A stretch of DNA of 64,000 bases, taken from assembly GCA_964057225.1 (NCBI GenBank), contig OZ059899.1, forward strand, positions 10,664,001 through 10,728,000, in the 5' to 3' direction. The translations under genes were made by a program, and so were the position numbers. Source of the DNA: Auanema rhodensis. Taxonomy: Eukaryota > Animalia > Nematoda. The notes under the pieces are model-generated. The model saw nothing but the letters and a program-made list of their open reading frames with translations. It was not told the DNA's origin and made no database searches. Within the stretch, counting starts at the first letter, position 1. The number at the start of each line of letters is the position of its first letter. Positions 1 through 64,000 of this stretch are shown here, piece by piece.

Positions 1-293
1 CTAGCAATAAATTGTTCTTTTCCAGCATTGATTCCGCGTATTATTTCATCACCATTTGCATAGTTACCTTTGGGTAAGTGCAGAATAAACTTTCTGTTGG
101 AAAAACGTAGTGTATAAGAAAGATTTTCTTGTACATTTAATATCGAACACGGAAAAATTATGTCTGTCAGCCCAATGCAATATCTGTTATTGCGTAGCCT
201 CAATGTTTCAGGTAACCTGGTAAGAAACACTGATAAAGTATTACTTTTTTCAGAGTCAACTGATGACGGCAAAGTAATGTAAAAATCATCCAT
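1..293 (-). CDS. Maverick minor capsid (penton) protein, N-terminal part, runs off window
   Basis: Not in the ORF track. Manual translation from ATG at 293: MDDFYITLPSSVDSEKSNTLSVFLTRLPETLRLRNNRYCIGLTDIIFP..., open to position 1. Matches the FYxTLPS...NT.S.F.T.LP..L.L....GL..I..P start of Polinton pentons. Confidence 0.8.
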   Translation of the reverse strand, partial: MDDFYITLPSSVDSEKSNTLSVFLTRLPETLRLRNNRYCIGLTDIIFPCSILNVQENLSYTLRFSNRKFILHLPKGNYANGDEIIRGINAGKEQFIA

Positions 294-372
294 CAGAGAC
301 CACCACCTGATGCGTGCACACTAGTATAAATGAAATCATTTGCATTATAGGTACATTTACGAGTGGTTGATT
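294..372. promoter_or_regulatory. Compact divergent promoter region between penton and ATPase
   Basis: 79-bp spacer between head-to-head ATGs; TATAAA at 325-330. Confidence 0.35.
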
Positions 373-1021
373 ATGGTTTTCAGCTTCAAACTACCCAGTC
401 AGACAACTGTAATAGGGGCAACGCAATGTGGTAAAACTACCCTTATAAAACGTATATGTGAAAATACTGAAAAAGTTTTTCAACGTCCCCATTGATAGAA
501 TATTCTGGTTCAGTCAATGTGGAGCATCGTCAGGTGTTCCATTAAATGATGATCGTTTATTAGTTATTCAAGGACCACCTGATCCGGATATAATAAAAGA
601 GCAAAAGGGAGTAAACACCATACTAGTGCTGGATGATTTGATGAATTTTTTCTCATCGAATAAAGCGGCTAAAGAATTACTCAACAACATTTTTACAGTG
701 TGGGCACATCACTGGAATTTGGCAGTGTTCAATCTTGTGCAAGCTGCATTTCAGCTAGACAGGACCAGTCGAATTAATAGTACATATATAATACTGATAA
801 AAAGTCATTCGGATATATTACAAATACGTAATTGTCTGCAACAATTATTTGGCCCCCGCTTTAAAAATGCTCTAGAAGCATATGATGATGCAATGTCTAC
901 ACCCTATAGTCATTTACTGATTGACAACCATTCTTTAACAAATGAGAAACAGCGTATACTATCAGATATAACAGCGGAGCACCCTATTGTTTATGTAGCC
1001 AGAAATATATTCAGTGTTTAA
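373..1021 (+). pseudogene. Maverick A32/FtsK-like packaging ATPase with a 1-nt frameshift at ~470-481
   Basis: ATG 373 frame gives MVFSFKLPSQTTVIGATQCGKTTLIK (Walker A). The ORF-458 frame gives ILVLDDLM (Walker B), FTVWAHHWN..Q and RINSTY. The frames join at the GAAAAAGTTTTTC homopolymers. Confidence 0.88.
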
Positions 1022-1066
1022 TGTGCATGTTCAATGAGTGGTCGTATTTTGTCAAATTACAACTTT

Positions 1067-3582
1067 TTATCTTCTTGTGCCAAAACCCCTTGTTCTGTTT
1101 AAAACTCTACAACTATCACACCTCACGCTACTCTCAACCACATTCCCCATCGCATTACAATTATAGGTGTGGCATTTTTTACATTTGGCTTTACATCTAA
1201 GCAACACTGTATTGTAAGATAACTTACAGTGTTGACATATAATACCGTCAAAAATTTTCGAACGACTACCAGCTGTAATACAATCATAGTGATTATTTCG
1301 GTAACCTAGTGTTACCAATTTGCTAGCCGCTTCATTAAATATTTTCTGGATAGTGTACATACGCTGTCCAGGCGGTCTAGCATATACTACAAACTTATAG
1401 TTTGTATTACAGCTGGCAATAATGTTTAAATGAATTAAATTATAATTTGGTAAATCTACAGAAATACCACACCTATTTAATAAATTGATATGGTGTGGCT
1501 GATTTGGCAATAAGATGTAATTGCGACGAAGGTTTTGCAGCCTTCGCTTCTCATCGCCATCTTCAGTGGCCAGCTCGTCAGCTTTCCACATTCCCACAAC
1601 TGCTGATCTAGCCAGACAATGTGAGTCAGTGTTGGCAATGGTTCCAGGTATTTTGAGTTCGGGGTCAAAATAAAACCCGACTCTACCTTCACCAGGCATC
1701 AGGCTTGGCTGCGCTGGCCTTTCATCAAACACATACATCTCAATATTCATTGCCTGGCTGATTACAGCCTCTCGTTTTGATTGCTGCACCTTGCTGATGG
1801 CATTCATAATGGCTACGCCATCCAGATGCTCCCTTCTACGAAAGTCCATAAATATGGAGCCCTTTTCAAAGGAAGGGTGCTCAATTGATAAACAAAATAA
1901 GGCTTTTTGCTTATCAGGCACACCGCTTTCAGCAAGACAACGATCAAGGAATTCGTTGAATAACCGCGGCATGATAACATGCATTGGTTCATCAACATTT
2001 TCCAAGTGTGGGAACGTGAGCGATCGAACGACCACGTTGGTAAAACGACCGGTGCGTTTTATACGCCGGTGTGACCACTATAATAAACAACATTTATAAT
2101 AGTTTACATGCTTTTTTTTTTATTTTTTTTTAAAGTTTAAATAAAAATAGTTTTGAGAATATATATGAATTGTTTCATCTTTTGCTTAAAATTATTATGT
2201 CTCTTTGTTTGTTATAGTCGTTATTTTTTATTTAATTGAAATGGTTTCAAATAAATGTTTAGTTTGTTTCAAAACGATTAGAAAAATACAAAATATTTAA
2301 ACGTTTCAGTTTTTGAGCATCAATTTTTTTTTTTTTAATGTTTAAAAATTTAATAAATAAAAATTAAATAACAGTAGAATTATAAAATTGTTTAAAATAT
2401 GGGATTAAATAAAAGAGATGGAGTGAAACAGTTTAAAAAATACAAAATATTTAAATGTTTCAGTTTTTGAGCATCACAATATTAAAATTCAAATGTTTTT
2501 TAATAAACGAAATTATGAAAAAGTGATAGAAATTTAAATTTGTTCAAGATATATGATTAAATAAAAGAGATGAAGTGAAATGGCTTAGAAAATATAAATC
2601 TGTTTCAGTTTTTGAGCATCACAATATTGAAATTTAAATGTTTTTTTTTATGATTAAAAATTTAAAAAATGAAATTATGAAATAGTGGTAGAAATATAAA
2701 ATTGTTTAAAATAGATGAGGTGAAATGGTTTAGATAAAACAAAATATTTAAATGTTTTTGTTTTTGTTTTTGCGCATCAAAATATTTAAATTTAAGTGTA
2801 ATTTAATGATTAAAAATTTAATAAATAAAAATTAAATAATAGTAGACTTATAAAATTGTTTAAAATATGGGATTAAATAAAAAAGATGAAGTGAAATGGT
2901 TTAGAAAATACAAAATATTGTCAGTTTTTGAGCATCAAAATATTTAAATTTAAGTGTATTTTAATGATTAAAAATTTAATAAATGATATTATGGCATGGA
3001 TTTGGGGTAAGATTTAATTTTATTTTTCAAAAAGCCTCCAAATGTATGATGATTTGTTTAAAAATAGATGGCAGAATTCAAAATTGTTCAAGATATGTAA
3101 TCAAATAAAAGATATAGAGTGAAAAGAATTGTAACATGAAAAAAAAAAAAGTTAAAAGCTCGTACCTTTATTTGACAAATATCGTTGAAGGATGAACCGC
3201 CTCCTAATTGTTCTCCACTAGTTGATGGCATCTCGGGATTCCATTCTCTGAAAAAAAAATTTCATGCTTTTTCATTATACGATAGCTTACTCATTATCGC
3301 TGTCATCCAAGGTGATAACTTCAATAACCCTTGATGACGAGGGACCACTATTGGAAGTGGTTATTGCGGAGTCACACAGCTCAACACCACCACTCTCGGT
3401 AAGCTTTATGCGCTTACTAAAAAAAACAAAGATGTATATTTTAAAAATATTGTTAAATTACCTGAGTTGATAAATTTCCTCATAATCGAACCCCAACTCT
3501 TCACATACACGCTTATAACTGAAAATAAATATTTTAATTAAAAAAAAAAAGATAGGAAAAAACACAACCTGTTAGCAGCCAT
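1067..3582 (-). CDS. polB: Spliced Maverick protein-primed PolB N-terminal region (terminal-protein/vOTU-like + Cys clusters), polymerase domain absent; predicted 429 aa
   Basis: Predicted exons 3582-3569, 3518-3462, 3416-3291, 3247-3166, 2077-1067, all GT-AG and phase-compatible (1290 nt). Motifs QLGGG, IANTDSHCLARSAVVG, HYDCI and CxxC pairs are typical of Polinton/adintovirus PolB N-termini. Confidence 0.72.
2280..2960. repeat. Degenerate ~150-bp AT-rich tandem repeat inside the 1088-bp intron
   Basis: Core GTTTCAGTTTTTGAGCATCA and variants recur at ~2303, 2457, 2602, 2762, 2919. Confidence 0.7.
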
Positions 3583-3731
3583 TGTATCTTGTTAGAATAA
3601 AATTATGCAAACTCTGAGCTAGTTAGTTATCCATATTTCATTTTACACATTTATATTACACTTCATTGCAAGAACAGTCAGTTGTTTTATTGTCACGTAA
3701 CAATGTTGCCAACACTCAACATTGTATCATA

Positions 3732-4370
3732 TTAGGTGTGTAAGTTGAAACGCGGCCACCGGTTAGAATTTGAAAAAATTATGCTAATTTTACAAAATTT
3801 AAAATTTTTTTTAAATGAATTACGAAATTTGAATATATTTAAATATAATAAAATTTAAAAAAGTTTAAAAATTTAATTTTTTTTTGCTTTAAAAAACTTT
3901 TTTTTTTGCTTCTATTTTTTTCTCGTTTTTTGTTATGGATGTAACGCATATGCGCCACGTCCTTCTTTCTCATTTTGAAAGTGGTGTTTCTTCTCCAGTC
4001 TACAGCACATGTAAAAAGTGGTTCGCCCGCTTTAAATCCGGCGAGATCGATCTTGCAGATCGTCTGCGACCCGGTGCCGTTCAGAAGTTCAGTGATTCTG
4101 ACCTTCAGAATGCTCTCGATCAGAATCTTGGAGCAACCCAACTCCAGATCGGGAAAAAACTGAAAGTCAGCAGAGTTGCTGTTTCACATCGGCTTAAAAA
4201 AATGGGGAAAATTCATAAATTTTCTCCATTTTCCCCGCATCTCCTGTCTGAGAGCAATCTCAGAACAAGAGTTGATTCAGCTCAAAATCTTCTGAATTTG
4301 AGCCGAAGAAGGGTTTTTTTTAAAGGGTTAGTGACTGGAGATGAGAAGTGGATTCTCTACTCTAATTACA
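3732..4370 (+). mobile_element. Mariner transposon, 5' fragment nested in the Maverick
   Basis: TA at 3730-3731 followed by TIR-like TTAGGTGTGTAAGTTGAAACG; transposase fragment follows; no right TIR. Confidence 0.8.
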
Positions 4371-4405
4371 GCTGTCAACAGTGGCAGTTGCCAATCCGTT
4401 GTTAA
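3935..4405 (+). pseudogene. Truncated mariner (Mos1-like) transposase
   Basis: KWFARFKSG, HTH region, FSPHLL (WVPHEL-like) and LVTGDEKWILYSN. Stops just after the first catalytic D; the first HTH appears internally deleted. Confidence 0.88.
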
Positions 4406-4452
4406 TAAATACGCATGTATTGTTGTGGTCAGCGCACCTGTTTAAACAATCT

Positions 4453-5398
4453 TATCGAATTAATCTTCGATATGTGTTCTATTGAGTTAGTGTATTAGAA
4501 TATTAGTAATATACACACTAAAACTTTTTCTATATACTCTTCTTTCCACGTAATTTGAGAATATTAGAAATCTTGATGCATATGCTATACAGCTATTTGT
4601 TATACTTTAATGAACAAGTGCTTTGCTATTTGGTTCATTGTAGGTCAACGTATCTGTTTCACCAATCTTATCGAATTTATATTCGATATGTGTTCCATTA
4701 ACATTTTTGATATTTGAAAAGTATATACCCATGACCCCTTGGCATAGTAAGTATTCTTTAGCGTTATGGGTACTTGTGCTGTACAGCTATTTATCATATT
4801 TTTATGAACAAAACTTTTGCCATGTGGTACATGTGTGGGTCAGCGCACCTGTTTTAACGATCTTATCGAATTAATCTTCGATATGTGTTCCATTGGAAAC
4901 AACACAATTGTTTGTGAATCCTATCGAATTAACCTTCGATATGTGTTTTATTGAGTTAGTATATTAGAATATATTAATATAAAATTTAAAAAAAAGGTTC
5001 TTTAAACTATTCTTTCATGTAATTTGAAAATATTAGACAACTTAGTACTTGTGGTGTACAGCTATTTATCATATTTTTATGAACAAAACGTTTGCCATGT
5101 GGTTCTTGTGTGGGTCAGTGCACCTGTTTTAACGATCTTATCGAATTAACCTTCGATATGTGTTCCATTAACTTTTGTATTCCATATCGTTCTTATCGAA
5201 TTAACTTTCGATATGTGTTCCATTGATTTACCTATAAGAGGTACGGTGAACAAAATGGTTCGCCTAGATAAACAACAAACTTTTTAAAAATTAAATTAAT
5301 AATTATAAACTATAATAAACACAATCTATAAACAATGTAAACAAATAAAATTAAAAAATAAATATATAAAATATAACTTATCGAATTAACCTTCGATA
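4453..5398. repeat. Seven dispersed copies of the spaced palindrome TATCGAA-N6-TTCGATA
   Basis: Copies begin at 4453, 4669, 4864, 4922, 5139, 5194 and 5379, each followed by TGTGTT/TGAGTT. Confidence 0.9.
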
Positions 5399-5776
5399 TG
5401 AGTTCCATTGATTAACCCATAAGAGGTACGGTGAACATATTAATTAGCTTTTATATATATTCAAATTTTATAAATTAAAACAAAAACAATATATATTAAA
5501 AAGTTTATTCAAATGTATAAATATTAAAAATACATTTAAAAGGAGATAATTTTAATAATATTTTAAAAATATATAAAATATATTTAAAAAGAAATAATTA
5601 AATAATAATATTTAAAACATATATAAATATTAAAAATATATTTAAAAAGAAACAATTTTAAAAATATTTACAAATACAATTAACAAATATATAAATAATA
5701 AAAATTCATTTAAAAATACATTAAAAAATAATTTTAAAAATGATTTTAAAAAAAAATCATGCATTTTGATCCATGC

Positions 5777-5952
5777 GCAGGCTCGAGAGCCTGCCTCGGG
5801 AGGAAAAGTATATTTTTGACAGCTGACGCCGAAAATATGATTTTGACAGCTGACGCTCCCAAAAGTATGTTTTTAGCAGCTGACGCCCTCAAAAGTATGT
5901 TTTTAGCAACTGTTTGGGGGCGTGGTTAGTAAATTCGGCATGGCTCTCTACT
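5777..5952. repeat. Maverick terminal region: hairpin, ~30-bp tandem repeats, GC box, terminus
   Basis: GCAGGCTC-GA-GAGCCTGC hairpin at 5777-5794; about 4 copies of AAAAGTATGTTTTTAGCAGCTGACGC at 5804-5912; GGGGCGTGG; CTCTCTACT end. Confidence 0.75.
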
Positions 5953-6035
5953 GATGGATATCCCATCAAAATACGTAGCACTATTTTTCCACTTTCTGGA
6001 ATAGACATCACAAAACAAAAAAAAATAAAAACTTA

Positions 6036-6945
6036 CCATTGACCTCTATATAGGGTTTTTCTAGTCTTTCTTCTAGATGATGTTTAAGCAAATATCTGTC
6101 CATTATCTTATAATAATTAGATGGAGGTTTTCTTCCTATATTACTTTTAACATGAGTTTCTACTGAGCGAGATAAACTAGAAATCTGAAAGATTACAAAT
6201 ATTAGTTTCCATTGAAGATGAATGCAATAATTTAAGCCATGGGATATATATATATATATATTTTTTTTTTTGATAAAAAATGTTTACCTTTGCGGAAGTG
6301 ACGGAAACTCCATTTGAAGCTAGTAGTTTTTTAGCTTCCGAAGATGATCTGTAATGTAGTGCCAATTTCACGGCCTTAGAAGATGAAGGTAAAATTCGAT
6401 TTGATAGTTCTTCAGGAGCTTGCAAATCTTTCTAAATGGTTTTTATTCAATGTCATCATTAAGTACCTGTAGATAACTAACCTCAGCTATATACACGAAT
6501 AATACGTGAGAGAGAAGATTCTTGTTCATATCAGAGACGAAAGCAATCTTAGTTGGAAACGATAATATATTCATTGAAAAATAATAAAACACTTCTCTTC
6601 TGAAACCCGGAGCTCTAGCATGAGCATATTTCATAACTTTCATTTGGAAACATTTTGATGTTTTATCAAGCACCCACTCGCCATTCACAAAAACTAAATA
6701 ATAGTTAGTACTTTTTGCGGTAACACGAACACCACGCTCATCTGAAATGAACAAAGTCGACAAAACAATTATATCATTGAAGTAAATACCCTCTCCTGTC
6801 CAAGGTTTATACGGATCGTAAGACAAATCATCACAATTTATAACCTTATTTTTATTCAAGAAAAAAAAGTATTCACCCTTCTTAAACTCATCGATCCGAG
6901 GAACTTTATCAAAAATTTCTTCGGTGTCACTAATAATGATACATT
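6036..6945 (-). other. Putative spliced gene fragment of unknown function
   Basis: Open frame of >160 codons (CIIISDTEEIFDKVPRIDEF...YAHARAPGFRRE) plus further short open segments bounded by GTAAG/GTAAA donor-like sites; no recognised domain. Confidence 0.35.
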
Positions 6946-7119
6946 AATATTTAGAGAAAACTCATAGCTTACATTGGCTCATTAAAACGTTTTAAAAACT
7001 TACTCATAGTTTTTCAAAATAGTATAAAGTTTATATATCTTAGTCTTGTTCAAACCGCAAATGCGGAAATCCTCACCTCTCCTATTCCTAGAAACTCTCC
7101 CTCTTCCACTGATCAATCT

Positions 7120-8322
7120 TTGCACGGGCACTCTCTGTCTCCTGTCTCTTCTTCGTCAGACAATAACGTAAATTTGACTTCGAATGTTACAGAGCAGAGA
7201 AGTCGCCCTCAAATGGCAGAGCAGATGGAGCAAGACAACTCTCCTATTGCAAGAGCCCACAACGTTTCTATTCGCCATCACAAACCTACGCTTTATGATG
7301 GATCGGTTCCATTCAACCTCTACATGCAAAGACTAGAAGGATATTTCGATGCCCTTCAAGTCCCTATTGCCGAGAGACTTTCCCATCTCTATCTACTTCT
7401 CGGAACGGATAGAGCCGCTGAAGCTCTTCGAACTATACCAGCAGAAGACTTACGCCAGGGATGGAACCACGTCAAACGCATACTATCGGAGAAATTACAA
7501 CTTCCAGAAAATAGAGATGCAGCATTCACAAAACTCACTCATTTGAAACAAGGAGAGCACGAAACGGTACAAAATTTCGCTCAACGCTGCAGAAACCTTG
7601 CCTACGAATCATGCAACATGGACTCGACAGCCGATGAAAAAATACTACGAGTTTCATTCTTAGGAGGACTACGAAAGAATTTAAGAACACATGTCAATAA
7701 CCGCAGCCCTATCACATTTGATGCAGCCGTGACTATTGCCGAAACTGTGGAAGCTGACGAGGATCCTTCGCTCTTGGTCAACAACTTGATTAAAGACGTG
7801 GAACAACTAGAGATTAAAAACGGTCTCATAAACCACATGAGAGCATCACAACAGGAGAAAATCTATGACGGACCACAAACACACCAATCCAGAACATTCT
7901 ATGGAAATCAATCAAGACCACAACACCCACAAGAGCAATGGAATCAAAGAAGAGGAGGATACCGCTCACCAAGATACCAAGAGGATCGACAAAATAACCG
8001 TCACAACTTCAGACAGGATAACAGAAACAATGGATATCAACGAGGACACAACAATTATCGTAGCCCCCAACGGTACGATAGATACAATGATCGATACAAC
8101 AGCAGAGGAAACGATTGATATGATAGCAGAAGGAATGATTGGCAGGAGCACAGAGGAAACGACCGATACAACCGCGGAAACTGTCCTGATCGCGGATTTC
8201 AACAACGAAATCGCAGCACTTCATATGGACCACATAACAGGCACAGAGATCGCACAAGAAGCCCCAGCGTCCGTTTTCACGTTAACAAAGTAGAAAAGGA
8301 AACAGTCAAAACAAAGAAGACA
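7120..8322 (+). pseudogene. gag: Gag (capsid domain + R/N/D/Y-rich nucleic-acid-binding tail), one premature TGA at 8116-8118
   Basis: PTLYDGS, LKQGEHETVQNFAQR (major-homology-like), FLGGLR..LR, PITFDAAV..A..VE. The frame stays open after the TGA into env; no CCHC knuckle. Confidence 0.85.
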
Positions 8323-9620
8323 CTTCCGTTCATACCGCTATTCTTATCCGTCATCGCCCTATCTATGATACCTTGCCAGGCAGACAACTATCAACTCTGC
8401 ATTGGCAAACGAGGAGGTATTTTCCTCGAACCACCTCGCCCAACCACCTGCTCAGACTATGCATACAAAAACCACTACTACAACCACCACAACCACTACA
8501 TCGACTACCACATCAACTGCCCCGACAACTACTACTCATCGGACGTCTCCACCTCAACCTACAACTACACCAAGGAGATATTATTATTACCAGAGTACAA
8601 CAACACCAGTAACTCCACCACCACGTCCTCTCACCACCACATCCCGCAGGGAATCTACTAGGACACTTCCAACAACTCGGACTACTACAAAGCGAGCAAC
8701 AACGACCCAACCGATTGAGGAAATCAAATCTCACACTGGATCACAAGCACACCTCAATTTCCTACGAACACGAGCAGATATCATTCAAAAATACGACGAT
8801 CAACTACGCCAACAAGATACAAGGTCCCACCTCCAATACTCTACGTCAAAACTAGAAGAGGAAATCTTACAATCTTTCCAAATAACAAAGAAAAACGTAT
8901 GCAGAATGCAAAATAAGCAGCTACTTACCTGGTGGGCAATCCTGCAGATTAATCCAACTATAGGAATTCGCACTATGCTTCATCGACAGGATATTTCAGC
9001 AAAGTTTGTTGGAGAACATCTTATTTACGTCATGCCATGCACCCCTGTACAAGTAACACGTGTATACTCGGATCACAAACGAGACGATAAATGTTACCTG
9101 GAGACACCGGTAGACACGGAACATCACGGAAAACTCTTCATCACACCAGGATCAAGAGATTTAACACCATTTGCCCACATCATAGCATGCGATATGGCTA
9201 CATCAGATCCCTACAGAGAAAACAATCAATGGATGAAAGATAATTCAACATTGAATGTGACTAACTTCTCATTTTCGGATGAACTCACATCTGTAAAAAT
9301 TGATCACATTAAGTTTAACAATTCCAACATATTTTCAAACCTCACGGAGTCAACATTTCCAATGGCGTCTTCAAACATTCTGGACTATCCAATCTGAATC
9401 CAATAGGAATTATAGGAGGAACAGTTGGAACGACATTAATGATAGCAGATAACATATCAAACAACGCGGAGAAACAAATCACAAATTTCTTTGGATACAT
9501 AGGAGAATCAATTACAGCATGGATACTAAGGACACTAGCTATTATTGGAGCAATCATCGTCACAATAGGACTCATAACTGTTACCATTTGGGCATTAAAA
9601 ATATATGCATGTACCACAAG
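8323..9620 (+). pseudogene. env: Envelope glycoprotein, class III fusogen-like (herpes gB / chuvirus G-like), with frameshifts at ~8470 and ~9370
   Basis: Signal peptide LPFIPLFLSVIALSMIPCQA; YQLC...PP...C; Thr-rich mucin tract; LQY...C...NPTIGIRTMLHRQDISAKFVG...PC...CY...PV...FITPGSRDL...C; TM at ~9532-9597. Confidence 0.75.
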
Positions 9621-9825
9621 GATACCAATCAATCAAATTACATTCAACGAACAAGACGAAGAACCAAGAGGAGAGGACAAACAATTCGAATTAAAACCAC
9701 TAGTCACTTCTCAACAAGAGAAATTATATACAAGAACCTCTCGATACCACCCCGACGCCCCACTATCAGATAATGACTTTTTCGCCTATCTACCACGGTA
9801 CGCTATGAAAGAATCAAGGATTAAC

Positions 9826-9920
9826 TACATCGGAGGATCACGACTACCTTTCATACCTCTCTTCATTCACAATCAGATCTTTACTGCTTTATGGGACACA
9901 GGAGCTTCTATATCATATAT
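9826..9920 (+). pseudogene. pol: Retroviral-type aspartic protease, N-terminal fragment (start of pol)
   Basis: LPFIPLFIHNQIFTALWDTGASISYI with DTG at 9895-9903, in frame with the env tail; truncated by the satellite. Confidence 0.85.
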
Positions 9921-12900
9921 CTCTCCTTTTTTTATATCAAACGGGAGTTTTATGTAATTGTAGAGAAATCAAGATCAGTCTGTTCTGTTCGAGTACTGTA
10001 AGACAGAAAGTTTCAATCTAATAGGCTCTTTATCAATGTTAATGTATAAGTTTAAATTGGATATCTAACAATCTTTTTCATTTTATTTCTTTTTGTTTGT
10101 TCTAAAGTAGGAAAAACTAGTTCTTTTCTTTCTAATTTCCATTCCAAATGTATTCGAATTCCAGGAAAATATATAAGGCCTTGTTCAACTAAGATTTCAG
10201 AAACTCTTATGAAAAAAAACTAAGACAATTGTGATGAGAGAAATTAAGAGAAAACCTATGGAGCTGACATTACATTTTTCGACAATATCACTAGATTCGA
10301 TATCATTGATATCCTGGAAACGTTATTCCTCTCCTTTTTTTATATCAAACGAGAGTTTTATGTAATCGTAGAGAAATCAGGATCAGTCTGTTCTGTTGAA
10401 GAACTGTAAGACAGAAAATTTCAATCTAATAGGCTTTTTATCAATGTTTATGTATAAGTTAAAATTGGATATCTAACAATCTTTTCATTTTATTCCTTAT
10501 TGTTTGTTTTAAAGTAGGAAAAATTTGTTTTTTTTTCTTTCTAACTTTCATCCAAAATGCTTTCGAATTCCAGGAAAATATATAAGGCCTTGGTCAACTA
10601 AGATTTCAGAAACTCTTATGAAAAAAAACTAAGACAATTGTGATGAGAGAAATTAAGAGAAAACCTATGGAGCTGACATTACATTTTTCGACAATATCAC
10701 TAGATCCGATATCATTGATATCCTGGAAACGTTATTCCTTTCCTTTTTTTATATCAAACGGGAGTTTTATGTAATTGTAGAGAAATCAAGATCAGTCTGT
10801 TCTGTTCGAGTACTGTAAGACAGAAAGTTTCAATCTAATAGGCTCTTTATCAATGTTATGTTTAAGTATAAGTTTAAATTGGATATCTAACAATCTTTTC
10901 ATTTTATTCCTTATTGTTTGTTTTAAAGTAGGAAAAAATTGTTTTTTTTTCTTTCTAATTTCCATTCCAAATGCTTTCGAATTCCAGGAAAATATATAAA
11001 GCCTTGTTCAACTAAGATTTCAGAAACTCTTATGAGAAAAAAAACTAAGACAATTGTGATGAGAGAAATTAAGAGAAAAACTATGGAACTGACTTTACAT
11101 TTTTCGACAATATCACTAGATTCGATATCATTGATATCCTGGTAACGTTATTCCTCTCCTTTTTTTATATCAAACGAGAGTTTTAAGTAATCGTAGAGAA
11201 ATCAGGATCAGTCTGTTCTGTTGAAGAACTGTAAGACAGAAAATTTCAATCTAATAGGCTTTTTATCAATGTTAATGTATAAGTTAAAATTGGATATCTA
11301 ACAATCTTTTCATTTTATTCCTTATTGTTTGTTTTAAAGTAGGAAAAAATTGTTTTTTTTTCTTTCTAATTTTCATCCAAAATGCTTTCGAATTCCAGGA
11401 AAATATATAAGACCTTGGTCAACTAAGATTTCAGAAACTCTTATGAAAAAAAACTAAGACAATTGTGATGAGAGAAATTAAGAGAAAACCTATGGAGCTG
11501 ACATTACATTTTTCGACAATATCACTAGATCCGATATCATTGATATCCTGGAAACGTTATTCCTCTCCTTTTTTTATATCAAACGGGAGTTTTATGTAAT
11601 TGTAGAGAAATCAAGATCAGTCTGTTCTGTTCGAGTACTGTAAGACAGAAAGTTTCAATCTAATAGGCTTTTTATCAATGTTATGTTTAGGTATAAGTTT
11701 AAATTGGATATCTAACAATCTTTTTCATTTTATTTCTTTTTGTTTGTTTCATAGTAGGAAAAACTAGTTCTTTTCTTTCTAATTTCCATCTAAAATACTT
11801 TCGAATTCCAGGAAAATATATAAGGACTTGTTCAACTAAGATTTCAGAAACTCTTATGAGAAAAAAAACTAAGACAATTGTGATGAGAGAAATTAAGAGA
11901 AAACCTATAGAGCTGACATTACATTTTTCGACAATATCACTAGATTCGATATCATTGATATCCTGGAAACGTTATTCCTCTCCTTTTTTTATATCAAACG
12001 AGAGTTTTATGTAATCGTAGAGAAATCAGGATCAGTCTGTTCTGTTGAAGAACTGTAAGACAGAAAATTTCAATCTAATAGGCTTTTTATCAATGTTAAT
12101 GTATAAGTTAAAATTGGATATCTAACAATCTTTTCATTTTATTCCTTATTGTTTGTTTTAAAGTAGGAAAAAATTGTTTTTTTTTTCTTTCTAATTTTCA
12201 TCCAAAATGCTTTCGAATTCCAGGAAAATATATAAGGCCTTGGTCAACTAAGATTTCAGAAACTCTTATGAAAAAAAACTAAGACAATTGTGATGAGAGA
12301 AATTAAGAGAAAACCTATGGAGCTGACATTACATTTTTCGACAATATCACTAGATCCGATATCATTGATATCCTGGAAACGTTATTCCTCTCCTTTTTTT
12401 ATATCAAACGGGAGTTTTATGTACTTGTAGAGAAATCAAGATCAGTCTGTTCTGTTCGAGTACTGTAAGACAGAAAGTTTCAATCTAATAGGCTCTTTAT
12501 CAATGTTAATGTATAAGTTTAAATTGGATATCTAACAATCTTTTTCATTTTATTTCTTTGTGTTTGTTTTAAAGTAGGAAAAAATTGTTTTTTTTTTTCT
12601 TTCTAATTTTCATCCAAAATGCTTTCGAATTCCAGGAAAATATATAAGGCCTTGTTCAACTAAGATTTCAGAAACTCTTATGAAAAAAACTAAGACAATT
12701 GTGATGAGAGAAATTAAGAGAAAACCTATGGAGCTGACATTACATTTTTCGACAATATCACTAGATTCGATATCATTGATATCCTGGAAACGTTATTCCT
12801 CTCCTTTTTTTATATCAAACGAGAGTTTTATGTAATCGTAGAGAAATCAGGATCAGTCTGTTCTGTTGAAGAACTGTAAGACAGAAAATTTCAATCTAAT

Positions 12901-13664
12901 AGGCTTTTTATCAATGTTTATGTATAAGTTAAAATTGGATATCTAACAATCTTTTCATTTTATTCCTTATTGTTTGTTTTAAAGTAGGAAAAATTTGTTT
13001 TTTTTTCTTTCTAACTTTCATCCAAAATGCTTTCGAATTCCAGGAAAATATATAAGGCCTTGGTCAACTAAGATTTCAGAAACTCTTATGAAAAAAAACT
13101 AAGACAATTGTGATGAGAGAAATTAAGAGAAAACCTATGGAGCTGACATTACATTTTTCGACAATATCACTAGATCCGATATCATTGATATCCTGGAAAC
13201 GTTATTCCTCTCCTTTTTTTATATCAAACGGGAGTTTTATGTAATTGTAGAGAAATCAAGATCAGTCTGTTCTTTTGGAGTACTGTAAGACAGAAACTTT
13301 CAATCTAATAGGCTTTTTATCAAAGTAAATGAATAAGTTTAAATTGGATATCTAACAATCTTTTTCATTTTATTTCTTATTGTTTGTTTCCAAGTATTAA
13401 AAACTAGTTCTTTTCTTTCTAATTTCCATCCAAAATGCTTTCGAATTCCAGGAAAATATATAAGGCCTTGGTCAACTAAGATTTCAGAAACTCTTATGAA
13501 AAAAACTAAGACAATTGTGATGAGAGAAATTAAGAGAAAACCTATGGAGCTGACATTACATTTTTCGACAATATCACTAGATCCGATATCATTGATATCC
13601 TGGAAACGTTATTCCTCTCCTTTTTTTATATCAAACGGGAGTTTTATGTAATTGTAGAGAAATC
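9921..13664 (+). repeat. ~409-bp tRNA-less satellite, ~9 monomers, alternating A/B dimer
   Basis: Unit landmark CCAGGAAAATATATAAGGCCTTG recurs every ~409-415 bp; TTCGAGTACTG and TTGAAGAACTG variants alternate. Confidence 0.95.
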
Positions 13665-13938
13665 TATTGAAGTTAATGTATGAGTTAAAATTGGATATCT
13701 AACACTCTTTTTTATTTTTTTTCTTATTGTTTTTTTTAAAATAGGAAAAACTAGTTCTTTTTTTTCTAATTTCAATCTGAAATGCTTTCGAATTTCAGAA
13801 AAATATATATGTTGACAACAAAGAAACTGCTCAAAACACGTTTTGTTCAACTGTGTAATTCTTATGACACAATGCAAAAAAAATCATGGAACAAATAAAT
13901 TCGATTTTTATGAATGACAAGTGAAATGAAAAAAATGA

Positions 13939-14011
13939 CGACCACGGCAAGATACGACCCTTCAATTTTCTGCTCCGTAAGCAGACGCGTTATCCATTGC
14001 GCCACGCGGCC
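13939..14011 (-). tRNA. tRNA-Arg-ACG: tRNA-Arg(ACG), degenerate T-arm (probable pseudogene)
   Basis: 73 nt; anticodon arm TCTGC-TTACGGA-GCAGA; T-arm GAAGGGTCGTATCTTG. Confidence 0.75.
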
Positions 14012-14544
14012 TTGTTTAAGTAAGATTTCAGAAACTCTTATGAGAGAAAAAACTAAGACGATTGTGATAAGAGAAATTAACAGAAAAACTATGAAGCCGA
14101 CATTGCATTTTTCTACATTATCAGTAGATCTCAAATCATTGATATCCCGGAAACGTTATTTCTATCCCTTTTTTATATCAAACGGGAGTTCTATGTGATC
14201 GTAGAAATGAGGATCAGTCTGTTCTGTTGGAGAACTGTAAGACAGAAATTTTCAATCTAATAGGTTTTTTTATTGAAGTTAATGTATAAGTTATAATTGG
14301 ATATCTAACACTCTTTTTTATTTTTTTCTTATTGTTTTTTTTAAAATAGGAAAAACTAGTTCTTTTTTCTCTAATTTCAATCTGAAATGCTTTCGAATTT
14401 CAGAAAAATATATATGTTGACAACAAAGAAACTGCTCAAAACACGTTTTGTTCAACTGTGTAATTCTTATGACACAATGCAAAATAATCATGGAAAAGAT
14501 AAATAAGATTTTTATGAATGACAAGTGGAATGAAAAAAAAATGA

Positions 14545-14617
14545 CGACCACGGCAGGATTTGACCCTACAATTTTCTGCTCCGTAGGCAGACGCGTTATC
14601 CATTGCGCCACGCGGCC
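14545..14617 (-). tRNA. tRNA-Arg-ACG: tRNA-Arg(ACG), T54G B-box variant
   Basis: 73 nt; T-loop GTCAAAT; oligo-T terminator 3 nt downstream. Confidence 0.8.
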
Positions 14618-15151
14618 TTGTTCAAGTAAGATTTCAGAAACTTTTATGATAGAAAAAACTTAGACGATTGTGATGAGAGAAATTAACAGGAAAACTATGA
14701 AGCTGACATTACATTTTTCTACATTATCAGTAGATCTCAAATCATTGATATCCTGGAAACGTTATTTCTATCCCTTTTTTATATGAAACGGGAGTTCTAT
14801 GTGATCGTAGAAATGAGGATCAGTCTGTTCTGTTGGAGAACTGTGAGACAGAAAATTTCAATCTAATAGGTTATTTTATCAAAGTTAATGTATAAGTTGA
14901 AATTGGATATCTAACACTCTTTTTTATTTTATTTCTCATTGTTTGTTTTAAAATAGGAAAAACTAGTTCTTTTTTTTTCTAATTTCAATCTGAAATGCTT
15001 TCGAATTTCAGAAAAATATATATGTTGACAACAAAGAAACTGCTCAAAACACGTTTTGTTCAACTGTGTAATTCTTATGACACAATGCAAAATAATCATG
15101 GAAAAGATAAATAAGATTTTTATGAATGACAAGTGAAATGAAAAAAAATGA

Positions 15152-15224
15152 CGACCACGGCAGGATTTGACCCTACAATTTTCTGCTCCGTAGGCAGACG
15201 CGTTATCCATTGCGCCACGCGGCC
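15152..15224 (-). tRNA. tRNA-Arg-ACG: tRNA-Arg(ACG), T54G B-box variant
   Basis: 73 nt; T-loop GTCAAAT; oligo-T terminator. Confidence 0.8.
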
Positions 15225-15757
15225 TTGTTCAACTAAGGTTTCAGAAACTCTTATGAGAAAAAAAACTAAGACAATTGTGATGAGAGCAGTTAAGAGAAAA
15301 ACTATGAAGCTGACATTACATTTTTCTACATTATCAGTAGATCTCAAATCATTGATATCCTGGAAACGTTATTTCTATCCCTTTTTTATATGAAACGGGA
15401 GTTTTATGTGATCGTAGAAATGAGGATCAGTCTGTTCTGTTGGAGAACTGTAAGACAGAAATTTTCAATCTAATAGGTTTTTTTATTAAAGTTAATGTAT
15501 AAGTTAAAATTGGATATCTAACACTCATTTTTATTTTTTTTCTTATTGTTTCTTTCAAAATAGGAAAAACTAGTTCTTTTTTTTCTAATTTCAATCTGAA
15601 ATGCTTTCGAATTTCAGAAAAATATATATGTTGACAACAAAGAAACTGCTCAAAACACGTTTTGTTCAACTGTGTAATTCTTATGACACAATGCAAAATA
15701 ATCATGGAAAAGATAAATAAGATTTTTATGAATGACAAGTGAAATGAAAAAAAATGA

Positions 15758-15830
15758 CGACCACGGCAGGATTCGAACCTACAATCTTCTGCTCCGTAGG
15801 CAGACGCGTTATCCATTGCGCCACGCGGCT
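15758..15830 (-). tRNA. tRNA-Arg-ACG: tRNA-Arg(ACG), near-intact (G1A only)
   Basis: Intact A box TGGCGCAATGG and B box GGTTCGAATCC; A1:C72 mismatch. Confidence 0.9.
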
Positions 15831-16363
15831 TTGTTCAAGTAAGATTTCAGAAACTCTTATGATAGAAAAAACTAAGACGATTGTGATGAGAGAAATTACC
15901 AGAAAAACTATGAAGCTGACATTACATTTTTCTACATTATCAGTAGATCTCAAATCATTGATATCCTGGAAACGTTATTCCTCTTCTTTTTTCATATCAA
16001 ACGGGAGTTTTATGTGATCGTAGAAATGAGGATCAGTCTGTTCTGTTGGAGAACTGTAAGACAGAAATTTTCAATCTAATAGGTTATTTTATCAAAGTTA
16101 ATGTATAAGTTGAAATTGGATATCTAACACTCTTTTTTATTTTATTTCTCGTTGTTTGTTTAAGAATAGGAAAAACTAGTTCTTTTTTTTCTAATTTCAA
16201 TCTGAAATGCTTTCGAATTTCAGAAAAATATATATGATGACAACAAAGAAACTGCTCAAAACACGTTTTGTTCAACTGTGTAATTCTTATGACACAATGC
16301 AAAATAATCATGGAAAAGATAAATAAGATTTTTATGAATGACAAGTGAAATGAAAAAAAATGA

Positions 16364-16436
16364 CGACCACGGCAGGATTCGAACCTACAATCTTCTGCTC
16401 CGTAGGCAGACGCGTTATCCATTGCGCCACGCGGCT
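16364..16436 (-). tRNA. tRNA-Arg-ACG: tRNA-Arg(ACG), near-intact (G1A only)
   Basis: Intact A and B boxes; A1:C72 mismatch. Confidence 0.9.
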
Positions 16437-16838
16437 TTGTTCAAGTAAGATTTCAGAAACTCTTATGATAGAAAAAACTAAGACGATTGTGATGAGAGAA
16501 ATTAACAGAAAAAGTATGAAGCTGACATTACATTTTTCTACATTATCAGTAGATCTCAAATCATTGATATCCTGGAAACGTTATTTCTATCCCTTTTTTA
16601 TATCAAACGGGAGTTTTATGTGATCGTAGAAATGAGGATCAGTCTGTTCTGTTGGAGAACTGTAAGACAGAAATTTTCAATATAATAGGTTATTCTATCA
16701 AAGTTAATGTATAAGTTGAAATTGGATTCTAACACTCTTTTTTATTTTATTTCTCATTGTTTGTTTTAGAATAGGAAAAACTAGTTCTTTTTTTTTCTAA
16801 TTTCAATCTGAAATGCTTTCGAATTTCAGAAAAATATA

Positions 16839-17514
16839 CAGTCATGTGTAAAAGAAAAAGGGCAAGATTTAGAAAATATTAGAATCTGGAGCTCAGACTA
16901 CAATTTAGGAATCTGAAAAAAATCGATAATGGCTAGGAATTATGTTGCTAAAAAATGGAGCTGAATTCATTTTTTAAAACTAACTTTGAAATGTATTATT
17001 TTGGAAATTAAAATGATTCAGCTTCATTTTTAATATGCAAATTTAGATGGTTCAAGGCAGAAGATACAGCAACGAGATGAGGGAGACAGTCCTCAGGCTC
17101 GAAGACGAAGGGTTTGCAACCCGAAAAATTGCTGCTTTTACGGCTATCTCGAAGAGCTGCGTTCAAGCCATCATCAAGGATCACAGCCAAGGAGTAGCAA
17201 TGATAAAGCGGAATAGATTCATCTTCCAGCAGGACAACGACCTAAAGCACACTGCTCATTCAACTAAACAGTGGTTTCAGCAGAATAGGGTCACTCTCTT
17301 ACCCTGGCCTAGTCAATCGCCCGATCTGAATCCGATCGAACATCTATGGAGAGATTTGGGAAGAAGGGCGGCTCAATTTCCGTCATCGAACAAGGACGAG
17401 AAGTTCAGATGCCTAAGAATCCTCTGGCGAGAAACTTCTCCGGGTATTTTGAAGAAGCTCGTCAATTCGATGAATAGAAGGCTCAAAGCTGTGATTGATA
17501 ATTTCGGGTATTAT
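16839..17514 (+). mobile_element. Tc1-like (DD34E) transposon, internally deleted, right end lost
   Basis: TA at 16837-16838 then CAGT terminus; transposase ORF follows; array resumes in opposite orientation at ~17515. Confidence 0.9.
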
Positions 17515-17517
17515 TAA
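17047..17517 (+). pseudogene. Tc1 transposase with in-frame internal deletion
   Basis: N-terminal HTH fused directly to FIFQQDNDLKHT...WPSQSPDLNPIEHLW (34 residues between D and E); first catalytic D missing. Confidence 0.92.
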
Positions 17518-17773
17518 AAACCTATTAGATTGAAAATTTCTGTCTTACAGTTCTTCAACAGAACAGACTGATCCTCATTTCTACGATCACATAAAACTCC
17601 CGTTTGATATAAAAAAGGGATAGAAATAACGTTTCCAGGATATCAATGATTTGAGATCTACTGATAATGTAGAAAAATGTAATGTCAGCTTCATAGTTTT
17701 CCTGTTAATTTCTCTCATCACAATCGTCTAAGTTTTTTCTATCATAAAAGTTTCTGAAATCTTACTTGAACAA

Positions 17774-17846
17774 GGCCGCGTGGCGCAATGGATAACGCGT
17801 CTGCCTACGGAGCAGAAAATTGTAGGGTCAAATCCTGCCGTGGTCG
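17774..17846 (+). tRNA. tRNA-Arg-ACG: tRNA-Arg(ACG), T54G variant
   Basis: 73 nt; T-loop GTCAAAT; T-run terminator. Confidence 0.8.
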
Positions 17847-18380
17847 TCATTTTTTTTTCATTCCACTTGTCATTCATAAAAATCTTATTTATCTTTTCCA
17901 TGATTATTTTGCATTGTGTCATAAGAATTACACAGTTGAACAAAACGTGTTTTGAGCAGTTTCTTTGTTGTCAACATATATATTTTTCTGAAATTCGAAA
18001 GCATTTCAGATTGAAATTAGAAAAAAAAGAACTACTTTTTCCTATTTTAAAAAAAACAATAAGAAAAAAAATAAAAAAGAGTGTTAGATATCCAATTTTA
18101 ACTTATACATTAACTTCAATAAAAAAACCTATTAGATTGAAAATTTCTGTCTTACAGTTCTCCAACAGAACAGACTGATCCTCATTTCTACGATCACATA
18201 AAACTCCCGTTTGATATAAAAAAGGGATAGAAATAACGTTTCCAGGAAATCAATGATTTGAGATCTACTGATAATGTAGAAAAATGTAATGTCAGCTTCA
18301 TAGTTTTTCTGTTGATTTCTCTCATCACAATCGTCTTAGTTTTTTCTATCATAAGAGTTTCTGAAATCTTACTTGAACAA

Positions 18381-18453
18381 GGCCGCGTGGCGCAATGGAC
18401 AACGCGTCTGCCTACGGGGCAGAAAATTGTAGGGTCAGATCCTGCCGTGGTCG
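18381..18453 (+). tRNA. tRNA-Arg-ACG: tRNA-Arg(ACG), degenerate
   Basis: T-loop GTCAGAT; anticodon loop CTACGGG. Confidence 0.7.
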
Positions 18454-18986
18454 TCATTTTTTTTCATTTCACTTGTCATTCATAAAAATCTTATTTATCT
18501 TTTCCATGATTATTTTGCATTGTGTCATAAGAATTACACAGTTGAACAAAACGTGTTTTGAGCAGTTTCTTTGTTGTCAACATATATATTTTTCTGAAAT
18601 TCGAAAGCATTTCAGATTGAAATTAGAAAAAAAAGAACTAGTTTTTCCTATTTTGAAAGAAACAATAAGAAAAAAAATAAAAATGAGTGTTAGATATCCA
18701 ATTTTAACTTATACATTAACTTTAATAAAAAAACCTATTAGATTGAAAATTTCTGTCTTACAGTTCTCCAACAGAACAGACTGATCCTCATTTCTACGAT
18801 CACATAGAACTCCCGTTTGATATAAAAAAGGGAAAGAAATAACGTTTCCAGGATATCAATGATTTGAGATCTACTGATAATGTAGAAAAATGTAATGTCA
18901 GCTTCATAGTTTTTCTGGTAATTTCTCTCATCACAATCGTCTTAGTTTTTTCTATCATAAGAGTTTCTGAAATCTTACTTGAACAA

Positions 18987-19059
18987 AGCCGCGTGGCGCA
19001 ATGAATAACGCTTCTGCCTACGGAGCAGAAAATTGTAGGGTCAAATCCTGCCGTGATCG
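18987..19059 (+). tRNA. tRNA-Arg-ACG: tRNA-Arg(ACG), degenerate
   Basis: G1A, D-loop AATGAAT, T54G, acceptor change. Confidence 0.65.
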
Positions 19060-19593
19060 TCATTTTTTTTTCATTTCACTTGTCATTCATAAAAATCTTA
19101 TTTATCTTTTCCATGATTATTTTGCATTGTGTCATAAGAAATACACAGTTGAACAAAACGTGTTTTGAGCAGTTTCTTTGTTGTCAACATATATATTTTT
19201 CTGAAATTCGAAAGCATTTCAGATTGAAATTAGAAAAAAAAGAACTAGTTTTTCCTATTTTAAAAAAAACAATAAGAAAAAAAATAAAAAAGAGTGTTAG
19301 ATATCCAATTTTAACTTATACATTAACTTCAATAAAAAAACCTATTAGATTGAAAATTTCTGTCTTACAGTTCTCCAACAGAACAGACTGATCCTCATTT
19401 CTACGATCACATAGAACTCCCGTTTCATATAAAAAAGGGATAGAAATAACGTTTCCAGGAAATCAATGATTTGAGATCTACTGATAATGTAGAAAAATGT
19501 AATGTCAGCTTCATAGTTTTTCTGGTAATTTCTTTCATCACAATCGTCTTAGTTTTTTCTATCATAAGAGTTTCTGAAATCTTACTTGAACAA

Positions 19594-19666
19594 AGCCGCG
19601 TGGCGCAATGGATAACGCGTCTGCCTACGGAGCAGAAAATTGTAGGGTCAAATCCTGCCGTGGTCG
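19594..19666 (+). tRNA. tRNA-Arg-ACG: tRNA-Arg(ACG), G1A + T54G variant
   Basis: 73 nt; T-loop GTCAAAT. Confidence 0.75.
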
Positions 19667-20199
19667 TCATTTTTTTTCATTTCACTTGTCATTCATAAAA
19701 ATCTTATTTATCTTTTCCATGATTATTTTGCATTGTGTCATAAGAATTACACAGTTGAACAAAACGTGTTTTGAGCAGTTTCTTTGTTGTCAACATATAT
19801 ATTTTTCTGAAATTCGAAAGCATTTCAGATTGAAATTAGAAAAAAAAGAACTACTTTTTCCTATTTTAAAAGAAACAATAAGAAAAAAAATAAAAAAAAG
19901 AGTTAGATATCCAATTTTAACTTATACATTAACTTTAATAAAAAAACCTGTTAGATTGAAAATTTCTGTCTTACAGTTCTCCAACAGAACAGACTGATCC
20001 TCATTTCTACGATCACATAGAACTCCCGTTTCATATAAAAAAGGGATAGAAATAACGTTTCCAGGATATCAATGATTTGAGATCTACTGATAATGTAGAA
20101 AAATGTAATGTCAGCTTCATAGTTTTCCTGTTAATTTCTCTCATCACAATCGTCTAAGTTTTTTCTATCATAAAAGTTTCTGAAATCTTACTTGAACAA

Positions 20200-20272
20200 G
20201 GCCGCGTGGCGCAATGGATAACGCGTCTGCCTACGGAGCAGAAAATTGTAGGGTCAAATCCTGCCGTCGTCG
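20200..20272 (+). tRNA. tRNA-Arg-ACG: tRNA-Arg(ACG), T54G + acceptor variant
   Basis: Ends CCGTCGTCG; T-loop GTCAAAT. Confidence 0.75.
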
Positions 20273-20807
20273 TCATTTTTTTTTCATTTCACTTGTCATT
20301 CATAAAAATCGAATTTATTTTTTCCATGATTTTTTTTGCATTGTGTCATAAGAATTACACAGTTGAACAAAACGTGTTTTGAGCAGTTTCTTTGTTGTCA
20401 ACATATATATTTTTCTGAAATTCGAAAGCATTTCAGATTGAAATTAGAAAAAAAAGAACTACTTTTTCCTATTTTAAAAGAAACAATAAGAAAAAAAATA
20501 AAAAAAAGAGTTAGATATCCAATTTTAACTTATACATTAACTTTAATAAAAAAACCTATTAGATTGAAAATTTCTGTCTTACAGTTCTCCAACAGAACAG
20601 ACTGATCCTCATTTCTACGATCACATAAAACTCCCGTTTGATATAAAAAAGGGATAGAAATAACGTTTCCAGGATATCAATGATTTGAGATCTACTGATA
20701 ATGTAGAAAAATGTAATGTCAGCGTCATAGTTTTTCTGTTGATTTCTCTCATCACAATCGTCTTAGTTTTTTCTATCATAAGAGTTTCTGAAATCTTACT
20801 TGAACAA

Positions 20808-20880
20808 GGCCGCGTGGCGCAATGGACAACGTGTCTGCCTACGGGGCAGAAAATTGTAGGGTCAGATCCTGCCGTGGTCG
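20808..20880 (+). tRNA. tRNA-Arg-ACG: tRNA-Arg(ACG), degenerate
   Basis: D-stem change AACGTGT; T-loop GTCAGAT. Confidence 0.65.
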
Positions 20881-21413
20881 TCATTTTTTTTCATTTCACT
20901 TGTCATTCATAAAAATCTTATTTATCTTTTCCATGATTATTTTGCATTGTGTCATAAGAATTACACAGTTGAACAAAACGTGTTTTGAGCAGTTTCTTTG
21001 TTGTCAACATATATATTTTTCTGAAATTCGAAAGCATTTCAGATTGAAATTAGAAAAAAAAGAACTAGTTTTTCCTATTTTGAAAGAAACAATAAGAAAA
21101 AAAATAAAAATGAGTGTTAGATATCCAATTTTAACTTATACATTAACTTTAATAAAAAAACCTATTAGATTGAAAATTTCTGTCTTACAGTTCTCCAACA
21201 GAACAGACTGAGCCTCATTTCTACGATCACATAGAACTCCCGTTTGATATAAAAGAGGGATAGAAATAACGTTTCCAGGATATCAATGATTTGAGATCTA
21301 CTGATAATGTAGAAAAATGCAATGTCGGCTTCATAGTTTTTCTGTTAATTTCTCTCATCACAATCGTCTTAGTTTTTTCTCTCATAAGAGTTTCTGAAAT
21401 CTTACTTAAACAA

Positions 21414-21486
21414 GGCCGCGTGGCGCAATGGATAACGCGTCTGCCTACGGAGCAGAAAATTGTAGGGTCAAATCCTGCCGTGGTCG
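21414..21486 (+). tRNA. tRNA-Arg-ACG: tRNA-Arg(ACG), T54G variant
   Basis: 73 nt; T-loop GTCAAAT. Confidence 0.8.
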
Positions 21487-22020
21487 TCATTTTTTTTTCA
21501 TTTCACTTGTCATTCATAAAAATCTTATTTATCTTTTCCATGATTATTTTGCATTGTGTCATACGAATTACACAGTTGAACAAAACGTGTTTTGAGCAGT
21601 TTCTTTGTTGTCAACATATATATTTTTCTAAAATTCGAAAGCATTTCAGATTGAAATTAGAAAAAAAAGAACTAGTTTTTCCTATTTTAAAAAAAACAAT
21701 GAGAAAAAAAATAAAAAAGAGTGTTAGATATCCAATAATAACTTATACATTAACTTTAATAAAAAAACCTATTAGATTGAAAATTTTTGTCTTACAGTTC
21801 TCCAACAGAACAGACTGATCCTCATTTCTACGATCACATAGAACTCCCGTTTGATATAAAAAAGGGATAGAAATAACGTTTCCAGGATATCAATGATTTG
21901 AGATCTACTGATATTGTAGAAAAATGTAATGTCAGCTTCATAGTTTTTCTGTTAATTTCTCTCATCACAATCGTCTTAGTTTTTTCTCTCATAAGAGTTT
22001 CTGAAATCTTACTTAAACAA

Positions 22021-22093
22021 GGCCGCGTGGCGCAATGGATAACGCGTCTGCTTACGGAGCAGAAAATTGAAGGGTCGTATCTTGCCGTGGTCG
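22021..22093 (+). tRNA. tRNA-Arg-ACG: tRNA-Arg(ACG), degenerate T-arm
   Basis: T-arm GAAGGGTCGTATCTTG. Confidence 0.72.
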
Positions 22094-22626
22094 TCATTTT
22101 TTTCATTTCACTTGTCATTCATAAAAATCGAATTTATTTTTTCCATGATTTTTTTTGCATTGTGTCATAAGAATTACACAGTTGAACAAAACGCGTTTTG
22201 AGCAGTTTTTTTGTTGTCAACATATATATTTTTCTGAAATTCGAAAGCATTTCAGATTGAAATTAGAAAAAAAAGAACTAGTTTTTCCTATTTTAAAAGA
22301 AACAATAAGAAAAAAAATAAAAAAGAGTGTTAGATATCCAATTTTAACTTATACATTAACTTTAATAAAAAAACCTATTAGATTGAAAATTTCTGTCTTA
22401 CAGTTCTCCAACAGAACAGACTGATCCTCATTTCTACGATCACATAGAACTCCCGTTTGATATAGAAAAGGGAGAGAAATAATGTTTCCAGGATATCAAT
22501 GATTTGAGATCTACTGATAATGTAGAAAAATGTAATGTCAGCTTCATAGTTTTTCTGTTAATTTCTCTCATCACAATCGTCTTAGTTTTTTCTCTCATAA
22601 GAGTTTCTGAAATCTTACTTAAACAA

Positions 22627-23146
22627 GGCCGCGTGGCGCAATGGTTTGGACTATGAATCCAAAAGTTATTCCAGGGGAATGGTTGCAGTATTACTCGTTA
22701 GACGTGATACAGGAGTTAATACCGTTCAGGAGTATTAACGGAGGCTGATACTCGAAGAGAGTATTATCAGGGTTGAACTTCGCAGATTTGAGTCTAAAAG
22801 GTTTATTAAATAAAGATGGTACAGTGGTAGAAAAAGTTAGATTCGAAAGTGAAGGTTTCTTGGGTTTATATATGATTTAGCTTAAGGGTGATTTTTGATA
22901 TTTGAATAGAAAGGTCACGTTAATGTAAACTATAGAGGTGATAAAAGTTCAACATCCTTTGAGAATGTTGCGCAATAGGTTAATGATACAATTATTCGGT
23001 TAATAGACAATGGTTTAGTGTTTCAGAAGAGTTATGTTTATATTGTAAATCATTATATTTTGTTAATAGTCAGGCATTTGCCGACAAATGGATAACGCGT
23101 CTGCCTACGGAGCAGAAAATTGTAGGGTCAAATCCTGCCGTGGTCG
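22627..23146 (+). pseudogene. tRNA-Arg-ACG: tRNA-Arg(ACG) split by solo LTR (also 24286-24805, 27763-28282, 29423-29942, 30476-30995, 32135-32654, 33795-34314, 36063-36564)
   Basis: tRNA nt 1-18, then a 442-bp insert, then nt 14-73; AATGG duplicated. Confidence 0.9.
22645..23086 (-). mobile_element. Solo LTR (442 bp), copy 1 of 8
   Basis: 5-bp TSD AATGG. Minus strand starts TGTCGG and ends GTCCAAA; TATATAAA (22865-22872) lies upstream of AATAAA (22802-22807). Confidence 0.8.
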
Positions 23147-23679
23147 TCATTTTTTTTTCATTTCACTTGTCATTCATAAAAATCTTATTTATCTTTTCCA
23201 TGATTATTTTGCATTGTGTCATACGAATTACACAGTTGAACAAAACGTGTTTAGAGCAGTTTCTTTGTTGTCAACATATATATTTTTCTAAAATTCGAAA
23301 GCATTTCAGATTGAAATTAGAAAAAAAAGAACTAGTTTTTCCTATTTTAAAAGAAACAATGAGAAAAAAAATAAAAAAGAGTGTTAGATATCCAATAATA
23401 ACTTATACATTAACTTTAATAAAAAAACCTATTAGATTGAAAATTTTTGTCTTACAGTTCTCCAACAGAACAGACTGATCCTCATTTCTACGATCACATA
23501 GAACTCCCGTTTGATATAAAAAAGGGATAGAAATAACGTTTCCAGGATATCAATGATTTAGATCTACTGATATTGTAGAAAAATGTAATGTCAGCTTCAT
23601 AGTTTTTCTGTTAATTTCTCTCATCACAATCGTCTAAGTTTTTTCTATCATAAGAGTTTCTGAAATCTTACTTGAACAA

Positions 23680-23752
23680 GGCCGCGTGGCGCAATGGATA
23701 ACGCGTCTGCTTACGGAGCAGAAAATTGAAGGGTCGTATCTTGCCGTGGTCG
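23680..23752 (+). tRNA. tRNA-Arg-ACG: tRNA-Arg(ACG), degenerate T-arm
   Basis: Same variant as 22021. Confidence 0.72.
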
Positions 23753-24303
23753 TCATTTTTTTCATTTCACTTGTCATTCATAAAAATCGAATTTATTTTT
23801 TCCATGATTTTTTTTGCATTGTGTCATAAGAATTACACAGTTGAACAAAACGCGTTTTGAGCAGTTTTTTTGTTGTCAACATATATATTTTTCTGAAATT
23901 CGAAAGCATTTCAGATTGAAATTAGAAAAAAAAGAACTAGTTTTTCCTATTTTAAAAGAAACAATAAGAAAAAAAATAAAAAAGAGTGTTAGATATCCAA
24001 TTTTAACTTATACATTAACTTTAATAAAAAAACCTATTAGATTGAAAATTTCTGTCTTACAGTTCTCCAACAGAACAGACTGATCCTCATTTCTACGATC
24101 ACATAGAACTCCCGTTTGATATAGAAAAGGGAGAGAAATAATGTTTCCAGGATATCAATGATTTGAGATCTACTGATAATGTAGAAAAATGTAATGTCAG
24201 CTTCATAGTTTTTCTGTTAATTTCTCTCATCACAATCGTCTTAGTTTTTTCTCTCATAAGAGTTTCTGAAATCTTACTTAAACAAGGCCGCGTGGCGCAA
24301 TGG

Positions 24304-24745
24304 TTTGGACTATGAATCCAAAAGTTATTCCAGGGGAATGGTTGCAGTATTACTCGTTAGACGTGATACAGGAGTTAATACCGTTCAGGAGTATTAACGG
24401 AGGCTGATACTCGAAGAGAGTATTATCAGGGTTGAACTTCGCAGATTTGAGTCTAAAAGGTTTATTAAATAAAGATGGTACAGTGGTAGAAAAAGTTAGA
24501 TTCGAAAGTGAAGGTTTCTTGGGTTTATATATGATTTAGCTTAAGGGTGATTTTTGATATTTGAATAGAAAGGTCACGTTAATGTAAACTATAGAGGTGA
24601 TAAAAGTTCAACATCCTTTGAGAATGTTGCGCAATAGGTTAATGATACAATTATTCGGTTAATAGACAATGGTTTAGTGTTTCAGAAGAGTTATGTTTAT
24701 ATTGTAAATCATTATATTTTGTTAATAGTCAGGCATTTGCCGACA
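24304..24745 (-). mobile_element. Solo LTR copy 2
   Basis: Same 442-bp insert and AATGG TSD. Confidence 0.8.
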
Positions 24746-25339
24746 AATGGATAACGCGTCTGCTTACGGAGCAGAAAATTGTAGGGTCAAATCCTGCCGT
24801 GGTCCTCATTTTTTTTTCATTTCACTTGTCATTCATAAAAATCTTATTTATCTTTTCCATGATTATTTTGCATTGTGTCATACGAATTACACAGTTGAAC
24901 AAAACGTGTTTTGAGCAGTTTCTTTGTTGTCAACATATATATTTTTCTGAAATTCGAAAGCATTTCAGATTGAAATTAGAAAAAAAAGAACTAGTTTTTC
25001 CTATTTTAAAAGAAACAATAAGAAAAAAAATAAAAAAGAGTGTTAGATATCCAATTTTAACTTATACATTAACTTTAATAAAAAAACCTATTAGATTGAA
25101 AATTTCTGTCTTACAGTTCTCCAACAGAACAGACTGATCCTCATTTCTACGATCACATAGAACTCCCGTTTGATATAGAAAAGGGAGAGAAATAATGTTT
25201 CCAGGATATCAATGATTTGAGATCTACTGATATTGTAGAAAAATGTAATGTCAGCTTCATAGTTTTTCTGTTAATTTCTCTCATCACAATCGTCTTAGTT
25301 TTTTCTCTCATAAGAGTTTCTGAAATCTTACTTAAACAA

Positions 25340-25412
25340 GGCCGCGTGGCGCAATGGATAACGCGTCTGCTTACGGAGCAGAAAATTGAAGGGTCGTATC
25401 TTGCCGTGGTCG
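25340..25412 (+). tRNA. tRNA-Arg-ACG: tRNA-Arg(ACG), degenerate T-arm
   Basis: Same variant as 22021. Confidence 0.72.
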
Positions 25413-25944
25413 TCATTTTTTTCATTTCACTTGTCATTCATAAAAATCGAATTTATTTTTTCCATGATTTTTTTTGCATTGTGTCATAAGAATTACACAG
25501 TTGAACAAAACGTGTTTTGAGCAGTTTCTTTGTTGTCAACATATATATTTTTCTGAAATTCGAAAGCATTTCAGATTGAAATTAGAAAAAAAAGAACTAG
25601 TTTTTCCTATTTTAAAAGAAACAATGAGAAAAAAAATAAAAAAGAGTGTTAGATATCCAATAATAACTTATACATTAACTTTAATAAAAAAACCTATTAG
25701 ATTGAAAATTTTTGTCTTACAGTTCTCCAACAGAACAGACTGATCCTCATTTCTACGATCACATAGAACTCCCGTTTGATATAAAAAAGGGATAGAAATA
25801 ACGTTTCCAGGATATCAATGATTTAGATCTACTGATATTGTAGAAAAATGTAATGTCAGCTTCATAGTTTTTCTGTTAATTTCTCTCATCACAATCGTCT
25901 AAGTTTTTTCTATCATAAGAGTTTCTGAAATCTTACTTGAACAA

Positions 25945-26017
25945 GGCCGCGTGGCGCAATGGATAACGCGTCTGCTTACGGAGCAGAAAATTGAAGGGTC
26001 GTATCTTGCCGTGGTCG
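25945..26017 (+). tRNA. tRNA-Arg-ACG: tRNA-Arg(ACG), degenerate T-arm
   Basis: Same variant as 22021. Confidence 0.72.
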
Positions 26018-26550
26018 TCATTTTTTTCATTTCACTTGTCATTCATAAAAATCGAATTTATTTTTTCCATGATTTTTTTTGCATTGTGTCATAAGAATTA
26101 CACAGTTGAACAAAACGTGTTTTGAGCAGTTTCTTTGTTGTCAACATATATATTTTTCTGAAATTCGAAAGCATTTCAGATTGAAATTAGAAAAAAAAGA
26201 ACTAGTTTTTCCTATTTTAAAAGAAACAATGAGAAAAAAAATAAAAAAGAGTGTTAGATATCCAATTTCAACTTATACATTAACTTTCATAAAATAACCT
26301 ATTAGATTGAAATTTGCTGTCTCACAGTTCTCCAACAGAACAGACTGATCCTCATTTCTACGATCACATAGAACTCCCGTTTGATATAAAAAAGGGATAG
26401 AAATAACGTTTCCAGGATATCAATGATTTGAGATCTACTGATATTGTAGAAAAATGTAATGTCAGCTTCATAGTTTTTCTGTTAATTTCTCTCATAACAA
26501 TCGTCTAAGTTTTTTCTATCATAAGAGTTTCTGGAATCTTACTTGAACAA

Positions 26551-26623
26551 GGCCGCGTGGCGCAATGGATATTGCGTCTGCTTACGGAGCAGAAAATTGA
26601 AGGGTCGTATCTTGCCGTGGTCG
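26551..26623 (+). tRNA. tRNA-Arg-ACG: tRNA-Arg(ACG), degenerate D- and T-arms
   Basis: GGATATTGCG D-arm; GGGTCGTATCTTG T-arm. Confidence 0.65.
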
Positions 26624-27156
26624 TCATTTTTTTCATTTCACTTGTCATTCATAAAAATCGAATTTATTTTTTCCATGATTTTTTTTGCATTGTGTCATAA
26701 GAATTACACAGTTGAACAAAACGTGTTTTGAGCAGTTTCTTTGTTGTCAACATATATATTTTTCTGAAATTCGAAAGCATTTCAGATTGAAATTAGAAAA
26801 AAAAGAACTAGTTTTTCCTATTTTAAAAGAAACAATAAGAAAAAAAATAAAAAAGAGTGTTAGATATCCAATTTTAACTTATACATTAACTTTAATAAAA
26901 AAACCTATTAGATTGAAAATTTCTGTCTTACAGTTCTCCAACAGAACAGACTGATCCTCATTTCTACGATCACATAGAACTCCCGTTTGATATAGAAAAG
27001 GAAGAGAAATAATGTTTCCAGGATATCAATGATTTGAGATCTACTGATAATGTAGAAAAATGTAATGTCAGCTTCATAGTTTTTCTGTTAATTTCTCTCA
27101 TCACAATCGTCTAAGTTTTTTCTATCATAAGAGTTTCTGAAATCTTACTTGAACAA

Positions 27157-27229
27157 GGCCGCGTGGCGCAATGGATAACGCGTCTGCTTACGGAGCAGAA
27201 AATTGAAGGGTCGTATCTTGCCGTGGTCG
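27157..27229 (+). tRNA. tRNA-Arg-ACG: tRNA-Arg(ACG), degenerate T-arm
   Basis: Same variant as 22021. Confidence 0.72.
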
Positions 27230-27780
27230 TCATTTTTTTCATTTCACTTGTCATTCATAAAAATCGAATTTATTTTTTCCATGATTTTTTTTGCATTGTG
27301 TCATAAGAATTACACAGTTGAACAAAACGCGTTTTGAGCAGTTTTTTTGTTGTCAACATATATATTTTTCTGAAATTCGAAAGCATTTCAGATTGAAATT
27401 AGAAAAAAAAGAACTAGTTTTTCCTATTTTAAAAGAAACAATAAGAAAAAAAATAAAAAAGAGTGTTAGATATCCAATTTTAACTTATACATTAACTTTA
27501 ATAAAAAAACCTATTAGATTGAAAATTTCTGTCTTACAGTTCTCCAACAGAACAGACTGATCCTCATTTCTACGATCACATAGAACTCCCGTTTGATATA
27601 GAAAAGGGAGAGAAATAATGTTTCCAGGATATCAATGATTTGAGATCTACTGATAATGTAGAAAAATGTAATGTCAGCTTCATAGTTTTTCTGTTAATTT
27701 CTCTCATCACAATCGTCTTAGTTTTTTCTCTCATAAGAGTTTCTGAAATCTTACTTAAACAAGGCCGCGTGGCGCAATGG

Positions 27781-28222
27781 TTTGGACTATGAATCCAAAA
27801 GTTATTCCAGGGGAATGGTTGCAGTATTACTCGTTAGACGTGATACAGGAGTTAATACCGTTCAGGAGTATTAACGGAGGCTGATACTCGAAGAGAGTAT
27901 TATCAGGGTTGAACTTCGCAGATTTGAGTCTAAAAGGTTTATTAAATAAAGATGGTACAGTGGTAGAAAAAGTTAGATTCGAAAGTGAAGGTTTCTTGGG
28001 TTTATATATGATTTAGCTTAAGGGTGATATTTGATATTTGAATAGAAAGGTCACGTTAATGTAAACTATAGAGGTGATAAAAGTTCAACATCCTTTGAGA
28101 ATGTTGCGCAATAGGTTAATGATACAATTATTCGGTTAATAGACAATGGTTTAGTGTTTCAGAAGAGTTATGTTTATATTGTAAATCATTATATTTTGTT
28201 AATAGTCAGGCATTTGCCGACA
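27781..28222 (-). mobile_element. Solo LTR copy 3
   Basis: Same insert (GGTGATATTTG variant) and TSD. Confidence 0.8.
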
Positions 28223-28816
28223 AATGGATAACGCGTCTGCTTACGGAGCAGAAAATTGTAGGGTCAAATCCTGCCGTGGTCGTCATTTTTTTTTCATTTC
28301 ACTTGTCATTCATAAAAATCTTATTTATCTTTTCCATGATTATTTTGCATTGTGTCATACGAATTACACAGTTGAACAAAACGTGTTTTGAGCAGTTTCT
28401 TTGTTGTCAACATATATATTTTTCTAAAATTCGAAAGCATTTCAGATTGAAATTAGAAAAAAAAGAACTAGTTTTTCCTATTTTAAAAGAAACAATGAGA
28501 AAAAAAATAAAAAAGAGTGTTAGATATCCAATAATAACTTATACATTAACTTTAATAAAAAAACCTATTAGATTGAAAATTTTTGTCTTACAGTTCTCCA
28601 ACAGAACAGACTGATCCTCATTTCTACGATCACATAGAACTCCCGTTTGATATAAAAAAGGGATAGAAATAACGTTTCCAGGATATCAATGATTTGAGAT
28701 CTACTGATATTGTAGAAAAATGTAATGTCAGCTTCATAGTTTTTCTGTTAATTTCTCTCATCACAATCGTCTTAGTTTTTTCTCTCATAAGAGTTTCTGA
28801 AATCTTACTTAAACAA

Positions 28817-28889
28817 GGCCGCGTGGCGCAATAGATAACGCGTCTGCTTACGGAGCAGAAAATTGAAGGGTCGTATCTTGCCGTGGTCG
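28817..28889 (+). tRNA. tRNA-Arg-ACG: tRNA-Arg(ACG), degenerate
   Basis: D-loop AATAGAT plus degenerate T-arm. Confidence 0.65.
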
Positions 28890-29440
28890 TCATTTTTTTC
28901 ATTTCACTTGTCATTCATAAAAATCGAATTTATTTTTTCCATGATTTTTTTTGCATTGTGTCATAAGAATTACACAGTTGAACAAAACGTGTTTTGAGCA
29001 GTTTCTTTGTTGTCAACATATATATTTTTCTGAAATTCGAAAGCATTTCAGATTGAAATTAGAAAAAAAAGAACTAGTTTTTCCTATTTTAAAAGAAACA
29101 ATAAGAAAAAAAATAAAAAAGAGTGTTAGATATCCAATTTTAACTTATACATTAACTTTAATAAAAAAACCTATTAGATTGAAAATTTCTGTCTTACAGT
29201 TCTTCAACAGAACAGACTGATCCTCATTTCTACGATCACATAGAACTCCCGTTTGATATAGAAAAGGAAGAGAAATAATGTTTCCAGGATATCAATGATT
29301 TGAGATCTACTGATAATGTAGAAAAATGTAATGTCAGCTTCATAGTTTTTCTGTTAATTTCTCTCATCACAATCGTCTTAGTTTTTTCTCTCATAAGAGT
29401 TTCTGAAATCTTACTTAAACAAGGCCGCGTGGCGCAATGG

Positions 29441-29882
29441 TTTGGACTATGAATCCAAAAGTTATTCCAGGGGAATGGTTGCAGTATTACTCGTTAGACG
29501 TGATACAGGAGTTAATACCGTTCAGGAGTATTAACGGAGGCTGATACTCGAAGAGAGTATTATCAGGGTTGAACTTCGCAGATTTGAGTCTAAAAGGTTT
29601 ATTAAATAAAGATGGTACAGTGGTAGAAAAAGTTAGATTCGAAAGTGAAGGTTTCTTGGGTTTATATATGATTTAGCTTAAGGGTGATTTTTGATATTTG
29701 AATAGAAAGGTCACGTTAATGTAAACTATAGAGGTGATAAAAGTTCAACATCCTTTGAGAATGTTGCGCAATAGGTTAATGATACAATTATTCGGTTAAT
29801 AGACAATGGTTTAGTGTTTCAGAAGAGTTATGTTTATATTGTAAATCATTATATTTTGTTAATAGTCAGGCATTTGCCGACA
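29441..29882 (-). mobile_element. Solo LTR copy 4
   Basis: Same insert and TSD. Confidence 0.8.
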
Positions 29883-30493
29883 AATGGATAACGCGTCTGC
29901 CTACGGAGCAGAAAATTGTAGGGTCAAATCCTGCCGTGGTCGTCATTTTTTTTTCATTTCACTTGTCATTCATAAAAATCTTATTTATCTTTTCCATGAT
30001 TATTTTGCATTGTGTCATACGAATTACACAGTTGAACAAAACGTGTTTAGAGCAGTTTCTTTGTTGTCAACATATATATTTTTCTAAAATTCGAAAGCAT
30101 TTCAGATTGAAATTAGAAAAAAAAGAACTAGTTTTTCCTATTTCAAAAGAAACAATGAGAAAAAAAATAAAAAAGAGTGTTAGATATCCAATAATAACTT
30201 ATACATTAACTTTCATAAAATAACCTATTAGATTGAAATTTGCTGTCTTACAGTTCTCCAACAGAACAGACTGATCCTCATTTCTACGATCACATAGAAC
30301 TCCCGTTTGATATAAAAAAGGGATAGAAATAACGTTTCCAGGATATCAATGATTTAGATCTACTGATATTGTAGAAAAATGTAATGTCAGCTTCATAGTT
30401 TTTCTGTTAATTTCTCTCATCACAATCGTCTTAGTTTTTTCTCTCATAAGAGTTTCTGAAATCTTACTTAAACAAGGCCGCGTGGCGCAATGG

Positions 30494-30935
30494 TTTGGAC
30501 TATGAATCCAAAAGTTATTCCAGGGGAATGGTTGCAGTATTACTCGTTAGACGTGATACAGGAGTTAATACCGTTCAGGAGTATTAACGGAGGCTGATAC
30601 TCGAAGAGAGTATTATCAGGGTTGAACTTCGCAGATTTGAGTCTAAAAGGTTTATTAAATAAAGATGGTACAGTGGTAGAAAAAGTTAGATTCGAAAGTG
30701 AAGGTTTCTTGGGTTTATATATGATTTAGCTTAAGGGTGATTTTTGATATTTGAATAGAAAGGTCACGTTAATGTAAACTATAGAGGTGATAAAAGTTCA
30801 ACATCCTTTGAGAATGTTGCGCAATAGGTTAATGATACAATTATTCGGTTAATAGACAATGGTTTAGTGTTTCAGAAGAGTTATGTTTATATTGTAAATC
30901 ATTATATTTTGTTAATAGTCAGGCATTTGCCGACA
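30494..30935 (-). mobile_element. Solo LTR copy 5
   Basis: Same insert and TSD. Confidence 0.8.
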
Positions 30936-31528
30936 AATGGATAACGCGTCTGCCTACGGAGCAGAAAATTGTAGGGTCAAATCCTGCCGTGGTCGTCATT
31001 TTTTTTTCATTTCACTTGTCATTCATAAAAATCTTATTTATCTTTTCCATGATTATTTTGCATTGTGTCATACGAATTACACAGTTGAACAAAACGTGTT
31101 TAGAGCAGTTTCTTTGTTGTCAACATATATATTTTTCTAAAATTCGAAAGCATTTCAGATTGAAATTAGAAAAAAAAGAACTAGTTTTTCCTATTTTAAA
31201 AGAAACAATGAGAAAAAAAATAAAAAAGAGTGTTAGATATCCAATAATAACTTATACATTAACTTTCATAAAATAACCTATTAGATTGAAATTTGCTGTC
31301 TTACAGTTCTCCAACAGAACAGACTGATCCTCATTTCTACGATCACATAGAACTCCCGTTTGATATAAAAAAGGGATAGAAATAACGTTTCCAGGATATC
31401 AATGATTTAGATCTACTGATATTGTAGAAAAATGTAATGTCAGCTTCATAGTTTTTCTGTTAATTTCTCTCATCACAATCGTCTAAGTTTTTTCTATCAT
31501 AAGAGTTTCTGAAATCTTACTTGAACAA

Positions 31529-31601
31529 GGCCGCGTGGCGCAATGGATAACGCGTCTGCTTACGGAGCAGAAAATTGAAGGGTCGTATCTTGCCGTGGTC
31601 G
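31529..31601 (+). tRNA. tRNA-Arg-ACG: tRNA-Arg(ACG), degenerate T-arm
   Basis: Same variant as 22021. Confidence 0.72.
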
Positions 31602-32152
31602 TCATTTTTTTCATTTCACTTGTCATTCATAAAAATCGAATTTATTTTTTCCATGATTTTTTTTGCATTGTGTCATAAGAATTACACAGTTGAACAAAAC
31701 GCGTTTTGAGCAGTTTTTTTGTTGTCAACATATATATTTTTCTGAAATTCGAAAGCATTTCAGATTGAAATTAGAAAAAAAAGAACTAGTTTTTCCTATT
31801 TTAAAAGAAACAATAAGAAAAAAAATAAAAAAGAGTGTTAGATATCCAATTTTAACTTATACATTAACTTTAATAAAAAAACCTATTAGATTGAAAATTT
31901 CTGTCTTACAGTTCTCCAACAGAACAGACTGATCCTCATTTCTACGATCACATAGAACTCCCGTTTGATATAGAAAAGGGAGAGAAATAATGTTTCCAGG
32001 ATATCAATGATTTGAGATCTACTGATAATGTAGAAAAATGTAATGTCAGCTTCATAGTTTTTCTGTTAATTTCTCTCATCACAATCGTCTTAGTTTTTTC
32101 TCTCATAAGAGTTTCTGAAATCTTACTTAAACAAGGCCGCGTGGCGCAATGG

Positions 32153-32594
32153 TTTGGACTATGAATCCAAAAGTTATTCCAGGGGAATGGTTGCAGTATT
32201 ACTCGTTAGACGTGATACAGGAGTTAATACCGTTCAGGAGTATTAACGGAGGCTGATACTCGAAGAGAGTATTATCAGGGTTGAACTTCGCAGATTTGAG
32301 TCTAAAAGGTTTATTAAATAAAGATGGTACAGTGGTAGAAAAAGTTAGATTCGAAAGTGAAGGTTTCTTGGGTTTATATATGATTTAGCTTAAGGGTGAT
32401 ATTTGATATTTGAATAGAAAGGTCACGTTAATGTAAACTATAGAGGTGATAAAAGTTCAACATCCTTTGAGAATGTTGCGCAATAGGTTAATGATACAAT
32501 TATTCGGTTAATAGACAATGGTTTAGTGTTTCAGAAGAGTTATGTTTATATTGTAAATCATTATATTTTGTTAATAGTCAGGCATTTGCCGACA
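32153..32594 (-). mobile_element. Solo LTR copy 6
   Basis: Same insert (GGTGATATTTG variant) and TSD. Confidence 0.8.
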
Positions 32595-33188
32595 AATGGA
32601 TAACGCGTCTGCTTACGGAGCAGAAAATTGTAGGGTCAAATCCTGCCGTGGTCGTCATTTTTTTTTCATTTCACTTGTCATTCATAAAAATCTTATTTAT
32701 CTTTTCCATGATTATTTTGCATTGTGTCATACGAATTACACAGTTGAACAAAACGTGTTTTGAGCAGTTTCTTTGTTGTCAACATATATATTTTTCTAAA
32801 ATTCGAAAGCATTTCAGATTGAAATTAGAAAAAAAAGAACTAGTTTTTCCTATTTTAAAAGAAACAATGAGAAAAAAAATAAAAAAGAGTGTTAGATATC
32901 CAATAATAACTTATACATTAACTTTAATAAAAAAACCTATTAGATTGAAAATTTTTGTCTTACAGTTCTCCAACAGAACAGACTGATCCTCATTTCTACG
33001 ATCACATAGAACTCCCGTTTGATATAAAAAAGGGATAGAAATAACGTTTCCAGGATATCAATGATTTGAGATCTACTGATATTGTAGAAAAATGTAATGT
33101 CAGCTTCATAGTTTTTCTGTTAATTTCTCTCATCACAATCGTCTTAGTTTTTTCTCTCATAAGAGTTTCTGAAATCTTACTTAAACAA

Positions 33189-33261
33189 GGCCGCGTGGCG
33201 CAATGGATAACGCGTCTGCTTACGGAGCAGAAAATTGAAGGGTCGTATCTTGCCGTGGTCG
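33189..33261 (+). tRNA. tRNA-Arg-ACG: tRNA-Arg(ACG), degenerate T-arm
   Basis: Same variant as 22021. Confidence 0.72.
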
Positions 33262-33812
33262 TCATTTTTTTCATTTCACTTGTCATTCATAAAAATCGAA
33301 TTTATTTTTTCCATGATTTTTTTTGCATTGTGTCATAAGAATTACACAGTTGAACAAAACGTGTTTTGAGCAGTTTCTTTGTTGTCAACATATATATTTT
33401 TCTGAAATTCGAAAGCATTTCAGATTGAAATTAGAAAAAAAAGAACTAGTTTTTCCTATTTTAAAAGAAACAATAAGAAAAAAAATAAAAAAGAGTGTTA
33501 GATATCCAATTTTAACTTATACATTAACTTTAATAAAAAAACCTATTAGATTGAAAATTTCTGTCTTACAGTTCTCCAACAGAACAGACTGATCCTCATT
33601 TCTAGGATCACATAGAACTCCCGTTTGATATAAAAAAGGGATAGAAATAATGTTTCCAGGATATCAATGATTTGAGATCTACTGATAATGTAGAAAAATG
33701 TAATGTCAGCTTCATAGTTTTTCTGTTAATTTCTCTCATCACAATCGTCTTAGTTTTTTCTCTCATAAGAGTTTCTGAAATCTTACTTAAACAAGGCCGC
33801 GTGGCGCAATGG

Positions 33813-34254
33813 TTTGGACTATGAATCCAAAAGTTATTCCAGGGGAATGGTTGCAGTATTACTCGTTAGACGTGATACAGGAGTTAATACCGTTCAGGAG
33901 TATTAACGGAGGCTGATACTCGAAGAGAGTATTATTAGGGTTGAACTTCGCAGATTTGAGTCTAAAAGGTTTATTAAATAAAGATGGTACAGTGGTAGAA
34001 AAAGTTAGATTCGAAAGTGAAGGTTTCTTGGGTTTATATATGATTTAGCTTAAGGGTGATTTTTGATATTTGAATAGAAAGGTCACGTTAATGTAAACTA
34101 TAGAGGTGATAAAAGTTCAACATCCTTTGAGAATGTTGCGCAATAGGTTAATGATACAATTATTCGGTTAATAGACAATGGTTTAGTGTTTCAGAAGAGT
34201 TATGTTTATATTGTAAATCATTATATTTTGTTAATAGTCAGGCATTTGCCGACA
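33813..34254 (-). mobile_element. Solo LTR copy 7
   Basis: Same insert and TSD. Confidence 0.8.
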
Positions 34255-34849
34255 AATGGATAACGCGTCTGCCTACGGAGCAGAAAATTGTAGGGTCAAA
34301 TCCTGCCGTGGTCGTCATTTTTTTTTCATTTCACTTGTCATTCATAAAAATCTTATTTATCTTTTCCATGATTATTTTGCATTGTGTCATACGAATTACA
34401 CAGTTGAACAAAACGTGTTTAGAGCAGTTTCTTTGTTGTCAACATATATATTTTTCTAAAATTCGAAAGCATTTCAGATTGAAATTAGAAAAAAAAGAAC
34501 TAGTTTTTCCTATTTTAAAAGAAACAATGAGAAAAAAAAAATAAAAAAGAGTGTTAGATATCCAATAATAACTTATACATTAACTTTAATAAAAAAACCT
34601 ATTAGATTGAAAATTTTTGTCTTACAGTTCTCCAACAGAACAGACTGATCCTCATTTCTACGATCACATAGAACTCCCGTTTGATATAAAAAAGGGATAG
34701 AAATAACGTTTCCAGGATATCAATGATTTAGATCTACTGATATTGTAGAAAAATGTAATGTCAGCTTCATAGTTTTTCTGTTAATTTCTCTCATCACAAT
34801 CGTCTAAGTTTTTTCTATCATAAGAGTTTCTGAAATCTTACTTGAACAA

Positions 34850-34922
34850 GGCCGCGTGGCGCAATGGATAACGCGTCTGCTTACGGAGCAGAAAATTGTA
34901 GGGTCAAATTCTGCCGTGGTCG
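34850..34922 (+). tRNA. tRNA-Arg-ACG: tRNA-Arg(ACG), degenerate T-arm
   Basis: T-arm GTAGGGTCAAATTCTGC. Confidence 0.72.
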
Positions 34923-35456
34923 TCATTTTTTTTTCATTTCACTTGTCATTCATAAAAATCGAATTTATTTTTTCCATGATTTTTTTGCATTGTGTCATAC
35001 GAATTACACAGTTGAACAAAACGTGTTTAGAGCAGTTTCTTTGTTGTCAACATATATATTTTTCTAAAATTCGAAAGCATTTCAGATTGAAATTAGAAAA
35101 AAAAGAACTAGTTTTTCCTATTTTAAAAGAAACAATGAGAAAAAAAATAAAAAAGAGTGTTAGATATCCAATTTCAACTTATACATTAACTTTCATAAAA
35201 TAACCTATTAGATTGAAATTTGCTGTCTCACAGTTCTCCAACAGAACAGACTGATTCTCATTTCTACGATCACATAGAACTCCCGTTTGATATAAAAAAG
35301 GGATAGAAATAACGTTTCCAGGATATCAATGATTTGAGATCTACTGATATTGTAGAAAAATGTAATGTCAGCTTCATAGTTTTTCTGTTAATTTCTCTCA
35401 TAACAATCGTCTAAGTTTTTTCTATCATAAGAGTTTCTGGAATCTTACTTGAACAA

Positions 35457-35529
35457 GGCCGCGTGGCGCAATGGATATTGCGTCTGCTTACGGAGCAGAA
35501 AATTGAAGGGTCGTATCTTGCCGTGGTCG
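35457..35529 (+). tRNA. tRNA-Arg-ACG: tRNA-Arg(ACG), degenerate D- and T-arms
   Basis: Same variant as 26551. Confidence 0.65.
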
Positions 35530-36080
35530 TCATTTTTTTCATTTCACTTGTCATTCATAAAAATCGAATTTATTTTTTCCATGATTTTTTTTGCATTGTG
35601 TCATAAGAATTACACAGTTGAACAAAACGTGTTTTGAGCAGTTTCTTTGTTGTCAACATATATATTTTTCTGAAATTCGAAAGCATTTCAGATTGAAATT
35701 AGAAAAAAAAGAACTAGTTTTTCCTATTTTAAAAGAAACAATAAGAAAAAAAATAAAAAAGAGTGTTAGATATCCAATTTTAACTTATACATTAACTTTA
35801 ATAAAAAAACCTATTAGATTGAAAATTTCTGTCTTACAGTTCTCCAACAGAACAGACTGATCCTCATTTCTACGATCACATAGAACTCCCGTTTGATATA
35901 GAAAAGGAAGAGAAATAATGTTTCCAGGATATCAATGATTTGAGATCTACTGATAATGTAGAAAAATGTAATGTCAGCTTCATAGTTTTTCTGTTAATTT
36001 CTCTCATCACAATCGTCTTAGTTTTTTCTCTCATAAGAGTTTCTGAAATCTTACTTAAACAAGGCCGCGTGGCGCAATGG

Positions 36081-36522
36081 TTTGGACTATGAATCCAAAA
36101 GTTATTCCAGGGGAATGGTTGCAGTATTACTCGTTAGACGTGATACAGGAGTTAATACCGTTCAGGAGTATTAACGGAGGCTGATACTCGAAGAGAGTAT
36201 TATCAGGGTTGAACTTCGCAGATTTGAGTCTAAAAGGTTTATTAAATAAAGATGGTACAGTGGTAGAAAAAGTTAGATTCGAAAGTGAAGGTTTCTTGGG
36301 TTTATATATGATTTAGCTTAAGGGTGATATTTGATATTTGAATAGAAAGGTCACGTTAATGTAAACTATAGAGGTGATAAAAGTTCAACATCCTTTGAGA
36401 ATGTTGCGCAATAGGTTAATGATACAATTATTCGGTTAATAGAGAATGGTTTAGTGTTTCAGAAGAGTTATGTTTATATTGTAAATCATTATATTTTGTT
36501 AATAGTCAGGCATTTGCCGACA
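36081..36522 (-). mobile_element. Solo LTR copy 8
   Basis: Same insert (GGTGATATTTG variant) and TSD. Confidence 0.8.
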
Positions 36523-36750
36523 AATGGATAACGCGTCTGCTTACGGAGCAGAAAATTCTGCCGTACGTTATAATAATAATAACTCGCAGAACGGGAATAC
36601 GAATAGGCTTCTTAACCCGGGAAACTGCCCATTTGCCAATGGCAGAAATGCCAATAGTTCGTCTTGGAACCCTAGGCCTGGTTCCCCAAAGAAGACAAAG
36701 ACCATCAGACAATGGGAATGGTAACTCGAGGGTATACAGCGTAGCGACCC

Positions 36751-37125
36751 GAGCATAATTCAACTTGCTCGTGGTCCACTGAAGAATGTGCAGAAGTTGA
36801 ACAATTTGTATTGAAGCAAGGGATAATAACTAGATTGAAAGAAGATCACATTGTATCAGATTTATTTATAAATACTGATAATTGTAAAGGAAATGAAGGG
36901 TTTTGTGCAACTGGTAAAGATGCAGTTATCTGGCAACCACCTATCCCATCAGTTCTCTGTCATTATCAAAAACTCGGCCCCTTCTCCGCCATGTTGGGTG
37001 ATCATATTCTTCTAGTTCACTCTAATGAAAGCGCTTTTGTTCTCCACAATAATTACATATCCGCTCACGTTCAATCTTGTTTTGAATTCGCTGTTTTTGA
37101 ATCATCTTCTGAGGCAATTATCCGA
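36751..37125 (+). pseudogene. env: Env glycoprotein middle fragment (inverted arm)
   Basis: EHNSTCSWSTEECAEVEQFVLKQGII...NCKGNEGFCATGKDAVIWQ...CHYQKLG: Cys/Trp pattern of gB/chuvirus-like ectodomains; continues the minus-strand env. Confidence 0.7.
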
Positions 37126-37128
37126 CGA

Positions 37129-37575
37129 CACATTCTTCAGTGGACCACGAGCAAGTTGAATTATGCTCGTTTAATGGTGTTTCAAAAACTGAATGATGTT
37201 GGGCATTCATGATTTTATCATTCCACATATGATTTCTCTGTGCTCTAACACAGTTTTTCTTATCTACTGTTTCAATATGAGAAAATGTGGTGTTACGATC
37301 TCTCAAAAACATGAAATCTCTCACACAGCTTTTAGACTTTTTCACATAGCATTTCCATGCTTCCCATGACTCTATCTCAGCTTTTGGTAGATATATTTCT
37401 ACCTCAACACTGTGAGCCTTTTCAATTTCTGCCTTATGGCAGCCTGTGACTACAGGAGGAGTTACTAATATACCCCCTTCAGATTGAGCACAAATCTGAT
37501 ATTTTGCCGACCCAATGGGAAGGCATGAGAGTGCCAATAAAGCCAGGCACAACGTGACCGGTGGCATGAATGGGG
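37129..37575 (-). pseudogene. env: Env glycoprotein N-terminal fragment with signal peptide
   Basis: PFMPPVTLCLALLALSCLPIGSA-KYQICAQSEGGILVTPPVVTGC, homologous to YQLCIGKRGGIFLEPPRPTTC at ~8386; then VEIYLP...AWKC...C...C. Confidence 0.75.
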
Positions 37576-37639
37576 TCGCTACGCTGAATACCCTCGAGTT
37601 ACCATTCCCATTGGCTGATGGTCTTATAGATTATCATTA

Positions 37640-38237
37640 TACATTATAGATTATCTTCATTTCTCTTTATGAACCTATTCCGAACGCCTTCTTCAAACCT
37701 AGCTAATTTCTTAACTTGTTCATAAGTGGCGGGGTTTTTAGTTTAAACCGCAATACCCAGTTCCTCTTTTAAACCATTCAAAAAGCCGTTTTCAACATTG
37801 GTTCCCGTTCGGGATCCATTGTTGACATTATGGTGCTTGCCATTCTCTCTAATTCCATACTAAAATCAAGAACAGATTTATCTCCTTGTTGTACTCGATG
37901 AATAAGCGCTATGGTGAAATTTTTATCTGTTTTAGGCGCTAAAAGCTCAGTGAGCAAATCCAAAAACAATCCATGGGCCATTAGTTTTTATGCCACTAGG
38001 AATACTATTATACAAGGAGAGAGCTGTTTCATTTGATTCCAGAAGAAGAGGTAAAATTAATAGTCTCTCAGGTAAGCTTAGATTCATAACATTAAAAAAT
38101 CTATTTAAAGATTCAACAAAAGAACGAAAGCTACGAGAGCCGTCATACCTGGGACAGAGATGGCAATTCAAAATAGTTGCCATATTTCTAGAGGGTGGAG
38201 CAACATTGGAATTGGGAGATGGCGAAGTAGGAGTCAT
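37640..38237 (-). pseudogene. gag: Gag capsid region with frameshift and stops
   Basis: CPRYDGSRSF...ERLLILPLLL, VQQGDKSVLDFSMEL, AF*NGLK...KNPATYEQV; homologous to the gag at 7120. Confidence 0.8.
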
Positions 38238-38672
38238 TTTTTTTTCAAAAGTTTTAGTTATAGCAGCGGCCCACCGATTTGGTGATCTATCTCGTACTGC
38301 AGTAGGTCCGAGGTGTTTCCTCAGTGATGGCCTTTTTGCTTTTACTTTTCGTTCTAATTGTTAGAGAAGAAGAGTGAGAAGATGAAGAGGAACTACCTTC
38401 TTCTCTCAAAAATTCTAAAGGAAAGAGGTAGGTGGATGGAGTATTTAAGTTTTTAAAATTAAATTCAAAAACTTGGCGTACCTCTGGTGATCCTTGTTCC
38501 TGATCTTTGTTGTCCTCGCTGATGTCCGAGTCCGACAGGGTGGCTGGTGAATACAGTTAGATGAATATAAGAGCGCGTACTGGAAGCAACTAGACTCCAG
38601 TAAAAACGTTTGTGACAATGGCGTCTGATGAAGGAGGATCGTTGAAGCTTCAAGCTCCGCCTCCAGCCATGT

Positions 38673-38684
38673 GTCACGACACCA
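38673..38684 (-). promoter_or_regulatory. Candidate primer-binding site
   Basis: Minus strand reads ...TAACA-TC-TGGTGTCGTGAC (LTR-like CA end, 2-nt spacer, TGG) upstream of gag; priming tRNA not identified. Confidence 0.45.
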
Positions 38685-39199
38685 GATGTTAGCGCTTATG
38701 GTAAACAACCATTGACCATCTGTCGTGATATTTGAATATTATAATGACTAATCTCAGCTTAGAGACAAATAAGGAATCACAGATGGTGCCTTAAGCAGAT
38801 GGTGCTTTAAGCCTGTTTGAAAATTTTTGAATTTTAACAACTGTTATTGACTACACATGCCGTACAGCCAACTATTTGAATGTGAGTGAGCTTAAAGTAA
38901 TCAAAAATGTCTCATCTCGTATAGTTTAGTTAGTATTATGAAATTTATTTAGATTTGTAGAAAAAATTTCGAAATAAATCTTAATTAAGATAATTTTTGT
39001 TTAATCTGTCAATAATATAGAAAAAAGGATCAATAATCTAATCAATAATCTGTCAATAATATAGAAAAAAGGAAACTTTGGCAGACGTAGAGTGGACTTG
39101 GGTGAGTAGAAATTTAAATATTCTTATTATCTCTGAACTAATAAGAAAAGAGTTAACAGGAGTAGAACCCTGATGAACCCTTGGATGTGAATCAAAATC

Positions 39200-40520
39200 A
39201 AAAATCGTAAGTAAAATTATCCCAACAGCCTCCAGCTTCCAAACAACTCAGCTCAAAAGTGAGCTCTGTTGCCACACTGGACATTCACATAATAAAGTAA
39301 TGAATCAAAATAGCACGCGCGTGCATAACAAAAAGATAACGCTTGTCAAAACTATTGTCTGATAGTTTCCCCAAACGTCTCAGACACCTCCCAGTTTTCG
39401 TTGAAAAGTGGTAGCCAAGATAATTGTGGGAAAATCATGGTGCACGGCTCGGTTACTCCTCACTGTTGGGTAGTTAAGTCGAAAAGTCTCGTAAACTTGC
39501 TGTCAATAAATAGCATACTTGAGAGAAGGTTATTACCGTAACGTAAAGAAACGTTTCCTCAAGCCTATTGAAAAAAAGATTCTTCTCTGGTTCTTTCTTC
39601 ATGCTTTTTACCCATGGAAAAGAGAAGAATGGAGCAGCAGGAAGGACAGAAATAAAAAGCAGCACTCAGCTTTGCTAGGTTTTTGGCCCAGTTGTCATCA
39701 CAAGTGACCGGTTCAAGAATGAGGGGTGGGCAAAAAGAAGTACCGCTGAGAACAAGTATAGTCAATAACACACGAATTGAAATAACTCACTGCTCATCGA
39801 TGTGTCTTCTCACAGCTAAGTAGCTTATAATAACCATTCTTGAATTGCGAGGAATGAACATAATGACCTCTTTCGCTGCAGTCGTACCACACATCAAGCT
39901 ACTCTTACCAGATCTGACAAATATAACACATAAAAATTGAACTAGAAACAAAACGGGAACTCACTTTTATCTACCTTTCAGGTTGCCGTAGAGATAGGTC
40001 TCATAAGCTTGTCTTGGTATCATGGTCTTAAAACAACCTCCAAAGAGGTAGGGAGTCGAGTCATTAAACTGGAACAGGGACGGTAACAAGGACATCAATT
40101 TTAAGGCGTTCCGGGGCTAAAACTAGAACTGTAACATATAAAACAAGAAGAACTGACGTTTTTCCTTCTAAATTCCGCGGTGTCCTGCTCATAGGCGATT
40201 ACAATCATCAGATAATGTATTTGTAGTAACAAATATTTCTGAAGCTCAAGTTGTGGTTTCAAGCTAACTAAAGCGGCAGGTAGCTAAAAAATGATGGTAC
40301 TATTTGGAAAATGAAAAAAATTGACTCACGATGAAGGTTGACTTCAACCTTTTCTCCATCTCAGCCCTTGCGATATCTAAACCTTTATCCAAAACGGATT
40401 TTCGAAAACAGAAATCAGATATCGTATCGAAGATTTGTGTTAATGTTTTGACCATTAATCGCTCGAAAATAAGCAGCAAGCTTAAGAAGGAAGAAGGAAC
40501 AAACAAGAAGCAAGTTTGAG
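39200..40520 (-). pseudogene. Decayed multi-exon gene of unknown function, weak tyrosine-recombinase-like motifs
   Basis: Exons bounded by TTTTAG/TGTCAG/TCTCAG acceptors and GTGAGT donors; peptides FKTMIPRQAYETYLYGNL and SGKSSLMCG...VIMFIPRNSRMVIISYLAVRR; in-frame stop present. Confidence 0.35.
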
Positions 40521-40706
40521 GTATTATAACAAAGCTAACGATATGCGTCCGCGACGCGTTATAGGCGCGCTGTAAATAACGTTCACATTTTAGTAAAGAT
40601 TATGCCGCATGAAATGCAACATATAATGGGGTTTAAATACTGGAAGTTGAAGGCCAATTATATTATTATTCTCTATAATCTTTTTTTTTTTCATATTTTC
40701 ATATAG

Positions 40707-41325
40707 GTTATGAATCGAAGGAGTGTGGAAGATGGGCGTGGTTTGGAAAATAGCAGGCTTTTAAACTCTATCAGAGAAGTCGACTGGGAGGGTTTGGAGA
40801 TTAAAACGAAGGAACCAATAGGGCGAGGTAAAATTTTTATGTTAAATTACTCATTAATATTTCAATTAGGGGTGTTTGCAACTCAATCTTTTCAAAAAAA
40901 TGTAAAAAAAAACTGATGATGTTGTGGAGGATTATATGGATGATTTCGCTATCATTATTCCGGGTCGCATTGAAAAAAATGGATAATTTCCTGCTCAAAA
41001 GTTTGCTGACGTGAAAGAGAAAAGATACTTTGGAAACCTGTTGAACCACGCAGAGCATTCTCCCGCTAACTGCACCTTCAAGATGCACACGATAGCCAAT
41101 GAAAAGTACATTATGATCAAGACAAAAAGGGTCATCGCTAAAGGGGAACAACTTCTTATTGACTATTATGAGTATGTTCACTTTTCGTCATTGTATAATG
41201 AATTGGTTTTCCAGAGGAGGATGCAGAGCTTCAAGAAGAACATACCCATACATTTGTTGCAAATGCCCGAATAAATGGTGTAACTGTGAGAAACACGGTG
41301 GTGTCGTTTTCGCGGACCCAGAGTT
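40707..41325 (+). pseudogene. SET-domain (SET8/KMT5A-like) lysine methyltransferase exons with Cys-rich post-SET region, disrupted
   Basis: GLEIKTKEPIGR|GVFATQSF (intron 40828-40869), FGNLLNHAEHSPANC, IAKGEQLLIDYY|EGGC...CCKCPNKWCNC; frameshift and TAA at ~40900-40990. Confidence 0.8.
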
Positions 41326-41349
41326 GTTACCTATCTCATTATAATAATA

Positions 41350-42855
41350 TTTCTTACTTTTAGAGCCTACAATGAATTTCCTCCAGATCAACAGCTGGTT
41401 GACAAAGAAAAACGTTTTTGCCCATTTTGCCAAAAAAAAAAAATTATTACGTGGTAAAGTTTTGTAGTCAGTGTACATTATCTGTGAATGTTCAATATAA
41501 TTAAGGTGTCGAAAAAAACAACAAAAATGGACCGGCTGTTGAGTTGGTGGAGCAATTTCAGCAAATGGACCAGCAACCTGTGCCGGTTATGCAAGGGACT
41601 CCAGATGATATCGTTGAAACCCAAGCCGTTGAACAGGAGTATCCACACTTGGTTCGTTTACAGATGGAGTGGACTTCAGTTTTTTATTTCAGAAGTCAGT
41701 CCGGTATGAATTCAGGATGAGTCAGTGTCGCATAATCAAGGAGCTGTGGTTTTTTTTGCCAGATGCTTCATCACATCAGCTGTTAACCTGGTTGAATAAG
41801 CTCGACGATGGACTTTCCATGTGCCCATTAAAGAAGCAGACTTACTCAGAAGAAGATGCTCGCGTAAATTTTATATGAATACGTTATTTTAAATTGATTT
41901 TACTCTTACAGCTTCGCAGATGTTCCAAAATTAAAGTATCCACCTATAGGGCCTTGTCATTGCTGATCTACTTCTCTATGCGCCAATATGGTAAAGCTGA
42001 TGTATCCTTAAAAGAATTACTTCAGGTTTGTTCCAGTACTAATTATTTTCTAATTCATGATTAAGAGTGCTGAAACAATTAAGAGAAGAATTGAGTTAAT
42101 AACCGACGAAACTGCAAAACAATCGGTTCTAGAATTTACTAAAAATTCTAGTAGAGCTCTCGCTGTCATCCGTCAAAAGTTTTTTAATGATTCTGATTTT
42201 TTGGGTCTGGTTCAGACCATGGGGCATATCAGAAACCTAGTTGAGCCCGTAAGAACTGAAGTCTGATTTAAAAAAGAACGAAATATTTCATTCAGATCAT
42301 ACAGAGAGATCAATTGCGGAAAAAAATGAATAAATCGCTACCAACGTTTTACACCATGTACAGAAAATTCATTCTCCTCTGGAAGATTACAAAATTATCT
42401 TCTGACATACGAGTCAATGGAAAGTAAAGCGATAACTTAATGCTGAAAGAAAAAACATGATTAAACTTTCAGGAAAGAGAGCGAACAGCAAGATATTGTT
42501 CAGTGTTGCTATGCACTCATCTCCTAGACAACCTTGGGTTGTCGTGATCGGAGCAGAGCTAAAAAAATATTTTTTATTCTACATAAGAATGAGGTCAGTC
42601 TCCAGCTAAGTTTAATGTAACAATATTTTAATCACAGGAAAGAGTTGTATCCTGAAAACTTAAAGTTGTTCTCGAAGTCCTCTTCGGACAACATTAACGG
42701 AGTCATTGAGTCCATGAAAGACTTGGATGAGTTTTTTCCTGGGGTCGAAAAACAATGGATATAAGAAGAACTTACGTCTTCGCTATTGATGCGTTCAACG
42801 TGGAGGACAAGGACAGCAGACGGTTATTGGCACGGTGTCATGCTATGATAACTCA
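41350..42855 (+). pseudogene. Downstream exons, probably of the same gene, ending in a tyrosine-recombinase-like region truncated by the satellite
   Basis: Short GT-AG introns; peptides SGRLQNY, LFSVAMHSS..QP.VVVI...LKKYFLFYIRMRKELYPENLKLF, TMDIRRTYV...DSRRLLARCH. Confidence 0.5.
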
Positions 42856-43507
42856 TCAATGTTCAAACTAAGACGACTGTGATGAGAGAAATTTTTAAAG
42901 CAGGAAAAACTAGTTCTTTTCTTTCTAATTTCCATTCCAAATGCTTTCGAATTCCAGGAAAATATATAAGGCCTTGTTCAACTAAAATTTCAGAAACTCT
43001 TATGAGAAAAAACTAAGACAATTGTGATGAGAGAAATTAAGAGAAAACCTATGGTGCTGACATTACATTTTTCGACAATATCACTAGATTCGATATCATT
43101 GATATCCTGGAAACGTTATTCCTCTCCTTTTTTTATATCAAACGAGAGTTTTATGTAATCGTAGAGAAATCAGGATCAGTCTGTTCTGTTGGAGAACTGT
43201 AATACATAAAAGTTCAATCTAATAGGCTTTTTATCGCAGTTAATGTACAAGTTTAAATTGGATATCTAACAATCTTTTTCATTTTATTTCTTATTGTTTG
43301 TTTTAAAGTAGAAAAAACTAGTTCTTTTCTTTCTAATTTCCATCCAAAATACTTGCAAATTCCAGGAAATTATATATGTTGACAACAAAAAAACTTCTTA
43401 AAAAACGTTTTGTTCAACTGTGTAATTCTTATAACACGTTGCAAAAAAAAATCATTGAAAACATAAATTCGATTTTTATGAAAGACAAAAGAAATGAAAA
43501 AAAATGA

Positions 43508-43580
43508 CGACCACGGCAGGATTCGACCCTACAATTTTCTGCTCCGTAAGCAGACGCGTTATCTATTGCGCCACGCGGCC
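43508..43580 (-). tRNA. tRNA-Arg-ACG: tRNA-Arg(ACG), degenerate (D-loop AATAGAT, T54G)
   Basis: 73 nt; T-loop GTCGAAT. Confidence 0.72.
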
Positions 43581-44524
43581 TTGTTCAAGTAAGATTTCAG
43601 AAACTTTTATGATAGAAAAAACTGAGACGATTGTGATGAGAGAAATTAACAGAAAAACTATGGAGCTGACATTACATTTTTCGACAATATCAGTAGATTC
43701 GAAATAATTGATATCCTGGAAACGTTATTCCTCTCCTTTTTTATATCAAACGGAAGTTTTATGTAATCGTAGAGAAATCAAGATCAGTCTGTTCTGTTGA
43801 AGAACTGTAAGACAGAAAATTTCAATCTAATAGGCTTTTTATCGAAGTAAATGTACAAGTTTAAATTGGATATCTAACAATCTTTTTTATTTTATTTCTT
43901 TTTGTTTGTTTTAAAGTAGGAAAAATTAGTTCTTTTATTCCTAATTTGCATTCCAAATGCTTTCGAATTCCAGGAAAATACATAAGGCCTTGTTCAACTG
44001 AGATTTCAGAAACTCTTATGAGAAAAAAAACTAAGACAATTGTGATGAGAGAAATTAACAGAAAAACTATGGAGCTGACATTACATTTTTCGACAATATC
44101 AGTAGATTCGAAATAATTGATATCCTGGAAACGTTATTCCTCTCCTTTTTTTATATCAAACGAGAGTTTCATGTAATCATAGAGAAATCAGGATCAGTCT
44201 GTTTTGTTGGAGAACTGTAAGACATAAAAGTTCAATCCAATAGGCTTTTTATCGAAGTAAATGTACAAGTTTAAATTGGATATCTAACAATCTTTTTCAT
44301 TTTATTTCTTTTTGTTTGTTTTAAAGTAGAAAAAACTAGTTCTTTTCTTTCTAATTTTCATTAAAATACTTTCGAATTCCAGGAAAATATATATGTTGAC
44401 AACAAAGAAACTTCTCAAAAAACGTTTTGTTCAACTGTGTAATTCTTATAACACGTTGCAAAAAAAAATCATTGAAAACATAAATTCGATTTTCATGAAT
44501 GACAAAAGAAATGAAAAAAATTCG

Positions 44525-44597
44525 CGATTACGGCAGGATTCGAACCTACAATCTTCTGCTCCGTAGGCAGACGCGTTATCAATTGCGCCACGCGGCC
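44525..44597 (-). tRNA. tRNA-Arg-ACG: tRNA-Arg(ACG), intact B box but damaged D-loop and acceptor stem
   Basis: GGTTCGAATCC present; D-loop AATTGAT; 3' end CGTAATCG. Confidence 0.72.
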
Positions 44598-45133
44598 TTT
44601 TTCAAGTAAGATTTCAGAAACTCTTATGAAAAAAAAACTAAGACGATTGTGATGAGAGAAAATAACAGAAAAACTATGAAGATGACATTACATTTCTCTA
44701 CAATATCACTAGATTCGATATCATTGGTATCCTCGAAACGTTATTTCTCTTCTTTTTTTATATCAAACGGAAGTTTTCTGTAATCGTAGAGAAATCAAGA
44801 TCAGTCTGTTCTGTTGAAGAACTGTAAGACAGAAAATTTTAATCTAATAGGCTTTTTTATCAAAGTAAATGAACAAGTTCAAATTGAATATCTAACAATC
44901 TTTTTCATTTTATTTCTTATTGTTTGTTTTAAAGTAGGAAAAACTAGTTCTTTTCTTTCTAATTTCCATCCAAAATACTTGCAAATTCCAGGAAAATATA
45001 TATGTTGACAACAAAAAAACTTCTTAAAAAACGTTTTGTTCAACTGTGTAATTCTTATAACACGTTGCAAAAAAAAATCATTGAAAACATAAATTCGATT
45101 TTTATGAAAGACAAAAGAAATGAAAAAAAATGA

Positions 45134-45206
45134 CGACCACGGCAGGATTCGACCCTACAATTTTCTGCTCCGTAAGCAGACGCGTTATCTATTGCGCCAC
45201 GCGGCC
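45134..45206 (-). tRNA. tRNA-Arg-ACG: tRNA-Arg(ACG), degenerate (same as 43508)
   Basis: 73 nt; T-loop GTCGAAT. Confidence 0.72.
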
Positions 45207-45610
45207 TTGTTCAAGTAAGATTTCAGAAACTTTTATGATAGAAAAAACTGAGACGATTGTGATGAGAGAAATTAACAGAAAAACTATGGAGCTGACATTA
45301 CATTTTTCGACAATATCAGTAGATTCGAAATAATTGATATCCTGGAAACGTTATTCCTCTCCTTTTTTATATCAAACGGAAGTTTTATGTAATCGTAGAG
45401 AAATCAAGATCAGTCTGTTCTGTTGAAGAACTGTAAGACAGAAAATTTCAATCTAATAGGCTTTTTATCGAAGTAAATGTACAAGTTTAAATTGGATATC
45501 TAACAATCTTTTTTATTTTATTTCTTTTTGTTTGTTTTAAAGTAGGAAAAATTAGTTCTTTTTTTCCTAATTTGCATTCCAAATGCTTTCGAATTCCAGG
45601 AAAATACATA

Positions 45611-48600
45611 AGGCCTTGTTCAACTGAGATTTCAGAAACTCTTATGAGAAAAAAACTAAGACAATTGTGATGAGAGAAATTAACAGAAAAACTATGGAGC
45701 TGACATTACATTTTTCGACAATATCAGTAGATTCGAAATAATTGATATCCTGGAAACGTTATTCCTCTCCTTTTTTTATATCAAACGAGAGTTTCATGTA
45801 ATCATAGAAAAATCAGGATCAGTCTGTTTTGTTGGAGAACTGTAAGACATAAAAGTTCTATCCAATAGGCTTTTCATCGAAGTAAATGTACAAGTTTAAA
45901 TTGGATATCTAACAATCTTTTTCATTTTATTTCTTTTTGTTTGTTTTAAAGTAGGAAAAATTAGTTCTTTTATTCCTAATTTGCATTCCAAATGCTTTCG
46001 AATTCCAGGAAAATATATAAGGCTTTGTTCAACTAAGATTTCAGAAACTCTTATGAGAAAAAAAACTAAGACAATTGTGATGAGAGAAATTAAAAGAAAA
46101 ACTATGGAGCTGACATTACATTTTTCGACAATCTCAGTAGATTCGAAATGATTGATATCCTGGAAACGTTATTTCTCTCCTTTTTTTATATCAAACGAGA
46201 GTTTCATGTAATCGTAGAGAAATCAGGATCAGTCTGTTCTGTTGGAGAACTGTAATACATAAAAGTTCAATCTAATAGGCTTTTTATCGAAATAAATGTA
46301 CAAGTTTAAATTGGATATCTAACTATCTTTTTCATCTTATTTCTTTTTGTTTGTTTTAAAGTAGGAGAAACTAGTTCTTTTCTTTCTAATTTCCATTCCA
46401 AATGCTTTCGAATTCCAGGAAAATATATAAGGCCTTGTTCAACTAAAATTTCAGAAACTCTTATGAGAAAAAAACTAAGACAATTGTGATGAGAGAAATT
46501 AAGAAAAAAACTATGGAGCTGACATTACATTTTTCGACAATATCAGTAGATTCGAAATAATTGATATCCTGAAAACGTTATTCCTCTCCTTTTTTTATAT
46601 CAAACGAGAGTTTCATGTAATCGTAGAGAAATCAGGATCAGTCTGTTCTGTTGGAGAACTGTAATACATAAAAGTTCAATCTAATAGGCTTTTCATCGAA
46701 GTAAATGTACAAGTTTAAATTGGATATCTAACAATCTTTTTCATTTTATTTCTTTTTGTTTGTTTTAAAGTAGGAAAAACCAGTTCTTTTCTTTCTAATT
46801 TCCATTCCAAATGCTTTCGAACTCCAGGAAAATATATAAGGCCTTGGTCAACTAAGATTTCAGAAACTCTTATGAGAAAAAACTAAGACAATTGTGATGA
46901 GAGAAATTAAGAGAAAACCTATTGAGCTGACATTACATTTTTCTACAATATCACTAGATTCGATATCATTGATATCCTGGAAACGTTATTCCTCTACTTT
47001 TTTTATATCAAACGAGAGTTTAATGTAATCATAGAGAAATCAGGATCAGTCTGTTCTGTTGCAGAACTGTAAGACATGAAAGTTCAATCTAATAGGCTTT
47101 TTATCGAAGTAAATGTATAAGTTTAAATTGGATATCTAACAATCTTTTTCATTTTATTTCTTTTTGTTTGTTTTAAAGTAGGAAAAACTAGTTCTTTTCT
47201 TTCTAATTTCTATTCCAAATGCTTTCGAATTCCAGGAAAATATATAAGGCCTTGTTCACCTAAAATTTCAGAAACTCTTATGAGAAAAAAAACTAAGAAA
47301 ATTGTGATGAGAGAAATTAAGAGAAAACCTATTGAGCTGACATTACATTTTTCGACAATATCACTAGATTCGATATCATTGATATCCTGGAAACGTTATT
47401 CCTCTACTTTTTTATATCAAACGATAGTTTAATGTAATCATAGAGAAATCAGGATCAGTCTGTTCTGTTGGAGAACTGTAAGACATAAAAGTTCAATCTA
47501 ATAGGCTTTTTATCGAAGTAAATGTACAAGTTTAAATTGGATATCTAACAATCTTTTTCATTTTATTTCTTTTTGTTTGTTTTAAAGTAGGAGAACCTAG
47601 TTCTTTTCTTTCTAATTTCCATTCCAAATGCTTTCGATTTCCAGGAAAATATATAAGGCCTTGTTCAACTAAAATTTCAGAAACTCTTATGACAAAAAAA
47701 AACTAAGACAATTGTGATGAGAGAAATTAAGAGAAAAACTATGGAGCTGACATTACATTTTTCGACAATATCAGTAGATTCGAAATAATTGATATCCTGG
47801 AAACGTTATTCCTCTCCTTTTTTTATATCAAACGAGAGTTTCATGTAATCGTAGAGAAATCAGGATCAGTCTGTTCTGTTGGAGAACTGTAATACATAAA
47901 AGTTCAATCTAATAGGCTTTTTATCGAAGTAAATGTACAAGTTTAAATTGGATATCTAACAATCTTTTTCATTTTAATTCTTTTTGTTCGTTTTAAAGTT
48001 GGAAAAACTAGTTCTTTCCTTTCTAATTTCCATTCCAAATGCTTTCGAATTCCAGGAAAATATATAAGGCCTTGGTCAACTAAGATTTCAGAAACTCTTA
48101 TGAGAAAAAACTAAGACAATTGTGATGAGAGAAATTAAGAGAAAACCTATTGAGCTGACATTACATTTTTCGACAATATCAGTAGATTCGAAATAATTGA
48201 TATCCTGGAAACGTTATTCCTCTCCTTTTTTTATATCAAACGAGAGTTTCATGAAATCGTAGAGAAATCAGGATCAGTCTGTTCTGTTGGAGAACTATAA
48301 AACATAACAGTTCAATCTAATAGGCTTTTTATCGAAGTAAATGTATAAGTTTAAATTGGATATCTAACAATCTTTTTCATTTTATTTCTTTTTGTTTGTT
48401 TTAAAGTAGAAAAAATTAGTTCTTTTCTTTTTAATTTCCATCCTAAATTTTTTCGAATTCCAGGAAAATATATAAGGCCTTGTTCAACTAAGATTTCAGA
48501 AACTCTTATGAGAAAAAAAACTAAGACAATTGTGATGAGAGAAATAAAGAGAAAAACTATGGAGCTGACATTACATTTTTCGACAATATCAGTAGATTCG

Positions 48601-51600
48601 AAATAATTGATATCCTGGAAACGTTATTCTTCTCCTTTTTTTATATCAAACGAGAGTTTTATGTAATCGTAGAGAAATCAGGATCAGTCTGTTCTGTTGG
48701 AGAACTGTAATTCATAAAAGTTCAATCTAATAGGCTTTTTATCGAAGTAAATGTACAAGTTTAAATTGGATATCTAACAATCTTTTTCATTTTAATTCTT
48801 TTTGTTCGTTTTAAAGTAGGAAAAACTAGTTCTTTCCTTTCTAATTTCCATTCCAAATGCTTTCGAATTCCAGGAAAATATATAAGGCCTTGGTCAACTA
48901 AGATTTCAGAAACTCTTATGAGAAAAAACTAAGACAATTGTGATGAGAGAAATTAAGAGAAAACCTATTGAGCTGACATTACATTTTTCGACAATATCAG
49001 TAGATTCGAAATAATTGATATCCTGGAAACGTTATTCCTCTCCTTTTTTTATATCAAACGAGAGTTTCATGAAATCGTAGAGAAATCAGGATCAGTCTGT
49101 TCTGTTGGAGAACTATAAAACATAACAGTTCAATCTAATAGGCTTTTTATCGAAGTAAATGTATAAGTTTAAATTGGATATCTAACAATCTTTTTCATTT
49201 TATTTCTTTTTGTTTGTTTTAAAGTAGAAAAAATTAGTTCTTTTCTTTTTAATTTCCATCCTAAATTTTTTCGAATTCCAGGAAAATATATAAGGCCTTG
49301 TTCAACTAAGATTTCAGAAACTCTTATGAGAAAAAAAACTAAGACAATTGTGATGAGAGAAATAAAGAGAAAAACTATGGAGCTGACATTACATTTTTCG
49401 ACAATATCAGTAGATTCGAAATAATTGATATCCTGGAAACGTTATTCTTCTCCTTTTTTTATATCAAACGAGAGTTTTATGTAATCGTAGAGAAATCAGG
49501 ATCAGTCTGTTCTGTTGGAGAACTGTAATTCATAAAAGTTCAATCTAATAGGCTTTTTATCGAAGTAAATGTACAAGTTTAAATTGGATATCTAACAATC
49601 TTTTTCATTTTAATTCTTTTTGTTCGTTTTAAAGTAGGAAAAACTAGTTCTTTCCTTTCTAATTTCCATTCCAAATGCTTTCGAATTCCAGGAAAATATA
49701 TAAGGCCTTGGTCAACTAAGATTTCAGAAACTCTTATGAGAAAAAACTAAGACAATTGTGATGAGAGAAATTAAGAGAAAACCTATTGAGCTGACATTAC
49801 ATTTTTCTACAATATCACTAGATTCGATATCATTGATATCCTGGAAACGTTATTCCTCTACTTTTTTTATATCAAACGAGAGTTTAATGTAATCATAGAG
49901 AAATCAGGATCAGTCTGTTCTGTTGCAGAACTGTAAGACATGAAAGTTCAATCTAATAGGCTTTTTATCGAAGTAAATGTATAAGTTTAAATTGGATATC
50001 TAACAATCTTTTTCATTTTATTTCTTTTTGTTTGTTTTAAAGTAGGAAAAACTAGTTCTTTTCTTTCTAATTTCTATTCCAAATGCTTTCGAATTCCAGG
50101 AAAATATATAAGGCCTTGTTCACCTAAAATTTCAGAAACTCTTATGAGAAAAAAAACTAAGAAAATTGTGATGAGAGAAATTAAGAGAAAACCTATTGAG
50201 CTGACATTACATTTTTCGACAATATCACTAGATTCGATATCATTGATATCCTGGAAACGTTATTCCTCTACTTTTTTATATCAAACGATAGTTTAATGTA
50301 ATCATAGAGAAATCAGGATCAGTCTGTTCTGTTGGAGAACTGTAAGACATAAAAGTTCAATCTAATAGGCTTTTTATCGAAGTAAATGTACAAGTTTAAA
50401 TTGGATATCTAACAATCTTTTTCATTTTATTTCTTTTTGTTTGTTTTAAAGTAGGAGAAACTAGTTCTTTTCTTTCTAATTTCCATTCCAAATGCTTTCG
50501 ATTTCCAGGAAAATATATAAGGCCTTGTTCAACTAAAATTTCAGAAACTCTTATGACAAAAAAAAACTAAGACAATTGTGATGAGAGAAATTAAGAGAAA
50601 AACTATGGAGCTGACATTACATTTTTCGACAATATCAGTAGATTCGAAATAATTGATATCCTGGAAACGTTATTCCTCTCCTTTTTTTATATCAAACGAG
50701 AGTTTCATGTAATCGTAGAGAAATCAGGATCAGTCTGTTCTGTTGGAGAACTGTAATACATAAAAGTTCAATCTAATAGGCTTTTTATCGAAGTAAATGT
50801 ACAAGTTTAAATTGGATATCTAACAATCTTTTTCATTTTAATTCTTTTTGTTCGTTTTAAAGTTGGAAAAACTAGTTCTTTCCTTTCTAATTTCCATTCC
50901 AAATGCTTTCGAATTCCAGGAAAATATATAAGGCCTTGGTCAACTAAGATTTCAGAAACTCTTATGAGAAAAAACTAAGACAATTGTGATGAGAGAAATT
51001 AAGAGAAAACCTATTGAGCTGACATTACATTTTTCGACAATATCAGTAGATTCGAAATAATTGATATCCTGGAAACGTTATTCCTCTCCTTTTTTTATAT
51101 CAAACGAGAGTTTCATGAAATCGTAGAGAAATCAGGATCAGTCTGTTCTGTTGGAGAACTATAAAACATAACAGTTCAATCTAATAGGCTTTTTATCGAA
51201 GTAAATGTATAAGTTTAAATTGGATATCTAACAATCTTTTTCATTTTATTTCTTTTTGTTTGTTTTAAAGTAGAAAAAATTAGTTCTTTTCTTTTTAATT
51301 TCCATCCTAAATTTTTTCGAATTCCAGGAAAATATATAAGGCCTTGTTCAACTAAGATTTCAGAAACTCTTATGAGAAAAAAAACTAAGACAATTGTGAT
51401 GAGAGAAATAAAGAGAAAAACTATGGAGCTGACATTACATTTTTCGACAATATCAGTAGATTCGAAATAATTGATATCCTGGAAACGTTATTCTTCTCCT
51501 TTTTTTATATCAAACGAGAGTTTTATGTAATCGTAGAGAAATCAGGATCAGTCTGTTCTGTTGGAGAACTGTAATTCATAAAAGTTCAATCTAATAGGCT

Positions 51601-54600
51601 TTTTATCGAAGTAAATGTACAAGTTTAAATTGGATATCTAACAATCTTTTTCATTTTAATTCTTTTTGTTCGTTTTAAAGTAGGAAAAACTAGTTCTTTC
51701 CTTTCTAATTTCCATTCCAAATGCTTTCGAATTCCAGGAAAATATATAAGGCCTTGGTCAACTAAGATTTCAGAAACTCTTATGAGAAAAAACTAAGACA
51801 ATTGTGATGAGAGAAATTAAGAGAAAACCTATTGAGCTGACATTACATTTTTCGACAATATCAGTAGATTCGAAATAATTGATATCCTGGAAACGTTATT
51901 CCTCTCCTTTTTTTATATCAAACGAGAGTTTCATGAAATCGTAGAGAAATCAGGATCAGTCTGTTCTGTTGGAGAACTATAAAACATAACAGTTCAATCT
52001 AATAGGCTTTTTATCGAAGTAAATGTATAAGTTTAAATTGGATATCTAACAATCTTTTTCATTTTATTTCTTTTTGTTTGTTTTAAAGTAGAAAAAATTA
52101 GTTCTTTTCTTTTTAATTTCCATCCTAAATTTTTTCGAATTCCAGGAAAATATATAAGGCCTTGTTCAACTAAGATTTCAGAAACTCTTATGAGAAAAAA
52201 AACTAAGACAATTGTGATGAGAGAAATAAAGAGAAAAACTATGGAGCTGACATTACATTTTTCGACAATATCAGTAGATTCGAAATAATTGATATCCTGG
52301 AAACGTTATTCTTCTCCTTTTTTTATATCAAACGAGAGTTTTATGTAATCGTAGAGAAATCAGGATCAGTCTGTTCTGTTGGAGAACTGTAATTCATAAA
52401 AGTTCAATCTAATAGGCTTTTTATCGAAGTAAATGTACAAGTTTAAATTGGATATCTAACAATCTTTTTCATTTTAATTCTTTTTGTTCGTTTTAAAGTA
52501 GGAAAAACTAGTTCTTTCCTTTCTAATTTCCATTCCAAATGCTTTCGAATTCCAGGAAAATATATAAGGCCTTGGTCAACTAAGATTTCAGAAACTCTTA
52601 TGAGAAAAAACTAAGACAATTGTGATGAGAGAAATTAAGAGAAAACCTATTGAGCTGACATTACATTTTTCGACAATATCAGTAGATTCGAAATAATTGA
52701 TATCCTGGAAACGTTATTCCTCTCCTTTTTTTATATCAAACGAGAGTTTCATGAAATCGTAGAGAAATCAGGATCAGTCTGTTCTGTTGGAGAACTATAA
52801 AACATAACAGTTCAATCTAATAGGCTTTTTATCGAAGTAAATGTATAAGTTTAAATTGGATATCTAACAATCTTTTTCATTTTATTTCTTTTTGTTTGTT
52901 TTAAAGTAGAAAAAATTAGTTCTTTTCTTTTTAATTTCCATCCTAAATTTTTTCGAATTCCAGGAAAATATATAAGGCCTTGTTCAACTAAGATTTCAGA
53001 AACTCTTATGAGAAAAAAAACTAAGACAATTGTGATGAGAGAAATAAAGAGAAAAACTATGGAGCTGACATTACATTTTTCGACAATATCAGTAGATTCG
53101 AAATAATTGATATCCTGGAAACGTTATTCTTCTCCTTTTTTTATATCAAACGAGAGTTTTATGTAATCGTAGAGAAATCAGGATCAGTCTGTTCTGTTGG
53201 AGAACTGTAATTCATAAAAGTTCAATCTAATAGGCTTTTTATCGAAGTAAATGTACAAGTTTAAATTGGATATCTAACAATCTTTTTCATTTTAATTCTT
53301 TTTGTTCGTTTTAAAGTAGGAAAAACTAGTTCTTTCCTTTCTAATTTCCATTCCAAATGCTTTCGAATTCCAGGAAAATATATAAGGCCTTGGTCAACTA
53401 AGATTTCAGAAACTCTTATGAGAAAAAACTAAGACAATTGTGATGAGAGAAATTAAGAGAAAACCTATTGAGCTGACATTACATTTTTCGACAATATCAC
53501 TAGATTCGATATCATTGATATCCTGGAAACGTTATTCCTCTACTTTTTTATATCACACGAGAGTTTAATGTAATCATAGAGAAATCAGGATCAGTCTGTT
53601 CTGTTGGAGAACTGTAAGACATAAAAGTTCAATCTAATAGGCTTTTTATCGAAGTAAATGTACAAGTTTAAATTGGATATCTAACAATCTTTTTCATTTT
53701 ATTTCTTTTTGTTTGTTTTAAAGTAGGAGAAACTAGTTCTTTTCTTTCTAATTTCCATTCCAAATGCTTTCGATTTCCAGGAAAATATATAAGGCCTTGT
53801 TCAACTAAAATTTCAGAAACTCTTATGACAAAAAAAAACTAAGACAATTGTGATGAGAGAAATTAAGAGAAAAACTATGGAGCTGACATTACATTTTTCG
53901 ACAATATCAGTAGATTCGAAATAATTGATATCCTGGAAACGTTATTCCTCTCCTTTTTTTATATCAAACGAGAGTTTCATGTAATCGTAGAGAAATCAGG
54001 ATCAGTCTGTTCTGTTGGAGAACTGTAATACATAAAAGTTCAATCTAATAGGCTTTTTATCGAAGTAAATGTACAAGTTTAAATTGGATATCTAACAATC
54101 TTTTTCATTTTAATTCTTTTTGTTCGTTTTAAAGTTGGAAAAACTAGTTCTTTCCTTTCTAATTTCCATTCCAAATGCTTTCGAATTCCAGGAAAATATA
54201 TAAGGCCTTGGTCAACTAAGATTTCAGAAACTCTTATGAGAAAAAACTAAGACAATTGTGATGAGAGAAATTAAGAGAAAACCTATTGAGCTGACATTAC
54301 ATTTTTCGACAATATCAGTAGATTCGAAATAATTGATATCCTGGAAACGTTATTCCTCTCCTTTTTTTATATCAAACGAGAGTTTCATGAAATCGTAGAG
54401 AAATCAGGATCAGTCTGTTCTGTTGGAGAACTATAAAACATAACAGTTCAATCTAATAGGCTTTTTATCGAAGTAAATGTATAAGTTTAAATTGGATATC
54501 TAACAATCTTTTTCATTTTATTTCTTTTTGTTTGTTTTAAAGTAGAAAAAATTAGTTCTTTTCTTTTTAATTTCCATCCTAAATTTTTTCGAATTCCAGG

Positions 54601-57600
54601 AAAATATATAAGGCCTTGTTCAACTAAGATTTCAGAAACTCTTATGAGAAAAAAAACTAAGACAATTGTGATGAGAGAAATAAAGAGAAAAACTATGGAG
54701 CTGACATTACATTTTTCGACAATATCAGTAGATTCGAAATAATTGATATCCTGGAAACGTTATTCTTCTCCTTTTTTTATATCAAACGAGAGTTTTATGT
54801 AATCGTAGAGAAATCAGGATCAGTCTGTTCTGTTGGAGAACTGTAATTCATAAAAGTTCAATCTAATAGGCTTTTTATCGAAGTAAATGTACAAGTTTAA
54901 ATTGGATATCTAACAATCTTTTTCATTTTAATTCTTTTTGTTCGTTTTAAAGTAGGAAAAACTAGTTCTTTCCTTTCTAATTTCCATTCCAAATGCTTTC
55001 GAATTCCAGGAAAATATATAAGGCCTTGGTCAACTAAGATTTCAGAAACTCTTATGAGAAAAAACTAAGACAATTGTGATGAGAGAAATTAAGAGAAAAC
55101 CTATTGAGCTGACATTACATTTTTCGACAATATCAGTAGATTCGAAATAATTGATATCCTGGAAACGTTATTCCTCTCCTTTTTTTATATCAAACGAGAG
55201 TTTCATGAAATCGTAGAGAAATCAGGATCAGTCTGTTCTGTTGGAGAACTATAAAACATAACAGTTCAATCTAATAGGCTTTTTATCGAAGTAAATGTAT
55301 AAGTTTAAATTGGATATCTAACAATCTTTTTCATTTTATTTCTTTTTGTTTGTTTTAAAGTAGAAAAAATTAGTTCTTTTCTTTTTAATTTCCATCCTAA
55401 ATTTTTTCGAATTCCAGGAAAATATATAAGGCCTTGTTCAACTAAGATTTCAGAAACTCTTATGAGAAAAAAAACTAAGACAATTGTGATGAGAGAAATA
55501 AAGAGAAAAACTATGGAGCTGACATTACATTTTTCGACAATATCAGTAGATTCGAAATAATTGATATCCTGGAAACGTTATTCTTCTCCTTTTTTTATAT
55601 CAAACGAGAGTTTTATGTAATCGTAGAGAAATCAGGATCAGTCTGTTCTGTTGGAGAACTGTAATTCATAAAAGTTCAATCTAATAGGCTTTTTATCGAA
55701 GTAAATGTACAAGTTTAAATTGGATATCTAACAATCTTTTTCATTTTAATTCTTTTTGTTCGTTTTAAAGTAGGAAAAACTAGTTCTTTCCTTTCTAATT
55801 TCCATTCCAAATGCTTTCGAATTCCAGGAAAATATATAAGGCCTTGGTCAACTAAGATTTCAGAAACTCTTATGAGAAAAAACTAAGACAATTGTGATGA
55901 GAGAAATTAAGAGAAAACCTATTGAGCTGACATTACATTTTTCGACAATATCAGTAGATTCGAAATAATTGATATCCTGGAAACGTTATTCCTCTCCTTT
56001 TTTTATATCAAACGAGAGTTTCATGAAATCGTAGAGAAATCAGGATCAGTCTGTTCTGTTGGAGAACTATAAAACATAACAGTTCAATCTAATAGGCTTT
56101 TTATCGAAGTAAATGTATAAGTTTAAATTGGATATCTAACAATCTTTTTCATTTTATTTCTTTTTGTTTGTTTTAAAGTAGAAAAAATTAGTTCTTTTCT
56201 TTTTAATTTCCATCCTAAATTTTTTCGAATTCCAGGAAAATATATAAGGCCTTGTTCAACTAAGATTTCAGAAACTCTTATGAGAAAAAAAACTAAGACA
56301 ATTGTGATGAGAGAAATAAAGAGAAAAACTATGGAGCTGACATTACATTTTTCGACAATATCAGTAGATTCGAAATAATTGATATCCTGGAAACGTTATT
56401 CTTCTCCTTTTTTTATATCAAACGAGAGTTTTATGTAATCGTAGAGAAATCAGGATCAGTCTGTTCTGTTGGAGAACTGTAATTCATAAAAGTTCAATCT
56501 AATAGGCTTTTTATCGAAGTAAATGTACAAGTTTAAATTGGATATCTAACAATCTTTTTCATTTTAATTCTTTTTGTTCGTTTTAAAGTAGGAAAAACTA
56601 GTTCTTTCCTTTCTAATTTCCATTCCAAATGCTTTCGAATTCCAGGAAAATATATAAGGCCTTGGTCAACTAAGATTTCAGAAACTCTTATGAGAAAAAA
56701 CTAAGACAATTGTGATGAGAGAAATTAAGAGAAAACCTATTGAGCTGACATTACATTTTTCGACAATATCACTAGATTCGATATCATTGATATCCTGGAA
56801 ACGTTATTCCTCTACTTTTTTATATCACACGAGAGTTTAATGTAATCATAGAGAAATCAGGATCAGTCTGTTCTGTTGGAGAACTGTAAGACATAAAAGT
56901 TCAATCTAATAGGCTTTTTATCGAAGTAAATGTACAAGTTTAAATTGGATATCTAACAATCTTTTTCATTTTATTTCTTTTTGTTTGTTTTAAAGTAGGA
57001 GAAACTAGTTCTTTTCTTTCTAATTTCCATTCCAAATGCTTTCGATTTCCAGGAAAATATATAAGGCCTTGTTCAACTAAAATTTCAGAAACTCTTATGA
57101 GAAAAAAAACTAAGACAATTGTGATGAGAGAAATTAAGAGAAAAACTATGGAGCTGACATTACATTTTTCGACAATATCAGTAGATTCGAAATAATTGAT
57201 ATCCTGGAAACGTTATTCCTCTCCTTTTTTTATATCAAACGAGAGTTTTATGTAATCGTAGAGAAATCAGGATCAGTCTGTTCTGTTGGAGAACTGTAAT
57301 TCATAAAAGTTCAATCTAATAGGCTTTTTATCGAAGTAAATGTATAAGTTTAAATTGGATATCTAACAATCTTTTTCATTTTATTTCTTTTTGTTTGTTT
57401 TAAAGTAGGAAAAACTAGTTCTTTTTTTTCTAATTTCCATTCCAAATGCTTTCGAATTCCAGGAAAATATATAAGGCCTTGTTCAACTGAAATTTCAGAA
57501 ACTCTTATGAGAAAAAAAACTAAGAAAATTGTGATGAGAGAAATTAAGAGAAAACCTATTGAGCTGACATTACATTTTTCGACAATATCACTAGATTCGA

Positions 57601-60600
57601 TATCATTGATATCCTGGAAACGTTATTCCTCTACTTTTTTATATCACACGAGAGTTTTATGTAATCGTAGAGAAATCAGGATCAGTCTGTTCTGTTGGAG
57701 AACTGTAATACATAAAAGTTCAATCTAATAGGCTTTTTATCAAAGTAAATGTATAAGTTTAAATTGGATATCTAACAATCTTTTTCATTTTAATTCTTTT
57801 TGTTCGTTTTAAAGTTGGAAAAACTAGTTCTTTCCTTTCTAATTTCCATTCCAAATGCTTTCGAATTCCAGGAAAATATATAAGGCCTTGGTCAACTAAG
57901 ATTTCAGAAACTCTTATGAGAAAAAACTAAGACAATTGTGATGAGAGAAATTAAGAGAAAAACTATGGAGCTGACATTACATTTTTCGACAATATCAGTA
58001 GATTCGAAATAATTGATATCCTGGAAACGTTATTCTTCTCCTTTTTTTATATCAAACGAGAGTTTTATGTAATCGTAGAGAAATCAGGATCAGTCTGTTC
58101 TGTTGGAGAACTGTAATTCATAAAAGTTCAATCTAATAGGCTTTTTATCGAAGTAAATGTACAAGTTTAAATTGGATATCTAACAATCTTTTTCATTTTA
58201 ATTCTTTTTGTTCGTTTTAAAGTAGGAAAAACTAGTTCTTTCCTTTCTAATTTCCATTCCAAATGCTTTCGAATTCCAGGAAAATATATAAGGCCTTGGT
58301 CAACTAAGATTTCAGAAACTCTTATGAGAAAAAACTAAGACAATTGTGATGAGAGAAATTAAGAGAAAACCTATTGAGCTGACATTACATTTTTCGACAA
58401 TATCAGTAGATTCGAAATAATTGATATCCTGGAAACGTTATTCCTCTCCTTTTTTTATATCAAACGAGAGTTTCATGAAATCGTAGAGAAATCAGGATCA
58501 GTCTGTTCTGTTGGAGAACTATAAAACATAACAGTTCAATCTAATAGGCTTTTTATCGAAGTAAATGTATAAGTTTAAATTGGATATCTAACAATCTTTT
58601 TCATTTTATTTCTTTTTGTTTGTTTTAAAGTAGAAAAAATTAGTTCTTTTCTTTTTAATTTCCATCCTAAATTTTTTCGAATTCCAGGAAAATATATAAG
58701 GCCTTGTTCAACTAAGATTTCAGAAACTCTTATGAGAAAAAAAACTAAGACAATTGTGATGAGAGAAATAAAGAGAAAAACTATGGAGCTGACATTACAT
58801 TTTTCGACAATATCAGTAGATTCGAAATAATTGATATCCTGGAAACGTTATTCTTCTCCTTTTTTTATATCAAACGAGAGTTTTATGTAATCGTAGAGAA
58901 ATCAGGATCAGTCTGTTCTGTTGGAGAACTGTAATTCATAAAAGTTCAATCTAATAGGCTTTTTATCGAAGTAAATGTACAAGTTTAAATTGGATATCTA
59001 ACAATCTTTTTCATTTTAATTCTTTTTGTTCGTTTTAAAGTAGGAAAAACTAGTTCTTTCCTTTCTAATTTCCATTCCAAATGCTTTCGAATTCCAGGAA
59101 AATATATAAGGCCTTGGTCAACTAAGATTTCAGAAACTCTTATGAGAAAAAACTAAGACAATTGTGATGAGAGAAATTAAGAGAAAACCTATTGAGCTGA
59201 CATTACATTTTTCGACAATATCACTAGATTCGATATCATTGATATCCTGGAAACGTTATTCCTCTACTTTTTTATATCACACGAGAGTTTAATGTAATCA
59301 TAGAGAAATCAGGATCAGTCTGTTCTGTTGGAGAACTGTAAGACATAAAAGTTCAATCTAATAGGCTTTTTATCGAAGTAAATGTACAAGTTTAAATTGG
59401 ATATCTAACAATCTTTTTCATTTTATTTCTTTTTGTTTGTTTTAAAGTAGGAGAAACTAGTTCTTTTCTTTCTAATTTCCATTCCAAATGCTTTCGATTT
59501 CCAGGAAAATATATAAGGCCTTGTTCAACTAAAATTTCAGAAACTCTTATGAGAAAAAAAACTAAGACAATTGTGATGAGAGAAATTAAGAGAAAAACTA
59601 TGGAGCGCACATTACATTTTTCGACAATATCAGTAGATTCGAAATAATTGATATCCTGGAAACGTTATTCCTCTCCTTTTTTTATATCAAACGAGAGTTT
59701 TATGTAATCGTAGAGAAATCAGGATCAGTCTGTTCTGTTGGAGAACTGTAATACATAAAAGTTCAATCTAATAGGCTTTTTATCGAAGTAAATGTATAAG
59801 TTTAAATTGGATATCTAACAATCTTTTTCATTTTATTTCTTTTTGTTTGTTTTAAAGTAGGAAAAACTAGTTCTTTTCTTTCTAATTTCCATTCCAAATG
59901 CTTTCGAATTCCAGGAAAATATATAAGGCCTTGTTCAACTGAAATTTCAGAAACTCTTATGAGAAAAAAAACTAAGAAAATTGTGATGAGAGAAATTAAG
60001 AGAAAACCTATTGAGCTGACATTACATTTTTCGACAATATCACTAGATTCGATATCATTGATATCCTGGAAACGTTATTCCTCTACTTTTTTATATCACA
60101 CGAGAGTTTTATGTAATCGTAGAGAAATCAGGATCAGTCTGTTCTGTTGGAGAACTGTAATACATAAAAGTTCAATCTAATAGGCTTTTTATCGAAGTAA
60201 ATGTATAAGTTTAAATTGGATATCTAACAATCTTTTTCATTTTATTTCTTTTTGTTTGTTTTAAAGTAGGAAAAACTAGTTCTTTTCTTTCTAATTTCCA
60301 TTCCAAATGCTTTCGAATTCCAGGAAAATATATAAGGCCTTGTTCAACTAAAATTTCAGAAACTCTTATGAGAAAAAAAACTAAGAAAATTGTGATGAGA
60401 GAAATTAAGAGAAAACCTATTGAGCTGACATTACATTTTTCGACAATATCACTAGATTCGATATCATTGATATCCTGGAAACGTTATTCCTCTACTTTTT
60501 TATATCACACGAGAGTTTAATGTAATCATAGAGAAATCAGGATCAGTCTGTTCTGTTGGAGAACTGTAAGACATAAAAGTTCAATCTAATAGGCTTTTTA

Positions 60601-63600
60601 TCGAAGTAAATGTACAAGTTTAAAGTGGATATCTAACAATCTTTTTCATTTTATTTCTTTTTGTTTGTTTTAAAGTAGGAGAAACTAGTTCTTTTCTTTC
60701 TAATTTCCATTCCAAATGCTTTCGATTTCCAGGAAAATATATAAGGCCTTGTTCAACTAAAATTTCAGAAACTCTTATGAGAAAAAAAACTAAGACAATT
60801 GTGATGAGAGAAATTAAGAGAAAAACTATGGAGCGCACATTACATTTTTCGACAATATCAGTAGATTCGAAATAATTGATATCCTGGAAACGTTATTCCT
60901 CTCCTTTTTTTATATCAAACGAGAGTTTTATGTAATCGTAGAGAAATCAGGATCAGTCTGTTCTGTTGGAGAACTGTAATACATAAAAGTTCAATCTAAT
61001 AGGCTTTTTATCGAAATAAATGTATAAGTTTAAATTGGATATCTAACAATCTTTTTCATTTTATTTCTTTTTGTTTGTTTTAAAGTAGGAAAACCTAGTT
61101 CTTTTCTTTCTAATTTCCATTCCAAATGCTTTCGAATTCCAGGAAAATATATAAGGCCTTGTTCAACTAAAATTTCAGAAACTCTTATGAGAAAAAAAAC
61201 TAAGAAAATTGTGATGAGAGAAATTAAGAGAAAACCTATTGAGCTGACATTACATTTTTCGACAATATCACTAGATTCGATATCATTGATATCCTGGAAA
61301 CGTTATTCCTCTACTTTTTTATATCACACGAGAGTTTAATGTAATCATAGAGAAATCAGGATCAGTCTGTTCTGTTGGAGAACTGTAAACATAAAAGTTC
61401 AATCTAATAGGCTTTTTATCGAAGTAAATGTACAAGTTTAAATTGGATATCTAACAATCTTTTTCATTTTATTTCTTTTTGTTTGTTTTAAAGTAGGAGA
61501 AACTAGTTCTTTTCTTTCTAATTTCCATTCCAAATGCTTTCGATTTCCAGGAAAATATATAAGGCCTTGTTCAACTAAAATTTCAGAAACTCTTATGAGA
61601 AAAAAAACTAAGACAATTGTGATGAGAGAAATTAAGAGAAAAACTATGGAGCTGACATTACATTTTTCGACAATATCAGTAGATTCGAAATAATTGATAT
61701 CCTGGAAACGTTATTCCTCTCCTTTTCTTATATCAAACGAGAGTTTCATGTAATCGTAGAGAAATCAGGATCAGTCTGTTCTGTTGGAGAACTGTAATAC
61801 ATAAAAGTTCAATCTAATAGACTTTTTATCGAAGTAAATGTACAAGTTTAAATTGGACATCTAACAATCTTTTTCATTTTTTTTCTTTTTGTTTGTTTTA
61901 AAGTAGGAAAAACTAGTTCTTTTCTTTCTAATTTCCATTCCAAATGCTTTCGAATTCCAGGAAAATATATAAGGCCTTGTTCAACTAAAATTTCAGAAAC
62001 TCTTATGAGAAAAAAAAACTAAGAAAATTGTGATGAGAGAAATTAAGAGAAAACCTATTGAGCTGACATTACATTTTTCGACAATATCACTAGATTCGAT
62101 ATCATTGATATCCTGGAAACGTTATTCCTCTACTTTTTTATATCAAACGAGAGTTTAATGTAATCATAGAGAAATCAGGATCAGTCTGTTCTGTTGGAGA
62201 ACTGTAAGACATAAAAGTTCAATCTAATAGGCTTTTTATCAAAATAAATGTACAAGTTTAAATTGGATATCTAACAATCTTTTTCATCTTATTTCTTTTT
62301 GTTTGTTTTAAAGTAGGAGAAACTAGTTCTTTTCTTTCTAATTTCCATTCCAAATGCTTTCGAATTCCAGGAAAATATATAAGGCCTTGTTCAACTAAAA
62401 TTTCAGAAACTCTTATGAGAAAAAAAACTAAGACAATTGTGATGAGAGAAATTAAGAAAAAAACTATGGAGCTGACATTACATTTTTCGACAATATCAGT
62501 AGATTCGAAATAATTGATATCCTGAAAACGTTATTCCTCTCCTTTTTTTATATCAAACGAGAGTTTCATGTAATCGTAGAGAAATCAGGATCAGTCTGTT
62601 CTGTTGGAGAACTGTAATACATAAAAGTTCAATCTAATAGGCTTTTTATCGAAGTAAATGTACAAGTTTAAATTGGATATCTAACAATCTTTTTCATATT
62701 ATTTCTTTTTGTTTGTTTTAAAGTAGGAAAAACTAGTTCTTTTCTTTCTAGTTTCCATTCCAAATGCTTTCGAATTCCAGGAAAATATATAAGGCCTTGT
62801 TCAACTAAAATTTCAGGAACTCTTATGAGAAAAAAAACTAAGACAATTGTGATGAGAGAAATTAAGAGAAAAACTATGGAGCTGACATTACATTTTTCGA
62901 CAATATCAGTTGATTCGAAATAATTGATATCCTGGAAACGTTATTCTTCTCCTTTTTTTATATCAAACGAGAGTTTTTTGTAATCGTAGAGAAATCAGGA
63001 TCAGTCTGTTCTGTTGGAGAACTGTAATACATAAAAGTTCAATCTAATAGGCTTTTTATCGAAGTAAATGTATAAGTTTAAATTGGATATCTAACAATCT
63101 TTTTCATTTTATTTCTTTTTGTTTGTTTTAAAGTAGGAAAAACTAGTTCTTTTCTTTCTAATTTCCATTCCAAATGCTTTCGAATTCCAGGAAAATATAT
63201 AAGGCCTTGTTCAACTGAAATTTCAGAAACTCTTATGAGAAAAAAAACTAAGAAAATTGTGATGAGAGAAATTAAGAGAAAACCTATTGAGCTGACATTA
63301 CATTTTTCGACAATATCACTAGATTCGATATCATTGATATCCTGGAAACGTTATTCCTCTACTTTTTTATATCACACGAGAGTTTTATGTAATCGTAGAG
63401 AAATCAGGATCAGTCTGTTCTGTTGGAGAACTGTAATACATAAAAGTTCAATCTAATAGGCTTTTTATCGAAGTAAATGTATAAGTTTAAATTGGATATC
63501 TAACAATCTTTTTCATTTTATTTCTTTTTGTTTGTTTTAAAGTAGGAAAAACTAGTTCTTTTCTTTCTAATTTCCATTCCAAATGCTTTCGAATTCCAGG

Positions 63601-64000
63601 AAAATATATAAGGCCTTGTTCAACTAAAATTTCAGAAACTCTTATGAGAAAAAAAACTAAGAAAATTGTGATGAGAGAAATTAAGAGAAAACCTATTGAG
63701 CTGACATTACATTTTTCGACAATATCACTAGATTCGATATCATTGATATCCTGGAAACGTTATTCCTCTACTTTTTTATATCACACGAGAGTTTAATGTA
63801 ATCATAGAGAAATCAGGATCAGTCTGTTCTGTTGGAGAACTGTAAGACATAAAAGTTCAATCTAATAGGCTTTTTATCGAAGTAAATGTACAAGTTTAAA
63901 TTGGATATCTAACAATCTTTTTCATTTTATTTCTTTTTGTTTGTTTTAAAGTAGGAGAAACTAGTTCTTCTCTTTCTAATTTCCATTCCAAATGCTTTCG
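45611..64000 (+). repeat. Homogeneous ~409-bp satellite (~45 monomers, continues past window) with higher-order structure
   Basis: 409-bp period; 818-bp dimer blocks and longer multi-monomer duplications. Confidence 0.97.

Follow-up and report, generated by a model that had tools for sequence, protein, structure and literature searches.

The 64,000-nucleotide stretch of nematode DNA analyzed here (the window) carries long arrays of a 409-bp satellite that, with a probability of roughly 0.78, descended from a ~606-bp tandem unit containing a tRNA-Arg(ACG) gene, via a single deletion followed by amplification. In the scenario that we favor, tandem tRNA-Arg(ACG) units of ~606 bp would be the ancestral state, and one of these units would have lost, in a single DNA-level deletion of ~198 bp, tRNA nucleotides 5–73 together with the proximal 127 bp of the 3' flank. 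Repair of the break, presumably by end joining, would have added one untemplated A between the ends; the resulting tRNA-less unit has neither A box, nor B box, nor terminator. Unequal crossing-over and segmental duplication, in a probably neutral process, would then have multiplied this unit to form long arrays in which higher-order repeats are dimeric; tRNA-less units now appear to be several-fold more numerous than tRNA-bearing units. Three full units that persist at 42.9–45.2 kb would be relics of the satellite's parental lineage, mixed with monomers by unequal exchange.

Organization of the arrays

Arrays of the satellite monomer, arrays of tRNA-bearing (full) units, and a mosaic zone in which the two are interleaved were delineated in the window (Table 1). 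TRF detected 409/410-bp arrays at 9921–13664 (9.1 copies) and 43577–64000. ARAGORN predicted 26 tRNA-Arg(ACG) genes at ~606-bp spacing, namely, 5 on the minus strand at 13.9–16.4 kb (the left tRNA-unit array), 18 uninterrupted genes on the plus strand at 17.8–35.5 kb (the main array), and 3 on the minus strand at 43.5–45.2 kb; 22 of the 26 are supported by Rfam, with scores of 36.6–52.4 bits. Eight further tRNAs of the main array are split by one common 456-bp insertion. The sequence-only reading described 13.7–36.5 kb as full arrays, and the units there, 606–609 bp long at 13.7–36.1 kb, indeed bear tRNAs; however, they lie in two blocks of opposite orientation that meet at a Tc1-like fragment, and eight of them carry the insertion inside the tRNA.

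Table 1. Features of the window
Feature	Position	Strand	Remarks
Left satellite array (S_left)	9916..13664	+	8 full and 2 partial monomers, 407–413 bp
Left tRNA-unit array (F_left)	13665..16838	-	4 full and 2 partial units, 606–607 bp
Tc1/mariner-type transposase fragment, internally deleted, at inversion junction	16839..17512	+	PF13358 DDE_3, E 3e-11
Main tRNA-unit array (F_main)	17513..36557	+	25 units, inverted relative to the other arrays
456-bp insertions in F_main tRNAs	22631, 24290, 27767, 29427, 30480, 32139, 33799, 36067		
Mosaic boundary zone	42865..45610	+	partial S, F42970, S43577, F43986, F44594, S45203; tRNAs on minus strand
Example of the block absent from the satellite, ~198 bp	44394..44593	-	tRNA nt 5–73 and 127-bp 3' flank, T-run terminator
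Right satellite array (S_right)	45611..64000	+	44 full monomers, plus a last one truncated at the window end
Example satellite junction, CCAGGAAAATATATA-A-GGCCTTG	46415..46437	+	

The left satellite array starts at unit position 149 and adjoins a truncated retroelement protease ORF. The first unit of the left tRNA-unit array is a satellite/full hybrid with a 65-bp register jump, from satellite position 203 to full-unit position 270. The tRNA gene of the example block lies at 44525–44597. For the Tc1-like fragment, the closest atlas cluster consists entirely of Nematoda. An env-like ORF yielded weak atlas leads only, and a homologue search with a Maverick-like ORF gave none.

The 407–413-bp monomer forms long tandem arrays of 9.1 and at least 45 copies, in keeping with satellite DNA, in which a monomer longer than 100 bp is repeated many times; the right array is more than 18 kb long and continues beyond the window end. 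No tRNA or Rfam match was found in the satellite arrays with ARAGORN and Rfam, nor any B-box match within 1 mismatch in the monomer, and the longest stop-free stretch of the monomer is 55 aa, so that it contains no gene. Identity between monomers is higher at lag 2 (0.972) than at lag 1 (0.954), and the right array contains dimeric and larger higher-order repeats, with alternating groups in which as many as 9 monomers are identical. These lag identities and groups of identical monomers are the marks of higher-order structure or concerted evolution.

A single junction shared by all monomers

When one full unit was compared with the window using BLAST, satellite monomers matched unit positions 1–409 only, whereas full units matched positions 1–609; over the whole 409 bp, the monomer is 87–93% identical to the tRNA unit. 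When 86 units, including 54 satellite monomers, were aligned with MAFFT, all 54 showed one gap of 197–198 columns with identical ends. Thus, the monomer is collinear with the 606–608-bp tRNA unit save for one gap, as the sequence-only reading maintained. All 54 monomers also share the same junction, ...ATATATA-A-GGCCTTG, including the untemplated A, which answers the call for a single shared breakpoint. Compared with the full unit, the junction lacks tRNA nucleotides 5–73 and 127 bp of the 3' flank and has gained one untemplated A; it reads distal tRNA 3' spacer and one extra A, followed by tRNA nucleotides 4–1 and 5' flank, the latter two on the complementary strand. Only the first four tRNA bases survive, as had been noted: the remaining GGCC corresponds to tRNA nucleotides 1–4 and sits beside the tRNA's own 5' flank. 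The satellite is therefore tDNA spacer, as had been proposed, plus 4 nt of tRNA. The strings by which the two forms had been described do exist: CCAGGAAAATATATAAGGCCTTG occurs 50 times and CCAGGAAAATATATATGTTGAC twice in the window, but the units of the main array do not read CCAGGAAAATATATA; they read TTTCAGAAAAATATATA, and CCAGGAAAATATATA is found among full units only in the three interleaved ones.

A retroposed or SINE-derived satellite would be expected to keep a tRNA-like head with promoter boxes or to show retrocopy hallmarks such as a CCA or A-tail or a target-site duplication. Here, only tRNA nucleotides 1–4 are present, the full unit carries a T-run terminator of genomic type, and a target-site duplication is lacking. 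In this respect, the satellite is indeed, as had been claimed, the opposite of tRNA-keeping satellites, given that the tRNA body and both promoter boxes constitute the lost part.

Phylogeny of the units and age of the satellite

In the monomer tree, which is unrooted, all satellite units and the three interleaved full units are separated from the left and main tRNA-unit arrays with 100/99 support. The expectation that the 409-bp units would nest within the 608-bp subfamily was not borne out, the main tRNA arrays being a separate clade. Rather, the three interleaved full units fall within satellite diversity, and the free tree needs 4 state changes, although a topology that keeps all satellite monomers together as a clade is not rejected (p-AU 0.09). 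Because the free tree scatters these three units inside satellite diversity, recombination is needed under any scenario. A recent 1,065-bp duplication (43262–44325 = 44886–45950, about 99.3% identical) stops ~60 bp short of the block, which accounts for this placement and for the pairing of the full unit F43986 with the monomer S45612. The interleaved zone, portrayed as one of several coexisting stages, is a mosaic produced by unequal crossover that contains two independent block copies only, and a coexistence of all stages is not supported.

The idea of a satellite caught being born is likewise not supported. It has diverged from the main array by ~12–13% (identity of 0.87 over the shared part), its two arrays differ from each other by 7.4% (shared-part identity 0.926), it has dimeric higher-order structure, and the identical junction is found also in contigs under a second organism label. 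The satellite is an established family that was amplified well before the present, probably from one old deletion.

The contigs came from a search with one full unit against four runs from three studies, under three organism labels. The shared part and the block were present in contigs of all four runs, and the block-skipping junction under labels A and C; organism C contigs with the junction, including the A between the two sides, had depths of 1678 and 174. Summed contig depth was high in the four runs, although depth is not a copy number, and contig depth of the shared part was ~3–7x that of the block's 3' flank, a rough figure because contig depth is a poor measure of copy number. A run lacking either of the two forms, which could have served as an outgroup, was sought among the four and not found. 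Organisms A and C may be very close relatives, because both have contigs at least 99% identical to this locus, and the minimum age derived from junction sharing may accordingly be small.

Direction of the event and alternative explanations

As judged from the sequences, deletion is considerably more probable than insertion, because there is no target-site duplication, GGCC is retained, and the divergence of the block between the two clades matches that of the spacer. Rather than a retrocopy or a SINE, the block represents a genomic tRNA gene together with its flank and T8 terminator. Its ends (ATATATA/TGTTGAC ... CCACGC/GGCCTTG) show no target-site duplication, the feature that the sequence-only reading had named as speaking for a later insertion of the tRNA segment, and no terminal repeats or mobile-element hallmark. 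The 3' flank of the block is 88.4% identical between the interleaved and main-array units, and the shared part 87.7%; thus, the block is as diverged between the clades as the spacer and, therefore, was already present in their common ancestor. Midpoint rooting also favors an ancestral gene array and a derived satellite, and concerted evolution undermines clock-based rooting. Since one breakpoint, with its untemplated A, is shared by the 54 monomers and the contigs of the other label, one event was amplified. The notion of one amplified deletion thus stands as far as a single amplified event is concerned, whereas the direction is favored rather than settled, with an unrooted tree and both forms present in every run examined.

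Insertion, which we consider quite unlikely, would start from an ancestral 409-bp satellite, in one monomer of which a ~198-bp fragment replaced an A, the tRNA-bearing unit then being amplified; tRNA nucleotides 5–73 with the 127-bp 3' flank would have fortuitously completed a tRNA with the resident GGCC. The unrooted tree, the greater abundance of the satellite, and the nesting of the three full units near it in its diversity are compatible with this course of events. However, it is at odds with the featureless block ends, and it calls for a chance pairing of the resident 4 nt with the acceptor 3' strand (~1/32 with G-U allowed, 1/256 for exact identity). Furthermore, such an insertion must predate the clade split, given that the block diverged like the spacer, yet the interleaved full units are much closer to the satellite (identity of 0.93) than to the main array (0.877).

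Still starting from the full unit, the ~198-bp segment might have been deleted repeatedly at a fragile or targeted site, for example, when a Tc1/mariner element, which targets TA, excised imprecisely from the TATATA tract; the satellite would then be polyphyletic. The 4 state changes of the free tree would fit, as would a Tc1-like TA-CAGT end that lies within this tract at a distance of 2 bp from the left breakpoint of the satellite, but independent end-joining events are expected to differ, whereas the ends and the extra A are identical in all 54 monomers and in the organism C contigs. The best full/satellite sister pair is explained by the duplication ending 60 bp before the block, and satellite monophyly is not rejected, so that recurrent deletion appears very unlikely. 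An assembly artefact, in which collapsed or mis-joined repeats mimic deleted units, has to be considered for any long tandem array, these being error-prone, especially as groups of identical monomers are present. It is nevertheless extremely improbable: the block and the block-skipping junction occur in independently assembled contigs from four runs of three studies, and the monomers show structured variation and higher-order repeats.

Decay of the tRNA arrays

The 26 tRNA copies comprise 14 variants, and 3 of them have an exact B box. In the arrays of full units, nucleotide diversity (pi) is 0.059 in the tRNA body and 0.028–0.031 in the spacer, and the 456-bp insertion in the tRNA has been amplified 8 times, with at least 99% identity. 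In a functional array, the tRNAs should be better conserved than the spacer and keep canonical A and B boxes; the full units do not show this pattern. Judging by these sequence patterns, the tRNA arrays evolve as decaying tRNA-pseudogene satellites, and purifying selection has left no trace in the tRNA. We rejected CpG methylation decay as the cause of the faster change of the tRNA body, the CpG observed/expected ratio being 0.83–1.02; AT-biased mutation of an unselected GC-rich segment seems to be the simpler reading. Large single-isoacceptor tRNA arrays can thus represent repeats in decay and not batteries of working genes, a point of relevance to the tRNA gene counts of genome annotations.

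Relation to known satellites and significance

Intergenic spacers of rRNA arrays are a known source of satellite DNA, as in the spacer-related satellites of potato, Vicia, and Nicotiana (PMC5615363, PMC12692304). There, as here, an RNA-gene array seeds a gene-less spacer satellite that is amplified and dispersed independently of the array. The source in the present case is, however, a Pol III tRNA array rather than rDNA and, unlike in the amplification of spacer subrepeats, the whole spacer became one monomer after a single precise gene loss. Neither of the two reviews mentions tRNA arrays as a source of satellite DNA.

Tandem repeats that trace back to tRNA genes, or to elements derived from such genes, include newt PolIII/TAN, Xenopus OAX/satellite I, Rana/polIII, Hy/polIII, and the SINE-derived satellites of squamates (PMC10702118). 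These keep a tRNA-like segment, in many cases together with Pol III promoter boxes, and retroposition or SINEs gave rise to several of them. In the 409-bp satellite, by contrast, a DNA-level event removed the tRNA body along with both promoter boxes. The frog PcP190 satellite, derived from 5S rDNA, likewise descends from a tandem Pol III gene array but is reported to retain a conserved region that resembles transcribed 5S sequence (PMC11675491), compared with 4 nt of the gene in our case. Tandem tRNA gene arrays are known in Entamoeba (PMC2652664) and in Hydractinia and Nematostella (PMC11067881), with unit lengths between a few hundred bp and a few kb, one to a few tRNAs per unit, tens to hundreds of copies, and highly similar spacers. 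The full-unit arrays are alike in these respects, but the arrays in those organisms consist of apparently functional genes, and no tRNA-less satellite is reported for them (PMC2652664, PMC11067881), whereas the array tRNAs here are heterogeneous and mostly degenerate. Our literature search found no description of the 409-bp satellite, nor of any tRNA array that had given rise to a tRNA-less derivative, which is not proof of novelty.

No new mechanism is involved: a deletion with subsequent unequal crossing-over belongs to the textbook dynamics of satellites. A further-reaching, rather unlikely possibility is that tRNA arrays serve as satellite nurseries, where loss of the Pol III gene frees a unit from the limits of tDNA arrays, such as replication-transcription conflict or transposable elements targeting tRNA genes, and allows it to out-amplify its parent. 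If so, the excess of tRNA-less units would reflect an amplification advantage from gene loss, not drift. The arrays could also be germline-restricted if the host nematode has programmed DNA elimination. Satellite origins are seldom traceable to one molecular event. In this window, the parent unit survives together with the exact breakpoint and apparent relics of the parental units, providing a resolved case of a spacer-derived satellite from a Pol III array.

Arrangement of the satellite and tRNA arrays

The window contains 26 tRNA-Arg(ACG) genes, mostly spaced by ~606 bp (ARAGORN), 22 of which are backed by the Rfam tRNA model (36.6–52.4 bits). A BLAST search of the window with a single full unit (the tRNA-bearing repeat, 44594–45202) separates full units, matching along their entire length, from satellite monomers, matching only the first two-thirds or so of the query (see table). 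What a sequence-only reading had taken for one full array is, in fact, two inverted blocks with an internally deleted Tc1/mariner-type element between them. The 156-aa ORF of this element is an HTH fused to the C-terminal DDE_3 part; the closest atlas cluster, a family of 153 aa, is restricted to Nematoda (score 0.93), which makes a nematode the probable host.

The boundary between the left satellite and the left tRNA array is an illegitimate junction that joins satellite position 203 to unit position 270. The left satellite itself starts abruptly, mid-monomer (monomer position 149), abutting a truncated retroelement protease ORF, which bears a protease-like DTGAS motif and runs into the satellite; either the element or the array was truncated here. 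The main array ends within a tRNA, against a 6.3-kb stretch (38% GC) with short ORFs lacking Pfam hits, among them a signal-peptide-like ORF. Transposable elements are dense throughout the neighbourhood of the left flank of the window, which harbors a Maverick-like ORF, with no homologue detectable in a large protein search, and a Mos1-type ORF.

Repeat arrays and other features of the locus (window positions)
Feature	Positions	Strand or orientation	Details	Source
Left flank, Maverick-like and Mos1-type ORFs	458–4405			
Mos1-type HTH_48 ORF	3935–4405			
Retroelement ORF	9439–9957		cut at 9916–9920	
Satellite monomers	9916–13664; 45203–64000; single monomer 43577–43984		unit positions 1–409 only	BLAST
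409/410-bp array	9921–13664		9.1 copies, 93% matches	Tandem Repeats Finder
409/410-bp array	43577–64000		50 copies, 91% matches	Tandem Repeats Finder
Full units	13670–16838	as query	unit positions 1–609	BLAST
5 tRNA-Arg(ACG) genes	13.9–16.4 kb	−		ARAGORN
Tc1/mariner-type element	16839–17512		junction of two inverted tRNA arrays; DDE_3, E 3e-11	Pfam
Full units	17513–36066	inverted	unit positions 1–609	BLAST
18 tRNA-Arg(ACG) genes	17.8–35.5 kb	+		ARAGORN
456-bp insertion	22631–23086; copies at 24290, 27767, 29427, 30480, 32139, 33799, 36067		main block	
35-bp tRNA piece	36523–36557		end of main array	
6.3-kb stretch	36558–42864			
149-aa ORF	37118–37567	−	signal-peptide-like	
Full units	42970–45202		unit positions 1–609	BLAST
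3 tRNA-Arg(ACG) genes	43.5–45.2 kb	−		ARAGORN
Higher-order pattern, right satellite	46840–59515		alternating a/b monomer runs (408/410 bp)	

A single junction shared by all satellite monomers

The satellite junction string CCAGGAAAATATATAAGGCCTTG occurs 50 times in the window and the full-unit string CCAGGAAAATATATATGTTGAC twice. When 86 units are aligned with MAFFT, a single gap of 197–198 columns with identical ends is present in all 54 satellite monomers. Together with the BLAST map, these results confirm the strings quoted in the earlier reading and the proposed collinearity of the two units outside a single gap, and the breakpoint is indeed one and the same in every monomer. The block missing from the satellite consists, on the tRNA strand, of tRNA nt 5–73, a T8 terminator and 127 bp of 3' flank. 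The satellite retains GGCC (tRNA nt 1–4) adjoining the 5' flank of the tRNA, with one extra A at the joint.

Relationships among the units

The unrooted maximum-likelihood tree, built on 411 shared columns, splits into two clades (100/99 support), one comprising every unit of the left and main tRNA arrays and the other uniting all satellite monomers with the three full units from the 42.9–45.2 kb zone, where the two forms are interleaved. Mean identity in the shared part is 0.87 between the satellite and the main tRNA array, 0.93 between the satellite and the interleaved full units, 0.926 between the left and right satellites, and 0.961 within the right satellite. Judging from the clade split and these identities, the large tRNA arrays adjoining the satellite are a sister lineage 12–13% away rather than its parents. 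The predicted nesting of the 409-bp units within the 608-bp subfamily was not seen; rather, the three interleaved full units sit inside the satellite diversity. A tree forcing all satellite monomers into one clade was not rejected by the AU test (delta lnL 35.9, p 0.09).

The full unit starting at 43986 is sister to the monomer S45612 (100/96 support) because of a 1,065-bp duplication (43262–44325 versus 44886–45950, ~7 differences in direct comparison). The duplication stops ~60 bp short of the block; beyond that point, one copy runs on into the tRNA block and the other into the satellite junction. The blocks of the full units starting at 42970 and 44594 are 100% identical despite spacers that are only 91.7% identical; the zone thus contains only two independent copies of the block. 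The interleaved zone is a mosaic shuffled by duplication and unequal exchange, not a transitional series, and the adjoining tRNA arrays are distant, so that there is no support for the picture of coexisting stages and of a satellite "caught being born".

The satellite contains higher-order repeats, with identity of 0.972 at lag 2 versus 0.954 at lag 1. In the right satellite, the pattern is of variable length, with nine identical copies each of the a and b monomers and runs broken by c, d, e and f types, which points to very recent unequal exchanges.

Direction of the event

The two forms could be related by insertion of the block into a tRNA-less unit instead of deletion from a full one. Insertion, however, would require four resident bases to complete the acceptor stem by chance (~1/32 allowing G-U pairs, by our arithmetic), and no duplicated sequence or terminal repeats are seen at the block ends (ATATATA/TGTTGAC and CCACGC/GGCCTTG). 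Rather than a retrocopy or a SINE, the block is a genomic tRNA gene together with its terminator and flank. Furthermore, interleaved and main-array units share 88.4% identity over the 3' flank of the block, which is thus as diverged as the shared spacer (87.7%); this implies that the block predates the split of the two clades. The interleaved full units nevertheless resemble the satellite far more than the main array. A full-unit ancestor followed by one loss would thus be the simplest history of the satellite clade. These arguments fall short of proof because the tree lacks a root and clock-based reasoning is undermined by concerted evolution; nevertheless, the original proposal that the satellite is tDNA spacer amplified after one deletion is supported, with a confidence of about 80% in the direction.

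Under the deletion scenario, 198 bp would have been lost in a single event from one unit of a parental tRNA array that is now mostly gone, and end joining with a 1-nt filler would have closed the break. The tRNA-less unit would then have been amplified through unequal crossing-over and have spread to further loci, with presumably neutral dynamics. The TA-CAGT end of the Tc1-like element lies within the same TATATA tract as the deletion, 2 bp from the left breakpoint, so that excision-associated repair at a TA-target hot spot is conceivable as the trigger, although we give this little weight.

The junction in other samples

We compared a full unit (44200–44800, with the block in the middle) with contigs of four runs under coded organism labels, A (two studies), B and C. 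Both the shared part and the block are covered in all four runs, and none of the four has only one of the two forms. Block-skipping joints of 198–201 bp, with an A between the sides, are present in organism C contigs (depths 1678 and 174), along with a variant joint (depth 790); organism A contigs contain block-skipping joints and loose ends with the sequence ...CAGGAAAATATATA just ahead of position 44593. Thus, the junction exists beyond the assembly of the window and under a second label; contigs with at least 99% identity to the locus also occur under label C, which means that A and C may be closely related. By contig depth, a rough guide, the shared part exceeds the block 3' flank roughly 3–7 times in all four runs, suggesting that tRNA-less units predominate.

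Comparison with known satellites and tRNA arrays

According to two reviews, satellite DNA can originate from rDNA intergenic spacers, transposable elements, and micro- and minisatellites; tRNA is absent from the whole text of both (PMC5615363, PMC12692304). The known tRNA-related satellites, namely, newt PolIII/TAN, Xenopus OAX, Rana/polIII, Hy/polIII and the SINE-derived satellites of squamates, keep a tRNA-like segment (PMC10702118), in contrast to the 409-bp satellite, which keeps only GGCC of the tRNA. Papers describing tandem tRNA arrays of Entamoeba (PMC2652664) and of Hydractinia and Nematostella (PMC11067881) make no mention of a tRNA-less derivative. The 409-bp satellite is best filed as a variant among spacer-derived satellites.

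Decay of the tRNA arrays

The 26 tRNAs represent 14 sequence variants, and an exact B box (GGTTCGANNCC) is present in only 3 copies; in the commonest variant (8 copies), which scores 38.8 bits, the T arm is disrupted. Across the left and main arrays, the tRNA body has a nucleotide diversity of 0.059 and the spacer one of 0.028–0.031, the opposite of the expectation under purifying selection. Because CpG is not depleted (observed/expected 0.83–1.02), we attribute this excess to what would be AT-biased mutation in a GC-rich segment not under selection. In eight units of the main block, the tRNA is interrupted in its D-arm/A-box region, following GGCGCAATGG, by the same 456-bp insertion, which has a duplicated AATGG at its far side. 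All eight copies share at least 99% identity and have identical flanks, which indicates one insertion amplified along with the array within a higher-order repeat. The sequence variants, the loss of the B box, the diversity excess and the amplified insertion show that the tRNA arrays behave as decaying satellites themselves. Most of the array tRNAs (13939–35529) look like pseudogenes and, as such, would inflate counts of tRNA genes.
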